Assembly: GCA_964429295.1 (NCBI GenBank) | Contig: CAYSBL010000012.1 | Coordinates: forward strand, 1,646-65,645 | Direction: 5' to 3' | Origin: an uncultured Rikenellaceae bacterium | GTDB lineage: Bacteria; Bacteroidota; Bacteroidia; Bacteroidales; VadinHA17 | DNA: 64,000 nt | Shown here: in pieces, positions 1 through 64,000 of the stretch | How the letters are laid out: every line of letters starts with the position of its first letter | Numbering within the stretch: position 1 is the first letter of the stretch | Translations under genes and position numbers: made by a program | Notes under the pieces: generated by a model | Told to the model about the DNA's origin: nothing | What the model saw: the letters and a program-made list of their open reading frames with translations, nothing else | The model's database searches: none

Positions 1-33
1 CTTCTGATTCGCAATAGCTATGATCCTTCCCAT
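1..33 (-). CDS. ParA/Soj-family ATPase, first 11 codons only (gene continues off the left edge)
   Basis: Reverse complement of 1-33 reads ATG GGA AGG ATC ATA GCT ATT GCG AAT CAG AAG = MGRIIAIANQK. This is the typical ParA/Soj N-terminus just before the KGGVGKT Walker A. The fragment is too short to be sure. Confidence 0.4.
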   Translation of the reverse strand, partial: MGRIIAIANQK

Positions 34-282
34 TTGATTTCTGATTGAAATTCCTTGTTTGTTTTGAGCTTCAAATTTACTACTTATGAATTTTTAGCTT
101 CGGAGAGCCAATAATGTAATTGTAAACATTTTATTTGTCCTTATCAACATCTTATTAACAGGTCTTCCTTTTGAAAGTTGTTGTGATCTCAAAGTTAGCG
201 ACTTCTGCAATATCGCAATTTTTACTATCCCTTAGAAGCTTTTATTCTGCATTTATTCAGATATTTGTCCAAAACGATCCCG

Positions 283-1236
283 ATGGAAAAAACTGTAACT
301 ACCCCTGAATGGTGCGCTATATTCAATCCCAATGCAGGCAATGCAAAGGGTTTGAAGGACCGCGACAGGATATGTGATATTCTTAACAGGAACGGCATAA
401 GGTTTTCTGCGCTCACGACTGCCGGGAAAGGTCAGGCTACCGAGTTTGCGAAGGTAATGCTTGCTGAAGGCTACAGGAAAATCATATCCGTTGGAGGCGA
501 CGGAACGTTAAACGAGATCATCAACGGGGTTTTTACGCAGGACCACTGCCGTCCTTCTGAAGTGACTATCGGACTGATTCCAGTGGGGACCGGGAACGAC
601 TGGGGCAGGATGTTTGGGATACCGCTGGTTTATGAAGGGGCTGTTGGTGTTATCAGGGAAGGCAGGACAATGCTTCACGATGTTGGTGTTATAGATTATT
701 TCAAGGGAACTGAAAAGCACAGGACCTATTTTATCAATATTGCCGGACTGGGATTTGAAGCTGTTGTGATTGTCAGGACCAACAGGCAGAAGGAAAAAGG
801 CAGAAGCAACAAAGCGATCTATCTCTACAACCTTCTCCGCAGTCTTATCTCATACAGGAACATGCCGGTTGAAATCACGATTGACGGAACCACAAGCAGT
901 GCTAAAATATTCTCGATCAACATAGGCAATGGCAGGTATTGCGGCGGGGGCATGAGGCAGACACCCGATGCCCTGCCCGACGATGGACTGCTCGACATTA
1001 CGGTCATAAAGGAGATGGGGAAGCTTGAAATAATAAGGAGCCTGAGCATGCTTTACGACGGAACCATTCTGAGCCATCAGAAGGTCGACGGATACAGGAG
1101 CAAAGGACTTAAGGTTACCTCTGAATTGCAACTTAATATAGAAGCTGACGGTGAATCGCTCGGTCACACGCCGGCTGAGTTCAGCATCATTCCGTCGGCA
1201 ATAAATATCATTTACGGGAAGAAACTCATTCAATAA
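283..1236 (+). CDS. diacylglycerol/lipid kinase family protein (YegS/BmrU-like)
   Basis: ORF 265..1236; position 265 is TTG and the first ATG is at 283. Has the GGDGTLNE motif (ISVGGDGTLNEIINGV) and GTGNDW, with a length typical of the DAGK catalytic-domain family. Confidence 0.85.
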   Translation: MEKTVTTPEWCAIFNPNAGNAKGLKDRDRICDILNRNGIRFSALTTAGKGQATEFAKVMLAEGYRKIISVGGDGTLNEIINGVFTQDHCRPSEVTIGLIPVGTGNDWGRMFGIPLVYEGAVGVIREGRTMLHDVGVIDYFKGTEKHRTYFINIAGLGFEAVVIVRTNRQKEKGRSNKAIYLYNLLRSLISYRNMPVEITIDGTTSSAKIFSINIGNGRYCGGGMRQTPDALPDDGLLDITVIKEMGKLEIIRSLSMLYDGTILSHQKVDGYRSKGLKVTSELQLNIEADGESLGHTPAEFSIIPSAINIIYGKKLIQ

Positions 1237-2347
1237 CCTCTATCTCATAGAGGTTCGGCCACCTCTTACCGGTGACAAAAATCCTTCCCTTAGTCTTATC
1301 CCATGCTATTCCATTAAGGACATCAGCATTCACTTCCTGTCTTTTAGCCTCGGGGAAAAGGCGTGACAGATCGACATATGAATTCACCCTGCCGCTTTTC
1401 GGATCGATACGCGCAATAAGGTCGGTCATCCAGATATTTGCCCATATCTCACCATTTATGTATTCCAGTTCATTAAGCTGGTCGACCTTCTTTTCATTGT
1501 CGTAAACCTCAAGGCGCGATAAGGCATCAAACATGTCCGGCTCATGGAAATACAGGATATTGGTCCCGTCACTTCTGACTATCCTGTCATCCATTGTAGT
1601 AAGACCCCAGCCTTCGCCCTGGTAGTATATTTTGTTGATGAGCCTGAAATCGGAAAGGCCATAGACGAATCCAACCTTGTTCTGCCATGTTACCTGGAAG
1701 ATTCTGTCGCCGTAAAGGGTTATCCCTTCCCCGAAAAGGGAAGCATCAAGGTTATGCTGCCGTATCACTTTTCCTGACTCAAGTTCCACGGTCCTGAGTG
1801 TAGAACCCGACTCCTGGCCAGTACCCTCATACATGATCCCTTCGTGAAAAAACAGTCCCTGGGTAAAGGCACCAGGATCATGGGGGTAGGTTCTGACAAG
1901 CCTGTATCCAAGCCGTTTGGGAGCTGAATTTGAATAGATTATAATAAATCTTGTCACCGACTGGGTAAGACCGGTTGTATAGGCAACGGCTTTAACAGGC
2001 TTACGTCCCGTCGTTCCGGTGAAATCGCCTGTAACAGTGCATTCCCATGGAGCCGATTCGAGTACCGAGACCTGCTTACCGTCATAGAATACCTTTACCG
2101 AGTCGGGGGGGCCGGCATCTGCTTCGGGTTCAAGGGAGATCTTAACCAGGTCGTTAAGCTTAAATGCAGCGTTCTCAGCCGGGGAGTTCATCCTTATAAG
2201 ACCGGCCGGAAGTTCCTGGTTGTTTTTAGCTTTGATATCAGTAACAGATTTGACTGCATTTCCGGCCCTGTTTGAGCATGATCCCGCAACAAGAGCGGCA
2301 GCAGTCAAAACGATAGAAAGTATTGATTTCAGGGTATCAGCCTTCAT
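1226..2347 (-). CDS. glutamine (glutaminyl-peptide) cyclotransferase, beta-propeller type, lipoprotein with extra N-terminal domain
   Basis: ORF 1226..2515 trimmed to the ATG at 2347, giving MKADTLKSILSIVLTAAALVAGSC (lipobox). The C-terminal ~260 aa carry YPHDPGAFTQGL, YEGTGQ, FGEGIT and QVTWQNKVGFVY, typical of plant/bacterial-type QC. Confidence 0.8.
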   Translation of the reverse strand: MKADTLKSILSIVLTAAALVAGSCSNRAGNAVKSVTDIKAKNNQELPAGLIRMNSPAENAAFKLNDLVKISLEPEADAGPPDSVKVFYDGKQVSVLESAPWECTVTGDFTGTTGRKPVKAVAYTTGLTQSVTRFIIIYSNSAPKRLGYRLVRTYPHDPGAFTQGLFFHEGIMYEGTGQESGSTLRTVELESGKVIRQHNLDASLFGEGITLYGDRIFQVTWQNKVGFVYGLSDFRLINKIYYQGEGWGLTTMDDRIVRSDGTNILYFHEPDMFDALSRLEVYDNEKKVDQLNELEYINGEIWANIWMTDLIARIDPKSGRVNSYVDLSRLFPEAKRQEVNADVLNGIAWDKTKGRIFVTGKRWPNLYEIEVIE

Positions 2348-2789
2348 TCTGTCTGTCTCTTTTTCCAAACAAACGCCGCAGACTGTTCTTCCTTGCATTG
2401 GCAATCTGCCTTTCCATCTCCTGCTGGTGCAGATCGAAGGGAACCAGCATTTGCCATATCTCGCTCCAGCCAGGAAATCCGCCGATGTTCTTATCGTCAA
2501 TAAAAACATCCGCATCTATTTTCCTGCTGATTGATTCATCATATACTTCCTCAGGGTAGTTACGGTTTACGGCATAGAATTCTATCCCGTTCTTCCTGCA
2601 GAATTCGACTGCCTGTTCAAGTTCAGGTCCTGCCCTGAATGTCCATAGAATAAGCCTTGCGCCAAGTTTTTCCAGTTCCTTGAGAGTCTGAAATGCAAAA
2701 AGTTTCTCCTTGCCGATACCGGGATATTCATGTTCCACAATGGTACCGTCAAAATCCACTGCAATCCTTATATTCTTTAAACTTATCAT
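2337..2789 (-). CDS. small HAD-superfamily hydrolase-like protein
   Basis: 150-aa ORF with an ATG start. N-terminal IAVDFDGTIV matches HAD motif I (DxDGT). Substrate unknown. Overlaps the downstream cyclotransferase gene by 11 nt. Confidence 0.6.
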   Translation of the reverse strand: MISLKNIRIAVDFDGTIVEHEYPGIGKEKLFAFQTLKELEKLGARLILWTFRAGPELEQAVEFCRKNGIEFYAVNRNYPEEVYDESISRKIDADVFIDDKNIGGFPGWSEIWQMLVPFDLHQQEMERQIANARKNSLRRLFGKRDRQNEG

Positions 2790-2890
2790 CCAGACAGTAA
2801 TAAATCATGCAAATCTAATAATTTCTCCCAATCATGTGAAATTTATGATAATTTTGCTTGCTGTCATTCCGATGGCGTCATATTACCGAC

Positions 2891-3613
2891 ATGAAGCACA
2901 TTCCGAATTTCATCACCTGTCTCAACCTTGCTGCCGGATTCACAGCCGTGATTTTTGCCTCCTCCGGTTCTCTCACTGTTGCATCATGGCTTATCCTTGC
3001 CGCGATGATCTTTGATTTCCTCGATGGTTTTTCGGCCCGTCTGCTACATGCATATTCAGAAACCGGGAAAGAACTCGACAGTCTGGCGGATGTTGTCAGT
3101 TTCGGAGTTGCTCCCGCCATCATCATTCATGAAATGATAAAAGCCGGGATCACGGCAAATTCTGAAACATCAGCTATCCTGACTGATTTCCTGCCGTTTG
3201 TCCCTGTACTGATGCCTGTCCTCGCAGGGTTAAGGCTTGCGAAGTTCAATGTCGACTCCACTCAGTCTGAAGTTTTCAGGGGATTGCCAACGCCGGGAAA
3301 TGCCATTGCTGTTATATCCGTCGTACTGGCTGCCGCGTATTCAAAGTCACCGCTGATCACGTCGCTTACAGGTTCTCCGGCAGCGCTTGCAATATACACC
3401 GTCATACTTTCCGTGCTGATGGTAACCCGTATCCCTCTTCTTTCAAACAAATTCAAAGGCTTCAGGTTCAGCGGCAATGAATGGAGGTTTATAACGGCAG
3501 GAATTACTGTTGCCATGCTTGTCATCTTCGGCATAACCTCAGCTCCGCTTATAATACCGCTGTACATACTAATATCGGTAGCCGCTCATTATCTGGCCTT
3601 TAACTCAAAGTAA
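2891..3613 (+). CDS. pssA: CDP-diacylglycerol--serine O-phosphatidyltransferase
   Basis: ORF 2858..3613 trimmed to the ATG at 2891 (MKHIPNFITCLNL). Has the CDP-alcohol phosphatidyltransferase motif DGFSARLLHAYSETGKELDSLADVVSFGVAP and a multi-TM body. Confidence 0.85.
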   Translation: MKHIPNFITCLNLAAGFTAVIFASSGSLTVASWLILAAMIFDFLDGFSARLLHAYSETGKELDSLADVVSFGVAPAIIIHEMIKAGITANSETSAILTDFLPFVPVLMPVLAGLRLAKFNVDSTQSEVFRGLPTPGNAIAVISVVLAAAYSKSPLITSLTGSPAALAIYTVILSVLMVTRIPLLSNKFKGFRFSGNEWRFITAGITVAMLVIFGITSAPLIIPLYILISVAAHYLAFNSK

Positions 3614-3678
3614 CAATTTCTTCAGCAAGCAGTTAAAAGCACTTCTGTCCAGGCTACCGCAAAATTCGCGAAAGCTTT

Positions 3679-3804
3679 TCAGCTCTCCTCCCTCTCAGGA
3701 GGATGTTTCTTTTCGTAGTACTTCAAACCAGCCTTAACGGCAAACCAGCTCACAATTATGAAAGCCGGCCAGATAAGGTAGTTCAGGATTCCGGAAATAT
3801 ACAT
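3679..3804 (-). CDS. 41-aa single-TM small protein downstream of cydB (not in the ORF track)
   Basis: Reverse strand ATG at 3804 to TGA at 3679-3681. Encodes MYISGILNYLIWPAFIIVSWFAVKAGLKYYEKKHPPEREES, a hydrophobic helix followed by a charged tail. Same strand as cydAB. Existence as a gene is unproven. Confidence 0.4.
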   Translation of the reverse strand: MYISGILNYLIWPAFIIVSWFAVKAGLKYYEKKHPPEREES

Positions 3805-3842
3805 GACTTAAGGTTTAATCGGATGTCTTTTATCAATGTTGC

Positions 3843-3915
3843 TTGTTACTGGTTACTGGCTTTGCCCGCCATAGCTTTAGCGGAGGCGGGTTGCTGGTTG
3901 CCCTGCGCCCTGCGC
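3843..3915. repeat. mosaic heptamer-repeat/hairpin element abutting the cydB stop codon
   Basis: TTACTGG x2 (3846-3859). Hairpin CCCGCC(3865-3870)/GGCGGG(3885-3890). Then GGGTTGCTGGTTGC (3888-3901) and CCTGCGC x2 (3902-3915). Shares exact strings with the elements at 47843-47905, 45408-45451 and 54488-54623. Confidence 0.7.
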
Positions 3916-5046
3916 CTAATAAACATGTCCTCCCTCCTGCAGTTCATCGCCGGTTATCCTTTTCCTGTTTATTGCTTTCCAGGCGTACCATATGTATGCA
4001 ACCACGAAAGGCACTATGAATGAAACGTACATCATGGTTTTAAGTGTAAAGAAGCTCGATGAGGCCTTGTCGATGGTCAGAGAGCTTCCCGGATCGGAAA
4101 CCGAAGGATAAAATGCAGTGCCGTTGAAGCCGGCAATAAGAAAGAGTGCCATGACTGCAAGGATTGTCCCGGTTCCTGTATACCAGATTGCGGCCCTGCC
4201 GGCTTTGAACAGAGCTGTTCCAATTCCGTAAAGGACACTTACCACTCCTGCGAGGAAGATTACCAGCACAAGCGGCATTTGCCAAAGGTTGTGAAGGTAC
4301 TTGAACTTCTCCATGGTGACTGCACCTGTGTTGCTGTCGTAGGCGAATCCTTCTGAGACAAGGAGTACTATTACGAAGAACAGGAAGAAAACCAGGAATG
4401 AAAGGGAATTCATCGCCAGTTTCCTTCTCGATCTTTCATAAAGATCTTCATCATCAACGGTATTGATAATATAGAGCAGGCCGTTTGTCCGGGCCAGGAA
4501 AAGCACTGCCAGCCCGAGTGCCAGGTTTCTTGCGCTGAGAAGAGCTTCAAGACCGTGCCAGGATGTTCCCCAGCTTACCTGGTTTACCTCATTGAGGCTG
4601 AACTGTGAGCCTGTGAAGAAAGTAGCCACTGCTGTTCCGATAAGAAAGGGGCCCAGTGAACCATTGATAAAAAGGAAAGTGTCGAAAGTTTTCTGGCCCA
4701 GGATGTTGGATGGTTTAGAACGGTACTCGTAAGCAATTGCCTGAATTATGAAGCTGAAAAGTATGGCAATCCAAACCCAGTAAGCTCCTCCGAAGCTCGC
4801 AGAATAAAAGAGGGGGAATGAAGCAAAGAAAGCGCCTCCGAAAGTGACCAGGGTGGTAAAGGTGAACTCCCATTTTCTTCCCATGGCATTTACCAGCATT
4901 GATTTCTGAAGATCGTTTTTCGGAAGGGAAAAAATCATTGATTGTCCGCCCTGGACAAACATCAGGAATACCAGCAGGCTTGCCAGAAGGGATATAATGA
5001 TCCACCAGTAGCCCTGCAGGAACATATGTGAAATAATTGTTGTCAT
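3916..5046 (-). CDS. cydB: cytochrome bd ubiquinol/menaquinol oxidase subunit II
   Basis: 376-aa polytopic membrane ORF directly downstream of cydA. N-terminus (YWWIIISLLASLLVFLMFVQGGQ) and length are typical of CydB. Confidence 0.92.
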   Translation of the reverse strand: MTTIISHMFLQGYWWIIISLLASLLVFLMFVQGGQSMIFSLPKNDLQKSMLVNAMGRKWEFTFTTLVTFGGAFFASFPLFYSASFGGAYWVWIAILFSFIIQAIAYEYRSKPSNILGQKTFDTFLFINGSLGPFLIGTAVATFFTGSQFSLNEVNQVSWGTSWHGLEALLSARNLALGLAVLFLARTNGLLYIINTVDDEDLYERSRRKLAMNSLSFLVFFLFFVIVLLVSEGFAYDSNTGAVTMEKFKYLHNLWQMPLVLVIFLAGVVSVLYGIGTALFKAGRAAIWYTGTGTILAVMALFLIAGFNGTAFYPSVSDPGSSLTIDKASSSFFTLKTMMYVSFIVPFVVAYIWYAWKAINRKRITGDELQEGGHVY

Positions 5047-5058
5047 GGCGTGGTCCTC

Positions 5059-6615
5059 CTAATGTTTTGGTCCGATTTTTATCTGCCTTATCATTATTGA
5101 TACTTCTGCTATCAGCAGGACGGTAAAAAGAACTGCAAACATAATGAAGGTTGTTATTACCGATCCGGTGCTGACCCGGGTGACGGCCGTTGTAACCGGC
5201 ATGAGATCCTGGATAATCCATGGCTGGCGTCCCATTTCTGCAAGAACCCAGCCGAGTTCCCCTGCTACATATGGAAGCAGGATTGAAAAGAGGGCGAGCC
5301 AAAGGAACCAACTATTTTTTCTGAGAGTTCCACGGAACAGGAAAACCAGGGAGAGGAAGAATATCAGTATAAAAAGGAATCCGAGCATCACCATAACGTG
5401 GAAAGTGTAGAATGCGACCTTCACACCCGGGATAACGTCTTCCGGGCTGTTAAGCGATGCATAGCCGAAATACCTGAAATTATCTTCCATGAATTCCCTG
5501 TCGCTGAATAATGCAGCGATACTTTCGGCTTTCCGGGTGTCGTTGCTTTTCCTGGCCTCTTTGTATTCTATAAGAAGGTCGCGAGCCCTTTTTCCCCTCT
5601 CCATCTTTTCCGAAACTGAGAGCAGGCCCCTTTCGGAGTTGCCGTTTACAAGATCGTATAATCCCGGCACAAATGAATCAGCACTTCCGCCGGTCATCAC
5701 AGAAAGGAATCCGGGGATTTCTATCCTGAACGCAAAATCATTCACCGCTTTATCCCCAATCTTTTTGTCTGATTCCTTCAACAGTCCCACTGCAACCAGT
5801 CCTGCCCGCTCCTTCCCCTCGTAGAGGGCTTCAAATGCAGCGAATTTTACCGGCTGGGCCTTTGCAAGCGCTCTTGCCGAAGTATCGCCGGTGTAAACCA
5901 CTAGGAGGGATGACAGCAGACCAAATATGCCTGCTACCAGAATACTTCTTTTAGCAAGGAGAATCTCGCGGTTTTTAAGGAGGTAATATGCACTTATTCC
6001 AACCACGAACATCGATCCCAGGAGGAAGCCTGAAGAAATGGTATGAAGGAACTTGGTGACAGCCACTTCATTGAAAAGAACATCCCAGAAACTGACCATT
6101 TCATTTCTTGCAGTTTCGGGGTTGAAGACCATTCCGACGGGGTTCTGCATCCAGGCATTGGCGACCAGGATCCATAATGCTGAAAGATTGGCACCGACAG
6201 CCACCAGCCATGTGGAAACGAGGTGGGCCTTTTTGCTAACCTTGTTCCAGCCGAAAAACATCACGGCAACAAAAGTCGATTCAAGGAAAAAGGCAAGTAT
6301 GCCTTCAATGGCAAGGGGTGCGCCAAAGATATCCCCGACAAACCAGGAATAGTTTGACCAGTTGGTGCCGAATTCAAACTCAAGGATCAGTCCGGTTGCC
6401 ACGCCGATCGCAAAATTGATCCCGAAAAGAGTCATCCAGAATTTTGTCATACGCTTCCATTCCTCATTACCTGTCTTTACATAGATAGTCTCCATTATTG
6501 CCAGGATAAATGAAAGACCCAGAGTAAGCGGAACGAAAAGCCAGTGGTATATGGCCGTAAGTGCAAACTGTGCCCGCGACCAGTCCACGAGGGATAAGTC
6601 TAAACTTTCAAACAT
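5059..6615 (-). CDS. cydA: cytochrome bd oxidase subunit I
   Basis: 518 aa. N-terminal LSRAQFALTAIYHWLFVPLTLG, a long Q-loop and the EMGRQPWIIQ motif are characteristic of CydA. Confidence 0.95.
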   Translation of the reverse strand: MFESLDLSLVDWSRAQFALTAIYHWLFVPLTLGLSFILAIMETIYVKTGNEEWKRMTKFWMTLFGINFAIGVATGLILEFEFGTNWSNYSWFVGDIFGAPLAIEGILAFFLESTFVAVMFFGWNKVSKKAHLVSTWLVAVGANLSALWILVANAWMQNPVGMVFNPETARNEMVSFWDVLFNEVAVTKFLHTISSGFLLGSMFVVGISAYYLLKNREILLAKRSILVAGIFGLLSSLLVVYTGDTSARALAKAQPVKFAAFEALYEGKERAGLVAVGLLKESDKKIGDKAVNDFAFRIEIPGFLSVMTGGSADSFVPGLYDLVNGNSERGLLSVSEKMERGKRARDLLIEYKEARKSNDTRKAESIAALFSDREFMEDNFRYFGYASLNSPEDVIPGVKVAFYTFHVMVMLGFLFILIFFLSLVFLFRGTLRKNSWFLWLALFSILLPYVAGELGWVLAEMGRQPWIIQDLMPVTTAVTRVSTGSVITTFIMFAVLFTVLLIAEVSIMIRQIKIGPKH

Positions 6616-6618
6616 AGG

Positions 6619-6846
6619 CTAAGGTTGTTTTATTAGTTGTTCCAGAACGTGTTCACTGCGCTGCTCATCCGTCCGGTAGTTCTTCCTGAGGAAATCAGGG
6701 AAAAAGAACAGTTTCAGGATAATGAAAATAACAAACAACTTGATCAGCAAAATGATCCAGATGCGTTTGCCCCACCACGACATTGTTGTGAAGCCTTCAT
6801 AGTAGAACCTGAATACCCTGTTAAGCAAAGAAACAAATGAGTTCAT
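6619..6846 (-). CDS. DUF4492-like small membrane protein preceding cydA
   Basis: 75 aa with one TM (WIILLIKLFVIFIILKLFFF). Sits immediately upstream of cydA, as is usual for the Bacteroidota DUF4492 family. Its ATG overlaps the stop of the upstream AI-2E gene (ATGA). Confidence 0.7.
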   Translation of the reverse strand: MNSFVSLLNRVFRFYYEGFTTMSWWGKRIWIILLIKLFVIFIILKLFFFPDFLRKNYRTDEQRSEHVLEQLIKQP

Positions 6847-8063
6847 AATATTTCCTGCTGGTTTTCCTTCGCCTGCCCAGGTTTCCTCCTTCGCTTCCTC
6901 TTGATTACAATTCCCTGGGGGCCCTGAACAAATGATTCTTCCCCTTCCTGATTCTCATCAGACAGGCTTGAAGTTATTTTCTGAATAGCCTTGAATCCAT
7001 AAAAGAACTCCCTTGCAAACACCCTGAGAACCGTGTAGGTGGGTATTCCAAGAAGCATTCCCGGAATTCCGGCAGCGAACCCGGCAGCCAGGACTACAAT
7101 AAAGATCTCAAGCGGATGCGCCCTGACGCTGTTTGAGAATATTACAGGCTGGAATATTATATTGTCAATCAGCTGCGTTACAGCCACCACTAACATCATG
7201 TACATCACCATCGGAACCACCACAGTCGAAAAATCGAGGTTAATATGGGTGGCTATGCCCATTATCATCACAATAAAAAAACCGAGCCAGGGGCCTACAT
7301 ATGGGATAATGTTGAGTGTACCGACAATCAGCCCCATAACCAGAGCCTGCTGGAACTCTATACCGGTTATTGTCATTCCGATTGTAATCAGAATCATTAT
7401 GCAGGTGCTCTGGATAACTATTCCGATAAGGTACCTTGTAAGAAGCTGCTTGATGGAATTAAGCGCCCTGGTTACGTTTTCAACGTAATTGTCGGGTATC
7501 CACATCAGGATCGATTCATAGAAAAGATGCTGGTCCTTGAGAAAGAAGAAAGTAATGAAAGAGATAGAGAATGCCGCCACGGCTATATTACCGAGAACAC
7601 CAACCATCGATCCCATGAAATTCTGGATCACCTCTATATTAAGAACGCTTTCTATCTTGGAGGCAATGTAATCGGTAACTGAAAGCTTGCCTGAAATATT
7701 GGGATTAATAGTGGTAACAATCTCTTCGATCTTCTTTACCGGCCCCTCAATCAGATCCACTATTTTGGACCCGTCGATTGTCGAAAGGTAATTTATCTGC
7801 CTGGTTATAAGGGGGATGAAGACATACAGAAAGAGAGCTATCAGTCCCCATATGACAAAAAGCGTCAGCAATGCACTCAGGGCTCTCGGAAACTGCCATT
7901 TTCCGATTCTGATACGGCTTAAAAGGTCAACCAGGGGCCGGCCCATAACCGAGAGAACCCCGGATACAAGCACATAGACAACAATGCTCCTGAAGTACCA
8001 GAGTAAGAAAAGAAAAAGAATGACGCCCAGAATGATCAGGATGGTCCTAATAGAGGTTTTCAT
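6843..8063 (-). CDS. AI-2E family transporter (PerM/UPF0118)
   Basis: ORF 6843..8090 starts at TTG; the first ATG at 8063 gives MKTSIRTILIILGVILF. Eight or so TM segments and a conserved C-terminal half (IPYVGPWLG, LGIPTYTVLRV) are typical of AI-2E transporters. Has a basic, low-complexity C-terminal tail. Confidence 0.85.
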   Translation of the reverse strand: MKTSIRTILIILGVILFLFLLWYFRSIVVYVLVSGVLSVMGRPLVDLLSRIRIGKWQFPRALSALLTLFVIWGLIALFLYVFIPLITRQINYLSTIDGSKIVDLIEGPVKKIEEIVTTINPNISGKLSVTDYIASKIESVLNIEVIQNFMGSMVGVLGNIAVAAFSISFITFFFLKDQHLFYESILMWIPDNYVENVTRALNSIKQLLTRYLIGIVIQSTCIMILITIGMTITGIEFQQALVMGLIVGTLNIIPYVGPWLGFFIVMIMGIATHINLDFSTVVVPMVMYMMLVVAVTQLIDNIIFQPVIFSNSVRAHPLEIFIVVLAAGFAAGIPGMLLGIPTYTVLRVFAREFFYGFKAIQKITSSLSDENQEGEESFVQGPQGIVIKRKRRRKPGQAKENQQEIL

Positions 8064-8220
8064 CAAAGGGTCTTTTCTATATATATACAAACCTAATCAG
8101 AAAAATCGTAATTGTTAAATTTTTGTTGTTCAAACTGTAGTGGCTGCTGTGTTCGTGAGGAAAAACCGGAAGTATTTCGACAAATCCGGATCTGCAGGTA
8201 CTTCAGAAAAATCTGAAAAT

Positions 8221-8290
8221 AACGATAATTTTTTTACCCAAAACGATAAGCTGGTTATTGTTTTACGATAATTTTTTTACCTGAAACGAT
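8221..8290. promoter_or_regulatory. phased ACGATA hexamer array (two 27-nt direct repeats) upstream of the AI-2E/cydAB unit
   Basis: ACGATAATTTTTTTACCCAAAACGATA (8221-8247) and ACGATAATTTTTTTACCTGAAACGATA (8264-8290) match at 25/27. ACGATA starts at 8221, 8242, 8264 and 8285, a spacing of 21, 22 and 21 bp. Confidence 0.45.
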
Positions 8291-8364
8291 ATGTATTTCA
8301 AAAGGCGTGAAGGCATTGGGGTCATGGTGTAATGACTGCCTACTACTCCCTGCCAGCTGCCATT

Positions 8365-9600
8365 CTATTTCTCTTCCCTGGATGCTTCCTCAGCTACCTT
8401 GCGGGCGAATTTCTTACCGAATTCAATCAGGTCTTCCTTTTTGTCTTTTCCGGGAGCAAATTTGAATCCGGCTGTTTCGTCGAAAGTTTTCAGCTTCAGG
8501 TTTCTGAAATTGTCGAGTATTATCTTCGGTGCTTCACCGCTCCATCCGTACGATCCGAATGCTCCTGCAACCTTGCCTCTGTCGCGAAGCGGATTGATAA
8601 GAGCCATAAGGGTATAGACAGGCAGAAGTGTATTCTGGTTAATAGTGGGAGATCCTGCAAGGATGGCATCGGCCGATGAGATTTTCAGATCGAGATCGGC
8701 GGCAGGTATATGTTCAATATCAGTAACATCGGTAACATAACCACTTTCAGATCGTATCCCCTCTGCAATATACTCTGCTGCTTTTCCGGTGAATCCGTAC
8801 GCCGACACAAAAGCGATCAGGACCCTTTTTACATCTCCCGCGGCTGTAAGCTTCAGATATTCATCTGAAAGGTTAAGTGTGAGGGTTATGATTTCGTTAA
8901 TATTATCGCGGTGCACCGGACCGTGACCGGGGCAGATAAAAACTGGTTCAAGCGGTTTGATTTTTTCTATTGCCCTGACCATGAACCTGCTGAAGGGTTT
9001 CAGTATAACATCAAAGTAGTATTTGAAAGATCTGAGGTAATCGGGAGTCAGTTCACTGAATATATTGTCGGTACAGTAATGGGCTCCGAACGAATCGCAG
9101 GTAAAGAGGACTTTGTCCTCAACCAGCCATGTATAGATGGAATCGGGCCAGTGAAGATTTGGGGCAGAGATGAATTTCAGCGTCTTGTTTCCGAGGTCGA
9201 GGGTGTCGCCGTCCTTGACAATCAACGATCTGAAAGGCTTGTTCACGATATCGCCCAGGTATCTTATGGCGTTTCCGCTTCCGACCACCGTGGCATTGGG
9301 GGCGAGTTCGAGCAGGCGTCCAAGACTTCCTGAATGGTCGGGTTCGGTGTGGTCAAGAATGATATATTCGATTTCAGATGGATCCGTAACTTCTTTAATC
9401 TTGCCGAGATAGACATCCCAGAACTTCTCCTTGGCAACTTCAACCAGTGCTTTTTTCGATGAATTGATGAAGAAAGAATTATAGGTAGTTCCGTATTCGG
9501 TTGTCATCACGATATCAAATGTTGTGATATCATAATCAAGAATTCCAATCCATTTCACATCAGGGGTAATATCGATCACCCTATTGTCACTTCTTTCCAT
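8365..9600 (-). CDS. flavodiiron protein (FprA family; metallo-beta-lactamase-like + flavodoxin domains)
   Basis: 411 aa. Diiron ligand motif DHTEPDHSGS and a C-terminal flavodoxin-like domain (LIAFVSAYGFTGKAAEYIAEG ... GSYGWSGEA). Confidence 0.9.
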   Translation of the reverse strand: MERSDNRVIDITPDVKWIGILDYDITTFDIVMTTEYGTTYNSFFINSSKKALVEVAKEKFWDVYLGKIKEVTDPSEIEYIILDHTEPDHSGSLGRLLELAPNATVVGSGNAIRYLGDIVNKPFRSLIVKDGDTLDLGNKTLKFISAPNLHWPDSIYTWLVEDKVLFTCDSFGAHYCTDNIFSELTPDYLRSFKYYFDVILKPFSRFMVRAIEKIKPLEPVFICPGHGPVHRDNINEIITLTLNLSDEYLKLTAAGDVKRVLIAFVSAYGFTGKAAEYIAEGIRSESGYVTDVTDIEHIPAADLDLKISSADAILAGSPTINQNTLLPVYTLMALINPLRDRGKVAGAFGSYGWSGEAPKIILDNFRNLKLKTFDETAGFKFAPGKDKKEDLIEFGKKFARKVAEEASREEK

Positions 9601-9612
9601 GAATAAGTCTTT

Positions 9613-10269
9613 TCAGATTTTTGCAATAATGCTTTTATTTGCCTTAACCTGCTGCAGGATAGGTACCTCAATCTCGGTACCTACAGGAAGGAAAACATCC
9701 ACCCTTGAACCGAACTTAATAAATCCAAGTTCTGTGCCCTGGGTTACCTTCTGTCCCGGTTTGGCGTATGTCACTATTCTTCGGGCCACTGCGCCGGCAA
9801 TCTGTCTCACCAGTATCTCGGTTCCGTTTTCAGTTTCAATAACCACGCTGCTTCTTTCATTCAGTTCAGACGATTTGGGATGCCAGGCAACCATGTATTT
9901 CCCGGGATGGTAATTTACCAGCTTTACTGATCCGGACACCGGATACCTGTTGCTGTGCATGTTGAAAGGCGACATGAATATCGATATCTGGAGGCGCTGG
10001 TCTTTGAAGTATTCATTTTCCAAAGTTTCTTCGATAACTACCACCTTGCCGTCGGCCGGTGCGTAGATCAGCCCCGGATCAGGCTCCAGGTGTCTCGAAG
10101 GGAGCCTGAAGAAAAAGAGAATGAATACATAAAATGAAAGGGAAAAGAGAAGGACCATCCATTTCAGGAGATTATTGTCCGGCCAGGCAATACCAGCGAT
10201 GATATTTACAAGCAGCAGTATTATAAATCCAATAGCAAGAATTCTGTATCCTTCCCTGTGAATGGCCAT
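9613..10269 (-). CDS. psd: phosphatidylserine decarboxylase family protein
   Basis: 218 aa with N-terminal TM helices. GFIKFGSRVDVFLP contains the self-cleavage G-S site. Adjacent to cdsA. Confidence 0.88.
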   Translation of the reverse strand: MAIHREGYRILAIGFIILLLVNIIAGIAWPDNNLLKWMVLLFSLSFYVFILFFFRLPSRHLEPDPGLIYAPADGKVVVIEETLENEYFKDQRLQISIFMSPFNMHSNRYPVSGSVKLVNYHPGKYMVAWHPKSSELNERSSVVIETENGTEILVRQIAGAVARRIVTYAKPGQKVTQGTELGFIKFGSRVDVFLPVGTEIEVPILQQVKANKSIIAKI

Positions 10270-10309
10270 TCCTTATAAAATTTCCGCAAAACTAATCAAC
10301 ACTTGTCAA

Positions 10310-11152
10310 TCAACCAAAAAGAGTGATAAAAAGATAAACAAGGGGAAAAGAGAACAGGGCGCTGTCGAAGCGGTCGAGCAATCCACCGTGACCGGGCAGA
10401 AGTGATCCCGAATCCTTTACTCCGATGCTTCTCTTGAGCATCGATTCAGCAAGGTCGCCGTAAGTGCCGGCAACCGCTATTATCAGGGCAATAATTATCC
10501 AGCCTGTGGTGCTTACGAGTCCGAACCAGCCGGAGAGAAGCCATGCGACCGTAACGGTGATTATGGTACCTCCGAAGAATCCTTCCCATGATTTTTTCGG
10601 GGATATCCTTTCCATCATTCTGTGTTTGCCAAAGGCTATGCCGGTAAGATAAGCTCCCGTGTCATAAGTCCAGAGAAGAAGAAGAAATCCGATGATCAGC
10701 CCGGGTGAAAACACAATATCCGGATGGGAAAGGATAGATCTGAAACCGGTTCTTGAAAATGCCGCAAAAGGGAAAAGCGAGAAGGGGATGCCCACGTACA
10801 TGATCCCGAAGAAGGTATGAGCCAGTGAATCGAATGGTCGTTCCTGCTTCCTGTAGAGCTCGGTGACAAGTATGACAAGAGAAGGTATGACAAGCAGGAG
10901 GAACCACTCAACGCCGGCAACTCCTGCAGCTGCAAGAGTGGCAATAGAATACATAACGGTTCCGGTTATTATTCCTGCAGCAGTCTGCGGTCTGATACCG
11001 TTGCTGAGGGCCATCAGGTAGTATTCATACAAGGCACCGGCAAGTAAAAGGAGTCCGGTGATAAAAAATGAAACCGGATGAAGCCAGAAGCCTCCAAGTA
11101 TGAAAACCACAATCCATACGGCAGTCAGTGTTCTCGTGGAGAAATTTCCCAA
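10310..11152 (-). CDS. cdsA: phosphatidate cytidylyltransferase
   Basis: Has the CdsA signature SMLKRSIGVKDSGSLLPGHGGLLDRFDS. Polytopic membrane protein. The annotated start at 11152 is TTG, so the start is uncertain. Confidence 0.9.
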   Translation of the reverse strand: MGNFSTRTLTAVWIVVFILGGFWLHPVSFFITGLLLLAGALYEYYLMALSNGIRPQTAAGIITGTVMYSIATLAAAGVAGVEWFLLLVIPSLVILVTELYRKQERPFDSLAHTFFGIMYVGIPFSLFPFAAFSRTGFRSILSHPDIVFSPGLIIGFLLLLWTYDTGAYLTGIAFGKHRMMERISPKKSWEGFFGGTIITVTVAWLLSGWFGLVSTTGWIIIALIIAVAGTYGDLAESMLKRSIGVKDSGSLLPGHGGLLDRFDSALFSFPLVYLFITLFG

Positions 11153-11203
11153 TTCAGTAAGCTTTAAGCAGTTTTGTTGCTTATCCTATCCCTGACAGGC
11201 AGG

Positions 11204-13357
11204 CTATTGTGACGGTCTGTTATCATCATCCTGTCCTATGGTGTCACTTTCATCTCCGGGTTCCGGATCTGCGTCAGTGTTCGTTCCGGCGGAATTGGAA
11301 AGACCGGGAGCAGTTTCGCTTTTTTCCGGTCCAGGCAGTTCCTGCTCCTCAACCTTTTTTGCCCGTGTTGCAAATCTGTTCCCATTCTCATTTTCATTCT
11401 GTTCCCTGATAATATCCGCCTTTCTCCTTCCAAATATCCTTTCCAGGTCCTCGCTGAAAATAACCTCTTTTTCGAGAAGTAGGTCAGCAAGCTCTGTAAG
11501 TCCCTTTTTGTGGTGCTTAAGAACTTCGATAGCCCTTTCGAACGACTCTGCGATGATCTGTTTTACCTCGTGGTCGATCAGTTCGGCAGTTTTTTCGCTA
11601 TAGGGTTTTGTAAAACCGTAATCGGATTGTCCTGATGAGTCGTAAAAGCTGATATTGCCAATTTTGTCGCTCATGCCGAAAAAGGATACCATAGCGTAAG
11701 CCTGTTTTGTAACCTTTTCGAGGTCGTTAAGAGCTCCGGTCGAAATTTTTCCGAACATAAGATGTTCCGAAGCCCTGCCTCCGAGTGCATATGCCATTTC
11801 ATCGAGGAGTTGCTCGCGGGTGGTTATCTGTCTTTCCTCGGGCAGGTACCAAGCTGCTCCAAGGGCTCTCCCACGGGGTATGATCGTTACCTTGACAAGG
11901 GGACTCGCGTGTTCGAGCAGCCAGCTTACCGTGGCATGGCCTGCTTCATGATATGCGATGGTCCGTTTTTCATCCATTGAGATTATCTTGCTCTTGCGCT
12001 CAAGTCCGCCCACTATCCTGTCGATAGCATCCAGGAAATCCTGTTTCTCGACAACATTTTTATTCTTTCTGGCGGCAATAAGGGCAGCTTCGTTGCAGAC
12101 ATTTGCAATATCGGCTCCGGAGAATCCTGGTGTCTGTTTTGCAAGGAATGAAACATCAAAACCCTTTTCCAGCTTAATAGGACGAAGGTGAACCTTGAAA
12201 ATAGCTTCCCTCTCTGTAAGTTCAGGCAGTTCAACATGTATCTGCCGGTCGAATCTTCCTGCCCTGAGAAGAGCCCTGTCGAGAATATCGGCCCTGTTTG
12301 TCGCTGCGAGAATGATGACGCCTATATTTGTTCCGAAGCCATCCATCTCAGTAAGAAGCTGGTTCAGGGTATTCTCCCTTTCGTCGTTCGACCCGAAATT
12401 TACGTTCTTGCCTCTGGCGCGTCCTACTGCGTCTATCTCATCGATAAATACAATGCAGGGGGCCTTTTCCTTAGCCTGCTTGAACAGGTCCCTCACCCTG
12501 GATGCTCCCACACCAACGAACATCTCAACGAAATCTGAACCGGAGATGGAGAAAAACGGAACATTTGCTTCGCCGGCAACTGCCTTGGCCAGCAGAGTTT
12601 TTCCCGTTCCGGGAGGACCTATCAGAAGAGCTCCCTTTGGTATTTTGCCTCCAAGCGCTGTATATTTCTTAGGATTCTTGAGGAAATCGACTATTTCCAT
12701 CACTTCCGTCTTGGCTTCCTCGAGGCCGGCCACATCGCTGAAATTGATCTTGACATTTGACTCCTTGTCGAAGATCTGGGCCTTTGATTTGCCTACGCTG
12801 AAAATGCCTCCCGCGCCACCGCCGGCGCCTCCTGCCATTCTTCTCATCATGAAAAGCCAGAGGAAGATCAGCAGCACGAAGGGCAGCGTCCATCCCAGTA
12901 TCTCACCGATATAGTTGTGACGTGTTTCGGTTTCAGGATAAATAACCTCCTTATCATCGTACCCCGCATTTTTTTGTTCTGTCTGAATGAATTCCTCGAA
13001 GGTGGCAAGATCGCCTATGTTATGGGTATAATGAGGTTTGGGGACACCGAAACCCATTCTTCCGTTATTGGATTTATGGATATCGGGGTATTTCCCCGAC
13101 TCGACAACCTCTTTCTTAAGGTAGATCTCAGCATATTCCTTGTTGACCAGCACTATTCTTTCAATCTCCTTACCTGCGATCATCTCCTTAAGTTGCCTGG
13201 TCTGAATCTTTGGTGTTGCCTTACCACCGTAGAAAAGGTTAATGGCAAGGAATGAGACAATCAGTATGGCAAAAATCCAGTTCGAATTGAATTTCGGTTT
13301 CAGATTTGGTTCCGTTGGTTTAGCCGGACCTGTGTCTTTATTTTCGTTTTCGGCCAT
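11204..13357 (-). CDS. ftsH: ATP-dependent zinc metalloprotease FtsH
   Basis: Walker A GPPGTGKT, the AAA second region of homology, the zinc motif HEAGHA, and two N-terminal TM segments. Acidic low-complexity C-terminal tail. Confidence 0.97.
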   Translation of the reverse strand: MAENENKDTGPAKPTEPNLKPKFNSNWIFAILIVSFLAINLFYGGKATPKIQTRQLKEMIAGKEIERIVLVNKEYAEIYLKKEVVESGKYPDIHKSNNGRMGFGVPKPHYTHNIGDLATFEEFIQTEQKNAGYDDKEVIYPETETRHNYIGEILGWTLPFVLLIFLWLFMMRRMAGGAGGGAGGIFSVGKSKAQIFDKESNVKINFSDVAGLEEAKTEVMEIVDFLKNPKKYTALGGKIPKGALLIGPPGTGKTLLAKAVAGEANVPFFSISGSDFVEMFVGVGASRVRDLFKQAKEKAPCIVFIDEIDAVGRARGKNVNFGSNDERENTLNQLLTEMDGFGTNIGVIILAATNRADILDRALLRAGRFDRQIHVELPELTEREAIFKVHLRPIKLEKGFDVSFLAKQTPGFSGADIANVCNEAALIAARKNKNVVEKQDFLDAIDRIVGGLERKSKIISMDEKRTIAYHEAGHATVSWLLEHASPLVKVTIIPRGRALGAAWYLPEERQITTREQLLDEMAYALGGRASEHLMFGKISTGALNDLEKVTKQAYAMVSFFGMSDKIGNISFYDSSGQSDYGFTKPYSEKTAELIDHEVKQIIAESFERAIEVLKHHKKGLTELADLLLEKEVIFSEDLERIFGRRKADIIREQNENENGNRFATRAKKVEEQELPGPEKSETAPGLSNSAGTNTDADPEPGDESDTIGQDDDNRPSQ

Positions 13358-13368
13358 AAATGAAATTC

Positions 13369-13743
13369 TTAGCTTAAGTTATCCCTGACAGCTTCCATGG
13401 AAGCATCGGCCCACAATGATTCAAGGCTGTAGAAATGCCTGTACTCTTCCTGGAATATATGAACCACAACATTTCCAAAATCAAGAAGAACCCAGAAGCA
13501 ATTCTCGAGTCCCTCTACATGCATCGGTTTTTCTCCGGCATCACGGATAACGGTATCTTCAACAGAGTCGCATATTGCATCGACCTGGCTGACAGACGAA
13601 CCATGGCATATTATGAAATAATCGGTTATCCGGTTATCCAGTTTCCTCAGGTCAATTTTAAGAACATCTTTTCCCTTTTTCTCAAAAATACCTTTTAATA
13701 TCGACTCCAGGAGCAATTCCGTCCCGTCCTGTCTTTTCTTCAT
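13369..13743 (-). CDS. rsfS: ribosome silencing factor RsfS
   Basis: ORF 13369..13746 begins TTG-ATG, so ATG 13743 is taken. DYFIICHGSSVSQVDAI and VVVHIFQEEYRHFYSLESLW are typical of RsfS/iojap. Sits upstream of ftsH, as in many Bacteroidota. Confidence 0.9.
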   Translation of the reverse strand: MKKRQDGTELLLESILKGIFEKKGKDVLKIDLRKLDNRITDYFIICHGSSVSQVDAICDSVEDTVIRDAGEKPMHVEGLENCFWVLLDFGNVVVHIFQEEYRHFYSLESLWADASMEAVRDNLS

Positions 13744-13770
13744 CAAAGAGATCTGTTAAACATCAAGTTG

Positions 13771-13778
13771 CAAAAGTA
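13771..13778 (-). promoter_or_regulatory. candidate Bacteroidota -7 promoter box for rsfS-ftsH
   Basis: The reverse strand reads TACTTTTG, an exact match to the TAnnTTTG consensus, about 28 nt upstream of the rsfS ATG. Confidence 0.35.
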
Positions 13779-13896
13779 CAAACTTTTATCTTTATTTTTG
13801 TCGCTTTCATTCCATATTGTACAATAACAATGCCACCGCTGGTTATCTTGCCGCTTTCGGTAAAATTGACAGGAGGCCCGGTGAAAAGGTATCTCA

Positions 13897-14637
13897 ATGA
13901 TTATAGGATCTGAAATTGTTTTTCTGAGTTCCGCCGAATCTACAAATACCACAGCTTCGGAATTAGTAAGATCGGGCAAGGCCCGTGAGGGCATGGTAAT
14001 TAGTGCAGGCTTCCAGTCGGCAGGAAAGGGACAGCAGGGAAACCGCTGGGAGAGTGAAGACGGGAAAAACCTGTTATTCAGCATCATACTATTTCCAAAC
14101 ATGGTAGATGCGGCGGACCAGTTTATATTATCTGAATTCATATCGCTGGGTATCATCGATTATCTGCAGACTATCATCAACGGATGCAAAATAAAATGGC
14201 CCAATGATATTTATGCAGGGAATGACAAAATAGCAGGTATCCTTATAGAGAATTCGATAACGGGAAATACAATAAGCAGTACTGTGGCAGGTATAGGTCT
14301 CAATATCAACCAGGAGGTATTCCCCGGCCGGATCCCGAACCCGGTTTCGCTGAAGATGATCACAGGCATTGAATATGACACCAGGCTCTGCCTTGAAGAG
14401 TTATTGAAATGCCTTGATATGCGCTACAAGGGACTGATAACCGGTGACAGGGATCATATAAGGGATGATTATTCAGGCTCCCTTTACCGCCTTGGCGAGT
14501 GGCATGATTACAGGACGGCCGGGGGCGTCTTCAGGGGCAGGATTACGTCAGTGGGCGAACCGGGGTATCTAAGGGTCGAAAACAAAGCCGGAAAGACGGA
14601 GGAATTCACTTTCAAGGAGATTGAATTCATAATATAA
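13897..14637 (+). CDS. birA: biotin--[acetyl-CoA-carboxylase] ligase (no N-terminal HTH)
   Basis: GKGQQGNRWES (the GRGRxGRxW-type motif) and KWPNDIYAGNDKIAGILIE. The 246-aa length fits a group I BirA. Confidence 0.88.
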   Translation: MIIGSEIVFLSSAESTNTTASELVRSGKAREGMVISAGFQSAGKGQQGNRWESEDGKNLLFSIILFPNMVDAADQFILSEFISLGIIDYLQTIINGCKIKWPNDIYAGNDKIAGILIENSITGNTISSTVAGIGLNINQEVFPGRIPNPVSLKMITGIEYDTRLCLEELLKCLDMRYKGLITGDRDHIRDDYSGSLYRLGEWHDYRTAGGVFRGRITSVGEPGYLRVENKAGKTEEFTFKEIEFII

Positions 14638-14666
14638 AATTCAGACAATTGTAGGAACTGCTAAGC

Positions 14667-15095
14667 TCATGCTTTCTTATTCCAGCCGTTGAACCGTTCC
14701 ATTTCCACAATCAGCTTTTCAAGGAAGTCTGAAACGGGCCCCGAAGCCATCATCTTCAGAAAGGGGTTAAGATGTGCGGCAAGCCTCACCATTACACCGG
14801 CCTTACCCTCTCCGGTCTCCATTATGTCAAGCACCAGGGAAAAGTCGTTGGATTGCAGGGCATTACCGTTATAGACCACTTTATTCACCGGCTCCTTTTC
14901 CGAAAGTCTTATGATTACGTTTCCCATGGCCGGGACCCTGAAGCTGCAGGTATCCTCTTCAATCGCAAGATCCTCAACCACATTTTCAGGGACAAACTGT
15001 CGGAGGTTCCGGATATCGGTTACAAAATCATAAAACTCGGCAGGTGTACAGGAAAGGTTGCCTTTACGGCTTTCAAAAGTTGACGGTGATGCCAT
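14667..15095 (-). CDS. SRPBCC/START-like small protein (function unknown)
   Basis: 142-aa ORF with an ATG start and no TM segment. Size and alternating beta/helix pattern resemble SRPBCC ligand-binding proteins often found next to pyrE in Bacteroidota. Fold assignment is tentative. Confidence 0.5.
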   Translation of the reverse strand: MASPSTFESRKGNLSCTPAEFYDFVTDIRNLRQFVPENVVEDLAIEEDTCSFRVPAMGNVIIRLSEKEPVNKVVYNGNALQSNDFSLVLDIMETGEGKAGVMVRLAAHLNPFLKMMASGPVSDFLEKLIVEMERFNGWNKKA

Positions 15096-15098
15096 AAT

Positions 15099-15731
15099 TT
15101 ATCTGCCCCATCCTGCCGGATCGAGCCTCCATTTTTTAAGAGTCTCAACGTCATGATCAGTTATGCAGCCTGTATCGACGGCAGTCGAGATGAGGGTTGT
15201 ATAGTTGCTCAGTGTATGCAGTTCGCACCCGGCTTCAGTGAATCCGCTGGTTGCTCTGGAGAATTCATAGGTGAAAATGGCAGCCATTCCAAGCACCTCG
15301 CAACCGGCTTCCCTCAGGGCTTTGACGGCTCCAAGGCTGCTTCCCCCGGTGGAAATGAGGTCCTCGATGACCACAACCTTCTGTCCCTTTTCATAATACC
15401 CTTCTATCTGGTTTCCAAGTCCGTGTTCCTTTGCCTCCGACCTGACATAGATGAAGGGAAGATCCAGTTTTTCAGCGACAAGGGCCCCATGAGCTATGGC
15501 ACCGGTGGCGACACCCGCAACAAGCTCTGCATCAGGATAGTACTTATTGACAACTATTGCAAAGGAATCCCTTATAAACGATCTTACTTCAGGGAAGGAG
15601 AGGGTACGGCGGTTATCACAGTAAATTGGAGATTTCCATCCCGAAGCCCAGGTAAATGGATTTGACGGTTGCAATTTAATTGCTTTAATTTGTAACAGAT
15701 ATTCGGCGATCTTTTTAGCACTTTTATCCAT
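15099..15731 (-). CDS. pyrE: orotate phosphoribosyltransferase
   Basis: PFTWASGWKSPIYCDNR and the PRPP loop VVVIEDLISTGGSS. ORF 15099..15752 is trimmed to ATG 15731 (MDKSAKKIAEYLL), which removes the overlap with the divergent NUDIX gene. Confidence 0.92.
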   Translation of the reverse strand: MDKSAKKIAEYLLQIKAIKLQPSNPFTWASGWKSPIYCDNRRTLSFPEVRSFIRDSFAIVVNKYYPDAELVAGVATGAIAHGALVAEKLDLPFIYVRSEAKEHGLGNQIEGYYEKGQKVVVIEDLISTGGSSLGAVKALREAGCEVLGMAAIFTYEFSRATSGFTEAGCELHTLSNYTTLISTAVDTGCITDHDVETLKKWRLDPAGWGR

Positions 15732-15737
15732 TGAGTG

Positions 15738-16349
15738 ATGTATAAAGTTCATTTTGAGAACCGGTTCATAATGATCAGCCCGGAGCCTGACCGGCTACAA
15801 AAATACTCGTTATTCCATAAGTTTTACGCAACCAGGGAACTTTATAAGCTGATAGCCGAATTCCAGGCCGACACCTCCCTGAATTCAGTTAATGTATTCG
15901 GTCCGAATATAACCCACATATGGAAGATATTCAGGATCTACTTCACCGAGGTAGGAGCAGCCGGCGGTCTTGTGAGGCACACTTCAGGCAGGTATCTTTT
16001 CATTGAAAAGAAAGGGAAGCTCGATCTGCCGAAAGGTCACGTGGAACCGGACGAAGAGCCTGAAGAATGTGCTCTGAGGGAGGTTTCAGAAGAGTGCGGA
16101 ATTCATGGACACCGGATTGTGAAGCCGCTCGAGCCAAGCTACCACACCTACAGCTGGGAAGGTATTTCGTATCTGAAAAAGACAAGCTGGTTCCTTATGG
16201 ATTATGAAGGCGTAATGGTAACCGAACCGCAGATTGAGGAAGGCATAACGAGAGTGGAATGGCTGTCGGCCGAAGAACTGAGCATTATCAAATCGACTGC
16301 ATGGCTTTCGCTGATGGACCTTATCAATACATCTATTCTCAGGGGCTGA
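15738..16349 (+). CDS. NUDIX hydrolase
   Basis: Nudix box GKLDLPKGHVEPDEEPEECALREVSEECGI (GX5EX7REUXEEXGU). GTG at 15735 is followed by ATG at 15738. Confidence 0.85.
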   Translation: MYKVHFENRFIMISPEPDRLQKYSLFHKFYATRELYKLIAEFQADTSLNSVNVFGPNITHIWKIFRIYFTEVGAAGGLVRHTSGRYLFIEKKGKLDLPKGHVEPDEEPEECALREVSEECGIHGHRIVKPLEPSYHTYSWEGISYLKKTSWFLMDYEGVMVTEPQIEEGITRVEWLSAEELSIIKSTAWLSLMDLINTSILRG

Positions 16350-16351
16350 AA

Positions 16352-16387
16352 CAGCTGCCTTTTTAAGGTTCTGGTCGAGGGCAGCTG
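16352..16387. terminator. hairpin between convergent NUDIX and coaD genes (possible bidirectional terminator)
   Basis: CAGCTGCC (16352-16359) pairs perfectly with GGCAGCTG (16380-16387) across a 20-nt loop. A T-run (TTTTT) lies inside the loop rather than after the stem, so the call is weak. Confidence 0.3.
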
Positions 16388-16394
16388 CCGGAGA

Positions 16395-16877
16395 CTAAAG
16401 GTCTTCTCCCTTGTAATCGTTAATGTTGATTGCAGCCGGGACGAACAAAGATGCGTCGCCCCCGCTTCTTATGATGTCGCGGACTATTGTCGAATTCACC
16501 GATGCATGTTCAGGTACAGTAAGCAGGAATACTGTTTCGACCTCAGGCATGATTGTCCGGTTGACCTGGGCTATAGCCCTTTCGAACTCAAAGTCGGCTG
16601 CAGTCCTTAATCCTCTCAGAAGGTAATGGGCGTCTTTTATCTTGCAGTAATTGACAGTCAGGCCTTCGTAATGATCGACTGTGATCCTTGGTTCATCCCT
16701 GAAAACCCTGGAAATCATTTCCTTTCTGGTTTCAAGGGTATAGTAGCTCTTTTTGAGGGCATTGGCACCCACTGCAATAATTATCTCATCGAAGAGTACG
16801 AGAGCTCTTCTCACTATTCCCTCATGTCCGATGGTAAAAGGATCGAAGGAGCCCGGAAAAACAGCGATTCTTCTCAT
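16395..16877 (-). CDS. coaD: pantetheine-phosphate adenylyltransferase
   Basis: FPGSFDPFTIGH nucleotidyltransferase motif, 160 aa. The ATG overlaps the lon stop (ATGA). Confidence 0.95.
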   Translation of the reverse strand: MRRIAVFPGSFDPFTIGHEGIVRRALVLFDEIIIAVGANALKKSYYTLETRKEMISRVFRDEPRITVDHYEGLTVNYCKIKDAHYLLRGLRTAADFEFERAIAQVNRTIMPEVETVFLLTVPEHASVNSTIVRDIIRSGGDASLFVPAAININDYKGEDL

Positions 16878-19336
16878 TCAAATGTGATTTTCTTGGGATT
16901 TTTTACTTTCTGTCTGAGAAGCGTAAGATTCAGCGCTTCCATGATTGTGCCGACATAGTGGAATTTAAGACCTTCCATATAGATCGGCTTGATATCCTCA
17001 ACATCCTTTCTGTTCTCTTCCGACAGCACTATTTCCTTTATGCTTGAGCGTTTGGCCGCCAGGATCTTCTCCTTTATCCCTCCAACCGGCAGCACCTTAC
17101 CCCTGAGTGTTATTTCGCCGGTCATTGCCAGGTATTTCTTAACTTTCCTCTGGGTGAATGCCGAAGCTATGGAAGCCGCCATAGTTATCCCGGCCGATGG
17201 ACCGTCCTTTGGAATGGCGCCCTCGGGCACATGTATATGGATGTTCCATTTTTCAGAGAAATTATCGGGCAGGTCGAGCAATTCAGCGTTCGATTTCAGG
17301 TATTCCAGGGCGATCACGGCCGATTCCTTCATTACCTCACCGAGGTTTCCCGTAAGTGTCAGTTTGCCGGAACCTCTGCTGAGACTGGTTTCAACGAACA
17401 GAATCTCACCTCCCGAGGCTGTCCAGGCAAGTCCGGTCACGACACCGGCCTGATCGTTCCCGGCATACAGGTCGCGGATATATTTGGGGGGTCCGAGCAG
17501 TTTTGTAACCATTTCATCCGACAGTGCAGGATCGTAGTTGCTTTCCGAGGCGATGTTCTTGGCTGTCACCCTGACTATCTTGGCCAGTTTCTTGTCGAGT
17601 TCCCTGACTCCAGATTCACGGGTATATTTATCGATTATGGTTTCCATAACCCTGTTACCGATGATCAGCTGATCTTCTCTGACCCCATGGCTTTCGAGCT
17701 GTTTGGGAAGAAGGTGCTGCCGTGCGATCTCGAGTTTTTCCTCGACCAGGTATCCGGTGATCTCAATTAGCTCCATCCTGTCCCTCAGTGCAGGGCTTAC
17801 AGTGGAGAGTGTATTTGCTGTGGCAATGAACAGGACTTTTGAAAGGTCATACTCCATCTCGATGAAATTATCGAAAAAGGTACTGTTCTGTTCAGGATCA
17901 AGCACTTCGAGAAGTGCAGAGGAGGGATCGCCCCTGAAGTCCTGCCCTACCTTGTCGATTTCATCGAGAATGAAAACCGGATTTGAAGATCCAGCCCTTT
18001 TCAGGTTCTGGATTATCCGCCCCGGCATGGCTCCAATATAAGTTTTCCTGTGTCCCCTGATCTCAGCTTCATCATGAAGGCCGCCGAGTGACATTCTGAC
18101 ATATTTTCTGTTAAGGGCCTTAGCCACCGATTTTCCCAGCGAGGTCTTGCCTACTCCGGGAGGACCGTAAAGGCACAGGATGGGCGATTTAAGGTCGCCC
18201 TTAAGCTTGAGAACTGCAAGGTGTTCAAGTATTCTTTCCTTTACCTCGTCGAGGCCGAAATGATCTTCGTCGAGAACTCTTCTTGCATTGTTAAGGTCGA
18301 GATTATCCTCGGTATAGTATCCCCACGGGAGGTCGAGAAGAGTCTGGACATAGTTAACCTGAACCGAGTATTCGGCTGCAGCCGGATTCAGCCGGCTGAG
18401 TTTGGCAAGTTCCTTTTCGAATGTCTTTGAAACCTCTGCCGTCCAAAGTTTTGTCTCTGCCTTTGTCCTGTATTCCTCGATTTCCTTTTCGACTGGATTC
18501 CCTCCCAGTTCATTCTGGATGGTCTTCATCTGCTGATGAAGAAGAAATTCCCTTTGCTGCTGGTCGAGATCGCTTTTGACCTTCGACTGCAGTTCATTCT
18601 TAAGTTCGAGAAGCTGTATCTCCTGAACGAGGTGTTCCAGAAGAGAATATCCCCTGTCTCTAAGACTGTTTATTTCGAGAAGCCTTTGCTTATCCTGAAC
18701 CTTGATATCGGTATTTGAGCAGATGAAATTGATAAGGTAAGTGTTGTTCTCGATATTCTTTATGGCAAATGAAGCCTCGGGACTTATGTTGGGATTGATC
18801 TTTATTATCTTGAGTGACAGATCTTTTAGCGACCCAACTATAGCGTCAAAATCCTTGTTTGGCAGTTCCGGCTTTATTTCCGGTATAGTCCTGACACGGG
18901 CTATGAAGTAGGGTGAATCTGTTATAAGCTCGTTAAGAACCATTCTCTTTCGGCCCTGGATGATTGCAGTGGTAGAGCCGTCAGGCATCTCGAGCAGTTT
19001 CACAATCTGCCCGATAGTACCCACATTATGAAGCTCATCGAAGGAAGGGTTTTCGGTTTCGGGATCTTTCTGGGCCACGGTGCCGACTATCTTGTCAGTC
19101 CGGTAGGCTTCCTTAATAAGCTGAACCGACCGTGGTCTTCCGATTGATATGGGAAGCACCACTCCCGGAAAAAGAACTGTATTGCGCAGTGACAGGATGG
19201 GTATAGAATCAGGAACATCGATATCCTCAAGGTCTCCGTCCTCGCCATCGGCTAAGATCGGAACAATATCACCTTCTCCGTCAAGAATGTCGGGTAAGAG
19301 CAGTTCGCGGACAGGTTTTCTGAATTTCTTTTCCAT
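16874..19336 (-). CDS. lon: endopeptidase La (Lon protease)
   Basis: 820 aa with an N-terminal LON substrate-binding domain, Walker A GPPGVGKTS and the catalytic PKDGPSAGITMA. Confidence 0.97.
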   Translation of the reverse strand: MEKKFRKPVRELLLPDILDGEGDIVPILADGEDGDLEDIDVPDSIPILSLRNTVLFPGVVLPISIGRPRSVQLIKEAYRTDKIVGTVAQKDPETENPSFDELHNVGTIGQIVKLLEMPDGSTTAIIQGRKRMVLNELITDSPYFIARVRTIPEIKPELPNKDFDAIVGSLKDLSLKIIKINPNISPEASFAIKNIENNTYLINFICSNTDIKVQDKQRLLEINSLRDRGYSLLEHLVQEIQLLELKNELQSKVKSDLDQQQREFLLHQQMKTIQNELGGNPVEKEIEEYRTKAETKLWTAEVSKTFEKELAKLSRLNPAAAEYSVQVNYVQTLLDLPWGYYTEDNLDLNNARRVLDEDHFGLDEVKERILEHLAVLKLKGDLKSPILCLYGPPGVGKTSLGKSVAKALNRKYVRMSLGGLHDEAEIRGHRKTYIGAMPGRIIQNLKRAGSSNPVFILDEIDKVGQDFRGDPSSALLEVLDPEQNSTFFDNFIEMEYDLSKVLFIATANTLSTVSPALRDRMELIEITGYLVEEKLEIARQHLLPKQLESHGVREDQLIIGNRVMETIIDKYTRESGVRELDKKLAKIVRVTAKNIASESNYDPALSDEMVTKLLGPPKYIRDLYAGNDQAGVVTGLAWTASGGEILFVETSLSRGSGKLTLTGNLGEVMKESAVIALEYLKSNAELLDLPDNFSEKWNIHIHVPEGAIPKDGPSAGITMAASIASAFTQRKVKKYLAMTGEITLRGKVLPVGGIKEKILAAKRSSIKEIVLSEENRKDVEDIKPIYMEGLKFHYVGTIMEALNLTLLRQKVKNPKKITFE

Positions 19337-19439
19337 CAGTCAATAGAGAGCTGTCAAATTTACATATATTTTTTAACTATGATCCCGGCCCGGTATTATG
19401 CAATCATTATGCCAGAAAAAGAAAGTGATCCCGGCAGGT

Positions 19440-19473
19440 AAAAAAAAAAATCCCGGTCGTTGCGGCCCGGGAT
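19440..19473 (-). terminator. rho-independent terminator of rpmE
   Basis: On the reverse strand ATCCCGG (loop of 10 nt) CCGGGAT is followed by an 11-nt T run (A run at 19440-19450 on +). Lies 19 nt downstream of the rpmE stop. Confidence 0.65.
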
Positions 19474-19491
19474 CATTCTGATAAAGTTGGT

Positions 19492-19755
19492 TTATTTCTT
19501 CTTACCCACGTGATCCTTGTAACGGTTCATGAATTTGTCAACCCTTCCGGCTGTATCGACAAGTTTCATTTTCCCGGTGTAGAACGGGTGGGAAGTATTG
19601 GAGATTTCAAGCTTGATAAGCGGATATTCATTCCCGTCCTCCCATTTGATAGTCTCTTTCGAAGGGGCGGTCGATCTGGTAATGAATGAGTGTCCGTTTG
19701 ACATGTCCTGAAAAACTACCAGCCTGTAATTTTTCGGATGTATACCCTGTTTCAT
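19492..19755 (-). CDS. rpmE: 50S ribosomal protein L31, type B (no zinc-binding CxxC)
   Basis: [29 protein letters not shown]...HPFYTGK. 87 aa. Confidence 0.95.
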
Positions 19756-19854
19756 TGCTATGATGTTTTATTCCTTAGTGTTAAAAATATCCCTTGTTTA
19801 GGGTTTGCAAAATTAATGAAGTTTATTTGAAAAACAAATCGGGATAAAAAATTA

Positions 19855-21078
19855 TTATACACCGTTTCCCGAGGCCGATTCCTGTTTCCCATACAGTACC
19901 ATTTCATCCTTGTACCGGACGAACTCAACGCTTTCGTCAATCATATAGCGGAAGGTAATATGGGTCTTAGCCCTTTTTCCGCCCAGGGCTTCGTAAATAG
20001 CTATCATTTTGGGATTGAAATCTCCTACCCATGAAAGTTCCAGTTCCCTGTACCATGGTTTGAATCTGAGTTTCTGATAAAGGTTGTAGAAGATGGCTGA
20101 TTCGACTCCGTTGTTCTGGTATGACGGATGGACTCCCCCTACAAGTCCCCTGATCCTTGTCATTTTGTGATTGGATTTAGCCCAGACGAACCTCAGTTTG
20201 TTCCGGAAATTCAGTACTCCCCTGAAAGGTTTTATGATCTGGTTAAGGTCGGGGAAGAGGATAAAAAAAGCTATTGGTTTCCCGTTGTGATAGGCAAACC
20301 AGATAAGTTCCTCGTCGATTATCGGTTTAGCCTTGCGGAATGTAGCGTCGAGGACCTCAGTGCCTACAGGGGTGAAATCCTCCTTGAAAACGGCCCATGC
20401 CGAATTGTAGACTTCAACGAAATCACTATAGTATTTTTGCCGGTTTGCCATTTCGAAATGCCTGAACTCATATCCCGGCCTTTTTGACAGCCACTCGGCT
20501 ATTTTCAATATTCTTGGCGGGAATTCAACGATTTTGCCATCAGGCCCGTGTACATCCCTGTGATATGAGTACTGTTCATAATAGTTACGGAATCCGTAAG
20601 CCTCAAAAAGTTCCCGGTAATACTTCATATTGTAGGGCATGCCATAACTCTGCTGCATGAACCCGTCGACCAGAAGTCCCCAGTTACTGTCGTTCTCCCC
20701 GAAGTTTACAGGACCATCGATTGCATCCATTCCCTTTGATGCCAGCCAATCCCTTGCTGCATCAAAAAGGGCAAAAGCTGCTTCTTTGCTGTTTATGACC
20801 TCAAAGAACCCGATTCCGCCTGTTTTCTGTCTGTAAACCGACGATCGCAGGGTATCGTAGAAAGTGGCTATCCTTCCGATAGTACTACCCTTTTCGTCTC
20901 TCAGTATCCACCTGATTGCCTCACCCCTTGCAAAGACCCTGTTGACAGAAGGGTCAAATATTGCTTCAAGTTCGGAATCGAGCATACATACCCAGTTGGG
21001 ATCATTCCTGTAAAGGATTTTTGGCAGGTTCAGGAACTCCTTCCTGTCTTTTTTTGTTTTAACTTCTGCAATCTGCAT
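19855..21078 (-). CDS. conserved Bacteroidota protein, GNAT-fold acyltransferase-like (function unknown)
   Basis: 407-aa ORF with an ATG start. The N-terminus MQIAEVKTKKDRKEFLNLPKILYRNDPNWV resembles a widespread family usually annotated as GNAT-family or hypothetical. No catalytic motif could be verified by eye. Confidence 0.5.
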   Translation of the reverse strand: MQIAEVKTKKDRKEFLNLPKILYRNDPNWVCMLDSELEAIFDPSVNRVFARGEAIRWILRDEKGSTIGRIATFYDTLRSSVYRQKTGGIGFFEVINSKEAAFALFDAARDWLASKGMDAIDGPVNFGENDSNWGLLVDGFMQQSYGMPYNMKYYRELFEAYGFRNYYEQYSYHRDVHGPDGKIVEFPPRILKIAEWLSKRPGYEFRHFEMANRQKYYSDFVEVYNSAWAVFKEDFTPVGTEVLDATFRKAKPIIDEELIWFAYHNGKPIAFFILFPDLNQIIKPFRGVLNFRNKLRFVWAKSNHKMTRIRGLVGGVHPSYQNNGVESAIFYNLYQKLRFKPWYRELELSWVGDFNPKMIAIYEALGGKRAKTHITFRYMIDESVEFVRYKDEMVLYGKQESASGNGV

Positions 21079-21205
21079 CAGGCTCCTGGTTAGAGAGGCA
21101 AATATAATCAGATTTTCTGATATGGGACTAAGTCACCTGGTAAGAGCCCGGCGGTCCGGTCGTGTTGATGATTGTATCTGACGCCGTAAGGAGGCAACGC
21201 AGCAA

Positions 21206-22555
21206 TTACCGGATATCTATTATTCTGTGGTCGATTAAAACAAACAACAAACCCAGCAGGAAGCTGTAAAGCAAGAATATTTTAAGAGGAATGTATTCCG
21301 AAGGTTTTATTTTCATCTTTACCCAGAGATAAATAATAAGGTACAGCTTGCTTATCAGGTAAACCACGAAAGTGGCAAAAGCCACACCTACTATATTATA
21401 TCCCCATTTTATCATCAGGAGACTGAGTGGAATGTTCAGCCCTATTTCCAGGATAGCTGCCATCATGGTAATATGTGTCTTTTTCCTCCCCACTATTATG
21501 GTCTGGGGGAAAACCAGTCTTGGTATAACAAGCAGTGAATACAGAAGGAAAATATCGGCGCTTTTCTGGAATTCGGGAGTAAACATCCTTGGGTAGATCC
21601 ACCTGGCTATCAGCATTATTGCCATGGTTGAAGGGAAGCAAATATGCATCAGGTTCCTCGATTTCTCCCTTATTTTTGCCAGTGATTCCTTCATCTGTGT
21701 TCTTGTTGAGAACTCCGGCAGCATGGCATTGTTCAGGCCATTGGCGAGCATGAGGGCCAGCGGGAATTCCTTTGCTCCATACCGGAACCATGCAAACCAT
21801 CCCGGATCGCGATATACAGCAGATACGATGATACCATCAATATACTGGGCTGAACCGCTAATCAGGGTGGTGATGATGAGAGGAAGGCCGAGGTAGAAAT
21901 GCTCTTTCATGAATTCTGCTGAGATCTTTATTTCAGCATATCTTTTGAGAAGTATTATCAGCCATATCCACCGTACCCCCGTGACAGCAAGAAGACCGTA
22001 AACTCCCCAGATGATGTCCTTCCCCATGAGGATCGGGGCCAGGACAAGTACCAGTTGCAGCAGGAAGGTATAGATCCCGTATTGAAAGATCCTGTATGAG
22101 CGGTTGTTAAGCAGGTAGATATATTCGATGAGGCATACCGGGCTGCTCAGCAATACGTAGAGAAGCAGCAGATTAAGGTAGGGGACGTTACCGGTAAAAT
22201 GAAAGACCGAAAAGCTGCCCTTGAGGGCATGGCCAATGGCAAATACAATAAGGCTGAAAAAGCTCAGGAGCAAAAATGCGTTGAATATCTCAGGCGATTT
22301 TCCTGTTCCGTTATCACCGGTTTTGCGGTAAGTTCTGTTCCTGTGATAGAGAGGCAGGAGCGACTGGATGATCCCGGTTACCCAGAAAAAGCTGATGAGT
22401 CCAGAAATAAACAGGAACATTTCCCATGCACCTATCTCGGAACGGGTAAGATGGCTTTTGGTAAGGACGATGCTGATGATAAGGAAAATGGTGAACTTCA
22501 TCAGCTGGAAGAGCTGGAGTCCCGAAATATTGTCTATCAGTTTTATCTTTCTCAA
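21206..22555 (-). CDS. oligosaccharide/polysaccharide flippase family (MOP/Wzx-like) membrane protein
   Basis: 449 aa with about 12-14 TM segments and composition/length typical of Wzx-type flippases. The start at 22555 is TTG; an alternative ATG is at 22501. Confidence 0.65.
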   Translation of the reverse strand: MRKIKLIDNISGLQLFQLMKFTIFLIISIVLTKSHLTRSEIGAWEMFLFISGLISFFWVTGIIQSLLPLYHRNRTYRKTGDNGTGKSPEIFNAFLLLSFFSLIVFAIGHALKGSFSVFHFTGNVPYLNLLLLYVLLSSPVCLIEYIYLLNNRSYRIFQYGIYTFLLQLVLVLAPILMGKDIIWGVYGLLAVTGVRWIWLIILLKRYAEIKISAEFMKEHFYLGLPLIITTLISGSAQYIDGIIVSAVYRDPGWFAWFRYGAKEFPLALMLANGLNNAMLPEFSTRTQMKESLAKIREKSRNLMHICFPSTMAIMLIARWIYPRMFTPEFQKSADIFLLYSLLVIPRLVFPQTIIVGRKKTHITMMAAILEIGLNIPLSLLMIKWGYNIVGVAFATFVVYLISKLYLIIYLWVKMKIKPSEYIPLKIFLLYSFLLGLLFVLIDHRIIDIR

Positions 22556-22705
22556 CAGTGAAAGAAATGGTCAGGATTCATCAGATAACAAGCGAATGCG
22601 CCGATTATTGCCAGGTGACTCCCCGATTTTTGAACAGCAAAGTTAACAATTGGATTAAAGCAGGAGAAAATAAAATGAAAATTTTGCGATTCGGAATTTT
22701 TCGGC

Positions 22706-22713
22706 TTATTTTG
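22706..22713 (+). promoter_or_regulatory. candidate -7 box for tRNA-His
   Basis: TTATTTTG has one mismatch to TAnnTTTG and ends 13 nt before the tRNA 5' end. A TTTG lies at 22683-22686 in the expected -33 region. The same string CTTATTTTGCA recurs upstream of the GH78 gene (about 60858-60868). Confidence 0.3.
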
Positions 22714-22725
22714 CACCCCTGAAAC

Positions 22726-22803
22726 GGTGGATGTAGCTCAGTCGGTTAGAGCGTCGGATTGTGGTTCCGAAAGTCGTGGGTTCGAATCCCATCTTCCACC
22801 CCA
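22726..22803 (+). tRNA. tRNA-His (anticodon GTG) with encoded G-1 and CCA
   Basis: Hand-folded cloverleaf. G-1; acceptor GTGGATG/CTTCCAC (one U-U mismatch); TA; D arm GCTC-AGTCGGTTA-GAGC. Anticodon arm TCGGA-TTGTGGT-TCCGA (GTG at 34-36). Variable AAGTC; T arm GTGGG-TTCGAAT-CCCAT; discriminator C73 pairs with G-1; CCA encoded. Confidence 0.93.
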
Positions 22804-22935
22804 GCCAGCTTAAGCCTTTCCCGCCCTCAGGCGGGAAGGGCTTTGTTTTTTCAGCGCGTTGAAAGCTTGCTTTCATAAGCAGTGAAAAAACAAAGCCCGA
22901 ATGAGCGAAGCGAATGAAAGGCTTAAGCTGGCTGG
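22801..22935. repeat. 135-nt composite inverted repeat starting in the tRNA-His CCA end
   Basis: Outer arms CCAGCCAGCTTAAGCCTTTC (22801-22820) and GAAAGGCTTAAGCTGGCTGG (22916-22935) match 20/20. Inner arms GGGCTTTGTTTTTTCA (22838-22853) and TGAAAAAACAAAGCCC (22883-22898) match 16/16. A central GAAAGC-TT-GCTTTC sits between them. Confidence 0.75.
22818..22851 (+). terminator. rho-independent terminator after tRNA-His
   Basis: TTCCCGCC-CTCA-GGCGGGAA is an 8-bp stem with a tetraloop. It is followed by GGGCTTTGTTTTTT. Confidence 0.65.
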
Positions 22936-22948
22936 AAAGCTCCCCCCG

Positions 22949-23047
22949 GGGATCGCCGACGAAGCAAAGCGAAGGAGGCAATCCCCGGACTTTCAACCTG
23001 TTGAAAAGGGATCGCCGGCGAAGCGAAGCGAAGGAGGCAATCTCCGG
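22949..23047. repeat. two 40-nt direct repeats (59-bp period), each a hairpin with a GCGAAG-rich loop
   Basis: GGGATCGCCGACGAAGCAAAGCGAAGGAGGCAATCCCCGG (22949-22988) versus GGGATCGCCGGCGAAGCGAAGCGAAGGAGGCAATCTCCGG (23008-23047) match at 37/40. Copy 1 stem CCGGGGATCGCC/GGCAATCCCCGG pairs 11 of 12. Confidence 0.7.
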
Positions 23048-23097
23048 TCCTCTTTAAAATCCACCCCTACCTCTCCGAGGAGGGGTCCGTTTCGACT

Positions 23098-23122
23098 CCC
23101 GCCCTGTGCCCTGAGCCCTGAG
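23098..23122 (-). repeat. heptamer array / G-quadruplex motif 22 nt downstream of the ccsBA stop (sense strand)
   Basis: The reverse strand reads CTCAGGG CTCAGGG CACAGGG CGGG. This gives GGGCTCAGGGCACAGGGCGGG, four G3 tracts with loops of 4, 4 and 1 nt. Confidence 0.6.
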
Positions 23123-23144
23123 CTATTATTCCCGGCTGCCGCTC

Positions 23145-26100
23145 TCACACTTTCTTCTCCCATTTCCTGTATTTCACCCGGGCCATTACAGCCAGCGAAA
23201 CAAGTGCAGCAACAGCTGCATAGACAAATAAAGGGACCGGGACCGGATCGCCTCCGGCATAAGAATGAAGTCCGGTAAGGTAATAGTTAACTCCGAAATA
23301 GGTCATAAGCACGGAGGAGAAGGCAAACATCGACAAGAGGTTAAAGGTGTAGATGTCCTTCATCCCGGGGATCATCCTGGCATGAATGACAAAGCTGTAA
23401 ATGATAATGGTTATCAGCGACCAGGTCTCCTTGGGATCCCATCCCCAGTACCGGCCCCACGATTCATTTGCCCATACTGCCCCCAGAAAGGTGCCGATTG
23501 TAAGCATATACAATCCTACGGTAAGAGATTTATAGTTGATGACCGTAAGATCGTCGATTGTTGATGATATACTTTCCAGGCTTTTTGCACCTGAGAGTGT
23601 CAGCAAAATCATGGCGATGACAGCAAGTATCGCTGAAAGTCCAAGGAATCCGTAACTGGCTGTGATGACAGAAACATGAAGGGTAAGCCAGTAAGACTGA
23701 AGAACGGGAACGAGGTTGGTTATTTCGGGATCCATGAAGCTCATGTGGGCCACAAGCAATGTCAGTCCTGAGAGAACTGCCGTGGCAGAAAGAGCAAATG
23801 GCGACCTGCTTCTGAAGAAAAACCCGGCCAGCAGTGTAACCCACGAGATGAATATCATTGATTCATACCCGTTACTCAATGGAGAGTGATCTGAGATATA
23901 CCAGCGTAAGCCGAGTCCCAAGGTATGAAAAAGGAATCCAGTGAATAGTATCCATCCCAGGATACCTGCAATAAAATGAGGTGATCTTTTCCCTTTTATT
24001 ACCATTAAGATCAACACTGCAAGGAGCAGAATTCCTGTGGCAAGATAAAAAGGAAAAAGTCTTTCAAAGATCAACGTCCTGTAATACAGGGATTCCGCCC
24101 TGATCCTGGTCGGTGATGGAAGTTCGTATGCAGTAAACCTCGACTGATATTCCCTCACAGATCCTGTAATCTGTCTGGCAATGGAAGCGTTTCCGCTCCT
24201 CAGGGCATCGGACAATACCGGGATTACGTTCGCAATAAACACCGAGTCATCCCTGCTGATCGCAGTTTTCAGGGCGTCATCGGGAGATCCCCAGTTCGTG
24301 GTTCCGTCGTGGAGGGGGAATATCCTGGTGAATCCTCCGGTATAGATCATGTAAATAATATTCACCCTTTCGTCAACCTTCATGACCTCCTTGTCGGTTT
24401 TTGTTCTTGCGGCTGCGGATTTTGAATAAGCTTCTTCCACGTTCTCTGAGAGTTTGTATTTTCCTGTCTGAAGGTCGACCAGCTCAGAAAATGAGGCATA
24501 GGAACCGGTGATCCCGATTATTTTTTGAAGATCACGGTTTGAAATCCTGATTACCTGTTCATCCTTCCAATGATCAAAATCGAGGTATATTCCAAGGAAC
24601 ACCTGCATCGGAGTCAGTCCACGGAATTTGTTTTCCCTTGTTACTTTTCTGAGTATGTCGTAACTAAGGGTGAAAAGAGGCTCGGTACGTCCCTTCTGGT
24701 CCTGTACGAGCACTTTACCGAATTCATCAGCAAGAGTCTTATCGGGAACAAGCTTCTGCGACCAGGCATTCAGCGAGCCTGCCATGGCAAACATAACCAG
24801 GGCGGCGGCCGATTTTCTTCTTATAGCCGAATCCCAGAATACCGCATGGACTGTATTGAATACCGATTTCCTGTTCAGAAGCGAGAGCAGGATGAAGAGG
24901 ATTAGAGTTCCGTAACCCGTATAGGTTACCAGCATTCCTGCCGGATCATGGTTGACTGAAAGTATGGTGCCCATCTCATCCTGATCATACGATGACTGAT
25001 AGAACCTGTATCCATTGTACTTCAGGATGTTGTTCATGAAAATAGTAAAAGGTTTCTCGATACCGGCGCTGTTGTCGATTAAGACAATATCGCTTTTGTA
25101 CCCCGAGGGGCTGTTCGATCCAGGGTATCTGTCGAGAATGAAGTCATTCAGGCGCAGTGAAAAGGGAAGAGTGATCTCATGCGATCCGTAGGTAATTTCG
25201 ATGATCCTGTCATCAACCACAGCTGATCCTGATGAGAAAGGCTGATTCTGGCTATCCCACAGTACTATTTCACCTGCAGGTCTTCCGCCTGCAAGAATGT
25301 TGAAAATAAAGGCATTTCTTCCAGTTTCCATGTTTTCCATGTCAGCTGAAATGATCCTGGTATCACCGCTCATTTCCATTTGCTGGGGAACAATACTGAC
25401 ATCACTTATCCTGAAGATCTTCATCGCCTCGAAGCGGGCGGTTCCCCCTTTACTGAAAGAAACGGATTCACCAGCCATCATGCCTTCACGGACGAATGGC
25501 CGGGTGGAAGTAAGATAGAACAATGATGAATCATATGTTATGGACACGTCGGCTGGATCATCGGAATGAAAGCCTACAGAGATCTCCCCTATTTTAACAG
25601 ATTCTCCCTCTCTCAGGATATATGTCTGTCTTGCAAGACTATCGGCTGCCACAAATGAAATTATGGCTCCGGCTCCTGTCATACCCTTATCTACAACTTC
25701 AGCTGCATTCACTACAATTCTTGCCAGGGTTATTTCAAAATCAGCGCCACCTTCCCGGATCTTCCTGCTGAAGTTACCGGCCGATTTCATGCTCATATAG
25801 TATTTTGATGAACTCTGGTTCAGGATCGTTCCCGAAGCATCTTTAAGCTTATAGCCTATGTACCTGTCGGCCGAATAGCATTTGTCCTGTTCCTCTCCCT
25901 CGCGTATGTGTATAGATCCCTCCCATCCGGCATAGCGGGTAATTGCTGCCCCGGAAAGGATCAGGATGAACGAGAGATGGAAAAGGAGTATTGTCAGTTT
26001 CTGTTTCCTGTAGAGCTTATATTCAATTACCTGGCCAGCAAGGTTGAGGGCCAGTAAGAAGAGTATAAGTTCGAACCACCTTGTATCATAAACAAAGTTA

Positions 26101-26219
26101 TAGGCAGCCGAGGAACCGTAGTCATTTTCAATGAAAGTGGCAGCCGCCATCGAGGCAGCGCTTACAACAAACAACATCCCCATGAAAAACGGGGAAACAA
26201 GGAATTTCAGGATTCTCAC
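23145..26219 (-). CDS. cytochrome c biogenesis protein, fused ResB(CcsB)-CcsA (System II CcsBA)
   Basis: 1024 aa with a GTG start. The N-terminal ResB-like region has a large periplasmic domain. The C-terminal CcsA part carries the tryptophan-rich WWD motif WGRYWGWDPKETW. Confidence 0.88.
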   Translation of the reverse strand: MRILKFLVSPFFMGMLFVVSAASMAAATFIENDYGSSAAYNFVYDTRWFELILFLLALNLAGQVIEYKLYRKQKLTILLFHLSFILILSGAAITRYAGWEGSIHIREGEEQDKCYSADRYIGYKLKDASGTILNQSSSKYYMSMKSAGNFSRKIREGGADFEITLARIVVNAAEVVDKGMTGAGAIISFVAADSLARQTYILREGESVKIGEISVGFHSDDPADVSITYDSSLFYLTSTRPFVREGMMAGESVSFSKGGTARFEAMKIFRISDVSIVPQQMEMSGDTRIISADMENMETGRNAFIFNILAGGRPAGEIVLWDSQNQPFSSGSAVVDDRIIEITYGSHEITLPFSLRLNDFILDRYPGSNSPSGYKSDIVLIDNSAGIEKPFTIFMNNILKYNGYRFYQSSYDQDEMGTILSVNHDPAGMLVTYTGYGTLILFILLSLLNRKSVFNTVHAVFWDSAIRRKSAAALVMFAMAGSLNAWSQKLVPDKTLADEFGKVLVQDQKGRTEPLFTLSYDILRKVTRENKFRGLTPMQVFLGIYLDFDHWKDEQVIRISNRDLQKIIGITGSYASFSELVDLQTGKYKLSENVEEAYSKSAAARTKTDKEVMKVDERVNIIYMIYTGGFTRIFPLHDGTTNWGSPDDALKTAISRDDSVFIANVIPVLSDALRSGNASIARQITGSVREYQSRFTAYELPSPTRIRAESLYYRTLIFERLFPFYLATGILLLAVLILMVIKGKRSPHFIAGILGWILFTGFLFHTLGLGLRWYISDHSPLSNGYESMIFISWVTLLAGFFFRSRSPFALSATAVLSGLTLLVAHMSFMDPEITNLVPVLQSYWLTLHVSVITASYGFLGLSAILAVIAMILLTLSGAKSLESISSTIDDLTVINYKSLTVGLYMLTIGTFLGAVWANESWGRYWGWDPKETWSLITIIIYSFVIHARMIPGMKDIYTFNLLSMFAFSSVLMTYFGVNYYLTGLHSYAGGDPVPVPLFVYAAVAALVSLAVMARVKYRKWEKKV

Positions 26220-26292
26220 GCGACAGAATTATTTCTTAACGGATTAAAGACTTTGTGCCTTTAGCTGCCGGACCGCTAAATTATGAAATGTT

Positions 26293-28071
26293 TCAGAATT
26301 TATAAGAATTATCCTCAATCAGCTTGTCGGCTATCCTTCTCCTGGCATCTTTCGTATTTACATAGCAGACGCGCGTAAGTTCTTCGGCTGCCTTTGCAAG
26401 CGAAGGCAACATTTCAGGCGAAGCGAACGAACAGGCTGCATCCATGACTTCCTTCCTGACAAGACATGCGGTTTCCCATATGTTTACATCCAGCATGTCC
26501 CTGTAAACGGGAATCTCTCCCCTCAGGTTCTCAAGCTTCTCAATCCTGAGAGCAAGCGACTCCGAAAGGTAGGTTTCCATCATCATATTTGCAATGTTGT
26601 TCATAACCTCCTGCTCATGAACGAGACCTTTGGCAAACTGTTTCACCGAGCCGTGAATGCATATAAGTGTAAGTTTTTTGAAGTTATCCAGATATCTTTT
26701 TTTCTCACTGTGATAAGTTTCACCGGCAGTCCGGCCGTCTTTAAGGCTCTCAATTTCAGCAAAAAGTTTTTCTGCTTCCCCGAAGAGGTCAAAATCTCCC
26801 TTCATAGCCCTTTTCATGGCAGTATCGGACACAAGCAGCCTGTTGATCTCGTTTGTGCCTTCGAATATCCTGTTAATGCGTGAATCCCTGTAGGCCCTTT
26901 CGACATCCATTTCGGCCGAATATCCCATACCTCCATGTATCTGAACAGCTTCGTCAACCACGAAGTCGAGCATTTCCGAACCGGCCACCTTCAGTATTGC
27001 AGCCTCAACAGCATAGTGACTTATGGCATCTATGGCAGCCCTTCCCTTGTCGCCGCATTCCGACTTGTAACGGTTCATCAGATCGTCAATATCCCTGCTG
27101 ACACGATATACAGCTGATTCAGAAGCATAAAGCCTGATAACCTGCTCTGCCAGCTTGTGTTTGACTGCCCCGAAAGAAGATATCAGCACACCGAACTGCT
27201 TGCGTTCATTTGCATATTTGACGGAGTCATTTATTGCTTTTTTGGCGGCACCGAGTACGTTGGCTCCCAGTTTTATCCTGCCCATATGGAGAATGCTGAG
27301 TGCTATTCTGAATCCTTCTCCCCTTTTACCGAGCAGATTTTCTACAGGCACCTTTACATCGTTGAAATAAATCTGGGCAGTTGATGAGCCCTTTATACCC
27401 ATTTTGTGTTCATCGGGGCCAATCACCACTCCCGGATAAGCAGATTCAATAATAAAAGCGCTAAGGACTCTGTCGTTGTCGATCTTGGCGAACACGACCA
27501 GGGTGTCGGCAAAGCCCGCATTGGTAATCCACATTTTCTGTCCGTTGATAATATAGTGCTTTCCGTCGTCCGACAGTTTTGCGCTTGTCTTGCCGGCGTT
27601 GGCGTCGCTGCCAGCACCTGGTTCGGTAAGGCAGTAGGCTCCTATCAGTTCGCCTGAAGCCAGCTTCGTGACATAGCGTTGGCGCTGATCCTCGGTCCCG
27701 TAATACATTACCGGAAGGGTTCCGATTCCGCAGTGGGCCATGAAAGCGACGGAAAAGGATGCTCCGGCGCCCGTTGTTTCGGCCACAAGCATCTGTGTGA
27801 TGAAGTCCTGTCCGAATCCGCCGTATTCTTCCGGGACAGAGATTCCCATCATGCCAAGCTCACCCGATTTTTTCAGAATGGTTTTCATGAGCTCCCTGTC
27901 GCATTTTTCAAGGTCGGTCATTCTGGGCGTAACCTCGGTTTGGAGAAAATCACTGCAGGTCTGGGCAATCATCTTCTGTTCCTCTGAAAACTCCTCAGGA
28001 ATAAAGACATCTGCCGCCTCAGTTGAGCTTACAAGGAATTCACCGCTCTTCAAAAGTTTTCTGCTTTCCAT
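26293..28071 (-). CDS. acyl-CoA dehydrogenase (long form with C-terminal extension)
   Basis: 592 aa. Has GAYCLTEPGAGSD, QKMWITNAG and IHGGMGYSAEMDVERAYRDSRINRIFEGTNEINR. Lies in a cluster with etfAB. Confidence 0.92.
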   Translation of the reverse strand: MESRKLLKSGEFLVSSTEAADVFIPEEFSEEQKMIAQTCSDFLQTEVTPRMTDLEKCDRELMKTILKKSGELGMMGISVPEEYGGFGQDFITQMLVAETTGAGASFSVAFMAHCGIGTLPVMYYGTEDQRQRYVTKLASGELIGAYCLTEPGAGSDANAGKTSAKLSDDGKHYIINGQKMWITNAGFADTLVVFAKIDNDRVLSAFIIESAYPGVVIGPDEHKMGIKGSSTAQIYFNDVKVPVENLLGKRGEGFRIALSILHMGRIKLGANVLGAAKKAINDSVKYANERKQFGVLISSFGAVKHKLAEQVIRLYASESAVYRVSRDIDDLMNRYKSECGDKGRAAIDAISHYAVEAAILKVAGSEMLDFVVDEAVQIHGGMGYSAEMDVERAYRDSRINRIFEGTNEINRLLVSDTAMKRAMKGDFDLFGEAEKLFAEIESLKDGRTAGETYHSEKKRYLDNFKKLTLICIHGSVKQFAKGLVHEQEVMNNIANMMMETYLSESLALRIEKLENLRGEIPVYRDMLDVNIWETACLVRKEVMDAACSFASPEMLPSLAKAAEELTRVCYVNTKDARRRIADKLIEDNSYKF

Positions 28072-28134
28072 ATTATATGCTTTAAAAAAATTTCGTCAAT
28101 ATCTATTTTCCACGGAGTAAGAATAAACATCCGG

Positions 28135-30216
28135 TCAGGATTCCATCGCTTCAGCAACAAGCTCCGCAATATCGAGGTTCCGGACATTCTCCTCCCTGTT
28201 CTTATATTTAAGTCCGTCGGTGATCATAGTCATACAGAACGGACAGGCTGTTGTTATAATGTCAGCGCCTGTTTCAAGTGCCTCCTCGGTTCGCTCGATG
28301 AAAATTTCCTTATCCCCTTTTTCTGCTTCCTTGAACATCTGTCCGCCTCCAGCCCCGCAGCATAATGCAAAGCTTTTGTTTCTTTTCATCTCGATGACAT
28401 CCGCCGACATCGCTTTCACTATTTCCCTGGGTTCGTTATAAATGCCATTGGCTCTCCCAAGGTAGCAGGGATCGTGGAATGTTATCCTTGTATCCTTTAT
28501 TTTTTCTCTGTTCAGTCTGAGTTTGCCCCCGGAAACAGAACTATCAATGAACTGGAGGTAACTGCTTACTTCATAATTCCCTCCAAGGTCGGGATATTCG
28601 TTCCTGAAAGTATTGAAGCAGTGGGGGCATGTGGTTATGATCTTTTTCACTTCATAGTTCTTCAGCGTCTCTATCACCTGCATCGCCTGCATCTGGAAGA
28701 GCATCTCATTGCCAGCCCTGCGGGCAGGGTCGCCTGTGCAGGTCTCTTCCTTTCCAAGGACGGCATAGCTGACATTCATCCGGTTGAGAATTCCCGCAAA
28801 AGCCCTGACCACTTTTTTATACCTGTCGTCATATGCTCCTGCGCACCCGACCCAGAAAAGGTATTCAGTCTTCGTTCCGGCAGGCAGTTCGGCAAAAACA
28901 GGAATTTCAAAATCAAGGTTCCTTGCCCAGTTAAGCCTGTCTTCGGCAGAATACTGCCATGGAGCACCGTTGTTTTCTATATTGCTGAAAACACTTTTCA
29001 GCTCACCTGGAACTGCACCCTCTTCGAGGACCAGATAACGCCGCATATCGACTATCAGTGAGGGCTGGTTTATGTTTACCGGGCACTCCTGCACACAGGC
29101 GTTGCATGTAGTGCATGCCCAGAGTTCTTCTTCGGATACATAATCCCTTACAAGCGAGCTGTTGTCGGTGTAGTCTCTGCCGTTCTTCACCAGAAGGGGA
29201 CCAATTTCCTTCATCCTTGCCCGCAGGTTCATCATTACCTTTCTTGGCGAAAGCTTTTTGCCCGTAAGGTTTGCAGGACATACCGAGGTGCATCTTCCGC
29301 ATTCTGTGCATGACAGGGAATCAAAATAATTCTTCCAGGTTACATCTCCCGCGTCTTTCACACCGAATCGGTCAGGAGTGGCACCGGCCGGCGCCTGGGA
29401 AAAGGCAGTGTCGGGATTGAGCATAAGCCTGACCTCTTTGGTTATACTGTCCATATTGTCGAGTTTTCCGGGAGGGTCAAGCCTGGAAAGGAAAACATTT
29501 GGCACCGACATGAATACATGAAAATGCTTCGAATACGGGAGATAGTTGGCAAAGAAGAAAATGGTCAGAATATGCACCCACCAGCTTACCTCGTAGAGTG
29601 AATGAAAGCCGGATGCCAAGAAAGAGGGAAAAAGACGGGTAACGAAACTGCTCACCGGGTAGCTTCCATGTATTTCAGCTCCCGACAGTCGCTGCAGTCC
29701 CAGATAACCTGTATTCATCAGGATTAGCGAGACCATCAGCAGAAGAATGAGCGAAAGTGACACGATAGCGTCGATATGTGATTTAGGCTTCATTTCCGCT
29801 CCGGTGAACCTTTTAACATGAAGAAGGCTACGGCGGATTGTGAAGATGATTATGGAAATGCCCACCAGCAGTGCGAAAATATCTCCTGCAGCCATAAGCA
29901 CATCATAGACAGGACCCAGAAATCTCAATGATTTTTCGGCTCCGGAAACTCCGTCTATTACCATTTCAATACTTCCGAAGATGATTATGCAGAATCCCCA
30001 GAAAACCAGGGCATGAAGGAATCCCACAACGGGACGTCTGAAAATCTTTGACTGTCCAAAAGCCACTTTCAGCAGCAGATTCAGCCTCTTTCCCAAATCC
30101 CTGACCGGGAATGCAGGCTTTGTAAGCCTGAAGAGTCTTATCAGCCGGTTTACAGTGTACCCGAAAACTGCAACCGTAAAAACAAGGATAACGATAAAAA
30201 TCAATTGCTTAAGCAT
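28135..30216 (-). CDS. membrane-anchored (Fe-S)-binding oxidoreductase (N-terminal polytopic domain + 2x[4Fe-4S] + two CCG cysteine-rich domains)
   Basis: 693 aa with about 6 N-terminal TM helices. Has CTECGRCTSVCP and CTTCNACVQECP ferredoxin motifs, plus CPHCFNTF and CCGAGGG CCG-type motifs. Lies directly between the ACAD and etfA genes. Confidence 0.85.
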   Translation of the reverse strand: MLKQLIFIVILVFTVAVFGYTVNRLIRLFRLTKPAFPVRDLGKRLNLLLKVAFGQSKIFRRPVVGFLHALVFWGFCIIIFGSIEMVIDGVSGAEKSLRFLGPVYDVLMAAGDIFALLVGISIIIFTIRRSLLHVKRFTGAEMKPKSHIDAIVSLSLILLLMVSLILMNTGYLGLQRLSGAEIHGSYPVSSFVTRLFPSFLASGFHSLYEVSWWVHILTIFFFANYLPYSKHFHVFMSVPNVFLSRLDPPGKLDNMDSITKEVRLMLNPDTAFSQAPAGATPDRFGVKDAGDVTWKNYFDSLSCTECGRCTSVCPANLTGKKLSPRKVMMNLRARMKEIGPLLVKNGRDYTDNSSLVRDYVSEEELWACTTCNACVQECPVNINQPSLIVDMRRYLVLEEGAVPGELKSVFSNIENNGAPWQYSAEDRLNWARNLDFEIPVFAELPAGTKTEYLFWVGCAGAYDDRYKKVVRAFAGILNRMNVSYAVLGKEETCTGDPARRAGNEMLFQMQAMQVIETLKNYEVKKIITTCPHCFNTFRNEYPDLGGNYEVSSYLQFIDSSVSGGKLRLNREKIKDTRITFHDPCYLGRANGIYNEPREIVKAMSADVIEMKRNKSFALCCGAGGGQMFKEAEKGDKEIFIERTEEALETGADIITTACPFCMTMITDGLKYKNREENVRNLDIAELVAEAMES

Positions 30217-30305
30217 ATTAAAGATAGACTAGTGGCTTTTTGTCTTTTTGCAACAAAGGCACTAAGCCGCGAAGATCTTACATCTCAGCACCTTTGTGGT
30301 AAATC

Positions 30306-31274
30306 TTATTTTTTTATATTCTTCACTGCTTCCACAAGTTTCGGAAGGACTTTCATTGCGTCGCCGACAATTCCATACTGGGCAGATTCGAAAATAGGCG
30401 CATCCTTGTCGCTGTTTATTGCAACGATGAATTTTGAAGAACTCACTCCGGCAAGGTGCTGAGTAGCTCCTGATATCCCTACTGCTATGTAAAGGTTTGG
30501 AGCTATAATTTTCCCGGTCTGGCCTGTATGCTCTTCATGAGGTCTCCATCCCTCATCCGATACCGGCCTTGAACAGGCTGTTGCTCCGTTGAGGAGGGAT
30601 GCCAGTTCAACAAGGGGTGCCCAGTTATCCGGAGATTTCATCCCCCGGCCTCCTGAAACAACAATCTCGGCATCAGTGAGCAACATTTTTCCTGTCTGTT
30701 TCTGTGTTGCAGTGATGGTTGTTGCTGCAAGCGACTGGTCCATTTCCACTTCGATAGTTTCCGGGATGGCACCTGTAGGTCTTTCCAGCGTTTCATATGA
30801 GTTCTGGGCCAGGGTGAGTATTTTTATTTCTGACCTGATAACAACTTTGGCAAAAGCGTTTCCGGAGTAGGCTCTTTTGTAAACCGTGAAAGGTCCGGTG
30901 CTTTCAGGAAGCCGGCTGACTCCCGAGCCGATACCGGCCTTTAGCCGTACCGAAACCCTTGGTGCCAGTGCTTTTCCGGTCATATTGTTTGAGAAAACTA
31001 TGACTCTGGAATCCTCTTTTTCAGCAAGATCGGCAATGACCTTTGCCCAGGCGCGGTTGTCCATTACTTCAAGGGCAGGGCTTACAAGGCTGAGTATCCT
31101 GCCGGCGCCGTACCGGCCCAGTTCCTTCAGGTCTTCATCACCGGCCCTGCCGATGGTGAAGGCTGTTACCTTCATATTCATCATACCGGCAATGGATGAT
31201 GCGTAGGAAACCAGCTCATAGGACAGCTTTTTGAATTTGCCGTCCCAGTTTTCAGTAAATACGAGAACTGACAT
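30306..31274 (-). CDS. etfA: electron transfer flavoprotein subunit alpha
   Basis: 322 aa. FAD-binding C-terminal domain with IAVGISGATQHLAGV. Confidence 0.93.
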   Translation of the reverse strand: MSVLVFTENWDGKFKKLSYELVSYASSIAGMMNMKVTAFTIGRAGDEDLKELGRYGAGRILSLVSPALEVMDNRAWAKVIADLAEKEDSRVIVFSNNMTGKALAPRVSVRLKAGIGSGVSRLPESTGPFTVYKRAYSGNAFAKVVIRSEIKILTLAQNSYETLERPTGAIPETIEVEMDQSLAATTITATQKQTGKMLLTDAEIVVSGGRGMKSPDNWAPLVELASLLNGATACSRPVSDEGWRPHEEHTGQTGKIIAPNLYIAVGISGATQHLAGVSSSKFIVAINSDKDAPIFESAQYGIVGDAMKVLPKLVEAVKNIKK

Positions 31275-31299
31275 AATATTTGATTTTCAATAATTTCAC

Positions 31300-32049
31300 T
31301 TAAATAACCTTAGCCTCGTTCTGAAGCAGTTCAACAAGTTGTGCAGGATCGTCCGGATCGACATATTTGCAGGCGGCCCTCGGCGCCGGTTTTTCAAATC
31401 CGGCGATCTCCGTAAGACAATCAGTATCAACAGGTTCATGGACCTTTACAGATTTGGTCCTGGCTGCCATTATCCCCCTCATGGATGCAATCCTGGGTTC
31501 CCTGGCGATGCCTTTCTGGACAATTGCTACAAAGGGAACAGGCACACTTACGCTTTCCCTGCCGCCGTCGATCTCGCGGGTAAGTACGGGAGCTCCGTTT
31601 TCAATACTCAGGCCGGAAACTGATGACACAGAAGGAATCCCGAGGAACTCGGAGATCATTCCACCGACGGATGAACCATTGAAATCGCTCGATTCAATTC
31701 CGCAAATAATTATGTCGAAACCTTCCTTTCCTATTGCAGCTGCAAGCTGAGAAGCCGTATAATAAGCATCGAAAGGATTGCAGTTGACACGTACGGCATC
31801 ATCGGCGCCTATCGCAAGTGCCTTCCGGATTGTCGGTTCTGAAGCGGCCGGGCCCGCATGAACCACAGTTACCGTCTTTACTCCGCTTGAAGGATCATCC
31901 CTGAGTTCAAGAGCCCTTGTAAGAGATAATTCATCCCATGGATTAATAACCCACTGAATTCCCGAAGCATCAATCGAGGCATTCCCTTCCAGGAATTTTA
32001 TCCTGGTTGTGGTATCAGGAACATTGCTGATACAGACCGCTATCTTCAT
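31300..32049 (-). CDS. etfB: electron transfer flavoprotein subunit beta
   Basis: 249 aa. MKIAVCISNVPDTTTRIKF ... NPWDELSLTRALELRD is typical of EtfB. Sits upstream of etfA. Confidence 0.93.
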   Translation of the reverse strand: MKIAVCISNVPDTTTRIKFLEGNASIDASGIQWVINPWDELSLTRALELRDDPSSGVKTVTVVHAGPAASEPTIRKALAIGADDAVRVNCNPFDAYYTASQLAAAIGKEGFDIIICGIESSDFNGSSVGGMISEFLGIPSVSSVSGLSIENGAPVLTREIDGGRESVSVPVPFVAIVQKGIAREPRIASMRGIMAARTKSVKVHEPVDTDCLTEIAGFEKPAPRAACKYVDPDDPAQLVELLQNEAKVI

Positions 32050-32093
32050 CCTAAAGAATTTTTAATGAATGGATTTTTCTGTCTTAAAGGCGT

Positions 32094-32101
32094 CAAATAT
32101 A
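32094..32101 (-). promoter_or_regulatory. candidate -7 box for the etfB-etfA-FeS-ACAD unit
   Basis: The reverse strand reads TATATTTG, an exact TAnnTTTG match, about 45 nt upstream of the etfB ATG. Confidence 0.35.
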
Positions 32102-32285
32102 ATAATTATAGCTTCAAGTGCAAATCGGGATAAATACAATTTTAAAGCTGTTCGAAAGTGTTATATTACATAACAATTTGTTTTACAGGTATTTTATACG
32201 CTGCAAACCCGACAAGGCAATGCAACGGTCGAAAGATTGTCACAAACCCGGATCAAATGTAAATTTCTTTCAGGATTGACAACCT

Positions 32286-33263
32286 ATGATTATTAAGATT
32301 AAATTCGCACGCCATAAACCATTAAATGTACAGGACAAATTGAAAAGCAGGATAAGGATATACGGAGCTATTTTCCTGGCAATGATCTTCTGGGCTTTTT
32401 CCTTTGTATGGTTCAAGGTGGCCAACGAAAAGTTCCTGCCAATCACCATTGTTTTTTTCAGACTGATCATCGCGGTAATAATACTCACCACGTATCTGGC
32501 TGTCAAAAAGAAATTTGTAAAAATCCGGAAAGAGGACAGGAAGCTTTTCATAATGCTGGCTCTCTTTGAACCCTTCCTTTATTTTCTTGGCGAGAGTTTC
32601 GGGCTCACTTATGTATCGGCAACAGTAGGGTCGGTTCTTATTTCAACCATTCCGGTTGTGGCAACCATCGGAGCCTGGATATTCCTGAAGGAGCGTTTAA
32701 AGCTGATAAATTATGCAGGAATAGTCCTGTCGTTCATCGGTATTCTCATCTTTGTGATAGACCGTAACGGGTCTCTTTCATACAACACCAAGGGACTGGC
32801 GCTGCTTATGCTGGCGGTTTTCTCCGCTTCAGGCTACAACCTTACCCTGAGCAGGCTGGTTGGGAATTACGGGCCTGTTTTTATTGTCAATGTTCAGAAT
32901 ACCCTGGGAGCCATCCTCTTCCTGCCGGTCTTCCTCATATTTGAAGCCGGTCATCTTGCCGGGTCGGCTATCTCCCTCAAAGATTTCATTCCCATCATTG
33001 AACTTGCCGTATTTGCATCATGCGGAGCTTTTATATTGTTTGCGTTTTCTGTAAGAAATCTGGGGATAACCAGGGCGAATGTCTTTACAAATTTCATCCC
33101 CATTTTTACAGCCTTCTTTTCTTTTCTTATCCTGGGCGACAGGCTTACTATCCAGAATATTGCCGGGATGATGGTTGTAATAGCCGGGCTTATCATGTCG
33201 CAGATGAACGGCCGTCCGAAAAAGACTGACGATGCGCTTATACTGACCGGAAAGACGGCCTGA
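32286..33263 (+). CDS. DMT superfamily transporter (two EamA domains)
   Basis: 325 aa with 10 predicted TM helices in two repeated halves (FWAFSFVWFKV..., IAGMMVVIAGLIMSQ). Confidence 0.85.
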   Translation: MIIKIKFARHKPLNVQDKLKSRIRIYGAIFLAMIFWAFSFVWFKVANEKFLPITIVFFRLIIAVIILTTYLAVKKKFVKIRKEDRKLFIMLALFEPFLYFLGESFGLTYVSATVGSVLISTIPVVATIGAWIFLKERLKLINYAGIVLSFIGILIFVIDRNGSLSYNTKGLALLMLAVFSASGYNLTLSRLVGNYGPVFIVNVQNTLGAILFLPVFLIFEAGHLAGSAISLKDFIPIIELAVFASCGAFILFAFSVRNLGITRANVFTNFIPIFTAFFSFLILGDRLTIQNIAGMMVVIAGLIMSQMNGRPKKTDDALILTGKTA

Positions 33264-33304
33264 GATTCGTAACAAAATCCCAGATTTACTACATTTAGCC
33301 TGAA

Positions 33305-34333
33305 ATGGCAAAACTGATTTGCATCATATCGCTGCTGTTGCTTTTGGGAGCAGGGGGGATATCCCAGACGGGTGGAGACAATGTATATGAATTTCTGAAT
33401 CTCACGCAGTCTGGTCTGGAATCATCCCTTGGAGGATCAAACGTCTCGCTGACCGGGAGCAGTGTCAGCCTGGCCTGGACCAATCCTGCCCTTCTCTCAA
33501 GGAGCATGTCGGGAAATACTGCCCTGAACTTTACAAACTATCTGGCTGGTGTAAACTACGGGATGGCTCTGTATTCACACACATCGGGAAAATCTGCATC
33601 GATCGCAGGAGGAATTTCATACCTTAATTACGGATCATTTACCGAAGCAGATGAAACAGGAGTTATTACAGGGGCATTCAGCGCCTCCGAGATATCTCTC
33701 GGGCTGATTTATTCATTTCACCCCGACTCCATGTTTTCAGCAGGCATCAGCTTCAAGCCCGTTATCTCGCAGCTGGAGAGGTACAACTCCATAGGCTTTG
33801 CCTTTGATCTTGGAGCCTCGTGGCATGATCCGGAAAATTTCCTATCCGCCGGACTTGCAATTAGAAATCTCGGGCTGCAACTGACCTCCTATGCCGGAGA
33901 ACCAAAGGCGAGTCTCCCGCTTGAGGTCGTTGCAGGATTTTCAGCCAGGCTCAGGCATGCTCCTTTCAGGTTCTCTCTGACTCTGAGGCATCTGGAGAAG
34001 TTTGACCTCACTCACAACTACAACACGGTTGACGGTAACAATGAGCAGGATATCAAGGATATAACCCAAAACATCCTGCGTCATGTCGTCACCGGTGTTG
34101 AACTAATCCCTCACAGGAACTTCTGGTTGAGCATCGGGTACAACCACCAGCGGAGAAGTGAGCTTCAATCGGATCTCAAGTCATCAGGCACGGGATTTTC
34201 GTGGGGATTTGGCATCAATGCCTCGGTCGCAAGAATTGAATTCGGCAGGGCCTCTTATCACCTGGCAGGAGCATCAAACAATATTTCAGCAATCATTGTG
34301 CCCGGAAAGATGTTTAAGAAGCAGCAACATTAG
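33305..34333 (+). CDS. outer-membrane beta-barrel protein, probably type IX secretion PorQ family
   Basis: 342 aa with a signal peptide. The N-terminal GGDNVYEFLNLTQSGLESSLGG...WTNPALL resembles the PorQ signature (Y-x-F-L-x-L...ALGG...NPA). Ends in an aromatic-rich beta-strand pattern. Sits immediately upstream of cmk. Assignment is from memory of the family only. Confidence 0.5.
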   Translation: MAKLICIISLLLLLGAGGISQTGGDNVYEFLNLTQSGLESSLGGSNVSLTGSSVSLAWTNPALLSRSMSGNTALNFTNYLAGVNYGMALYSHTSGKSASIAGGISYLNYGSFTEADETGVITGAFSASEISLGLIYSFHPDSMFSAGISFKPVISQLERYNSIGFAFDLGASWHDPENFLSAGLAIRNLGLQLTSYAGEPKASLPLEVVAGFSARLRHAPFRFSLTLRHLEKFDLTHNYNTVDGNNEQDIKDITQNILRHVVTGVELIPHRNFWLSIGYNHQRRSELQSDLKSSGTGFSWGFGINASVARIEFGRASYHLAGASNNISAIIVPGKMFKKQQH

Positions 34334-34477
34334 TTTGCCGGACATTTCGGATGAGAAATTTGGTAACTTTGAATCCACAAAAAAATATCCCGGCAAACGT
34401 GGACATTATTCGAACAAACTATGAAATCTGGGAAACAGGCCTGAAGCACCCTTAAGATTTTCAAAAGCATTAAGGAA

Positions 34478-35185
34478 ATGGAAATGGAAAAAAGACTTAT
34501 AATAGCCATCGATGGATATTCATCCTGCGGGAAAAGTACTTTTGCCAGGGCAATTGCTTCAGAACTGAACTACATCTATATCGACAGCGGAGCGATGTAC
34601 AGGGCTGTGACGCTTTATTGCATCAGAAAGGGATATCTTGACAATGGAGTTCCCAGGACCGGGGATATTATAGAAGATCTGGGCGAAATACATATTTCCT
34701 TTGTTTACAATCCCGACATAGGCTCCTATGAGACTTTCCTGAACTCTGAAAACGTAGAAAGGGAAATAAGGAGCATTGAAGTTTCTTCCCATGTGAGCCG
34801 TATAAGTCAGATCCAGGAAGTCAGGGCCCGGATGGTTGAGTTGCAGCGCCAGATAGGTGTTTACAGGGGTATTGTGATGGACGGCAGGGATATAGGTACC
34901 GTTGTCTTTCCCGATGCTGACCTGAAGATATTCATGACTGCATCAGTTGATATCCGGGCTAAGAGAAGATATGACGAACTAAGGGGCAGGAACATCGATG
35001 TTGATCTGGAAGAAGTAAGAATGAACATAATCTCACGCGACATAGCCGATGAAAACAGGGATATAAGTCCCCTGAGAAGAGCGGATGATGCAATTGTGCT
35101 GGACAACAGCAGAATGACTGTTGATCAGCAGTTGGACTGGGTTATGAAAATTATCAGGCAAAAGATCAATGAGAATAGAAATTGA
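34478..35185 (+). CDS. cmk: (d)CMP kinase
   Basis: IAIDGYSSCGKSTFARAIA P-loop, YIDSGAMYRAVT and GRDIGTVVFPDA. Confidence 0.93.
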   Translation: MEMEKRLIIAIDGYSSCGKSTFARAIASELNYIYIDSGAMYRAVTLYCIRKGYLDNGVPRTGDIIEDLGEIHISFVYNPDIGSYETFLNSENVEREIRSIEVSSHVSRISQIQEVRARMVELQRQIGVYRGIVMDGRDIGTVVFPDADLKIFMTASVDIRAKRRYDELRGRNIDVDLEEVRMNIISRDIADENRDISPLRRADDAIVLDNSRMTVDQQLDWVMKIIRQKINENRN

Positions 35186-36050
35186 CCAGAAATCGGGATT
35201 CTGCTTCGGAGTTCAAAATGCGGTAGAGGTGGCAGAAAATGCCCTTCGTGAAGGGGAGACCGTCTATTCGCTTGGTTCAATCATGCATAACGATATGGAA
35301 ATGAAGCGCCTGTCTTCTCTCGGGCTGGTTACTGTCGACCACGACCAGTTCAGGACACTTAAAAACTGCAGGGTCCTGATAAGAGCGCATGGCGAACCTC
35401 CGGAAACATACCGGATAGCCATAGAGAACAATATAACGATCATTGAGGCAACCTGTCCTATTGTCAGGAGACTTCAGTCGAGGATAAAAAAAGCCTGGAC
35501 AGACATAAGTAAAAGGAACGGGCAGGTGGTAATTTTTGGAAAGCCCGGGCATGCAGAAGTGATAGGGTTGCTTGGCCAGACCAACAATGAAGGATTGCTG
35601 GTTTCCAATGAAGCCGATCTCGAAATTATTGATTTTTCGCGTCCGGTTGCATTATTTTCCCAGACAACCATGGAGATAAGCGAATTTGGAAAAATCAGAC
35701 AGCTTATCTTCGACAAAATGAAAACAAAGGGCATTGCCGATCCCGTCCAGGACCTTCTCGTATACAACACGGTTTGCGGTCAGGTTTCCGGCAGAGAACC
35801 CAACCTCAGGGCTTTTGCAGCTAAGCATGATACCGTGATATTTGTAAGCGGCAGGGATAGCTCGAACGGCAGAATGCTTTACTCCGTATGCAAAAAAATC
35901 AACCCCGACACTCATTTCATTTCATCGGTTGAAGAGATAAACCTGTCGTGGTTTGAAGGCAAAGAATCGGTCGGAATATGCGGAGCAACGTCTACCCCCA
36001 GGTGGCTTATAAGGCAGGTAAAGGATCACATCCGGAAAATCAGTGAATAA
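35169..36050 (+). CDS. ispH: 4-hydroxy-3-methylbut-2-enyl diphosphate reductase
   Basis: GFCFGVQNAV, IMHND, ATCPIV and NTVCGQV (the three cluster cysteines), plus GATSTP. Overlaps cmk by 17 nt. Confidence 0.95.
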   Translation: MRIEIDQKSGFCFGVQNAVEVAENALREGETVYSLGSIMHNDMEMKRLSSLGLVTVDHDQFRTLKNCRVLIRAHGEPPETYRIAIENNITIIEATCPIVRRLQSRIKKAWTDISKRNGQVVIFGKPGHAEVIGLLGQTNNEGLLVSNEADLEIIDFSRPVALFSQTTMEISEFGKIRQLIFDKMKTKGIADPVQDLLVYNTVCGQVSGREPNLRAFAAKHDTVIFVSGRDSSNGRMLYSVCKKINPDTHFISSVEEINLSWFEGKESVGICGATSTPRWLIRQVKDHIRKISE

Positions 36051-36060
36051 GGTAATTATT

Positions 36061-36921
36061 ATGACGGACACATCAGTCAAAAAAAGAAGGATTGCCAGGT
36101 TGTCAGTGATCTCAAACTCGTTGCTGATAGCTATGAAACTAATTGTGGGGCTTATCAGCGGTTCTGTAAGTATCATATCCGAAGCCATACATTCATCAAT
36201 GGACCTGGTTGCCGCCCTGATAGCTTTTTTTGCCGTAAGGGTATCAGACACTCCTCCCGATTCAAGACACCCATACGGACATGGCAAAGTTGAAAACATA
36301 TCTGGTGTAATAGAAGGAATTCTGATACTGATAGCAGCGGGTGTTATAATCGTTGAAGCCCTGAAAAAACTTCTTGGAAGCCATTCCCTGCCTGAGGTTG
36401 TGTGGATTGGTGCATTGGTGATGCTTGTTTCGGGTATTGTTAATATAATTGTATCGCGCCGTCTCTATAAAGTAGCCCGCGAGACCGGATCACTGGCCCT
36501 TGAAGCCGATGCCCTGCACCTGAAGACCGATGTTTACACATCACTTGGTGTTGCAGCAGGACTTGGAATAATTTATTTTACCGGAATTGTGTGGCTCGAT
36601 CCGGTGATAGCCATACTGGTGGCTCTTTTTATTCTAAAGGAATCATACAACCTTATAGCCAGGGCTTTTTCTCCGCTTCTGGATGCTTCCTGGCCGGAAG
36701 GCGAGATCAAGGATCTTGAGAGACACCTCAGTGACATGAAGGTAACTTTTCACGACCTGAGAACACGTGTAGCAGGCAATTACAGGTTTGTGGATCTCCA
36801 TATTGAGATACCCGGGGATGAATCGGTTGGGAATGCTCATTCCTACTGTGATATGATAGAAGACAAACTGAAAGATATCTATGCCAACCTGACCGTCACT
36901 ATACACGTTGAGCCCTGCTGA
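36061..36921 (+). CDS. cation diffusion facilitator family transporter
   Basis: ORF 36043 starts at GTG, so ATG 36061 is taken. Six TM helices. HSSMDLVAALIA and HLKTDVYTS are the metal-site motifs. Has a C-terminal cytoplasmic domain. Confidence 0.9.
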   Translation: MTDTSVKKRRIARLSVISNSLLIAMKLIVGLISGSVSIISEAIHSSMDLVAALIAFFAVRVSDTPPDSRHPYGHGKVENISGVIEGILILIAAGVIIVEALKKLLGSHSLPEVVWIGALVMLVSGIVNIIVSRRLYKVARETGSLALEADALHLKTDVYTSLGVAAGLGIIYFTGIVWLDPVIAILVALFILKESYNLIARAFSPLLDASWPEGEIKDLERHLSDMKVTFHDLRTRVAGNYRFVDLHIEIPGDESVGNAHSYCDMIEDKLKDIYANLTVTIHVEPC

Positions 36922-36945
36922 TTGAAGTCTGATCCACGGAGAGTA

Positions 36946-39198
36946 TCATTTCATATATTTAAGTCTCAGACTGTTGCTTACCACACTGACGCTGCTCAAA
37001 GCCATTGCAGCTCCGGCTATCATGGGATTGAGAAGGAATCCGGTAAAAGCGTACAGTGCCCCGGCTGCAACGGGGATGCCAATGACATTGTAAATAAAAG
37101 CCCAGAAAAGATTCTGCCTTATGGTTCTGACAGTGTTCCTGCTGAGGCGGATAGCAGAAGGTATCACTGAAAGATCGTTACCAATAATGGTCATACCGGC
37201 TGCATCAATGGCGATGTCCGATCCTCTTCCCATCGCTATGCTCACATCGGCCCGGGCCAGGGCCTGACTGTCGTTGATACCGTCGCCGGCCATTCCGACA
37301 ATCCTGCCGGAAGACTGCAATTCCTTAATGAAATCCTCTTTGTCTGAAGGGAGCATCCCGGCTCTGAAATGCCTTATCCCCGTTCTCTCAGCTACGGCTC
37401 CGGCTGTTCTGCCGTTGTCGCCTGTAACCAGGTAAACATCTATTCCCAAAGCTTCAAGCTTTCTGACAGCTTCAGCCGAAGTATTACGGATGGCGTCGGA
37501 AATGGAGAGTACGGCCAGTACTTTCCTGCTGTCGGAGAACCAGATAACTGTGGATGCGTTTCCTTCTTCCTCCAGGGCAAATTTCATCAGGCTTTCATCG
37601 GATGCCACTCCTCTGGAACTAATCAGATCGAAGGTTCCCGCGTAATATGTTTCACTTCCGATTATGCCCGTTATTCCCTTCCCGGTGATGCTTTCAGCTT
37701 TTTCCACCTGTACGCTTGAAGCACTTTTCTCAAGAAAGCGGACAACCGCTCCGGCAAGGGGATGTTCCGATAATTTTTCGAGGCTGAAGAGAATATCCCG
37801 GCCTCTCCTCTCTTCGCTTTCCGTGACCCATCTGATCCTTTCCACCGAAGGTAAGCCCTCCGTTACCGTTCCGGTTTTGTCGAGTACTATTGCATTGATC
37901 CTGTGAGTAAGTTCAAGTGCTGAAGCATCCTTTATCAATATGCCCTTTTCCGCTCCCTTTCCTATCCCCACCATTATTGCAGTTGGAGTTGCGAGGCCCA
38001 GGGCACAGGGGCATGCTATTACGAGGACCGTTATCATTGCCATCAGTCCTGTTGCAAAGCCCTCCTCCCCTCCTGCTGCAATCCATAGGGCAAATGAAAG
38101 CAGTGCAATTGCAACTACTGCCGGAACAAAGATAGCGGCTATCCGGTCGACAAGCTTCTGGACTGGAGCCTTGCTTCCCTGGGCTTCCTGAACGAGCCTG
38201 ATAATGCCGCTCAGTAGTGTGTCTGATCCTACCTTTTCAGCAATAAACTGAAAGCTGCCCTTCTGATTAATTGTCCCTGCAAAAACCTCTGAACCCGGTT
38301 CCTTGAGCGCTGCAACAGGTTCTCCGCTGATCATGCTTTCATCCACATAACTGCTGCCGGATGTTACTTTGCCGTCGACCGGGATATTTCCACCCGGCTT
38401 TACAAGAATTGTATCACCTGGTTTTACCTTTGAGATCAGGAATTCGCGGATCTCACCCTCTGGCAGTACTTTAAACAGGGTAAGCGGCTGGAGTCCAATC
38501 AGTTTTTTCAGGGCGGAAGAAGTATTTGCCTTTGCCCTGTCTTCAAGAAGTCTTCCAAGGAGAACCAGGGCAATGACAACCCCTGAGGCTTCAAAGTAAA
38601 CATGAGCATGAAGTCCCCTGCTGTTCCAGAATTCAGGGAAAAGAATGTTGAAGACGCTGAAAAGATAAGCTATTCCCGTACTGAGAGCCACCAGTGTATC
38701 CATTGTAGCATGCCGGTGCCGCAACTGTTTCCAGGCATTGATGAAAAAGGAAGATCCAGACCAGATAACTATCGGTGTTGCCAGGGCCCACATCAGATAG
38801 TCGGCTCCCGGAATATCCATAAAGACCATACTTACAAGAAACAGGGGCACGGCCAGGATCATGGCGGCCAAAGCTTTCCGCCGGAGTAGCCTGTGATTTC
38901 TCATCTGAAGGTTTTCATGTTCCTCCCTGGCATGAGCTGGATCGCCGGTTATGAGATCGTATCCGGCCGACACTACTGCTTCCCTCAGTTCATCGGGAGT
39001 AACCTCTGATTTAAGGTATTCAAGTGTAACAATCTGGGATGCAAGGTTTACAGAAGCCGAAACAACGCCCGGCTGCTTTTTTATTGTCGATTCGATGTTT
39101 GCAGCGCATGAAGCGCACGACATACCGGTTACCGGAAACTGTTTCCTGACAGTTTTTCCTGTTGCTGAATCGCTTTCATTATGTACTTCACCCGTCAT
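36946..39198 (-). CDS. copA: heavy-metal (copper)-translocating P1B-type ATPase
   Basis: N-terminal HMA domain GMSCASCAANIE, the CPC motif (ACPCALGLATP), DKTGTVT and GDGINDSQAL. Confidence 0.93.
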   Translation of the reverse strand: MTGEVHNESDSATGKTVRKQFPVTGMSCASCAANIESTIKKQPGVVSASVNLASQIVTLEYLKSEVTPDELREAVVSAGYDLITGDPAHAREEHENLQMRNHRLLRRKALAAMILAVPLFLVSMVFMDIPGADYLMWALATPIVIWSGSSFFINAWKQLRHRHATMDTLVALSTGIAYLFSVFNILFPEFWNSRGLHAHVYFEASGVVIALVLLGRLLEDRAKANTSSALKKLIGLQPLTLFKVLPEGEIREFLISKVKPGDTILVKPGGNIPVDGKVTSGSSYVDESMISGEPVAALKEPGSEVFAGTINQKGSFQFIAEKVGSDTLLSGIIRLVQEAQGSKAPVQKLVDRIAAIFVPAVVAIALLSFALWIAAGGEEGFATGLMAMITVLVIACPCALGLATPTAIMVGIGKGAEKGILIKDASALELTHRINAIVLDKTGTVTEGLPSVERIRWVTESEERRGRDILFSLEKLSEHPLAGAVVRFLEKSASSVQVEKAESITGKGITGIIGSETYYAGTFDLISSRGVASDESLMKFALEEEGNASTVIWFSDSRKVLAVLSISDAIRNTSAEAVRKLEALGIDVYLVTGDNGRTAGAVAERTGIRHFRAGMLPSDKEDFIKELQSSGRIVGMAGDGINDSQALARADVSIAMGRGSDIAIDAAGMTIIGNDLSVIPSAIRLSRNTVRTIRQNLFWAFIYNVIGIPVAAGALYAFTGFLLNPMIAGAAMALSSVSVVSNSLRLKYMK

Positions 39199-39248
39199 TT
39201 TGCAATGCCTTTATCATCCTATCTTCAACACTAACAAAAAAGGAGGGG

Positions 39249-39256
39249 CAAAGTTA
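39249..39256 (-). promoter_or_regulatory. candidate -7 box for copA
   Basis: The reverse strand reads TAACTTTG, an exact TAnnTTTG match, about 50 nt upstream of the copA ATG. Confidence 0.35.
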
Positions 39257-39284
39257 AATCAATGATGTTAAAACCAACGGGATT

Positions 39285-40277
39285 TTATCTTGAACGCACC
39301 TCTCTTTTCATAAAGGAAACATAGGAAAGCACGAAGCAAATGACAGTTGCTGCCACCAGGCCGGTAATCTGCGGCCAGACTATCAGCAGGCTCTGTCCGA
39401 GGGGGAGCGATCCGGGTATTGTCCCATATATCTTCTCAACCGTCAGGGGACCCAGGCTGCGTACAGTCGGAACAAGTATTGTAGTCGTTGCATCGCTGAA
39501 CAGCTGACCGGGAAGCACCCTGAAGAGGTTCATCACCAGTTCCTGGTAAGCCACCACCTGACCGGCCGAAGCATTGGCGGAAGGTTGTGCTGCCCTTGCA
39601 ATAAGGCTTACCAGAATGCTGTAGAATACTGTAAGGAAAAGCCATGTTGCTATACCGGCCAGTGCGGATGTGGCAGGCTGGCGGAATCTTACCGAAAAGA
39701 AGATCGACAGGTTGAGCCAGAATGAAATATAGAGTATCCCAACAATGATGAAGATTACTATCCTTAGAAACTCATCGGCCGTAGGGGGAATCCCTGTCGC
39801 GATGAGCCCCGCTCCCATAACCAGTAAACCCAGGCTGAACATCATCACGCTCAGCACAATAATGGCTGCCGTAAACTTGGTGTTTATAACATAATCCCGG
39901 TGAACCGGCTGAGAGAGCATACGGCTCAGTGTACCCTTGTTCTCTTCAGCGTTTATGGCATCGAATCCCATTATCAGTCCGAGAAGCGGTCCCAGAAAAC
40001 TGATGAACACGAAGAATGAGGGCAATGTCCCGTCCGAAGCGGTGAAAAGTCTGAGGAAAATAAAGGAGTCGCCTGTTGCATTCGCTTTTACCGCATCATC
40101 AATATTGGCAATGGCCACCGAGACAGAACCCAGACAGGTAAGGAAAATCAGAAACAGCAGGATTATGAACCGCCAGCTCCTTACGTAATCGGATATCTCC
40201 TTGTTTACCATTGCCATAAAAGGATGGATGGCTTTATCACCACCCTGACCTTCCGGCTTGCTATATCTTTTTTTCAT
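39285..40277 (-). CDS. ABC-2 type transporter permease
   Basis: ORF 39285..40388 is trimmed to ATG 40277 (MKKRYSKPEG...). Another ATG is at 40217. Six or so TM helices and a large first external loop. Overlaps the ATPase stop by 17 nt. Confidence 0.75.
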   Translation of the reverse strand: MKKRYSKPEGQGGDKAIHPFMAMVNKEISDYVRSWRFIILLFLIFLTCLGSVSVAIANIDDAVKANATGDSFIFLRLFTASDGTLPSFFVFISFLGPLLGLIMGFDAINAEENKGTLSRMLSQPVHRDYVINTKFTAAIIVLSVMMFSLGLLVMGAGLIATGIPPTADEFLRIVIFIIVGILYISFWLNLSIFFSVRFRQPATSALAGIATWLFLTVFYSILVSLIARAAQPSANASAGQVVAYQELVMNLFRVLPGQLFSDATTTILVPTVRSLGPLTVEKIYGTIPGSLPLGQSLLIVWPQITGLVAATVICFVLSYVSFMKREVRSR

Positions 40278-41235
40278 ATCCCTCGAAATAACGGTTATAA
40301 ATATCATCAAGGCCGTATTCCTTTCCCGAGAGGGAAGTAAGCACTGCGCCCGAACCGAGGATCGTCCCTGCAATATCACCAGTGACATCTTCAGAGCATC
40401 CGATTCTCAGAATTTTGCCGTCTGACTCCAGCGAAACTATTCCTTTCAATTCTCCAAGCTTTTCCTTTAGCCGGGAAAAAATACCGGCTGCAAGGTCAGG
40501 GTCTCCGGGCAGATTGACACCCGCCTCCACTACCAGAGGCTCATGGGAGAATAATTTACGGGATAAGGTATTCAGATCGCCCTCAGCAATCAGCCGGCCT
40601 CCGACGAAAATCGCCACACGGTCGCACACGGCCTGTATCTGATGAAGGTGATGGGAAGAAAGCAGAACGGTATTCTTTTCTTCACGGGCCAGCCTTTCAA
40701 TAAGTTCAAGAAACTCAATGACGCCCCGCGGATCTATCCCCAGAGTAGGCTCATCAAGGATTATTACTTCAGGGTCCTTTACAAGTACATCGGCCAGGCC
40801 GAGGCGTTGACGCATCCCCCGCGAGTATTTACCGGCCTTTTTTGATTTCTCTCCCGACAATCCGACTCTTTCAAGCAGGTGCATCACTCTTTCCCTGGCT
40901 TCTCCTTCAGGAATGGAATTTAGTCTTGCTGTGTACATCAGGTTCTCAAACCCGGTATAGTCGTCGTAAAATCCCACATCCTCCGGAAGATACCCGACTT
41001 TTCGTTTCACATCGACCGGATTTGTTACAGGATTTATTCCGCAGATCCTTATTATACCAGTGGTCGGTTCGGTAAGCCCGAGCATCATCAGTATGGTTGT
41101 TGATTTGCCGGCGCCGTTAGGGCCGAGCAGACCGAATATTTCACCTCTTCCTACACTCAGGGTAAGCCTGTCGACGGCGGTGAATGACCCGTATTTCTTT
41201 GTGAGGTCAGATATTTCAATAACCGGACCGTCCAT
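40261..41235 (-). CDS. ABC transporter ATP-binding protein
   Basis: Walker A GPNGAGKST, a signature-like YSRGMRQRLGLA and Walker B VIILDEPT, plus a C-terminal accessory domain. Confidence 0.92.
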   Translation of the reverse strand: MDGPVIEISDLTKKYGSFTAVDRLTLSVGRGEIFGLLGPNGAGKSTTILMMLGLTEPTTGIIRICGINPVTNPVDVKRKVGYLPEDVGFYDDYTGFENLMYTARLNSIPEGEARERVMHLLERVGLSGEKSKKAGKYSRGMRQRLGLADVLVKDPEVIILDEPTLGIDPRGVIEFLELIERLAREEKNTVLLSSHHLHQIQAVCDRVAIFVGGRLIAEGDLNTLSRKLFSHEPLVVEAGVNLPGDPDLAAGIFSRLKEKLGELKGIVSLESDGKILRIGCSEDVTGDIAGTILGSGAVLTSLSGKEYGLDDIYNRYFEGYEKKI

Positions 41236-41238
41236 TAC

Positions 41239-42390
41239 CTACCTCCTTCCGTACTTGCGGAACAGATAAAACACACCTCCCAGAGCTCCGAGAATTACTA
41301 ATACCCCGATCCAGCCCCAGAGCATCGGTGTCTTCACTGTAACCCTGAACGTTATTTTGCTTGTTGATTCTGCCGTTGATGCATCCATGGTGGTGACATA
41401 ATCGCCGGCAATGGCCTTTTTGTATGCCTTTAGCGTAGCTTTGACCTGCACCGACTCACCCGGGGCAATCCTGTCGATTCTTGAAGGTTCAAAGGCAAGT
41501 TCCCAGTTAAGAGGGGCACCCGATTCAAGTTTCACGTTCAACAAATCGATCGAACCCGTATTCTGGACAACCAGATCGAGGCGTTTTGTCTCTCCTGCCG
41601 TGATGCTGGTGCTCAACAGTCCGGCCGGTGTGGTAAGGTTCAGGCCGTAAGTTCCGGTGATGACCACCTCGAGGTCGAGAGAAGCAGTGGATGCACTTGT
41701 TGAGACCATCGCCTTTATATTATAAGTTCCCGCTATAGCATTGTCGGGAGGGTTGACATCAATACCCATATCGACCTTACCGTTAGCCAGCACATCGACT
41801 GAAGTGGCCTGCTGATAATTGGGTTTGAATGTAACCACCCATCCCGGGGGATAGCTGGCAGCCAGTGCATAATGCTGGTTGTCGGCAGTAAGGTTATTGA
41901 TTGTTGTCTGAAAATTGAAAGTGGAAGTGGATGTACCCTGCATATTGGCCTGCCTGGTGGTAAGCTCTGTCTTATAAGTTCCCTGGGAAGCTACTATCAG
42001 AGTGAGCGGAAGGATATCGAGGTCCCCGGCCTTCACCTGGAAACGGTAGCTACCCTTGCTGACCTTAAGCGGGACCTCAACCCTGAGGGTAAAGCTCTTC
42101 TTGTCGCCCGGAAGAACAGAGATCTCTCTTACGTTGAACCCGCCCGATTTAACAGAATAGTTCCAGCTTGCAGGTATCCCTGAGACTATGATCTCCGCAT
42201 CCTTTACCGAGGAAGAGTTGTTGATCAGGTCGACCGAGTAATCGACCGCCTCGCCGGGTGCGACCGAGATTTTGAGATAGGGTGTGTAAAGCTTCACGCT
42301 GTCGGATTGAGCGGAAGCACTGACGTTAAGGGATATTGCGCCCAGAACGGCAAGAAACATCATTTTCAACGAACAAGTACTGATTGACAT
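41239..42390 (-). CDS. secreted three-domain Ig-like (NEW3/CARDB-like) protein with C-terminal TM anchor
   Basis: ORF trimmed to ATG 42390 (MSISTCSLKMMFLAVLGAISLNVSASAQ signal peptide). Three ~100-aa repeats each contain a ...PGxxxxxxLxVxxP...AGxY... pattern. C-terminal helix WGWIGVLVILGALGGVFYLF followed by RKYGRR. First gene of the ABC unit. Confidence 0.55.
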   Translation of the reverse strand: MSISTCSLKMMFLAVLGAISLNVSASAQSDSVKLYTPYLKISVAPGEAVDYSVDLINNSSSVKDAEIIVSGIPASWNYSVKSGGFNVREISVLPGDKKSFTLRVEVPLKVSKGSYRFQVKAGDLDILPLTLIVASQGTYKTELTTRQANMQGTSTSTFNFQTTINNLTADNQHYALAASYPPGWVVTFKPNYQQATSVDVLANGKVDMGIDVNPPDNAIAGTYNIKAMVSTSASTASLDLEVVITGTYGLNLTTPAGLLSTSITAGETKRLDLVVQNTGSIDLLNVKLESGAPLNWELAFEPSRIDRIAPGESVQVKATLKAYKKAIAGDYVTTMDASTAESTSKITFRVTVKTPMLWGWIGVLVILGALGGVFYLFRKYGRR

Positions 42391-42748
42391 ATTAAATCCT
42401 CCATTAATTATAAATGACAATAAATACTGGGGCAAATGTAAAATCTGGACTTTTTTTTTAAAAACCATTTTTTTTAAAATACTCTGCAGATTCTCTTAAA
42501 TTTTTGTTAAAAATCATCTTGCGCAACGACAATTGATTCCCAACGTCTGGATTTTTGCAGGGGAATACGGCCTTTACCATATTAATCTCTGATCAGTGAC
42601 TTCAGAGCAGGAGATAATAGAAGGACCTGCACTCCAAATATTTGATGAATTTTTGAATCGGCTGAATGCCTCAGTCCGCAAGCCGGATAACAAGATGCGA
42701 TATTTAATATATTAGCAGCATAATTATAATTCTAATCTGATAAAGAAA

Positions 42749-43198
42749 ATGTCACTCACAGAGAAAATTGCAGCCGATCTGATAACAGCCATGAAATCGA
42801 AGGACACGGTATCTCTTGAAGCCTTAAGGGCAGCAAAAACAGCTTTCCTTCTTGCTCATTCTGAAAAGGGCTCAGAAAGTGTTCTGACACCCGAGGAAGA
42901 GATCCGTATAATTCAGAAGCTTGTAAAGCAGAGGCGCGAATCAGCTCAGATCTACAGGGATAACAACAGGGCCGATCTCAGTGAAAAGGAGAGCGCTGAA
43001 GCCGGAGTTCTCGAAAAATATCTTCCGGCTAAAATGAGCGGGGAAGAAATGGAATCAGCAGTCAGGTCTATTATAGAACGAGTCGGGGCAAAATCCGTAT
43101 CCGATCTCGGAAAGGTTATGGGCCCGGCAATGAAAGAGCTGGCCGGCAAAGCCGATGGAAAAGAGATATCAGCAGTTGTTAAAAAGCTGCTGGGATAA
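42749..43198 (+). CDS. GatB/YqeY domain-containing protein
   Basis: 149 aa. MSLTEKIAADLITAMKSKD...LEALRAAK...IYRDNNRADLSEKESAE...LEKYLP is typical of YqeY. Confidence 0.9.
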   Translation: MSLTEKIAADLITAMKSKDTVSLEALRAAKTAFLLAHSEKGSESVLTPEEEIRIIQKLVKQRRESAQIYRDNNRADLSEKESAEAGVLEKYLPAKMSGEEMESAVRSIIERVGAKSVSDLGKVMGPAMKELAGKADGKEISAVVKKLLG

Positions 43199-43209
43199 AG
43201 ACAGAAATT

Positions 43210-43263
43210 GTCGTGCAGGTCGTGCAGGTTATGCAGGTCGTGCAGGTCGTGCAGGCCGTGCGG
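43210..43263. repeat. 9-mer tandem array x6 (GTCGTGCAG)
   Basis: GTCGTGCAG GTCGTGCAG GTTATGCAG GTCGTGCAG GTCGTGCAG GCCGTGCGG. Begins 11 nt after the yqeY-like stop codon. Confidence 0.85.
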
Positions 43264-43280
43264 ATCAATGTCACCGAAAA

Positions 43281-43315
43281 AGCTGAATGCTTAGAGCTGA
43301 TCGCAGATAGCTGAT
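43281..43315. repeat. AGCTGA(A/T) repeated three times at an exact 14-nt period
   Basis: AGCTGAA at 43281, AGCTGAT at 43295 and AGCTGAT at 43309. Lies between the 9-mer array and the GH26 stop (43325). Confidence 0.6.
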
Positions 43316-43324
43316 TGCTATATC

Positions 43325-44863
43325 TCAATACTTGTCGTAAACAGTCAGTGTAGTGGACGGGCCTCTGCCCATCGTTCCTTCTGATGTCTGGATGATATGA
43401 AGTTTTTTTCCTCTCTTCTGAAGGGTCCACACCTCACCTGATTTCACCTCAACAGGTGGTTTTTCCCCGAACTTCATGGTGACTTTCGAAAGAATTGTCA
43501 GAGAATCCCTCTCTGCCGACCAGTTTGCATTCTGCACTCTGGGCGAGTTCATAAAGCCGGTCGAAATATTATCCGAACCATCAAGTTTAATTGTCATATC
43601 AGACACTTCGTCATCATCCCATTCCACAACCGAAAATGATTTTACGGAAAACATATCTCCTTCCTGCTTCACAATGATCCTGTAGGGGGGAATTGTTCTT
43701 CCCTGTCCGCCCGTAGCACTGCTTTCGGATTCATTCAGTCTCCATTCACCCGTAAAATTGGCTGCCCTGTCTATCTTTACGGGTTCAAATCCGCAAGCCC
43801 TTCTGTAGTCGGCAGTACCTTCGATATAGTTCCTGTCTTCCATAAAGACCACCTTCGGATCAGCTTTCAGCTTCTCATAATCAGCAATGGAGGTTCCTCT
43901 GGCCATTCCGGCCCACACAACCCAGTAAATCCAGGCAGGTTGCCTTGCGATAATTTCAGGAGCTGGCGGATTGCCAACTTCTCCGAGGGTAACAGGTTTA
44001 CCTTTAGCCAGGGCAAGCAAACCTTCGTAATACGACTGGTTAAAATCGTTCCCGTAGATGTCGATAGATAGAATATCAAGGTACTCGTTTCCCGGATAAT
44101 AGTTTACGAATTCCCTTCCGGGCTGACTTGGCCGGTCGACGCTCCACACCCATATCAGGTTATCGAGTTTATGGTAATTCACCAGTCTGTCGAACATCTG
44201 CCTGTAAAGGGCTGCAGTAGTGTATTTGCCCTGGTATCTTCCGCCCCACCAGAACCAGTCTCCGTTCATTTCATGATAAGGTCTCCAAAGAACAGGGACT
44301 CCGGCATCACTTAGTTGTTTAAGGAATCCCGCAATCTCGTCTACCTGTTTAATCCATTTATTGTAAAGGTCAGTACGGCGTGTAAGTATATCCCTGAATT
44401 GTTTATCGGTAAGTCTTCCCTGGACGCTTGCCAGAGGTGCAGCAGGGTCTGCACCCCTGACAGGTTGAAATGTCACAGGTTCCTCAGCGGTCGGAGGCAC
44501 CGCATGCCAGCACAGTGTAATAAGATATCCGTTTCTGTGCTGTCTGATTGCTTCCCTGATTATCTCAGGCCGGGCCAGATATGAATCCTTATCCCCTTCT
44601 GCGGCAAAACCGAAATCCTGGCTCCAAACGGGGGGAGTTTTCCCAATGAAATCGCCTGCAAAAACTGTATTCCTCGATCCGGTATTTGGAAAATTATGTT
44701 GTCCGGCAAGAATCTGCTTCCCGCTTATACTGTAGAGATATCTTAGCAAGGCTTTTGCTTCCGGTGAAGCATCAGGAGTTACCGGCTCCTGAGCATACGA
44801 AAAGCACACAGCAAGACCTGACATTAATAATGCCAGGGCCGTTCTCCTTAATTTAATGTGCAT
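43325..44863 (-). CDS. glycoside hydrolase family 26 (beta-mannanase-like) with C-terminal ~140-aa lipocalin-like domain
   Basis: Signal peptide. GH26 motif LWRPYHEMNGDWFWWG and the DIYGNDF/LGEVG regions. The C-terminal domain (43325-43756) is paralogous to the adjacent small ORF. Confidence 0.85.
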   Translation of the reverse strand: MHIKLRRTALALLMSGLAVCFSYAQEPVTPDASPEAKALLRYLYSISGKQILAGQHNFPNTGSRNTVFAGDFIGKTPPVWSQDFGFAAEGDKDSYLARPEIIREAIRQHRNGYLITLCWHAVPPTAEEPVTFQPVRGADPAAPLASVQGRLTDKQFRDILTRRTDLYNKWIKQVDEIAGFLKQLSDAGVPVLWRPYHEMNGDWFWWGGRYQGKYTTAALYRQMFDRLVNYHKLDNLIWVWSVDRPSQPGREFVNYYPGNEYLDILSIDIYGNDFNQSYYEGLLALAKGKPVTLGEVGNPPAPEIIARQPAWIYWVVWAGMARGTSIADYEKLKADPKVVFMEDRNYIEGTADYRRACGFEPVKIDRAANFTGEWRLNESESSATGGQGRTIPPYRIIVKQEGDMFSVKSFSVVEWDDDEVSDMTIKLDGSDNISTGFMNSPRVQNANWSAERDSLTILSKVTMKFGEKPPVEVKSGEVWTLQKRGKKLHIIQTSEGTMGRGPSTTLTVYDKY

Positions 44864-44866
44864 CAG

Positions 44867-45334
44867 CTATTTCTTGTCGAAAACCATTTTCTCGCTCATG
44901 TCGCCGAATGACGAACTTGATGTCGATTCGATAACCAGGTTGCCACCGTCGAGCTTGTAGACTTCATTTATTGTGATATCACCTCCGTCTCCCATCGACA
45001 TTTTTGAAACCACCTTCAGGCTGGTCTTGTCATCCGACCAGGTGCATGTGGATTTCTTCTGCATGTCCTGAAATACGGTATTCGTACATTCCTTACCGTC
45101 GAGTGTTAATTTGTCAGTGCTGACAAATTCCTGTCCCTGGAACTCGGAATGCTTTTCGACCGAAAGGTCATTTCCATTTTGTACGACAATAACATTTTTG
45201 GGAGCCATTGAAAATTCTGCGCCAAGGGTGCTTTTGGATGTGTTCAGCGTCCATGTTCCGCTGAAATCAGGAGCCTGTGCAAAAATAGCTGCTGAAAACA
45301 ATACAGCGACAAAAGAAAGTAAAATCTTTTTCAT
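44867..45334 (-). CDS. secreted small beta-rich protein (lipocalin-like), paralog of the GH26 C-terminal domain
   Basis: 155 aa with signal peptide MKKILLSFVAVLFSAAIFAQA. FSGTWTLNTSKS ... LTLDGKE ... WSDDKTSL parallels FTGEWRLNESES ... IKLDGSD ... WSAERDSL in the GH26 C-terminus. Confidence 0.55.
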   Translation of the reverse strand: MKKILLSFVAVLFSAAIFAQAPDFSGTWTLNTSKSTLGAEFSMAPKNVIVVQNGNDLSVEKHSEFQGQEFVSTDKLTLDGKECTNTVFQDMQKKSTCTWSDDKTSLKVVSKMSMGDGGDITINEVYKLDGGNLVIESTSSSSFGDMSEKMVFDKK

Positions 45335-45407
45335 GATACGAATTGTCTAAGGTTGATAATAAGAAATATTAATACATATTGTTTGTGCGATTGAAATCAT
45401 TTTGAAG

Positions 45408-45451
45408 TTGCTGGTTGCTGGCGGTACGTGGCCAACTGCCAACTGCCAACT
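45408..45451. repeat. heptamer arrays TTGCTGG x2 and GCCAACT x3 flanking a short spacer
   Basis: TTGCTGG TTGCTGG CGGTACGTG GCCAACT GCCAACT GCCAACT. Lies 20 nt downstream (sense) of the stop of the TIM-barrel gene. The arms are only partly complementary (about 4-5 of 7 per heptamer). Confidence 0.8.
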
Positions 45452-45471
45452 TCTCTTCCTTTCCTTGCCGA

Positions 45472-46344
45472 CTATTTTTTATATGGTCCGGTTACTCTTC
45501 TCAGAAGGGCAATTGTTGCCTTTATACCCTCATCTTCACTCAGCTTGTTGCCTTCATATTCAACATCAATATATCCCCTGTATCCCGAGTCGTAAACGAT
45601 TTTCATCATTTTCTCGTAATCGATCTGGGTTTCATTTCCGTTTTCATCGAAATCATGGGTTTTTCCGCTAACACCCTTTGCATAGGGCATAAGTTCCTGC
45701 ACTCCCTTGTACCGGTCGTATTCATAGAAATTGCCAAGGTCGGGGAGTGTGCCGCAGTTAGGCTTATTGATGCATTTCATTATCTCGGCAAGCCATTTCC
45801 CGTAGGATGAATTCCCTCCGTGGTTTTCGACTATGACATTTATCCCGTAACCTTCGGCATAGGCGGCCAGTCTTCCAAGCCCGTCTATTGCTGCTTCCTG
45901 CATCTGCCCCATTGTTCCGCGACCGGCAGCATTTACCCTTATCGAATGGCAGCCAAGGAATTTGGCGGCCTTCACCCATTTGTGATGGTTCTCAATAGCT
46001 TTGTTCCTTGCCGCCAGTGAGGTATCTGCAAGATTTCCTTCCCCGTCAACCATTATAAGAAGGCTTTTCACACCGTACTTCTCACATTCATTTTTTAGCT
46101 GGGTAAGGTATTCCATATCTTCAGCCTTCCCCTTGAAGAAGGTGGAAACATATTCAACTGCATCAAGGCCATAGGTCTCCTTTGTAATCCTTGGAAAATC
46201 CATGTTCGTAATGGTTCCCTTCCTGAGGGTCCGGTTCAGCGACCACTCGGCAAGTGAAATTTTGAAGGCTGGTTCCTGCCCGTAAAGGCCGAGGCAGGTT
46301 AACATGGATATAAGTACAAATGTAACGATCGGTTTGATTTTCAT
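45472..46344 (-). CDS. xylose isomerase-like TIM-barrel protein (sugar phosphate isomerase/epimerase family) with signal peptide
   Basis: 290 aa. N-terminal MKIKPIVTFVLISMLTCLGLYGQ. The body (HSIRVNAAG ... VIVENHGG ... PDLGNFYEYD ... YIDVEYEG) is typical of the AP-endonuclease-2/xylose-isomerase TIM-barrel fold. Confidence 0.82.
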   Translation of the reverse strand: MKIKPIVTFVLISMLTCLGLYGQEPAFKISLAEWSLNRTLRKGTITNMDFPRITKETYGLDAVEYVSTFFKGKAEDMEYLTQLKNECEKYGVKSLLIMVDGEGNLADTSLAARNKAIENHHKWVKAAKFLGCHSIRVNAAGRGTMGQMQEAAIDGLGRLAAYAEGYGINVIVENHGGNSSYGKWLAEIMKCINKPNCGTLPDLGNFYEYDRYKGVQELMPYAKGVSGKTHDFDENGNETQIDYEKMMKIVYDSGYRGYIDVEYEGNKLSEDEGIKATIALLRRVTGPYKK

Positions 46345-46382
46345 TTTTTATGGATTTAGAGTTTGTAATAGCATCTGAATGC

Positions 46383-46390
46383 CAAATTTA
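46383..46390 (-). promoter_or_regulatory. candidate -7 box for the TIM-barrel gene
   Basis: The reverse strand reads TAAATTTG, an exact TAnnTTTG match, about 40 nt upstream of the ATG at 46344. Confidence 0.35.
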
Positions 46391-46470
46391 TATAAAAGGA
46401 TCAAACGCTCTTCAGTAATTGCCGTTTAAAAGATATTATTCTCCGGTCACCGGCTTTTCCACCTGTGCAG

Positions 46471-47829
46471 CTATTCTATATGCCTGTTATTTACAATCAC
46501 ATTCGTGAGGGTGAATCCCTGAACAACATCTCTGTTAAATGTGTCGTTCTCGGCTTCGATCGACAGATCCCCGAAGGTAAATGAAGAGAGCCTGTCGTTC
46601 TCAGTAATGGCCACATCGAAAAAGATCCTGCATTTCAGGTCGATATTACGCATGACTATATTTTCTGAATATGAAACCGGGATATCCTTTCTGCCTTTCA
46701 GGTCGAAAAACTGGGTCCAGGGCTTGATATATATGAGGCTGTGTGCTTCGCCGGTGATATTTTCCACTGTGATATACTCGTATTTCTGAGGGGTGTCGGG
46801 CCTCATCTTCAGCCAGAGCACCCTCATTGCCTGATCGATCCGGCAATCGCGCATTAATATGTTCCTGTTGTGGATTGATTCACTGCCGCATGTCAGGGCA
46901 GAATGGCAAAATCCGAAATTGCATTTCTCTATCAGGATATTGAGGTTTTCGCCGTTGCATTCATCGGTGTCAGCCCAGGGTCCTTTGCCTCCCTTCAGGG
47001 CTATTGCGTCGTCGTTCACCGACATGTAGCATCCCCTGACGTGAACATTGGAGCAGGCATCAATATCGATAGCATCGGAGCTCGGAGCCTTGACCTTGTC
47101 GTGTGGTGAAAAAATATGAAGATCGAGGATTTTTACATTGCTGCATTTATAATAGTGGCTTGTCCAGAATCCGGTGTTGTGCAGGCTGACATCCTGTACC
47201 CTGACGTTATTGCAGTCTCTGATGAACACCAGCCTCGGCCTTGAAACCTCCAGGTTGGTGCACATGGGATTTTCCATCCTCCTCTGCCAGAAGGCCTGCC
47301 AGAATTTGAAACCATTCCCGTCAATTGTACCCTTCCCTCCAATGGTGAAACCGTCCACGCCATATGCATTTACAAGTGCCGGGTAATAATCGAGACATTG
47401 TCCTTCCATCCTCGAAGACATTAGCGGATAATCGGCTATATCGTCCGAACCTTTAAGTCTTGCTCCCTCAAAAAGCCATAAACTGGTCCCCTTTTTGAAA
47501 AACAGGGCGCCCGACATAAAAGTCCCTCCGGGGATCACAATTACTCCTCCGCCCTGCTGCGAAGCTGTATCGATCACTTTCTGAATTTCAGCAGTCTGAA
47601 TGATGGTGCTGTCGGAAAGCACTCCGAAATCGGTAAGCAGGAACTGCCTGCCAAGGTCGCCGGGCGTGACTTTAGTAGTGTCCCTGAACCAGTCAGGTAT
47701 CGGAGTTCCGTCGGGGAAAAGATCCTGAGCGTTCCCTCCAGAACATCCCGACACCACCAATACCATGATTAAAAGTGCCCGGGACAAGGCTGGAATAAGG
47801 TGAATTTTGGATATCATGATCATAAGCAT
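46471..47829 (-). CDS. glycoside hydrolase family 28 (polygalacturonase/rhamnogalacturonase-like) lipoprotein
   Basis: Lipobox LVVSGCSG. Parallel beta-helix repeats carry SSDAIDIDACSNVHVRGC and VNDDAIALKGGKG, the GH28 catalytic Asp motifs. Confidence 0.85.
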   Translation of the reverse strand: MLMIMISKIHLIPALSRALLIMVLVVSGCSGGNAQDLFPDGTPIPDWFRDTTKVTPGDLGRQFLLTDFGVLSDSTIIQTAEIQKVIDTASQQGGGVIVIPGGTFMSGALFFKKGTSLWLFEGARLKGSDDIADYPLMSSRMEGQCLDYYPALVNAYGVDGFTIGGKGTIDGNGFKFWQAFWQRRMENPMCTNLEVSRPRLVFIRDCNNVRVQDVSLHNTGFWTSHYYKCSNVKILDLHIFSPHDKVKAPSSDAIDIDACSNVHVRGCYMSVNDDAIALKGGKGPWADTDECNGENLNILIEKCNFGFCHSALTCGSESIHNRNILMRDCRIDQAMRVLWLKMRPDTPQKYEYITVENITGEAHSLIYIKPWTQFFDLKGRKDIPVSYSENIVMRNIDLKCRIFFDVAITENDRLSSFTFGDLSIEAENDTFNRDVVQGFTLTNVIVNNRHIE

Positions 47830-47842
47830 TTAATAATTAAAG

Positions 47843-47905
47843 TTGCTTCTTGCTTGCTTTGCCCTCTGAACTTCAGCGAAAGAGGGTTGCTGGTTGCTGC
47901 TTGCT
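47843..47905. repeat. mosaic heptamer-repeat/hairpin element, homologous to the one at 3843-3915
   Basis: TTGCTTC TTGCTTG CTTTGCC. Hairpin GCCCTCT(47861-47867)/AGAGGGT(47881-47887). Then GGTTGCT GGTTGCT GCTTGCT. Exact shared strings with 3843-3915 are GCTTTGCCC and GGGTTGCTGGTTGC. ACTGAAG ACTGAAT follows at 47928-47941. Confidence 0.75.
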
Positions 47906-48137
47906 TGTGAGTTACCGATTTCCGAATACTGAAGACTGAATACCAGTTCCTCACTGCCAGATAACTTCTGACACATTTCCCCATAAAAATATCAAATAAA
48001 TAAAAAAAACGGCTTTGAAGAAAGGAAATGAAGATCGAATCTCAGGCAAACTATTCCCTGTATTATCTGTTATTATATTAACAGCCGTGGTACGGGCATC
48101 ACCGGGAGCGATTTTTCTTACTTTTACAATCGGATAT

Positions 48138-48198
48138 CCCTGCGGTGGCCGGGCTTTTAAAGGCTTATCCGCACGGAGGGCTTTAAACCGCCGCAGGG
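48138..48198 (+). promoter_or_regulatory. candidate structured 5' leader hairpin upstream of the 48235 operon
   Basis: CCCTGCGGTGG (48138-48148) pairs with CCGCCGCAGGG (48188-48198): 11 bp, one of them U-G. The 39-nt interior contains GGGCTTTTAAA / GGGCTTTAAA direct repeats. Ends 36 nt before the ATG. Confidence 0.3.
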
Positions 48199-48234
48199 TT
48201 AGCAGGCAACTGTATTCAGACTGTACAAGGACAA

Positions 48235-48930
48235 ATGACTAGATTTTCGTCATACCATCTTGGTATAATATTTTTTCTCATCTCACTTCCCTGCAGTCTG
48301 TCAGGGAACACAGACACGTTGCTGACACGAACCGGCGGAGAAAAAGATGCACTGCTTAACGGGAGAATCTGGTGGAACAGGAATTCAAAGGTTTCAGGCG
48401 ATCCTCATTTCATTTCGGATTCATATCTGAAAGGCAGTGTGACATTCAATGGTCAGAGCTTCGACAACCTCGACCTGAAATACGATATCTTCAGCGACGA
48501 ACTGGTATACAGGCCCGAATCACACCCGGTTATTTTTCTGAACAAGGAAATGGTGGATAGTTTTGAATTAAATCCTGGGTTACGGAAATATTTCTTTTAC
48601 AATGCAGGTATAAATCCCCGAAGCGGACCTGCCGGATATGTCAACCTGCTGTATAGTGGTCCTACATCACTTCTGGTCAAGTATGTGAAAAAGATACAGC
48701 CACTTGCCGATCAGGGAATTTATGACCTTTTCCTTCAGGTGCACAGGATTTTCGTCATTAAGGATACGGTCATTACAAGTATTGACAGCAGGAAGCAGCT
48801 TTTTGGTCTGTTTGAAGACAGGAAAAAGGACGTGAGGGAATATGTGAAAAACCATCACCTGCGCTTAACCTTGAAAGAACCTGGTTCCCTGGTGCCGGTC
48901 CTTGAATTTTACGATTCATTAACAAGATAA
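48235..48930 (+). CDS. secreted hypothetical protein (first gene of the TonB-receptor cluster)
   Basis: 231-aa ORF with an ATG start and signal peptide MTRFSSYHLGIIFFLISLPCSLSG. No recognisable motif. Confidence 0.6.
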   Translation: MTRFSSYHLGIIFFLISLPCSLSGNTDTLLTRTGGEKDALLNGRIWWNRNSKVSGDPHFISDSYLKGSVTFNGQSFDNLDLKYDIFSDELVYRPESHPVIFLNKEMVDSFELNPGLRKYFFYNAGINPRSGPAGYVNLLYSGPTSLLVKYVKKIQPLADQGIYDLFLQVHRIFVIKDTVITSIDSRKQLFGLFEDRKKDVREYVKNHHLRLTLKEPGSLVPVLEFYDSLTR

Positions 48931-48942
48931 CCGGCATCATTG

Positions 48943-51675
48943 ATGAATTTAAGGATAATAACCGGAATAATCCTGCTGTCAGTATCTCCCCTGGTCTATT
49001 CGCAGGAGGGATATCATGTGGACTGGGAATATTCCGGTCAGCCGCTTGAAATGTTTATCAGGCAGGCGGAATCAGTTCATCCTGTTAAATTCTTTTACAG
49101 GAGTGAATGGATAGCCGGCATTGTTCTAGGCAATTATCCGGGAAAAACAACTTTAGGGGCGATTCTCGACACACTATTCGCCGGCCGGAAAATTTATCAT
49201 TATGAACGCCCGGGAGGTAACATAATCCTGACCGGTGAATATGAAGTCAGGCTTCCGGGCCGGAAGAATACCGGTAAAGGGACTTTTATCCCGGCTGCCC
49301 CCGGCGGGGATGACAGTGAAACAGGCATTGCATCCGGGTCCATGGTGTTGAATATTGGAAATCCGTCTGCCGCACGGCTGCCGGGCAACGTCACTTTGTC
49401 GGGCTGGATAAGCAACCGCGACACAAAGGAAAATGTAGCAGGAGTGACTGTCCAGGTGCCCGCACTGTCAGCCGGTACTATTTCAAATGCTTACGGTTTT
49501 TACACTATATCGGTTCCCAGGGGCAGGTACTCCCTGAAGTTCACTTTTATCGGGATGAAGGAAAGGATGGTTGACGTCAATCTGTACGACAACGGGGAGC
49601 TGAATATCGATATGGCGAGTGTGCTCATTCCTTTGAAAGAGGCGGTGATTACGGCAGAAAAGGACATCACGCTTCAGAGGCCTGGCAGCGGCATCGAAAA
49701 GATAAGTGCAGCTTCATTCAGGTCAATGCCTTCGGCTATGGGCGAATCGGACATCACAAAAAGTCTTCTGCTGCTGCCCGGAGTCAATACCGTAGGTGAA
49801 GGATCTGCCGGGTTCAATGTTAGGGGAGGCTCTGCCGACCAGAACCTGGTGCTGCTTTACGGGGCTCCTCTTTACAGCACCTCTCATTTCTTCGGTTTCT
49901 TCTCAGCCGTCAATCCCGATATAATCAAAGACGTAACCCTTTACAAAGGGAGTATTCCTGCAAAGTATGGCGGCAGGCTTGCTTCAGTTCTTGACATATC
50001 ACCCCGGGACGGCAGCAGAAGCGAGTTTTCGGGCAGCGCCGGCATCAGTCCTGTTACAGCACATTTTACTATTGAAGGCCCGTTAATTGCGGACACGCTG
50101 TATTATCTTATTACCGGCCGCAGGACCTATTCGAACTGGATCCTGAGACTCCTTGAAGACCCGTCGCTACGGGACAGCAGGGCCATGTTCCAGGACTTTA
50201 ACGCAAGATTAGCCTGGGATCGGGGAAAGAAGGACAGGATTGATCTCTCGGGGTATTTGAGCAATGACTCGTTCAGGCTCAACTCCGACACAACCTACAA
50301 ATATATGAACAGTATTGTCTCTCTGCGATGGCGACACTATTTCAACAGCCGTTTCTTCTCCTCCCTGACCTTAAGCAACAGCAATTACAATTATAACATA
50401 TCAAGCATAAGGGTGCCGGAGGAAGCTTTTTCATTAAGGCACAGGATTAACACGACCGGTCTGAAGGTCGATTTTAACTGGTTCAGGGGAAGGAACGAGA
50501 TCAACTTCGGAGCTGACCTGATGAGGCACAGTGTCGTCCCCGGCGACTATCTGCCTGGGGATAAAGCCTCGCTGGTGATCCCCAATTCGATTCAGAGACA
50601 AAAGGCGCTGGAAACTGCAGTCTGGCTCGAAGATAATTTCACTGTCACCGGGTCTTTGTCGGTAAGCGGAGGAATAAGGCTGGGAACTTTCCATGCCCTT
50701 GGCCCCCAGACAGTCATATCCTACAACCCAGGCTTTCCCCGGGATATTGACTCTGTGAGCGACACACTTACTTTTGCCGGGAATAAGATATACAGGAGTT
50801 ATGCAAGGCCCGAATACCGGTTTTCGGCGAACTTCAGAACCGGGATCAATAGTTCTTTCAAGCTCAGCTACAATCACACCAACCAGTATCTTCACCTGCT
50901 GACCAACACCACAGCGATATCGCCAACCGACACCTGGAAGCTGAGCGATTACCATCTAAGGCCGCAGTCGGCAGACCAGTTTGCGGCGGGATTCTATAAA
51001 ATGCTGAATAAAAACCGTATAGAAGCCTCTGTTGAGATCTACTACAAGAACATAGAAAATATGATCGATTTCAAGGGTGGCACCGATCTTATCATGAATG
51101 AATATATTGAAAGAGACCTCGTGAATGTGAGGGGAAAAGCTTACGGGATGGAAATGCTTCTCAGGAAACCCGAAGGAAGGATAAGATGGAGTGCCGGGTA
51201 TACCTTGTCGAAAATCCTTGTAAAGAACAAGACAAGTTTCGAAGAGGAACTGATAAACGCGGGCAACTGGTTTCCGGCCAGCTTCGACAGACCTCATGAC
51301 CTGATACTTACCTTTAATTATATCCACTCGCGCCGGGTAAGCCTTTCAGCAAATTACAACTACACTTCAGGTCGTCCGGTCACCTATCCGGTTTCGACCT
51401 ATTCGATAGGCGATGTGGTGCTGATGCACTATTCGGACAGGAACAAATACAGGCTTCCATATTATTCGAGGCTCGATGTTTCTGTGAGAATTAGCGGCGA
51501 CCTCAGGTCGAAAAAGCTGGCAAATCCTTATTGGGTCTTTTCTATCTACAATGTAACCGGAAGAAAAAATGTTTATTCAGTATATTTTGAAAACGAAAGA
51601 GGCATGGTGAGGGGCTACTACCTTTCGGTTTTCGGCAGACCCATTCCGTCACTTTCACTGAACTTCGATTTCTGA
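48943..51675 (+). CDS. TonB-dependent receptor with N-terminal extension and CarboxypepD_reg-like domain
   Basis: ORF 48940 is TTG, so ATG 48943 is taken. Signal peptide; an ~100-aa N-terminal domain that looks STN-like by eye (tentative); CarboxypepD_reg segment LSGWISNRDTKENVAGVTVQV. Plug (MGESDITKSLLLLPGVNTVGEGSAGFNVRGG) and a C-terminal barrel ending in F. Confidence 0.88.
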   Translation: MNLRIITGIILLSVSPLVYSQEGYHVDWEYSGQPLEMFIRQAESVHPVKFFYRSEWIAGIVLGNYPGKTTLGAILDTLFAGRKIYHYERPGGNIILTGEYEVRLPGRKNTGKGTFIPAAPGGDDSETGIASGSMVLNIGNPSAARLPGNVTLSGWISNRDTKENVAGVTVQVPALSAGTISNAYGFYTISVPRGRYSLKFTFIGMKERMVDVNLYDNGELNIDMASVLIPLKEAVITAEKDITLQRPGSGIEKISAASFRSMPSAMGESDITKSLLLLPGVNTVGEGSAGFNVRGGSADQNLVLLYGAPLYSTSHFFGFFSAVNPDIIKDVTLYKGSIPAKYGGRLASVLDISPRDGSRSEFSGSAGISPVTAHFTIEGPLIADTLYYLITGRRTYSNWILRLLEDPSLRDSRAMFQDFNARLAWDRGKKDRIDLSGYLSNDSFRLNSDTTYKYMNSIVSLRWRHYFNSRFFSSLTLSNSNYNYNISSIRVPEEAFSLRHRINTTGLKVDFNWFRGRNEINFGADLMRHSVVPGDYLPGDKASLVIPNSIQRQKALETAVWLEDNFTVTGSLSVSGGIRLGTFHALGPQTVISYNPGFPRDIDSVSDTLTFAGNKIYRSYARPEYRFSANFRTGINSSFKLSYNHTNQYLHLLTNTTAISPTDTWKLSDYHLRPQSADQFAAGFYKMLNKNRIEASVEIYYKNIENMIDFKGGTDLIMNEYIERDLVNVRGKAYGMEMLLRKPEGRIRWSAGYTLSKILVKNKTSFEEELINAGNWFPASFDRPHDLILTFNYIHSRRVSLSANYNYTSGRPVTYPVSTYSIGDVVLMHYSDRNKYRLPYYSRLDVSVRISGDLRSKKLANPYWVFSIYNVTGRKNVYSVYFENERGMVRGYYLSVFGRPIPSLSLNFDF

Positions 51676-51676
51676 C

Positions 51677-52807
51677 ATGAACAGGTTTATACTTATACTT
51701 GCAGCTATCCTGTTTGCGGCCGCAGCCGGATGCACGATCGAGTTCATACCCGGACAGGATGAAAATGATAAAACACTTGTTGTGGAGGGAATGATCACCG
51801 ACCAGGACAGGGTGAACCGGATAAGGATTTCACGATCACAGCCCATTGGTGAAATGCTGAGAAATAAGATACCGGTTACCGGAGCGCTGGTCAGCATTAC
51901 TGATAATGAAGACAATATCACTTCACTGACGGAATCCCCTCCCGGAACCTATTGCACCGATTCGCTTCAGTTCAGGGGCCGGGTGGGAGCATCGTATTCA
52001 CTCCGGATATTCGTTGGAGGCAGTGAATACGAGACTGATTTTATGGAGATGAAACCGGTTCCGGCAATCGATTCGCTTTATTACGAAAAAGTCCGTATAA
52101 ACAACGATAAGGATACTATTTATATCGACGAGGGAGCAAGTATTTATGCCGATACCTGGGATCCATCCGGGAAATGCCTTTTCTACAGATGGGATTACAT
52201 AGAAACATGGGAATACCGGATCCCCTATGCCGTTACAAAAAAGGTTTGCTATATCACCGAGCGGTCCGACCGGATCCTCATAAAGAACACATCACAATTC
52301 AGCCAGGCGAGAGTGACCAGATTCCCGGTGACTTTCATAACCCACGAGACTGACAGGCTTAAAGAGAGGTACAGCATACTTCTGAGGCAATACTCCCTCA
52401 ATGAACAGGAATATAACTTCTGGAAAAGAGTCAGTGATGTATCTCAGAACGTTGGAAACCTGTATGACGTAACACCGTCATTCATCCCGGGCAACATAAG
52501 ATCATGCACTGATCCCGGGGAGACCGTTCTGGGCTGGTTCAGCGTTTCAGCAGTATCGGAAAAGAGGCTTTTCATAAAAGATCACTTCTACGGGTTGCCT
52601 CATTTCTTCACATATTGCGCCACCGACACCCTGGGAGGGTCGCTTCCCTCAACGGGATTTGAAACTGATTACTGGGTCATAGAGGATTTCAGCGATGAAG
52701 TGCCTCCTTTCTGGATAATAACCACTTACAGGGAGTGCGCTGATTGCACCATCAGAGGAACAAGCGAAATGCCGTCATTCTGGCGCGATTATCTCAGGGA
52801 CAAATGA
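51677..52807 (+). CDS. DUF4249-like lipoprotein (partner of the TonB-dependent receptor)
   Basis: Lipobox LFAAAAGC. TLVVEGMITDQDRVNRIRISRS is typical of DUF4249. Starts 1 nt after the receptor stop. Confidence 0.65.
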   Translation: MNRFILILAAILFAAAAGCTIEFIPGQDENDKTLVVEGMITDQDRVNRIRISRSQPIGEMLRNKIPVTGALVSITDNEDNITSLTESPPGTYCTDSLQFRGRVGASYSLRIFVGGSEYETDFMEMKPVPAIDSLYYEKVRINNDKDTIYIDEGASIYADTWDPSGKCLFYRWDYIETWEYRIPYAVTKKVCYITERSDRILIKNTSQFSQARVTRFPVTFITHETDRLKERYSILLRQYSLNEQEYNFWKRVSDVSQNVGNLYDVTPSFIPGNIRSCTDPGETVLGWFSVSAVSEKRLFIKDHFYGLPHFFTYCATDTLGGSLPSTGFETDYWVIEDFSDEVPPFWIITTYRECADCTIRGTSEMPSFWRDYLRDK

Positions 52808-54468
52808 TTAAGACCATAATTACACCTGTACTACTGATGCTTCTTACAGCATTTCCGGCTGCCCGGGCAACCGGAGAAGAGGTTTTGATTCTTCATACCG
52901 ACCGCCGGATGTATGTTGCAGGAGAAATCATGTGGTTCAGCATTTATGTAAGCAACTTTCAGAACGGCCTGTCAACGGCAGGAAGCAGTGTGGTCAGTGT
53001 GGAACTGGTCAATCCATGGAACATGCCCGTGGCTCAATCGCGTTTCGCCCTTTCAGACGGAAGGGGAAAAGGAGATCTTATCATCCCCGACACCCTCAGT
53101 TCCGGCACCTATCTGCTAAAGGCTTATGGCGGTCAGATAGGGAACACCCCGGCAGAACGATGCTTTATCCAGAAAATCGGGATATACAATCCATTAGCAG
53201 GCGAAGAATATTTCCGGATTACACGGAATAAATCAGGTTCCGGTTTATCTTCTGGTTTTGATTTTTCAGAAATCGAAATAATGACCGACAGTGTAAAAGA
53301 AAGAAGGGAAAGTATTAATGTAAGACTAAATACCAATTCAGGGCCTGCCGGTCTTAGTATTTCAATAGTACCCGCCGGAATTTCAGCCGGCAGTCCTGAA
53401 GCCGGACTGATGGCTGAACCAGGATATTCATCAGGATCTTTTAAGTCCGGGAATTCCGGTCATTATCTGTCCGGTTCCTTAAGATACCGTAATCCGGTCA
53501 CAACTGATTCCTCCCGTTTCCTGTATGCTTCTGTGAGAGGAAAAACTGCGGAATTCTATCATGCACGGATTGGCGTCAACGGCCGGTTCGACCTGCGCCT
53601 GCCAATAGACAGCAGGGAAAGGGTGCTTATAATCCAGCCCGGGAACGCCGGAAGCAATGTAGCACTTGAAATCGATCCATCCTTTACGTCTTTCCATGAA
53701 CGGATGGCCCTGACCCGCGACACACTTGATGAATTTCAGCGTTCAGTCTTTTCCCGGCTGAGTTTTAATTTTCAGGCTGCCAGGATTTATGGAATCCCGC
53801 TTTTCGAAAACCAACCGGAGAAAACAGAACGAGCCGCCAGGACCAGGAGGTTTTACGGTATTCCGGAGATGGAAGTCCATCTTGACGATTACATCAGGCT
53901 TCCTGTTATGCAGGAGGTGTTTTTCGAGCTGCTGCCGGGCATCATACTCAGGAACAAGGACTCCGGATATGAAATTAAAATCACAAATCCCCTTACCGGG
54001 AAGTATTATGACGAGCCTCCCCTGGTTATGATCGACGGAGTCATTATCAACGACCTTAACATTCTTGCCGGACTCGATCCCGCTAAGGTAGAAAGGATTG
54101 AAGTTGTGATGACTCCGTATCTGACTGGAGACCTGATACTTCACGGAATTGTTAATGTAATAACACTGGAAGGCGATTTCGGTGAGATGACAATGCAGGA
54201 TTATGCAGCAATACTGCCCTACAGGTCCGTGGAAGAGCCAAAGGTTTTCATCCATCCGGATTATTCGGATTCCACCTTCGGTTCAGACCATATACCCGAC
54301 CTAAGGAACACCCTTTACTGGGAGCCGTCTTTGAAAACCGATAACCGTGGCAGAGCTGAGGTTGTTTTCCGAACATCCGATCAGCCGGGGCTGTATGAGA
54401 TAACAGTTTTCGGGCTCACTGAATCCGGAAAATGGGTATATGGCTCCAGGACTTTCAGGGTGGATTGA
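52804..54468 (+). CDS. secreted protein with N-terminal MG2-like beta-sandwich and C-terminal Plug-like segment (function unknown)
   Basis: ORF 52744 trimmed to ATG 52804 (an ATGA overlap with the DUF4249 stop). Signal peptide MIKTIITPVLLMLLTAFPAARA. PPLVMIDGVIINDLNILAGLDPAKVERIEVV resembles the TonB-receptor plug core. Confidence 0.55.
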   Translation: MIKTIITPVLLMLLTAFPAARATGEEVLILHTDRRMYVAGEIMWFSIYVSNFQNGLSTAGSSVVSVELVNPWNMPVAQSRFALSDGRGKGDLIIPDTLSSGTYLLKAYGGQIGNTPAERCFIQKIGIYNPLAGEEYFRITRNKSGSGLSSGFDFSEIEIMTDSVKERRESINVRLNTNSGPAGLSISIVPAGISAGSPEAGLMAEPGYSSGSFKSGNSGHYLSGSLRYRNPVTTDSSRFLYASVRGKTAEFYHARIGVNGRFDLRLPIDSRERVLIIQPGNAGSNVALEIDPSFTSFHERMALTRDTLDEFQRSVFSRLSFNFQAARIYGIPLFENQPEKTERAARTRRFYGIPEMEVHLDDYIRLPVMQEVFFELLPGIILRNKDSGYEIKITNPLTGKYYDEPPLVMIDGVIINDLNILAGLDPAKVERIEVVMTPYLTGDLILHGIVNVITLEGDFGEMTMQDYAAILPYRSVEEPKVFIHPDYSDSTFGSDHIPDLRNTLYWEPSLKTDNRGRAEVVFRTSDQPGLYEITVFGLTESGKWVYGSRTFRVD

Positions 54469-54487
54469 AACCAAAGGCTGGACAAAG

Positions 54488-54623
54488 GGCGCAGGGCGCA
54501 GGGCACAGGGGTCAGAGCTCAGGGCACAGGGCACAGAGCGCAGGTCCCAATATTGTCCCCGGTGTCTTTTATTCTGCTGTCCTGCGCCTTGTGTCTTGCG
54601 TCTTGTGTCTTGCCTCTTCTTCC
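54488..54623 (+). repeat. heptamer-phased G-rich arm (8 x GGCGCAG-like) and CU-rich arm (6 x CTGCGCC/TTGTGTC-like) forming a long G-U-dependent hairpin, with a G4 motif
   Basis: Left arm 54502-54543 pairs with right arm 54582-54623 at 35 of 42 positions (26 Watson-Crick plus 9 G-U), with a 38-nt loop. G4 motif GGGCGCAGGGCGCAGGGCACAGGGG at 54487-54511. Begins 19 nt after the upstream stop codon. Confidence 0.75.
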
Positions 54624-54676
54624 ATGAGCCGTCATTTCAAATTTCTGATTCCGGAACATTTTCATGTTTTATTCGG

Positions 54677-54684
54677 TATATTTG
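54677..54684 (+). promoter_or_regulatory. candidate -7 box for the decarboxylase beta-subunit gene
   Basis: TATATTTG is an exact TAnnTTTG match, 48 nt upstream of the ATG at 54732. Confidence 0.35.
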
Positions 54685-54689
54685 TCGAT

Positions 54690-54706
54690 TCCGTATCGGA
54701 TACGGA
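54690..54706. promoter_or_regulatory. perfect 17-bp palindrome just downstream of the -7 box (operator or 5'-UTR hairpin)
   Basis: TCCGTATC-G-GATACGGA has perfect 8+8 arms. Confidence 0.4.
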
Positions 54707-54731
54707 GTGAAGAATTTAAGCAAAACCTGAA

Positions 54732-55868
54732 ATGGAATTCTTACTTGATGGCATAACCAGCATTACCTGGCAGCAGATAGTGATGTGGATCACCGGCTTC
54801 GTCCTCATCTACCTCGCAATAGACAAGAAGCTTGAACCTCCCTTGCTTCTCCCCATGGGATTCGGGGCAATCCTGGTCAACCTGCCCCTGTCAGGGGTAT
54901 TGAACCAGACACTTCCCGGCATAGGTGAGGTAAGGGGAATTATCGACTGGATGTTCAGTGTGGGAATCGAAGCTTCTGAGGCGATGCCCATTCTGCTTTT
55001 TATAGGCATCGGTGCAATGATAGATTTTGGCCCGCTCCTCTCCAATCCCAGGCTTCTGCTCTTCGGGGCAGCAGCCCAGTTCGGGATCTTTGCAACAGTA
55101 ATCATTGCAACCCTTCTTGGTTTTGATCTCAGGGACGCTGCTTCCATCGGAATAATAGGTGCTGCCGACGGACCCACGTCAATCCTTGTCTCTCAGGTTT
55201 TGAAAAGCCGGTTCATCGGACCTATTGCCATCGCCGCATATTCATACATGGCACTGGTACCGATAATTCAGCCGTTTGCCATCAGGCTCTGCACAACGGA
55301 AAAGGAAAGGAAGATAAGGATGAAGTATAATCCGAAGAGTGTTTCACAGCTTACCAGAATACTCTTTCCAATTGCGGTCACGATAATTGCCGGCCTGGTT
55401 GCTCCGGCCTCGATTGCACTTGTGGGATTCCTAATGTTCGGTAACCTGATAAGGGAATGCGGAGTGCTCAGATCCTTATCAGAATCGGCACAGAAGGAAC
55501 TTGTCAACCTGATCACCCTTCTGCTGGGCATCACCATTGCAGCAAGCATGAAGGCGGAGTCATTCGTTTCGCTTCAGACTATCCTTATCATGCTGCTTGG
55601 ACTTGTGGCGTTTATCTTTGATACCATTGCCGGCGCAACCTTTGCAAGGATCCTCAATCTTTTCCTTAAGGAGAAGATTAATCCCATGGTAGGCGCTGCA
55701 GGTATATCGGCTTTCCCGATGTCGTCGCGCGTGATCCAGAGGATGGGCCTTGAAGCTGACCCGCAGAACCACCTTCTAATGCATGCGGCCGGAGCTAATG
55801 TCTCGGGACAGATTGCATCGGTTATAGCGGGCGGTGTGGTGATAAGTCTTGTACCCGGACTAATGTAG
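54732..55868 (+). CDS. sodium ion-translocating decarboxylase subunit beta (OadB/MmdB/GcdB family)
   Basis: 378 aa. The N-terminus ITWQQIVMWITGFVLIYLAIDKKLEPPLLLPMGFGAILVN and the polytopic body are typical of the Na+-pumping decarboxylase beta chain. Confidence 0.92.
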   Translation: MEFLLDGITSITWQQIVMWITGFVLIYLAIDKKLEPPLLLPMGFGAILVNLPLSGVLNQTLPGIGEVRGIIDWMFSVGIEASEAMPILLFIGIGAMIDFGPLLSNPRLLLFGAAAQFGIFATVIIATLLGFDLRDAASIGIIGAADGPTSILVSQVLKSRFIGPIAIAAYSYMALVPIIQPFAIRLCTTEKERKIRMKYNPKSVSQLTRILFPIAVTIIAGLVAPASIALVGFLMFGNLIRECGVLRSLSESAQKELVNLITLLLGITIAASMKAESFVSLQTILIMLLGLVAFIFDTIAGATFARILNLFLKEKINPMVGAAGISAFPMSSRVIQRMGLEADPQNHLLMHAAGANVSGQIASVIAGGVVISLVPGLM

Positions 55869-55878
55869 GAGACGGAAA

Positions 55879-56010
55879 ATGAACACTGACTTTATAAATG
55901 CACTGAAACTTGCCGGTATGGGAATGGCGGCAATCTTCCTGGTCATCCTCGTCATTTACCTTTTCGTTCACATGATACTTAAAATACCCGGCAGGAAGAA
56001 AAAGGCGTGA
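55879..56010 (+). CDS. 43-aa OadG-like small membrane subunit (not in the ORF track)
   Basis: ATG 55879 to TGA 56008-56010 encodes MNTDFINALKLAGMGMAAIFLVILVIYLFVHMILKIPGRKKKA. A single TM with the L-x-G-M-G-x-V/IF pattern of OadG/decarboxylase gamma-delta anchors. Starts 10 nt after the beta subunit. Confidence 0.55.
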   Translation: MNTDFINALKLAGMGMAAIFLVILVIYLFVHMILKIPGRKKKA

Positions 56011-56072
56011 GCCTGATCACGGAACGTTATATTTATTTGCACATTTGTAAAAATCTAAACAGGGATATACTT

Positions 56073-56249
56073 ATGGAAGATATTGAAATTTGTCACTGCA
56101 ACGGTATCATGAAAAGCGAAATCGTTAAAGCTATCAGGGAAAAAGGGCTGAGGACAGTTGAAGAGGTACAGGATGCTACTGAGGCCGGTACCGGATGCGG
56201 AGGATGCGTCGACGACATTGAAGAAATCCTGAAGGAAGTCAACGGTTAG
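56073..56249 (+). CDS. BFD-like [2Fe-2S]-binding protein
   Basis: ORF 56007 trimmed to ATG 56073. MEDIEICHCNGIMKSEIVKAI...GTGCGGCVDDIEEIL shows the C-x-C ... C-x2-C pattern of Bfd-like domains. Confidence 0.8.
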   Translation: MEDIEICHCNGIMKSEIVKAIREKGLRTVEEVQDATEAGTGCGGCVDDIEEILKEVNG

Positions 56250-56265
56250 CGGCTGATAAAGGAAT

Positions 56266-58125
56266 TCATTTTATTTTCACGGGCCTGATCATATTCTCGG
56301 GAGCGAGGATCTGATCGAGTTTTTCCTTTGACAGCAATCCCCTTTCCAGGACGAGGGAATAAACAGACAGGTTCTTCTCCAGGGCTTCCCTGGCAATTGA
56401 ATTCAGGTCCTGATATGCTATATAGGGAACCAGTGCTGTGATTATCCCGATGCTGTTCTGGACCAGGTCCCGGCATCGTTCCTCGTTGGCACTAATCCCG
56501 TCGATACAGCGATGGCGGAGTGTGTTCATCCCGTTTATCAGCATCTCGACTGATTCGAATAAACAATGGACTATTACTGGTTCGAACACATTAAGCTCGA
56601 GCTGACCTCCTTCGGAAGCCAGGGTCACGGTAAGATCATTCCCTATCACCTTGAAAGCTATCTGGTTGACAACCTCAGGAATGACCGGATTCACCTTGCC
56701 GGGCATTATTGAAGAACCGGGCTGTTGGGGAGGAAGGTTGATCTCATTAAAACCCGCCCTCGGTCCTGACGATAGTAGTCTGAGATCGTTGCAGATCTTT
56801 GAAAGCTTGACTGCCAGCCTCTTCACAGCAGATGAATACATCACGAATGCACCTGTGTCCTGAGTCGCCTCTACAAGATTGGATGCAAGAACAAGGTTCA
56901 GCCCGGAGATCTTCCTGAGGTATTTTACTACCAGTTCCGCATATCCGGGTTCGGTGTTGATTCCGGTGCCGATGGCCGTTGCACCCATATTGATCTCAAG
57001 GAAGAATTTTGAATTTAGATTGAGCCGCTCAATTTCCTCCTCAAGGGTGACCGCATATGCCTCGAACTCCTGTCCGAGAGTCATCGGGACAGCATCCTGA
57101 AGCTGGGTTCTGCCCATCTTTATGATGTGGGAAAAATCCCTTCCCTTCTTCCTGAACGATGCAACAAGCCTTGTAAGAACAGCAATCAGGTTTTTGTTTG
57201 AATTGAACAGTGCAATCTTGATAGCAGTCGGATAAACGTCATTCGTCGACTGCGAAAGGTTCACATGGTTATTCGGGTGACAATATTTGTATTCTCCCCT
57301 CTTGCGTCCCAGTATTTTAAGCGCACGGTTGGCAATCACCTCATTGGCATTCATGTTGGTCGACGTACCTGCTCCTCCCTGTATCATGTCGACCACAAAA
57401 TGATTGTGATATTTCCCGTATCTTATTTCCCTGCAGGCCATGACTATTGCATCCTTTATGGCAGGGTCGAGGAGTCCGAGCCGGAAGTTTGCTTCGGCTG
57501 CCGATTCCTTAACCATCGCCAGCGCCTCAATAAGTGAGGGGAAAAAACTTAAAGTGATGCCCGTGATATTGAAGTTCTCCACCGCTCTCAGGGTCTGAAT
57601 TCCGTAATATGATTCATAAGGCACCTCCCTTTCACCTAACAGATCGCTTTCTGTCCTGGTCTTTCCGGATACATACTGGGCAGCAGGATTCATCATCCGG
57701 GTATTGGCATTGCGCATTCGCCTCGATACGATTCCTGTTATATTTGAGAGTATCTTAAGTGTGGTACCGGCATTGTATCCGAAGAATTCGCGGTTAACAT
57801 CAAGAAGAATGGTCTTCCTTGTTACTCTCGAGGATGTTGAATGCACTGATCCCGGATCGAGAATTCCTTCGCCGAGGAAATCTCCCCTGCCGAAAATGGC
57901 CAGCCGGACTTCAACACCGTAAGAATCCCTCTTAAAGAGTTCAACTTCACCGTCAAATATTATGAAGATATCTTCCCTGGGACTGTTTTCCCTGAAGATG
58001 ATCTCTCCGGCTTCGCAATGTTTCTCAGTAACACTCCGTGAAAGCTGGCCCAGCTCTGCTTCATCGAGGTTCCTGAAAAGTTCAATGTTTCTTAGGAAAT
58101 CAAGGATTGTGCTTTTCTTGATCAT
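56266..58125 (-). CDS. aspA: aspartate ammonia-lyase fused to an N-terminal cyclic-nucleotide-binding-like domain
   Basis: ORF 56266..58197 starts at TTG; ATG 58125 gives MIKKSTILDFLRNIELFRNLDEAEL. Residues ~1-150 look like a cNMP-binding beta-roll (FRENSPREDIFIIFDGEVELF...GDFLGEGIL). The remainder is aspartase/fumarase class II with TNMNANEVIAN and the SS-loop GSSIMPGKVNP. Confidence 0.9.
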   Translation of the reverse strand: MIKKSTILDFLRNIELFRNLDEAELGQLSRSVTEKHCEAGEIIFRENSPREDIFIIFDGEVELFKRDSYGVEVRLAIFGRGDFLGEGILDPGSVHSTSSRVTRKTILLDVNREFFGYNAGTTLKILSNITGIVSRRMRNANTRMMNPAAQYVSGKTRTESDLLGEREVPYESYYGIQTLRAVENFNITGITLSFFPSLIEALAMVKESAAEANFRLGLLDPAIKDAIVMACREIRYGKYHNHFVVDMIQGGAGTSTNMNANEVIANRALKILGRKRGEYKYCHPNNHVNLSQSTNDVYPTAIKIALFNSNKNLIAVLTRLVASFRKKGRDFSHIIKMGRTQLQDAVPMTLGQEFEAYAVTLEEEIERLNLNSKFFLEINMGATAIGTGINTEPGYAELVVKYLRKISGLNLVLASNLVEATQDTGAFVMYSSAVKRLAVKLSKICNDLRLLSSGPRAGFNEINLPPQQPGSSIMPGKVNPVIPEVVNQIAFKVIGNDLTVTLASEGGQLELNVFEPVIVHCLFESVEMLINGMNTLRHRCIDGISANEERCRDLVQNSIGIITALVPYIAYQDLNSIAREALEKNLSVYSLVLERGLLSKEKLDQILAPENMIRPVKIK

Positions 58126-58198
58126 TGCCCTGGCTTTAATTAGTAAGTGAAGAACAGGTTTAAAAACAAAGATATTCGGATTTTTATACCGCTGCAAT

Positions 58199-58233
58199 TT
58201 AATTACGTAACGCTTACTTAATTAATTACGTAA
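58199..58233. promoter_or_regulatory. two copies of TTAATTACGTAA (TTACGTAA palindrome core), 23 bp apart, in the aspA / cold-shock divergent region
   Basis: Identical 12-mers at 58199-58210 and 58222-58233. The second extends to the perfect 12-bp palindrome AATTACGTAATT. Lies 74-108 bp upstream of the aspA-fusion ATG. Confidence 0.4.
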
Positions 58234-58286
58234 TTCCGGATTGCAGGTCAGATATGCTGCAAAGCAGAATGTATTGATTTTTTCAG

Positions 58287-58294
58287 TATCTTTG
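58287..58294 (+). promoter_or_regulatory. candidate -7 box for the cold-shock-domain gene (long 5' UTR)
   Basis: TATCTTTG is an exact TAnnTTTG match, about 123 nt upstream of the ATG at 58417. Long leaders are usual for csp genes. Confidence 0.35.
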
Positions 58295-58416
58295 CGACTG
58301 GTTCCTGCTTTTCGGTATCAAGCATTTTCCTCTGATCACACAACCGGTTAGTAAATATTTGCCACTGCCATTCCGTTCAGCCGGAACAATATTTATCCAT
58401 TTAAAAAAAATCATTT

Positions 58417-58875
58417 ATGGGAAGATCTCAGGAGACAATGGGCAAAAAGGAAGTAAGGAACAAGAAGGAAAAAAAGAGAAAGGAAAAGGAAAAGAAACGA
58501 GCTTTAAAGAAAAGCGAAGGCAAAAAGAGCAGTTTCGATGATATGATTGCCTATGTCGATGAGTTTGGAGTGATATCCTCAACTCCCCCCGATCCCACGA
58601 GAAAGAAACAGGAAGTGGCAGCGGAAGACATCGAGATACAAGTTGTCAGAACCAATGAGGAAGATGCTCCCGATTATCACAGAAAGGGCATCGTTACATT
58701 CTACAATGATTCAAAAGGTTTCGGATTCATTCGCGATCTGGAATCGAACCAGAGATTGTTTTTTCATGCCAGTGATGTACAGGAGCCCGTCAGGGAGGAC
58801 AATGTCGTGGCCTTTGAAAAAGGCAAGGGGCCTAAAGGCATCTCAGCTATCAACGTAAGGCTCTTCAAAGAATAA
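58417..58875 (+). CDS. cold-shock domain protein with lysine/glutamate-rich N-terminal extension
   Basis: The C-terminal CSD carries GIVTFYNDSKGFGFIRD (RNP1-like KGFGFI) and FFHASDV. The N-terminal ~40 aa are KKEVRNKKEKKRKEKEKKRALKK. Confidence 0.85.
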   Translation: MGRSQETMGKKEVRNKKEKKRKEKEKKRALKKSEGKKSSFDDMIAYVDEFGVISSTPPDPTRKKQEVAAEDIEIQVVRTNEEDAPDYHRKGIVTFYNDSKGFGFIRDLESNQRLFFHASDVQEPVREDNVVAFEKGKGPKGISAINVRLFKE

Positions 58876-59014
58876 ACCTTTTCATCACAATACCATCAGG
58901 CCTTACAATTTCCAAAAAATCATATTGATTTCCCGGTGAGGAATATTTGATTACCTTTGCGCCCTTGTTAAAAAACAACCCGACCGCTCCCGGAGCCACG
59001 AATAAAAATACTTG

Positions 59015-60754
59015 ATGATACAATTTGAAGAAATGGGATTTACTCCCGGTATCCTGAGGTCAATTAATGAACTCGGATTCAATTCCCCCATGCCTGTTCA
59101 GGAAAAAGTAATACCCCTCATGCTGGGAGACACCACTGACATTATTGCCCTGGCCCAGACAGGAACGGGCAAGACAGCCGCTTTCGGACTGCCGCTTGTT
59201 CAGGCAACGGATCCGGATAAAAACGCCACTCAGGCTCTTATTCTGTGCCCCACCAGGGAATTATGCATGCAGATCACCAACGATCTCAACAATTACTCAA
59301 AGCACACAGGCGGCCTCAGGATACTTGCCGTCTACGGAGGAGCCGGGATCGACAGCCAGATGAGGGAGCTCAAAAAGGGTGTTCACATAATTGTAGCCAC
59401 TCCGGGTCGTCTGATCGACCTGATCGGGAGACGGGCAGCAAAACTTTCCCAGGTCAGGACAGTTATCCTTGATGAAGCCGACGAGATGCTCAATATGGGC
59501 TTTCTCGACAGTATAAACGAGATTCTTGAAGAGGTCCCGAAGAACAGAAGAACCCTTCTCTTCTCTGCAACAATGTCGCAGGAGATATCCTCAATTGCAC
59601 GAAAATACATGAACAATCCTGCTGAGATACTAATAGGCAGGAAAAACTCTTCGGCTGAGAATATAAGTCACAACTACTATATGGTCCATGCAAAGGACAA
59701 GTACAAGGTGCTGAAGCGTATTGCCGACTCAGAACCCGACATCTTTGCAATAGTTTTCTGCCGTACCCGAAAGGAAACACAGGATGTAGCCGTAAGGCTG
59801 ATAAATGACGGTTACAATGCCGATGCCCTTCATGGAGACCTTTCTCAGGCTCAGCGCGATACTGTCATGAACAAGTTCAGGTCCCGTAACCTGCGCATGC
59901 TTGTTGCCACCGATGTGGCAGCACGCGGACTGGATGTTGATGATCTCACGCATGTGATAAACTTCAGTCTTCCCGACGATACTGAGGTCTACACCCACAG
60001 GTGCGGACGTACAGGAAGAGCAGGCAAAAACGGAATTTCCGTTTCACTCGTGCATCTCAGGGAAAAGAACAATCTGCACCGCATTGAAAAAATGCTGAAC
60101 AGATCATTCAATCTTATCCCGGTTCCGACCGGAAGTGAGATATGCGGAAAACAGCTTTCCCGCTGGGTCGAGAAACTGGAAACTGTGACAACCGGTCACA
60201 GGGAAATTGAGAAACTCCTGCCCGAAATAAAAGCAAAACTCGAAAGCCTTGACAGGGATGAACTGATAAGGAGGGTGGTTTCGCTGGAATTCGACAGGTT
60301 CCTCGACGATTACCGGAATGAAGATGAGATTATTGAACCCGTTCCCCTCAAAGAAGAAAGAAGGAGCAGAAATGGTAAGAAAGGCTCCCATGGCCAGCCT
60401 GGTGAGGATTATGCAAGACTCTTTATTAATTTTGGCAAATCAGACGATTTTTTTCCTGATCAGCTTATCAGCCTGATCAATTCCAATACAAGGGGCATGA
60501 AAGTTCCTATCGGAAAGATTGACCTTTACAGGGATTTTTCATTTTTCGAAGTCGAGGCAGGCTATTCCGATGACCTTATAAAAGCCATGAAAAAGGTAAA
60601 ATACATGGGTAAAAGGGTTGTGGTGCAGGTTGCCCAGGAAAAGAACGAAGAACGGGGCACGCCTATATATCCCCGGAAAAAACCCGCCTGGAAAAACAAC
60701 AGGATCAACGGGAAAAAAAGCCGCAGGAATACACGTCGGTCATTTGCATATTAG
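59015..60754 (+). CDS. DEAD-box ATP-dependent RNA helicase (DeaD/CsdA-like, C-terminal DbpA-type RNA-binding domain and basic tail)
   Basis: Q motif, AQTGTGKT, DEAD, SAT and HRCGRTGRAG. The C-terminal region has the LFINFGKSD...IGKIDLYRDFSFFEV pattern. Confidence 0.95.
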   Translation: MIQFEEMGFTPGILRSINELGFNSPMPVQEKVIPLMLGDTTDIIALAQTGTGKTAAFGLPLVQATDPDKNATQALILCPTRELCMQITNDLNNYSKHTGGLRILAVYGGAGIDSQMRELKKGVHIIVATPGRLIDLIGRRAAKLSQVRTVILDEADEMLNMGFLDSINEILEEVPKNRRTLLFSATMSQEISSIARKYMNNPAEILIGRKNSSAENISHNYYMVHAKDKYKVLKRIADSEPDIFAIVFCRTRKETQDVAVRLINDGYNADALHGDLSQAQRDTVMNKFRSRNLRMLVATDVAARGLDVDDLTHVINFSLPDDTEVYTHRCGRTGRAGKNGISVSLVHLREKNNLHRIEKMLNRSFNLIPVPTGSEICGKQLSRWVEKLETVTTGHREIEKLLPEIKAKLESLDRDELIRRVVSLEFDRFLDDYRNEDEIIEPVPLKEERRSRNGKKGSHGQPGEDYARLFINFGKSDDFFPDQLISLINSNTRGMKVPIGKIDLYRDFSFFEVEAGYSDDLIKAMKKVKYMGKRVVVQVAQEKNEERGTPIYPRKKPAWKNNRINGKKSRRNTRRSFAY

Positions 60755-60900
60755 GCTGCTCTGAGGAATACCGCACCTGCATCCTCAGAAAAGCGGATTT
60801 TCAGAACTCACCGTACAGGTCACCTGACATTTTTCAGGAATTTTTCTTATTTTGCATTATCCAAATTGTTGATTTGCAACCTTTGAAAAATCCCTGAATT

Positions 60901-63594
60901 ATGAGACTGATCTGGACTGTAATCTTACCTTTAATCCTTTTGTCATGCTCCCGCGAAACCAACAGCGCCAGGCTGCTGAACCTGAGGTGCGAGTACCTTG
61001 TCAATCCTGAAGCGATCGATACGGAGAAACCCCGGTTCACCTGGCAGATGATGTCGGAGCAGTCGGGTGCAGAGCAGACAGCATGGATGATATTTGTCGG
61101 AACCGATTCTGCTTCAGTAGCCGGAGGTGAAGGCAATGTGTGGGAATCGGGGCAGACAGACGGATCTTCAGTGCCGGTTGTCTACTCAGGACCCTCACTC
61201 AAACCTTTCGCCAGGTACTTCTGGAGTGTCAGAGCCAGGCTTGGCGACGGAAGCTGGACAGAGCTTTCTGAAACTGCTTCATTCGGCACCGGTTTTATGA
61301 ACAAGGCCGTCTGGAAGGGACACTGGATAACCGACACCTACGATTTCAACATCAAACCCGCACCTTATTTCAGGAAGGAATTCACCATTGACCGGGAGGT
61401 AAGCTCCGCCATGGCATATATTGCAGCGGCCGGTTTATACGAAATGAGCATCAACGGAAAAAAGACAGGCGATCACCGGCTTGATCCCATGTACACCCGC
61501 TTCGACCGCCGGACCCTTTATGTCGCTTATGATGTGACCCGGGAACTGAGACAGGGAGAAAACGTCATTGGAGTATTGCTGGGTAACGGATGGTATAACC
61601 ACCAGTCAACTGCAGTCTGGTATTTCGACAGGGCACCCTGGCGTGCAAGGCCGAAATTCTGCATGGACCTGAGGATAACCTATGAGGATGGGACAGAAGA
61701 AACTGTTTTCACCGGCCAGGACTGGAAAACATCCCTCTCCCCCGTCATTTTCAACAGCATTTATACAGCAGAGCATTATGATGCACGCCTGGAGCAGCCC
61801 GGATGGGATTCTCCCGGTTTTGATGATTCAAAATGGAGAAGTCCTCTAAACACCGGCGCTCCATCGGCAAATATCACAGCCCAGGCCCTTCATCCTGTTC
61901 GCAATGTGGAAAAGATACCTGCCGTCAGAATGACCAGGTTCAGCAACAGGAACTATTTGTTTGATTTCGGACGAAACATATCAGGAGTTACCTCTGTTAG
62001 GATCAGTGGGGAAGCTGGCACAACAGTAAGACTTATTCATGCTGAAAGGCTTGGATCCGACGGTCATGCCGACCAGTCAAATATAGATGTGCATTACAGG
62101 CCCACTGACGACAGTGATCCGTTCCAGACCGACATCCTCATCCTCAGCGGCAAAAAAGAAGATGAATTCATGCCTCGTTTCAACTACAAGGGTTTTCAGT
62201 TTGTTGAAGTTGTTTCGGACAGGCCTGTTGAGATCACCAGCGAAAGCCTGACCGCGTACTTCATGCACAGTGATGTCCCTCCGGCAGGAAAAATAAATTC
62301 TTCGAACAACACCCTCAACAGGACCTGGATGGCATCTAACGCTTCCTATCTCTCCAACCTCTTCGGCTACCCCACAGATTGCCCGCAGAGGGAAAAGAAC
62401 GGCTGGACAGGAGATGCTCACATCAACATCGAAACCGCCCTTTACAACTTCGATGCCATCACCGTTTACGAGAAATGGCTTGCTGACCACCGCGACGAGC
62501 AACTTTCCAACGGAGTCCTTCCGGCCATAATACCCACGAGCGGATGGGGTTATCACTGGGCCAACGGACCCGACTGGACCAGCACCATTGCCATCATCCC
62601 ATGGAATATATATCTGTTCTACGGTGATACACGACTGCTGGAAGAATGTTACGACAACATAAAGCGGTATGTAGACCAGATCGACTCCCGGAGTCCTGAT
62701 GGCATAACTGACTGGGGCCTTGGCGACTGGGTTCCTGTCAAGTCGGTTTCCCCGAAGGAACTTACTTCCACTGCCTGGTATTATTCCGATGCAGTTATCC
62801 TTGCAAAAGCAGCCCGGCTTTTTGGAAATGATGATGATGCAGAAAAATACACCCGGCTGGCAGAAAAGATCAGGATTGCCTTCAACAATAAGTTTCTCGA
62901 CAGATCCACCGGAATTTACGGCAAAGGGCTGCAGACTGAGCTCAGCGTTCCATTATACTGGGGATTGGTACCGGAGGAAATGGTTCCTGCCGTTGCTGAA
63001 AACCTTGCTGTCAGGGTGGCTGCCGACAATGAGCACATCGACGTGGGACTACTCGGTACCAAGACACTGCTTAATGCCCTCAGCGCCAATGGATATGCTG
63101 ATCTTGCGTACAGGGTTGCCTCACAGGAGGATTTCCCTTCGTGGGGCTGGTGGATAGTAAACGGGGCGACCACTTTCTATGAAAACTGGCCTCTTGACGC
63201 GAAGAGTGACATCTCGATGAATCACATTATGTTCGGTGAGATAAATGCATGGTATTACAAAGCCCTTGGAGGTATTTTCCCCGACGAGACAGCCCCCGGA
63301 TTCAAGAACGTGGTGCTGAGGCCGAATTTTGTTGAAGGACTTGACAGTTTCAATGCGGAACATGACGGACCTTACGGAAAAATAGTCTCTGGATGGCAGA
63401 GGTCGGAAGGCAAAATAAAATATCATGTATCAATTCCGCCTAACAGCACAGCAACGCTTTACATCCACTCCGGAAATGCTGTGACAGGTGGCCCGGATGT
63501 GTCCGGAGCCCCATCCCTCGGCGAAGTCGAAAAGACTGACAGCGGCTTGAAAATACAGATGAAGTCGGGTGATTACGATTTTGAGATTAACTGA
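60901..63594 (+). CDS. alpha-L-rhamnosidase (GH78)
   Basis: 897 aa. N-terminal LRCEYLVNPEAIDTEKPRFTWQM, then YFWSVRA and PTDCPQREKNGWTGDA are typical of GH78. Confidence 0.92.
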   Translation: MRLIWTVILPLILLSCSRETNSARLLNLRCEYLVNPEAIDTEKPRFTWQMMSEQSGAEQTAWMIFVGTDSASVAGGEGNVWESGQTDGSSVPVVYSGPSLKPFARYFWSVRARLGDGSWTELSETASFGTGFMNKAVWKGHWITDTYDFNIKPAPYFRKEFTIDREVSSAMAYIAAAGLYEMSINGKKTGDHRLDPMYTRFDRRTLYVAYDVTRELRQGENVIGVLLGNGWYNHQSTAVWYFDRAPWRARPKFCMDLRITYEDGTEETVFTGQDWKTSLSPVIFNSIYTAEHYDARLEQPGWDSPGFDDSKWRSPLNTGAPSANITAQALHPVRNVEKIPAVRMTRFSNRNYLFDFGRNISGVTSVRISGEAGTTVRLIHAERLGSDGHADQSNIDVHYRPTDDSDPFQTDILILSGKKEDEFMPRFNYKGFQFVEVVSDRPVEITSESLTAYFMHSDVPPAGKINSSNNTLNRTWMASNASYLSNLFGYPTDCPQREKNGWTGDAHINIETALYNFDAITVYEKWLADHRDEQLSNGVLPAIIPTSGWGYHWANGPDWTSTIAIIPWNIYLFYGDTRLLEECYDNIKRYVDQIDSRSPDGITDWGLGDWVPVKSVSPKELTSTAWYYSDAVILAKAARLFGNDDDAEKYTRLAEKIRIAFNNKFLDRSTGIYGKGLQTELSVPLYWGLVPEEMVPAVAENLAVRVAADNEHIDVGLLGTKTLLNALSANGYADLAYRVASQEDFPSWGWWIVNGATTFYENWPLDAKSDISMNHIMFGEINAWYYKALGGIFPDETAPGFKNVVLRPNFVEGLDSFNAEHDGPYGKIVSGWQRSEGKIKYHVSIPPNSTATLYIHSGNAVTGGPDVSGAPSLGEVEKTDSGLKIQMKSGDYDFEIN

Positions 63595-63679
63595 AAACAA
63601 CACAGCTTATTCTTTAACACATGAAAATGATTATCATAAATTAAACAGCCGGTAAGACGGCATTTAATAAACATCAACC

Positions 63680-64000
63680 ATGAAGAAAATCATTTTTATA
63701 ATCATGCTTCCTCTTGTGATACTTTCTGCCTGTTCATCCTCAGGAAGTTCATCAGGGGGAAAAATCAATGTCAGCAAGGTCAGTGTTGAATCGGGCCTTG
63801 TATCAGGAAAGACAAACACCGAAGGCAATGTCAGCATTTTCATGGGAATCCCCTATGCAGCAGCACCTGTTGGGGAACTCCGCTGGAAGGCCCCGGCGCC
63901 TCCTGTCAGATGGGAAGGGGTGCGCCAGTGCATTACTCCCCCTCCCAGCGCCATGCAGAGCAAACCGGTTCCCTTCATGATGTGGTCGAAGGAATTCATG
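63680..64000 (+). CDS. carboxylesterase type B family lipoprotein, N-terminal 107 codons (runs off the right edge)
   Basis: ATG 63680 opens MKKIIFIIMLPLVILSACSS (lipobox). ...FMGIPYAAAPVGELRWKAP is the hallmark N-terminal motif of type-B carboxylesterases. The frame stays open to the window end. Confidence 0.8.
   Translation, partial: MKKIIFIIMLPLVILSACSSSGSSSGGKINVSKVSVESGLVSGKTNTEGNVSIFMGIPYAAAPVGELRWKAPAPPVRWEGVRQCITPPPSAMQSKPVPFMMWSKEFM

Follow-up and report, generated by a model that had tools for sequence, protein, structure and literature searches.

Heptanucleotide arrays in an uncultured Bacteroidales species belong to a long-known bacterial repeat class and turn over rapidly between relatives

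The STRR heptamers of heterocystous cyanobacteria, reportedly described by Mazel and colleagues in 1990, consist of tandem 7-nt units spread over many intergenic sites. The STRR units are CCCCAGT, TTGGTCA and CAACAGT and, because they vary, the repeats serve for strain fingerprinting. The arrays studied here lie in a 64-kb stretch of DNA (the window) from an uncultured Bacteroidales species and share this dispersed tandem arrangement, but their units differ from those of STRR1-3, the host belongs to another phylum and no STRR is a sequence-level relative; cyanobacterial STRR in the strict sense were therefore ruled out.

Heptamers are the most abundant class of long SSRs in prokaryotes, at least as Mrazek (2007) is cited in PMC4679880. 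Dispersed intergenic heptamer arrays with a common unit are known from Beggiatoaceae, cyanobacteria and Bacteroidetes (PMC4679880); the TAACTGA arrays of Beggiatoaceae, cyanobacteria and five Bacteroidetes (MacGregor 2015, PMC4679880) have 2-43 copies and often lie a few nt upstream of start codons. Xanthomonas and Nostoc carry multi-locus families of quadruplex-forming G3N4 heptamers, GGGNATC and GGGGA(C/T)T (Rehm et al. 2015, PMC4692102), and G-rich heptamers on the coding strand just past stop codons have been described before (PMC4692102). In Geobacter metallireducens, GGGACCG ×4 is present at 49 sites and MTYCTGA ×5 at 16 sites, both annotated as putative regulatory elements (PMC2700814). 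The six loci of the window (L1-L6, Table 1) are lineage-specific members of this long-known bacterial class. A first-pass annotation of the same sequence had not recognised them as a described element family, a view that falls to the dispersed intergenic heptanucleotide arrays already published (PMC4679880, PMC4692102, PMC2700814).

The Xanthomonas/Nostoc repeats (PMC4692102) have in common with those of the window a G3N4 unit capable of forming a G-quadruplex, many loci per genome, a strong non-coding bias, differences in length and sequence among close relatives at one intergenic site, and inverted arrangements whose stem-loops could compete with the quadruplex. As in the definition of those repeats (PMC4692102), L6 and L2 contain at least four G3 tracts at 4-nt spacing (L1 has only two G3 tracts and one GG), and L6, L2 and an array in a relative (L194:6613) lie on the coding strand no more than 50 bp past a stop codon. 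However, the unit in the window reads GGGCRCA or GGGCTCA, its host belongs to the Bacteroidales, the quadruplexes are predicted ones, and in L6 and L194 a complementary C/U-rich array pairs with the G-rich one via G·U. The TAACTGA arrays (PMC4679880) are likewise intergenic, with other heptamers mixed in at some sites and relatives without an array at the same site; in contrast, one unit dominates there and several occur here, start codons are close only to L5 and L1, and hairpin arrangements are absent as a feature of the TAACTGA sites. The Geobacter elements (PMC2700814) also form multi-locus families, with four to five heptamers in tandem and a G3N4 unit in one case, but their copy number is fixed and they are also intragenic, whereas all arrays here are non-coding and vary in copy number.

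Table 1. Arrays and hairpins of the six loci (window coordinates)
Feature	Coordinates	Strand	Composition	Position relative to genes	Period-7 arrays by TRF
L1	3843-3916	-	sense strand: GGCGCAG ×2.4, CAACCAG ×2, GC hairpin, then CAGTAAC ×2 / AAGCAAC (TRF, sequence reading)	starts on, and overlaps, TAG stop of cydB (0 nt); ends 42 nt before conserved 41-aa ORF	3845-3859, 3900-3916
Hairpin module copy 1	3847-3904	+	outer stem CCCGCC 3865-3870 / GGCGGG 3885-3890; inner stem GCT/AGC		
L2	23098-23123	-	sense strand of ccsBA: CTCAGGG ×2, CACAGGG, CGGG	22-26 nt past ccsBA stop	23101-23123
GC hairpin adjoining L2	23064-23085	-	CCCCTACCTC ... GAGGAGGGG		
L3a	43210-43263	+	9-mer GTCGTGCAG ×5.8	yqeY stop 12 nt before	
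L3b	43280-43321	-	degenerate heptamers, NNGCTGA ×6 on + strand (read from sequence)	3 nt from GH26 stop	
L4	45404-45453	.	hairpin with heptamer arms GTTGCTG ×2.1 and GCCAACT ×3	in spacer from TIM-barrel stop (20 nt before) to start of 155-aa gene	45407-45421, 45431-45451
L5	47843-47905	-	CAAGCAA/CAGCAAC runs flanking hairpin module copy 2	14 nt upstream of GH28 start	47885-47905
Hairpin module copy 2	inside L5		stem CCCTCT 47862-47867 / AGAGGG 47881-47886		
L6	54480-54622	+	long 7-nt-periodic hairpin	MG2-gene stop 18 nt before; OAD_beta 110 nt after	54486-54544, 54578-54618
L6 left arm	54486-54544	+	(RGSNCAG)×8; includes G-quadruplex motif 54487-54511		
L6 right arm	54578-54618	+	(CTTGYGT)×5.7		

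Head-to-tail 7-nt units were found by TRF at L1, L2, L4, L5 and L6, and exact lag-7 runs were seen as well. Six heptamer loci had been proposed, and the description holds for these five; L3 is chiefly a 9-mer array, and only its second part is heptamer-phased and degenerate. Two earlier range ends, 47906-47941 and 54619-54623, lie outside the arrays, and the gene before L6, which had been called Plug-like, encodes a protein of 554 aa that matches an MG2 domain weakly; the gene for the Plug/TonB receptor is two genes further upstream. The modular architecture was confirmed: heptamer runs flank a GC hairpin or form inverted arms.

The loci are related to one another and are not independent microsatellites, as the first-pass annotation had argued from five shared strings, each of which was found exactly in its place in the 64-kb window. 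An 18-mer at 54488-54505 (+) is identical to 3899-3916 (-), a 14-mer is common to 3888-3901 and 47884-47897, GTTGCTGGTTGC is present also at 45407-45418, and GCTTTGCCC lies at both 3859-3867 and 47856-47864. The positions of CAGGGCACAGGG are 54499-54510, 54520-54531, 23102-23113 (-) and a previously overlooked coding match at 37999-38010. By simple arithmetic, matches of 9-12 nt, taken singly, are expected by chance in 64 kb, and roughly 20 matches with exact 13-mer seeds form an unrelated background in the window. Inter-locus matches of 18 nt (100%), 21 nt (95%, L2 against L6) and 27 nt (85%) are among the longest non-local ones in the window and stand out above chance 14-15-mers, and all inter-locus matches fall within its small non-coding fraction. 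Whole units recur as well: GGCGCAG at L1 and L6, CAGGGCA at L2 and L6, and GTTGCTG at L1, L4 and L5, within a small repertoire comprising CAGGGCN, CAGCAAC/CAGTAAC/CAAGCAA, AGTTGGC and CAAGACR.

Five of the six loci follow a stop codon, as had been noted; the exception is L5, which lies in a divergent region and, being so close to the GH28 start codon, is probably part of the GH28 5′ UTR. The accompanying claim that the arrays run in the sense orientation of the preceding gene stood for the G-rich arrays only, the strand of the other units relative to genes being inconsistent. A position just past stop codons, together with GC hairpins, is what would be expected if the arrays were intrinsic transcription terminators. 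Yet none of them is among the 12 terminator-like sites that a search for hairpins with a T run gave in 42000-56000, the part of the window with L3-L6, and on reading the sequence the hairpins of L1 and L2 are not followed by a T run; identity with canonical terminators was rejected on these grounds. The genome does contain a canonical terminator, read from the sequence after a tRNA (22815-22850), and L1, L4 and L6 lie between co-directional genes that look co-transcribed. Termination is thus an extremely unlikely function of the arrays.

Period-7 arrays are concentrated outside ORFs. In 151 kb of clade DNA, TRF gave 19 period-7 rows in the 13% that is non-coding and 2 in the 87% that is coding, a density about 64-fold higher outside ORFs, and every array of the six loci is non-coding. 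Over 2 Mb of loci, periods 7 and 14 predominate among non-triplet periods.

Comparison of relatives revealed variation in copy number (L1 in the cydB spacer, L3 and L4), and the turnover of arrays is rapid. Arrays change by whole-unit steps (7 or 9 nt) or by wholesale replacement. In the cydB spacer all four species compared have a heptamer array, but no two have the same one, and in the L1 allele of L162/L165, where cydB is 100% identical, about 13 YAACCWG units stand in place of the hairpin. The 9-mer of L3 is present in 5.8 copies in the window, 2.3 in L081 and 7 in L201, and the counterpart of L3b in L201 is a clean 8-unit array. L4 is about 97% conserved in L081 apart from a 14-nt (two-heptamer) insertion in the loop, and this conservation of its spacer exceeds both the 82% average and the flanking genes. 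At the L5 site L081 has an AGTTGGC array instead, one of two sites with this unit in that relative. L6 is missing from L001 and L201, where the spacers measure 71-75 nt, and an L6-like element, (CAGGGCN)×10 followed by (CTTCSGT)×6.4, is found at another site in L194. Both the units and a 58-nt hairpin module thus recur at different sites in different species.

Among near-identical strains the picture differs. L3-L6 have the same length in all of the 3-10 metagenome assemblies examined for each, with L3 and L4 identical in sequence, two substitutions in 2 of 9 L6 copies and one substitution in 1 of 3 L5 copies; only L1 varies in length, with two forms. The suggestion that the tracts are hypermutable is therefore borne out between species but not between strains, among which L3-L6 are nearly invariant. 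This bears on whether the arrays could be contingency (phase-variation) loci, whose copy number would switch expression of a neighbouring gene. L5, with a likely promoter on one side and the start codon of GH28 on the other, and L1, dimorphic in strains with identical cydB, would suit such a role, but the near identity of L3-L6 across independent assemblies, the housekeeping nature of the neighbours (cyd, ccs, yqeY and an OAD subunit) and published analyses that judged phase variation unlikely for such repeats (PMC4692102) make it most improbable.

The 58-nt module consists of a variable 6-bp outer stem, a 3×3 internal loop, a 3-bp inner stem and a conserved loop, with two compensatory pairs; copy 1 scores 83 bits against a covariance model whose training alignment includes it. 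The window species has the module at both L1 and L5; in L198 it occupies the L1 site, and in L201 (the P0004 species) that of L4. A covariance-model search of 1.07 Mb gave four distinct copies and no further full ones; about 100 kb of the window species holds two. There are two stem variants, each at two sites. The REP/BIME elements of Enterobacteria and Pseudomonas are similarly palindromes outside genes, lying in operon spacers and at 3′ ends and arranged as modular mosaics, and mRNA stabilisation is among their hypothesised roles (PMC3733652, PMC3116915). The core of the module is an imperfect extragenic palindrome within the REP range of 20-40 nt. The loci, or at least the module, might then be REP/BIME-like or MITE-like elements moved by a transposase such as RAYT, a view in keeping with the REP-like size, the two stem subfamilies and the different sites occupied in each species. 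However, the GTAG or CGTC end tag that marks the two REP superfamilies (PMC3733652) is found in none of the four copies on either strand, the copies are single rather than arranged as inverted REPIN pairs, and four copies in 1.07 Mb are few. Furthermore, no transposase, RAYT included, is seen among the annotated genes of the window and of about 100 kb of the species, no target-site duplication is visible at L5 compared with L081, and the arrays, unlike REP/BIME mostly direct 7-nt repeats, change by unit steps rather than by insertion. We consider transposase-driven mobility very unlikely. A related idea, also quite unlikely, is that the module is a previously undescribed tiny non-autonomous element spreading among arrays through CAGCAAC-type landing pads or homology arms, arrays and module together making up a post-transcriptional signal specific to Bacteroidales, which a protein would read in 7-nt register.

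With respect to RNA structure, only two canonical G-quadruplex motifs (G3+N1-7 ×4) are present in the 64 kb, in L6 (54487-54511) and in L2 (23098-23118), both on the sense strand and 18-26 nt past a stop codon. Across 12 clade and related loci, each of the three full non-coding G3N4 arrays lies 6-26 nt past a stop codon on its own strand (L6, 18 nt; L2, 26 nt; L194:6613, 6 nt). ViennaRNA predicts that L2 forms a quadruplex, as does the left arm of L6 when folded alone; over full-length L6 the predicted hairpin outcompetes it, so that the two readings of L6 compete. L6 folds to -68.1 kcal/mol on the sense strand and -44.0 on the antisense strand, against a shuffle mean of -51.4 (z = -4.5). On its sense strand G·U pairs outnumber A·C mismatches by 12 to 2, and on that of the L6-like element in L194 by 14 to 1, an excess that could arise partly from a C-to-T bias on the non-template strand instead of selection. 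For L1, L2, L3 and L5, folding is no more stable than in shuffles (z from -0.9 to +1.6). Some sites do without structure: the hairpin is missing from one L1 allele and from the P0004 species, and L6 from two relatives. An Rfam search found no curated covariance model matching the loci: only a tRNA exceeds the gathering score in the window, and the loci have no match up to E = 1.

One alternative is that the arrays are functionless, slippage-prone DNA that arises and decays in non-coding spacers, where selection is weak, with common units passed on by gene conversion and strand and G·U biases left by transcription- or replication-linked mutation asymmetry. Rapid replacement and loss among relatives and the ordinary folding of most loci speak for this, as do a published genome-wide analysis that ended without a function (PMC4692102) and the proposal, credited to Mrazek (2007) in PMC4679880 and PMC4692102, that polymerase slippage favours heptamers. 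It is harder to square with the cydB spacer, where an array persists in every species despite complete sequence turnover, with an L4 spacer better conserved than its flanking genes, and with the sense-strand, post-stop placement of all non-coding quadruplex motifs and full G3N4 arrays in the loci scanned; G·U:A·C ratios of 12:2 and 14:1 also seem beyond mutation asymmetry alone. On balance we regard absence of function as somewhat unlikely.

Alternatively, the arrays might be platforms for a protein that binds single-stranded nucleic acids, with a footprint of 7 nt and one molecule on each unit; its binding would tune how well the adjacent cistron is translated or how stable it is. Candidates would be a cold-shock-domain protein, ribosomal protein S1 or an RRM protein. 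This was proposed for TAACTGA arrays just upstream of start codons, and CspB is reported to bind heptamer repeats, each unit taking up a single protein (PMC4679880); in Nostoc, heptamers close to start codons change reporter expression (bioRxiv 10.1101/2022.06.06.494920). The recurrence of units across sites and species fits, as does the proximity of L5 and L1 to start codons (14 and 42 nt); the sense strand of these two loci is C/A-rich and G-poor and should therefore be unstructured. However, one genome contains at least seven quite different units and the unit of the cydB spacer is species-specific, so that sequence-specific binding is hard to reconcile with this diversity. Moreover, L2, L3 and L6 are not close to start codons and no candidate protein is specifically linked to the arrays, the CSD gene at 58417-58875 being ordinary. 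A binding platform is unlikely.

We favour a different explanation, in which the arrays belong to the known heptanucleotide class, arose by slippage and exchange, and act through RNA structure at cistron ends; taken whole, it is moderately probable. Its first part, identity and origin, we hold with high confidence: slipped-strand mispairing in a 7-nt register would add and remove units, and copying or gene conversion between arrays would account for the units they have in common. The functional part is tentative. The arrays would be transcribed as parts of mRNAs, and the G-rich ones past stop codons, on the coding strand, are predicted to fold into G-quadruplexes or, where a complementary C/U-rich array lies downstream, into a long hairpin of 7-nt period stabilised in part by G·U pairs. 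A role of the arrays in 3′-end formation or stabilisation is a plausible one. By analogy with REP elements, a stable structure on the 3′ side of the upstream cistron may shield it against 3′ exonucleases or, alternatively, may separate the fates of neighbouring cistrons.

Six non-coding loci of the window, L1 to L6, carry short-period arrays (Table), and each of the exact strings that the first-pass annotation had quoted as shared among them was found where it had been placed. By our own arithmetic, lone matches of 9-12 nt are expected by chance in 64 kb, and the window has a background of about 20 unrelated matches that were grown from exact 13-mer seeds. The matches between loci rank among its longest non-local repeats: 18 nt at 100% between L1 and L6, 21 nt at 95% between L2 and L6, and 27 nt at 85% between L1 and L5, the last of which can be lengthened to about 60 nt with identity down to 77%. 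The proposed set of six arrays proved real, except that the main array of L3 is a 9-mer, heptamer phase being confined there to a degenerate stretch at 43280-43321. The proposed association with stop codons held, as did the description of the arrays as modular and REP-like; the gene before L6, which had been named Plug-like, instead gave a weak match to an MG2 domain. The genes annotated in the window are of ordinary chromosomal housekeeping kinds and include no transposase; a CSD protein is encoded at 58417-58875. By the names on its closest protein and contig matches, the organism falls within the uncultured Bacteroidales.

Table. Array loci and other features (window coordinates unless another DNA locus, L plus three digits, is named; TRF, Tandem Repeats Finder)
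Feature	Position	Strand	TRF arrays	Setting
L1	3843-3916	minus	period 7: 3845-3859, 3900-3916	starts on TAG stop of cydB; 42 nt from its end to the 41-aa ORF
L2	23098-23123		period 7: 23101-23123	22-26 nt past ccsBA stop
L3	43210-43321		9-mer: 43210-43261	between convergent yqeY and GH26 genes, one array beside each stop codon
L4	45404-45453		period 7: 45407-45421, 45431-45451	between TIM-barrel stop and start of 155-aa gene
L5	47843-47905		period 7: 47885-47905	14 nt before GH28 start; downstream of promoter-like stretch conserved in L081
L6	54480-54622		period 7: 54486-54544, 54578-54618	18 nt past stop of MG2-domain gene; OAD_beta 110 nt further on
Canonical G-quadruplex motif	54487-54511	plus		in L6
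Canonical G-quadruplex motif	23098-23118	minus		in L2
41-aa ORF	3676-3801	minus		directly downstream of cydB
Predicted 92-aa ORF	54432-54710; L171 3701-3979	plus (window)		spans L6 hairpin
OAD_beta	54732-55868	plus		
40-nt direct repeat	22949-22988, 23008-23047			
Inverted repeats	22801-22935			flank tRNA terminator
ACGATAATTTTTTTACC..AAACGATA repeat	8221-8291			upstream of AI-2E transporter / cyd cluster
TATCGTTTTGGGTAAAAAA motif	L191 ~6720-6800; L194 ~6780-6850			two related species
Hairpin-only covariance-model match	L124 1335-1365	minus		distant Bacteroidota metagenome contig
Stop-containing heptamer arrays	L033 644-694, 4256-4288, 5689-5718, 7568-7604			Paludibacteraceae
Stop-containing heptamer arrays	L048 1030-1154, 4061-4119			
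Heptamer-armed hairpins	L005 4954-5055; L022 69-177			Bacillota

Some features adjoining the arrays deserve mention in their own right. The 41-aa ORF (MYISGILNYLIWPAFIIVSWFAVKAGLKYYEKKHPPEREES) is conserved, being gene-called in four related species, and is a candidate for the small, CydX-type subunit of cytochrome bd. The predicted 92-aa ORF, which also overlaps the end of the gene upstream of L6, is almost certainly spurious. Metagenome contigs of the window species (L180 and six similar ones) begin about 40 nt before L6 (window ~54444), which points to the long inverted repeat as a common breakpoint of short-read assemblies.

When both strands of the window were scanned, the only canonical G-quadruplex motifs were the two inside L6 and L2, each on the strand that is sense for the gene terminating immediately before it. 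Across 12 scanned loci of the clade and its relatives, all three non-coding full G3N4 arrays lie 6-26 nt past a same-strand stop codon; in three species the stop codon at the cydB site is followed immediately by a G-rich heptamer, as is that of the MG2 gene in a relative (L200). The G-rich arrays of the window thereby fit the published G3N4 pattern of G-rich heptamers on the coding strand just after stop codons (PMC4692102). More speculatively, GCTGGTTG resembles Chi of E. coli, and the C/A-rich arrays might serve as Rho loading sites.

L6 is a long imperfect hairpin with a left arm of (RGSNCAG)x8 and a right arm of (CTTGYGT)x5.7. Its predicted RNA fold reaches -68.1 kcal/mol in the sense orientation versus -44.0 in the antisense (shuffle mean -51.4, z = -4.5), and the sense fold holds 12 G·U pairs and 2 A·C mismatches. 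A second element with this design, independent of L6, is present in a related locus (L194): (CAGGGCN)x10 followed by (CTTCSGT)x6.4. It lies 6 nt past the stop of a flavoprotein gene and has 14 G·U pairs and 1 A·C mismatch. Such an excess of G·U over A·C would be expected from selection on an RNA helix; a less convincing alternative is C-to-T bias of the non-template strand. L4 is a shorter heptamer-armed hairpin of which both strands fold (z = -1.8 and -2.7), and L1, L2, L3 and L5, taken as whole regions, folded no better than shuffles. We tentatively propose that the arrays form mRNA structures at the 3′ side of cistrons, either a G-quadruplex or a 7-nt-periodic hairpin containing G·U pairs, which would protect or partition operon transcripts as REP elements would. 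That the arrays act instead as terminators is very unlikely; none was a canonical terminator in a scan for consensus terminators and promoters, which over 42000-56000 covered L3 to L6, and the hairpins of L1 and L2 have no T run after them. Searches of Rfam at the gathering threshold and at E <= 1 gave no match at the array loci.

Other small repeats were seen in the window. The two copies of the 40-nt direct repeat are 93% identical, and each is a 10-bp hairpin with a loop of (GCGAA)n pentamers. The one mismatch in the stem turns into a G·U pair on the minus strand, which is the sense strand of ccsBA. These copies may represent a further family of small repeats. The inverted repeats around the tRNA terminator, a perfect 20-nt pair (CCAGCCAGCTTAAGCCTTTC) and an inner 16-nt pair, give the appearance of an inverted duplication of the tRNA 3′ flank together with the terminator. 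The ACGATAATTTTTTTACC..AAACGATA repeat, which recurs at 43-nt spacing and is similar to the TATCGTTTTGGGTAAAAAA motif, could be a regulator-binding site.

L1 and L5 have in common a 58-nt hairpin module. In order, it comprises heptamers, GCTTTG, one side of a 6-bp stem, a loop that itself holds an inner stem of 3 bp, the other side of the 6-bp stem and TTGCTGGTTGC. The module is also present at the cydB site in one relative (L198) and at the L4 site in another (L201), and is missing from the L4 site of the window species and from the cydB site of the species of L201. Its occurrence at different sites in different species indicates that it relocates among arrays, possibly by transposition or by gene conversion through shared heptamers. 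Two variants of the stem, CCCGCC/GGCGGG and CCCTCT/AGAGGG, are each found at two different sites, with double compensatory changes in two pairs. Each of the four copies, which occupy three independent sites, has its C/A-rich orientation on the strand that is sense for the neighboring genes. A covariance-model search of 1.07 Mb returned no new full copies. The hairpin-only match in L124 is a GC hairpin, CACGCC AAAGCCTTGGCGAA GGCGTG, with a loop resembling that of the module and heptamer-like runs on its flanks. The small dispersed repeats of Nostoc, which Elhai is said to have described in 2008, would be a useful comparison for the module. REP elements bear a GTAG or CGTC tag (PMC3733652), whereas the module has neither, is not paired and has no transposase gene seen nearby, and we consider a mobile element of the REP/RAYT type quite improbable.

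The comparative series comprised alleles within the species, from strains whose flanking proteins are identical, and species with cydB 92%, 90% and 87% identical. Within the species, L3 was identical in 10 assemblies and L4 in 8, and a minority of the assemblies compared at L5 (3) and L6 (9) had point substitutions and no other differences. L1 has two alleles, one the same as in the window and the other (L162 and L165) with about 13 YAACCWG units in place of the hairpin, making it 37 nt longer. Phase variation is highly improbable. A relative collinear with window 33260-48042 at 82% nucleotide identity (L081) has L4 conserved at about 97% save for a 14-nt (two-heptamer) insertion, has 2.3 copies of the L3 9-mer versus 5.8 in the window, and carries an AGTTGGC array in place of L5. 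At the cydB spacer, four species have four different arrays, all heptamer-phased, and L6 is absent from L001 and L201, where the spacers are 75 and 71 nt. Changes between relatives occur in whole-unit steps. Together, these comparisons indicate that having an array is a lasting trait of particular spacers while the array sequence turns over, and slippage in unit steps combined with exchange between arrays would be their probable origin. The main rival to a role in mRNA structure is that the arrays are neutral, slippage-prone DNA, which we regard as possible but doubtful; that the arrays are binding sites of a protein whose footprint is 7 nt is unlikely.

A TRF survey of 80 loci of other genomes, which had been fetched for an unrelated protein, revealed heptamer arrays with quite different units (for example AGTTGAA, AGTTTAG, TATTCAT, AGAGTTT and TGATGGC x17) in Paludibacteraceae, Prevotellaceae and other Bacteroidales, and heptamer-armed hairpins were present in two Bacillota loci. 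Exact runs at lag 7 and lag 14 were more numerous than those at all other non-triplet periods in about 2 Mb of fetched DNA, and in 151 kb of the clade of the window 19 period-7 rows fell in the non-coding 13% versus 2 in the coding 87%. The heptamer-armed hairpin of Sedimentibacter saalensis is built around a GC core stem and takes up the space that separates two convergent genes, and that of a Faecousia MAG has 9 G·U pairs in its plus-strand fold. Among species genomes, the closest relatives of the OAD_beta protein include that of Sedimentibacter (Bacillota) at 85% amino-acid identity, on a par with Bacteroidales MAGs, which suggests horizontal transfer; an OAD_beta-based scan of genome contigs found no species-level relative. 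Other Bacteroidales (L033 and L048) have numerous heptamer arrays with stop codons in their units (AGTTGAA, AGTTTAG, AGTTTAA, TGATGGC), and these arrays often take up all the space between one gene's stop codon and the following start codon; with three copies, a heptamer of this kind would place a stop in each frame. Heptamers as three-frame stop devices fit the Paludibacteraceae units AGTTGAA and AGTTTAG but not most units of the window, and this explanation was rejected.

Heptamer repeats have been noticed in prokaryotes since about 1990, the cyanobacterial STRR elements being the oldest example of the class. According to Mrazek et al. (2007), as relayed in PMC4679880, heptanucleotides are the top category of long simple sequence repeats (SSRs) in most prokaryotic genomes, and a 7-nt contact with DNA polymerase was proposed to favor slippage. 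TAACTGA arrays, most of them immediately 5′ of start codons, were described from Beggiatoaceae, cyanobacteria and five Bacteroidetes (MacGregor, PMC4679880). The non-coding GGGNATC and GGGGA(C/T)T arrays of Xanthomonas and Nostoc form quadruplexes in vitro, are mostly transcribed, differ between close relatives and, when inverted, could form stem-loops instead (Rehm et al., PMC4692102). Geobacter metallireducens carries GGGACCG x4 and MTYCTGA x5, at 49 and 16 sites, respectively (PMC2700814), and in Nostoc heptamers near start codons affect expression, according to a preprint (10.1101/2022.06.06.494920). No function is established for the repeats of Beggiatoaceae, Xanthomonas, Nostoc or Geobacter or for STRR. 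The arrays of the window are very probably a lineage-specific heptanucleotide repeat family, with a G3N4 quadruplex-type subset, of this described class. As to kind, the earlier suggestion of an undescribed element family fails. The particular units, the two-arm elements with G·U pairing and the hairpin module that relocates seem to be without earlier description; they extend, in an uncultured organism, a known and still unexplained phenomenon.

Although heptamer repeats are reported to be the most abundant long SSRs in prokaryotes, no reason for a unit of 7 nt and no function has been established, and since the organism is uncultured the window alone does not make this question testable. The lineage series lets the same spacers be followed as they gain, lose and swap arrays, and the DNA examined offers two testable hints: G-rich arrays stand on the mRNA strand after stop codons, G·U-paired with downstream arrays, and a small hairpin module relocates from one array site to another.

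Follow-up and report, generated by a model that had tools for sequence, protein, structure and literature searches.

A copy-number-variable pair of heptamer arrays past the stop codon of an MG2-like gene in an uncultured Rikenellaceae bacterium

The locus lies in a 64,000-nucleotide (64-kb) stretch of DNA from an uncultured Rikenellaceae bacterium, analyzed at its full length and referred to here as the window. On the plus strand, an upstream gene cluster encodes, in order, a 231-aa protein, a receptor-like protein with CarboxypepD_reg and Plug domains (48940-51675), a DUF4249 protein (51677-52807) and an MG2-like protein of 554 aa (52804-54468) whose Pfam match to MG2 is weak. The downstream gene, also on the plus strand, is OAD_beta (54732-55868), the beta subunit of a Na+-translocating decarboxylase. 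Between the MG2-like gene and OAD_beta lie two arrays of tandem heptamers, one G-rich and one pyrimidine-rich, which sit outside both flanking genes and about 50 nt or more upstream of a conserved, putative -7 box, where they may affect the upstream promoter context. The G-rich array begins about 18 to 19 nt past the MG2-like stop, on the coding strand, and lies 188 nt before the next start. An earlier reading of this DNA from its letters alone (the first-pass annotation) had placed the element between the stop codon of the Plug-like gene and the promoter of the decarboxylase gene; the location between a stop codon and that promoter stands, but the upstream gene is the MG2-like one, two genes downstream of the Plug-like gene. 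The features of the region are as follows:

54466-54468, plus strand: TGA that closes the MG2-like gene, from the open reading frame (ORF) list and the gene calls on identical contigs.
54487-54511, plus strand: canonical G-quadruplex (G4) motif GGGCGCAGGGCGCAGGGCACAGGGG, predicted from the pattern G3+N1-7 x4, with a G4Hunter score of 1.56.
54488-54543, plus strand: 5' array of eight G-rich heptamers, a copy-number-variable microsatellite (Tandem Repeats Finder period 7, 8.4 copies, span 54486-54544).
54544-54581, plus strand: unique 38-nt spacer GTCCCAATATTGTCCCCGGTGTCTTTTATTCTGCTGTC, corresponding to the hairpin loop in the predicted minimum free energy (MFE) structure.
54582-54623, plus strand: 3' array of six pyrimidine-rich heptamers, from the pairing count and a second Tandem Repeats Finder array (54579-54618, period 7/14).
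54655-54731, plus strand: conserved downstream boundary, outside the element, from a three-way alignment of syntenic spacers.
54677-54684, plus strand: putative -7 box TATATTTG of the TAnnTTTG type, ahead of OAD_beta.
54690-54706, plus strand: palindrome TCCGTATCGGATACGGA in the 5' untranslated region (UTR) ahead of OAD_beta.

We take the box at 54677-54684 to be a promoter element of the Bacteroides TAnnTTTG type.

The 5' array reads GGCGCAG, GGCGCAG, GGCACAG, GGGTCAG, AGCTCAG, GGCACAG, GGCACAG, AGCGCAG, with a GGG across the unit junction in six of the eight units, and the 3' array reads CTGCGCC, TTGTGTC, TTGCGTC, TTGTGTC, TTGCCTC, TTCTTCC; both match, unit by unit, the heptamers listed in the first-pass annotation. 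The unit TTGYGTC (equivalently GTCTTGY) is the wobble complement of GGCRCAG. Recounting the proposed pairing of 54502-54543 with 54582-54623 in its original register returned the same 35 paired positions out of 42, made up of 26 Watson-Crick and nine G-U pairs with seven mismatches, and the G of every wobble (nine of nine) lies on the 5' arm. The G4 motif is likewise present as described, and it is one of only two canonical G4 motifs in the 64 kb, both inside GGCNCAG arrays (the other at 23098-23118, minus strand). The suggestion that hairpin and quadruplex would compete is supported as a potential.

Folded as RNA and compared with dinucleotide shuffles, the plus strand reaches -76.9 kcal/mol (z = -4.32; none of 200 shuffles is as good), while the minus strand reaches -52.7 kcal/mol (z = -0.29), so that the plus strand beats both its shuffles and the opposite strand. 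This agrees with the earlier claim that the G-U pairs make the structure specific to plus-strand RNA. When the same strands are folded as DNA, the asymmetry is weak (plus, -31.0 kcal/mol, z = -1.9; minus, -26.5 kcal/mol, z = -0.8). The hairpin contributes approximately -29 kcal/mol beyond the separate arms. Together with the placement of G in the 5' arm for all nine wobbles, these values count in favor of a selected, strand-specific hairpin in the 3'-UTR RNA, which would serve as a terminator independent of a U-tract, as an insulator against read-through in front of the decarboxylase promoter or as a block to 3'-exonucleases. Under such selection, the G-U pairs could retain the RNA helix yet avoid a perfect DNA palindrome. 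We consider both this hairpin and this rationale for its wobbles unlikely. A purine block followed by a pyrimidine block biases folding toward the sense strand by composition alone, and further evidence against selection comes from the dependence of the energy on the repeats, from orthologous spacers and from related arrays elsewhere.

Permuting the order of heptamers within each arm gave -77.3 +/- 4.3 kcal/mol against the observed -76.9, and 105 of 200 permutations had an energy at least as good. The energy is thus indifferent to unit order, which counts against a selected hairpin, and it scales with copy number in both arms; at this locus it is set only by the juxtaposed unit families and their copy number. 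The dinucleotide shuffle is itself a lenient null for repeat arrays, as is evident from a (GGCACAG)22 array without a pyrimidine arm (L074) that reaches z = -4.5 through self-pairing, and does so for the sense strand alone. A general pairing of G-arrays with a downstream arm was rejected, as only a minority of 38 arrays beat their shuffles; some of the arrays examined did so without any pyrimidine arm, and the failure of most related GGCNCAG arrays to fold better than shuffles weighs further against a selected hairpin. The nine G-U pairs are also fewer events than they seem, because all of them arise from T at two positions of the TTGYGTC repeat, position 1 (five units) and position 6 (four units). 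They represent at most two mutational states spread through array homogenization, not nine independent events. The predicted hairpin and G4 potentials are real, yet generic to the unit families involved.

As a terminator, the structure would be unusual. An intrinsic, Rho-independent terminator comprises a short G+C-rich stem, a loop of 3 to 8 nt and a U-tract; the stem here is about 40 bp with nine G-U pairs and seven mismatches, and the loop is about 38 nt. The sequence 3' of the 3' arm is CATGAGCCGTCATTTC, and a scan of 54000-55200 for intrinsic terminators found no terminator-like site and no T-tract, bearing out the earlier remark that no U-tract follows the hairpin. Canonical hairpin-plus-T terminators are present elsewhere in the window, and that the genome uses them while this element lacks a U-tract is a further point against selection for a hairpin at this site. 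At the gathering score, no Rfam family matches the window or eight related loci; at permissive thresholds, the only matches were sub-threshold miRNA-precursor models, which are generic long hairpins, with E values of 0.1 to 3.

Homologues of the MG2-like protein were found, their contigs fetched and the spacers compared. Synteny is kept across the orthologous loci (Plug-like, DUF4249, MG2-like, OAD_beta, Fer2_BFD and lyase genes). In one lineage (L131 to L134, 64% protein identity), the spacer measures just 71 nt and is free of arrays. In another (L135, 62% identity), a 203-nt spacer combines GGGTTCAGGGCGCAGG and a small hairpin with (GGCNCAG)4 and (GGYRTGA)5, every one of them on one strand, and has no pyrimidine arm and an insignificant fold (z = -0.29). 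A 76% relative (L130) retains only the remnant GGCACAGGGTGAAGG. In the three-way alignment, the sole conserved part of the spacer is 54655-54731. The compensatory changes proposed as a check in the first-pass annotation were not found in these orthologous spacers, in which the element is absent, non-folding or a remnant; neither a covariance-model match nor conservation with compensatory change, the two marks of a conserved structured RNA, was seen. By sequence comparison, the element is not conserved in orthologous spacers, and the syntenic spacers that lack it, or carry arrays without the hairpin, argue directly against a selected structure.

Variation is also evident within the species. Among 20 public contigs with exactly the same flanking proteins, at least four alleles were found, the window type among them. 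One allele replaces GGGGTCAG with GGGCTCAG and carries a flanking SNP (L002, L003, L136 and L138). A second (L140) has one extra unit, a third GGCGCAG. A third (L007, L008 and L010) combines 15 or more 5' units with a 3' array of five, one fewer than in the window type. Copy number varies independently in the two arms, from 8 to at least 15 units in the 5' array and from 6 to 5 in the 3' array, and the differences are whole 7-nt units. Nine of the 20 contigs terminate at or inside the array. All alleles retain at least four G3 tracts. The expanded allele in L007 still folds well (z = -6.9), which can be read in favor of a selected hairpin; since such arrays can pair in any register, a change in copy number does not destroy the hairpin, and variability alone is no bar to function. 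What the alleles and orthologues establish is a non-conserved, copy-number-variable pair of arrays in a 3'-UTR or intergenic position.

The same alleles bear on a 92-aa ORF (54432-54710) that runs through the arrays and is almost certainly not a real protein. It has an ATG-to-stop frame, and gene-calling pipelines predict it on every identical contig. Its start lies inside the upstream gene, it has no Pfam match on record, and its region is missing from the orthologous spacers. We rejected it as coding, as alleles that differ by 7-nt units would shift its frame.

Heptamer arrays are not confined to this spacer. The dominant tandem period in the window is 7, with seven runs against zero to two for the other periods among 4 to 12, and the other period-7 arrays lie at 3837-3916, 23101-23123, 45407-45451 and 47840-47905. 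A 9-mer array is present at 43210-43261. Three arrays of the GGCNCAG type occur within these 64 kb of the genome. The array at 23101-23123, the array under study and a two-unit GCCCTGC array at 3900-3916 all lie 0 to 21 nt past a stop codon on the same strand. In 238 kb of Bacteroidota loci, period 7 remains dominant after the ascertained arrays are removed (46 arrays with diverse units), and different heptamer arrays are often concatenated within a single spacer of related loci.

Searching a single genome of each species for runs of three CAGGGCN units returned at least 119 loci, ascertained on that pattern. The source genome was absent from the loci listed, the best match among them being about 80% identical over 125 nt (L019). 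Hosts among the matches listed include Bacteroidales, Rikenellaceae, Prolixibacteraceae, Lysobacterales, Acidobacteriota, Thermoanaerobaculia, Chloroflexota, Actinomycetota, Alphaproteobacteria and cyanobacteria, the last with GGCNCAG arrays in Phormidium and Nodularia contigs. The modal size among the matches listed is four units (67 arrays, compared to 17 with five), a mode that is partly an ascertainment effect of a search pattern requiring at least three units. Among the matches listed, 15 G-rich arrays form a convergent inverted pair with a complementary C-rich array 20 to 110 nt downstream, and divergent pairs number zero. At low-GC loci among the matches listed, 16 arrays begin no more than 26 nt past a same-strand stop, no array comes within 30 nt of an ORF on the opposite strand, and the next ORF downstream usually lies at a much larger distance; these distances are taken from simple longest-ORF calls, which are crude. 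Composition-matched controls in viral contigs gave 23 loci for ACGGGCN, 45 for GCAGGCN (in which the G-tract is broken) and 17 for NCGGGAC, against 38 for CAGGGCN. We therefore rejected GGCNCAG as a special cross-phylum unit. With control heptamers reaching similar frequencies in these contigs, the occurrence of GGCNCAG across phyla needs no unit-specific factor and fits a generic process of heptamer-array formation.

The pyrimidine arm has relatives of its own. GTCTTGY arrays form a widespread, separate family, present on at least 120 metagenome contigs, and several come with an inverted array that is purine-rich, (CAAGACR)n. Of 124 GTCTTGY arrays among the metagenome matches listed, not one has a GGCNCAG array within 200 nt, which again disfavors a hairpin maintained by selection. 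We also considered whether the 3' arm could be just a degenerated complement of the 5' arm; this is only partly tenable, given that GTCTTGY occurs independently. In the opposite direction, four other Bacteroidales loci (L015, L019, L076 and L107) have arrays of 8- or 9-mers containing GTCTTG after GGCNCAG arrays, which counts in favor of a selected hairpin.

The 5' array closely resembles a published class. Rehm et al. (2015, PLoS One) described G-rich heptamer repeats with the units GGGAATC in Xanthomonas and GGGGA(C/T)T in Nostoc, which are approximately 90% intergenic, comprise 2 to 26 units with a clear preference for four, and form 70 to 75 convergent opposite-strand array pairs per genome in which stem-loop and G4 compete (PMC4692102). 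Their length varies extensively at the same loci between Xcc and Xac; G4 formation was demonstrated by CD, no function was identified, and phase variation was judged unlikely for the class (PMC4692102). Part of the literature cited there attributes the preference for a 7-nt unit to the polymerase footprint (PMC4692102). Like that class, the element described here is intergenic and has a 7-nt G3-tract unit, a variable copy number and a convergent partner. It differs in its unit, GGGCNCA, in its Bacteroidales host of approximately 47% GC, and in its partner, a T-rich wobble version (TTGYGTC), so that plus-strand RNA alone pairs well. At this locus, eight tandem heptamers, six of them with a GGG across the unit junction, follow a stop codon, their convergent, wobble-degenerate partner lies 38 nt downstream, and copy number and sequence vary between relatives. 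The element thus shares those sequence-level features of the class that could be assessed at this locus, with the G4 as a predicted motif.

An alternative is that the G-array is the functional part, in which case a DNA or RNA G-quadruplex past the stop codon would modulate transcription, R-loops or mRNA fate, and the pyrimidine arm would be incidental. The canonical motif, the four or more G3 tracts in every allele and the four-unit mode across phyla among the matches listed, which equals the number of G-tracts that a G4 requires, are consistent with this reading, as is the in vitro G4 formation by the related GGGAATC and GGGGAYT repeats at the same positions (PMC4692102). We regard it as very unlikely nonetheless. 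Many of the co-occurring heptamer arrays lack any G-tract, viral contigs carry the G-tract-broken GCAGGCN just as often as GGCNCAG (45 versus 38 loci), the array is missing from orthologues, and the four-unit mode is in part an ascertainment effect; Rehm et al. also found no regulatory role for their repeats (PMC4692102).

Other heptamer repeats are comparable in some respects. MacGregor (2015) described intergenic assemblages of direct heptamer repeats (TAACTGA and others) in Bacteroidetes, Cyanobacteria and Beggiatoaceae, which are missing from closely related genomes that share the gene order and within which contigs stop (PMC4679880). The concatenation of different arrays, the shorter, repeat-free spacers of relatives and the contig breaks are all found here as well. 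The TAACTGA arrays are A/T-rich, have a forward orientation and for the most part immediately precede start codons, whereas the array described here is post-stop and G-rich. The STRR families of cyanobacteria, with units such as CCCCAGT, TTGGTCA and CAACAGT, are likewise tandem heptanucleotide arrays dispersed in intergenic DNA; their units and cyanobacterial hosts differ, and the comparison drawn here is one of shared period only. Searching the literature turned up no paper on heptanucleotide repeats of Bacteroidales. A Nostoc preprint describes effects of heptamer repeats on expression that are at most modest and are left unexplained.

The inverted-repeat architecture and the presence or absence of the element between related genomes could also suggest a miniature mobile element (MITE-, REP- or BIME-like) with terminal inverted repeats built from heptamers. 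The sequence GCTCTTGACCTGCTGGGCC recurs inside several inverted heptamer pairs of a Lysobacterales MAG, suggestive of a dispersed family in that genome. For the locus considered here, such an origin is highly improbable. An exact search of the spacer core against JGI metagenome contigs gave no match and hence no further alleles, there is no second copy of the composite in the 64-kb window, and alignment with the empty site revealed no target-site duplication. Neither of the hallmarks of a MITE or REP, namely dispersed copies that include internal sequence and a target-site duplication, was thus observed. The arms moreover differ in unit family and length, and their variation in whole 7-nt steps is what slippage predicts.

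The explanation that we favor, with a probability of roughly 0.7, is that the element is a pair of copy-number-variable heptamer microsatellites of the known G-rich post-stop class, and of the heptamer assemblages noted between Bacteroidetes genes, with no conserved function. It consists of (GGCNCAG)8 and (TTGYGTC)~5, convergently arranged in the 3' untranslated or intergenic region after the MG2-like gene. Slipped-strand mispairing at replication, which would favor 7-nt units in many bacteria, may both create such arrays and drive their turnover. Spread of one or two C-to-T unit variants across the 3' array may account for the G-U asymmetry, as may recruitment of the separate GTCTTGY family; the asymmetry would then not be the product of nine selected wobble pairs. 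The region is probably transcribed with the upstream gene, because the array lies on the sense strand just past its stop codon, and the RNA could then adopt either of two folds, a long hairpin rich in G-U pairs or a G4. Should the element have an effect, whether as a barrier to exonucleases at the 3' end or on read-through into the promoter of the decarboxylase gene, that effect would be dispensable and would depend on copy number. The proposal in the first-pass annotation of a dedicated structured RNA, acting as a terminator or as a processing or stability element, did not hold: orthologues lack the element, its arms vary independently, unit order is irrelevant, the G-U pairs trace to two unit positions, and the class had already been published (PMC4692102).

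We also considered a broader speculation, in which G-rich heptamer arrays just past stop codons are a widespread, hitherto unrecognized 3'-UTR device, an RNA switch between G4 and hairpin tuned by copy number and, at this locus, equipped with a G-U-only partner arm. The device might set mRNA 3'-end stability or read-through, and it might operate in Bacteroidales, Lysobacterales, Acidobacteriota and other phyla. Its existence, these candidate roles and this range of hosts all strike us as decidedly unlikely. If the speculation were true, the G-U-only complement (GTCTTG against CAGGGC) would preserve the helix in RNA, whereas in DNA the cruciform could no longer form and the opposite strand would lose its G4.

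Under the favored reading of a microsatellite pair with no conserved function, the arrays are a trap for annotation in three ways. They break short-read assemblies, as in nearly half of the same-species contigs compared here (9/20); they give rise to spurious ORF calls such as the 92-aa "gene" at 54432-54710; and they produce impressive RNA-folding z-scores without a conserved RNA. The locus also extends the class of G-rich heptamer repeats to Bacteroidales and several other phyla, with the new unit GGGCNCA. If the regularities of the class do reflect function, the allelic series found in this species, with 8 versus at least 15 units and a wobble versus a perfect partner arm, would provide a convenient test case.

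Gene-calling pipelines annotate a 92-aa open reading frame (ORF) across the heptamer arrays (window 54432-54710) on every contig of the species, and its alleles differ in 7-nt units, showing that it is spurious as a gene. The conserved portion of the spacer between the MG2-like gene and the OAD_beta decarboxylase gene lies at its 3' end:

54677-54706: promoter-like box TATATTTG and perfect 17-nt palindrome TCCGTATCGGATACGGA

The palindrome falls within the decarboxylase 5' untranslated region (UTR). Because a different palindrome (CTGATTC...GAATCAG) occupies the equivalent position in the syntenic orthologous spacer of L131, the sequences point to an operator or, alternatively, to a covarying hairpin in the 5' UTR. 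A gene elsewhere in the window encodes a cyclic-nucleotide-binding domain joined to a class II fumarase/aspartase-type lyase, a fusion that is kept in orthologous loci:

56266-58197, minus strand: 643-aa protein, cNMP_binding + Lyase_1 + FumaraseC_C

Further short tandem arrays occur in the window, with units GTTACTG/GTTGCTG, GCCCTGC, GCCCTGW, GCCAACT, and GTCGTGCAG:

3837-3916, 23101-23123, 45407-45451, and 47840-47905: short tandem arrays
43210-43261: 9-mer array

GCCCTGN is the reverse complement of GGCNCAG, and within the window a same-strand stop codon lies 0 to 21 nt ahead of the GCCCTGN arrays and of the 9-mer array. This same 9-mer, GTCNTGCAR, is also found after GGCNCAG arrays in other Bacteroidales metagenome-assembled genomes (MAGs; loci L015, L076, and L107). 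Heptamer arrays also border a small hairpin with conserved loop RWAGCTTYAGCGRA, found at these sites:

3865-3890 and 47862-47886: window copies
~4683-4712: copy in L135, a second syntenic orthologous contig
~150-178: copy in contig L013

The window contains two copies of the loop motif (0.19 expected), and the stems vary by compensatory changes (CCCGCC/GGCGGG, CCCTCT/AGAGGG, AAGCC/GGCTT). The hairpin may be a small element that is structured or bound by protein.

A recurrent CCCCTCC-N4-GGAGGGG motif, followed by TGGGGGTGGGTT-like sequence, lies 3' of G-rich arrays in several Bacteroidales MAGs (L015, L069, L076, L077, and L110). In the window it reads:

23061-23085, minus strand: CCCCTCCTCGGAGAGGTAGGGGTGG then ATTTTAAAG, after gene 23145-26219

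A search of Rfam with the motif gave no match; it is possibly the true terminator of that gene.

Arrays of both heptamer families form inverted pairs in other genomes. In metagenome contigs (L187, L192, L195, L202, and L204), GTCTTGY arrays pair among themselves as (CAAGACR)n-AGAGAAGAG...CTCTTCTCT-(GTCTTGY)n, the purine-rich arm coming first in every case, a polarity rule identical to that of the GGCNCAG pairs. The latter, (GGCNCAG)n...(CTGNGCC)n, are found in L020 and in Lysobacterales MAGs (L039, L062 at two sites, L096, and L114), where the inner sequence TCAAGAGC...GCTCTTGACCTGCTGGGCC is common to several loci of one genome. In Lysobacterales, these inverted pairs look like a dispersed REP/MITE-like family.
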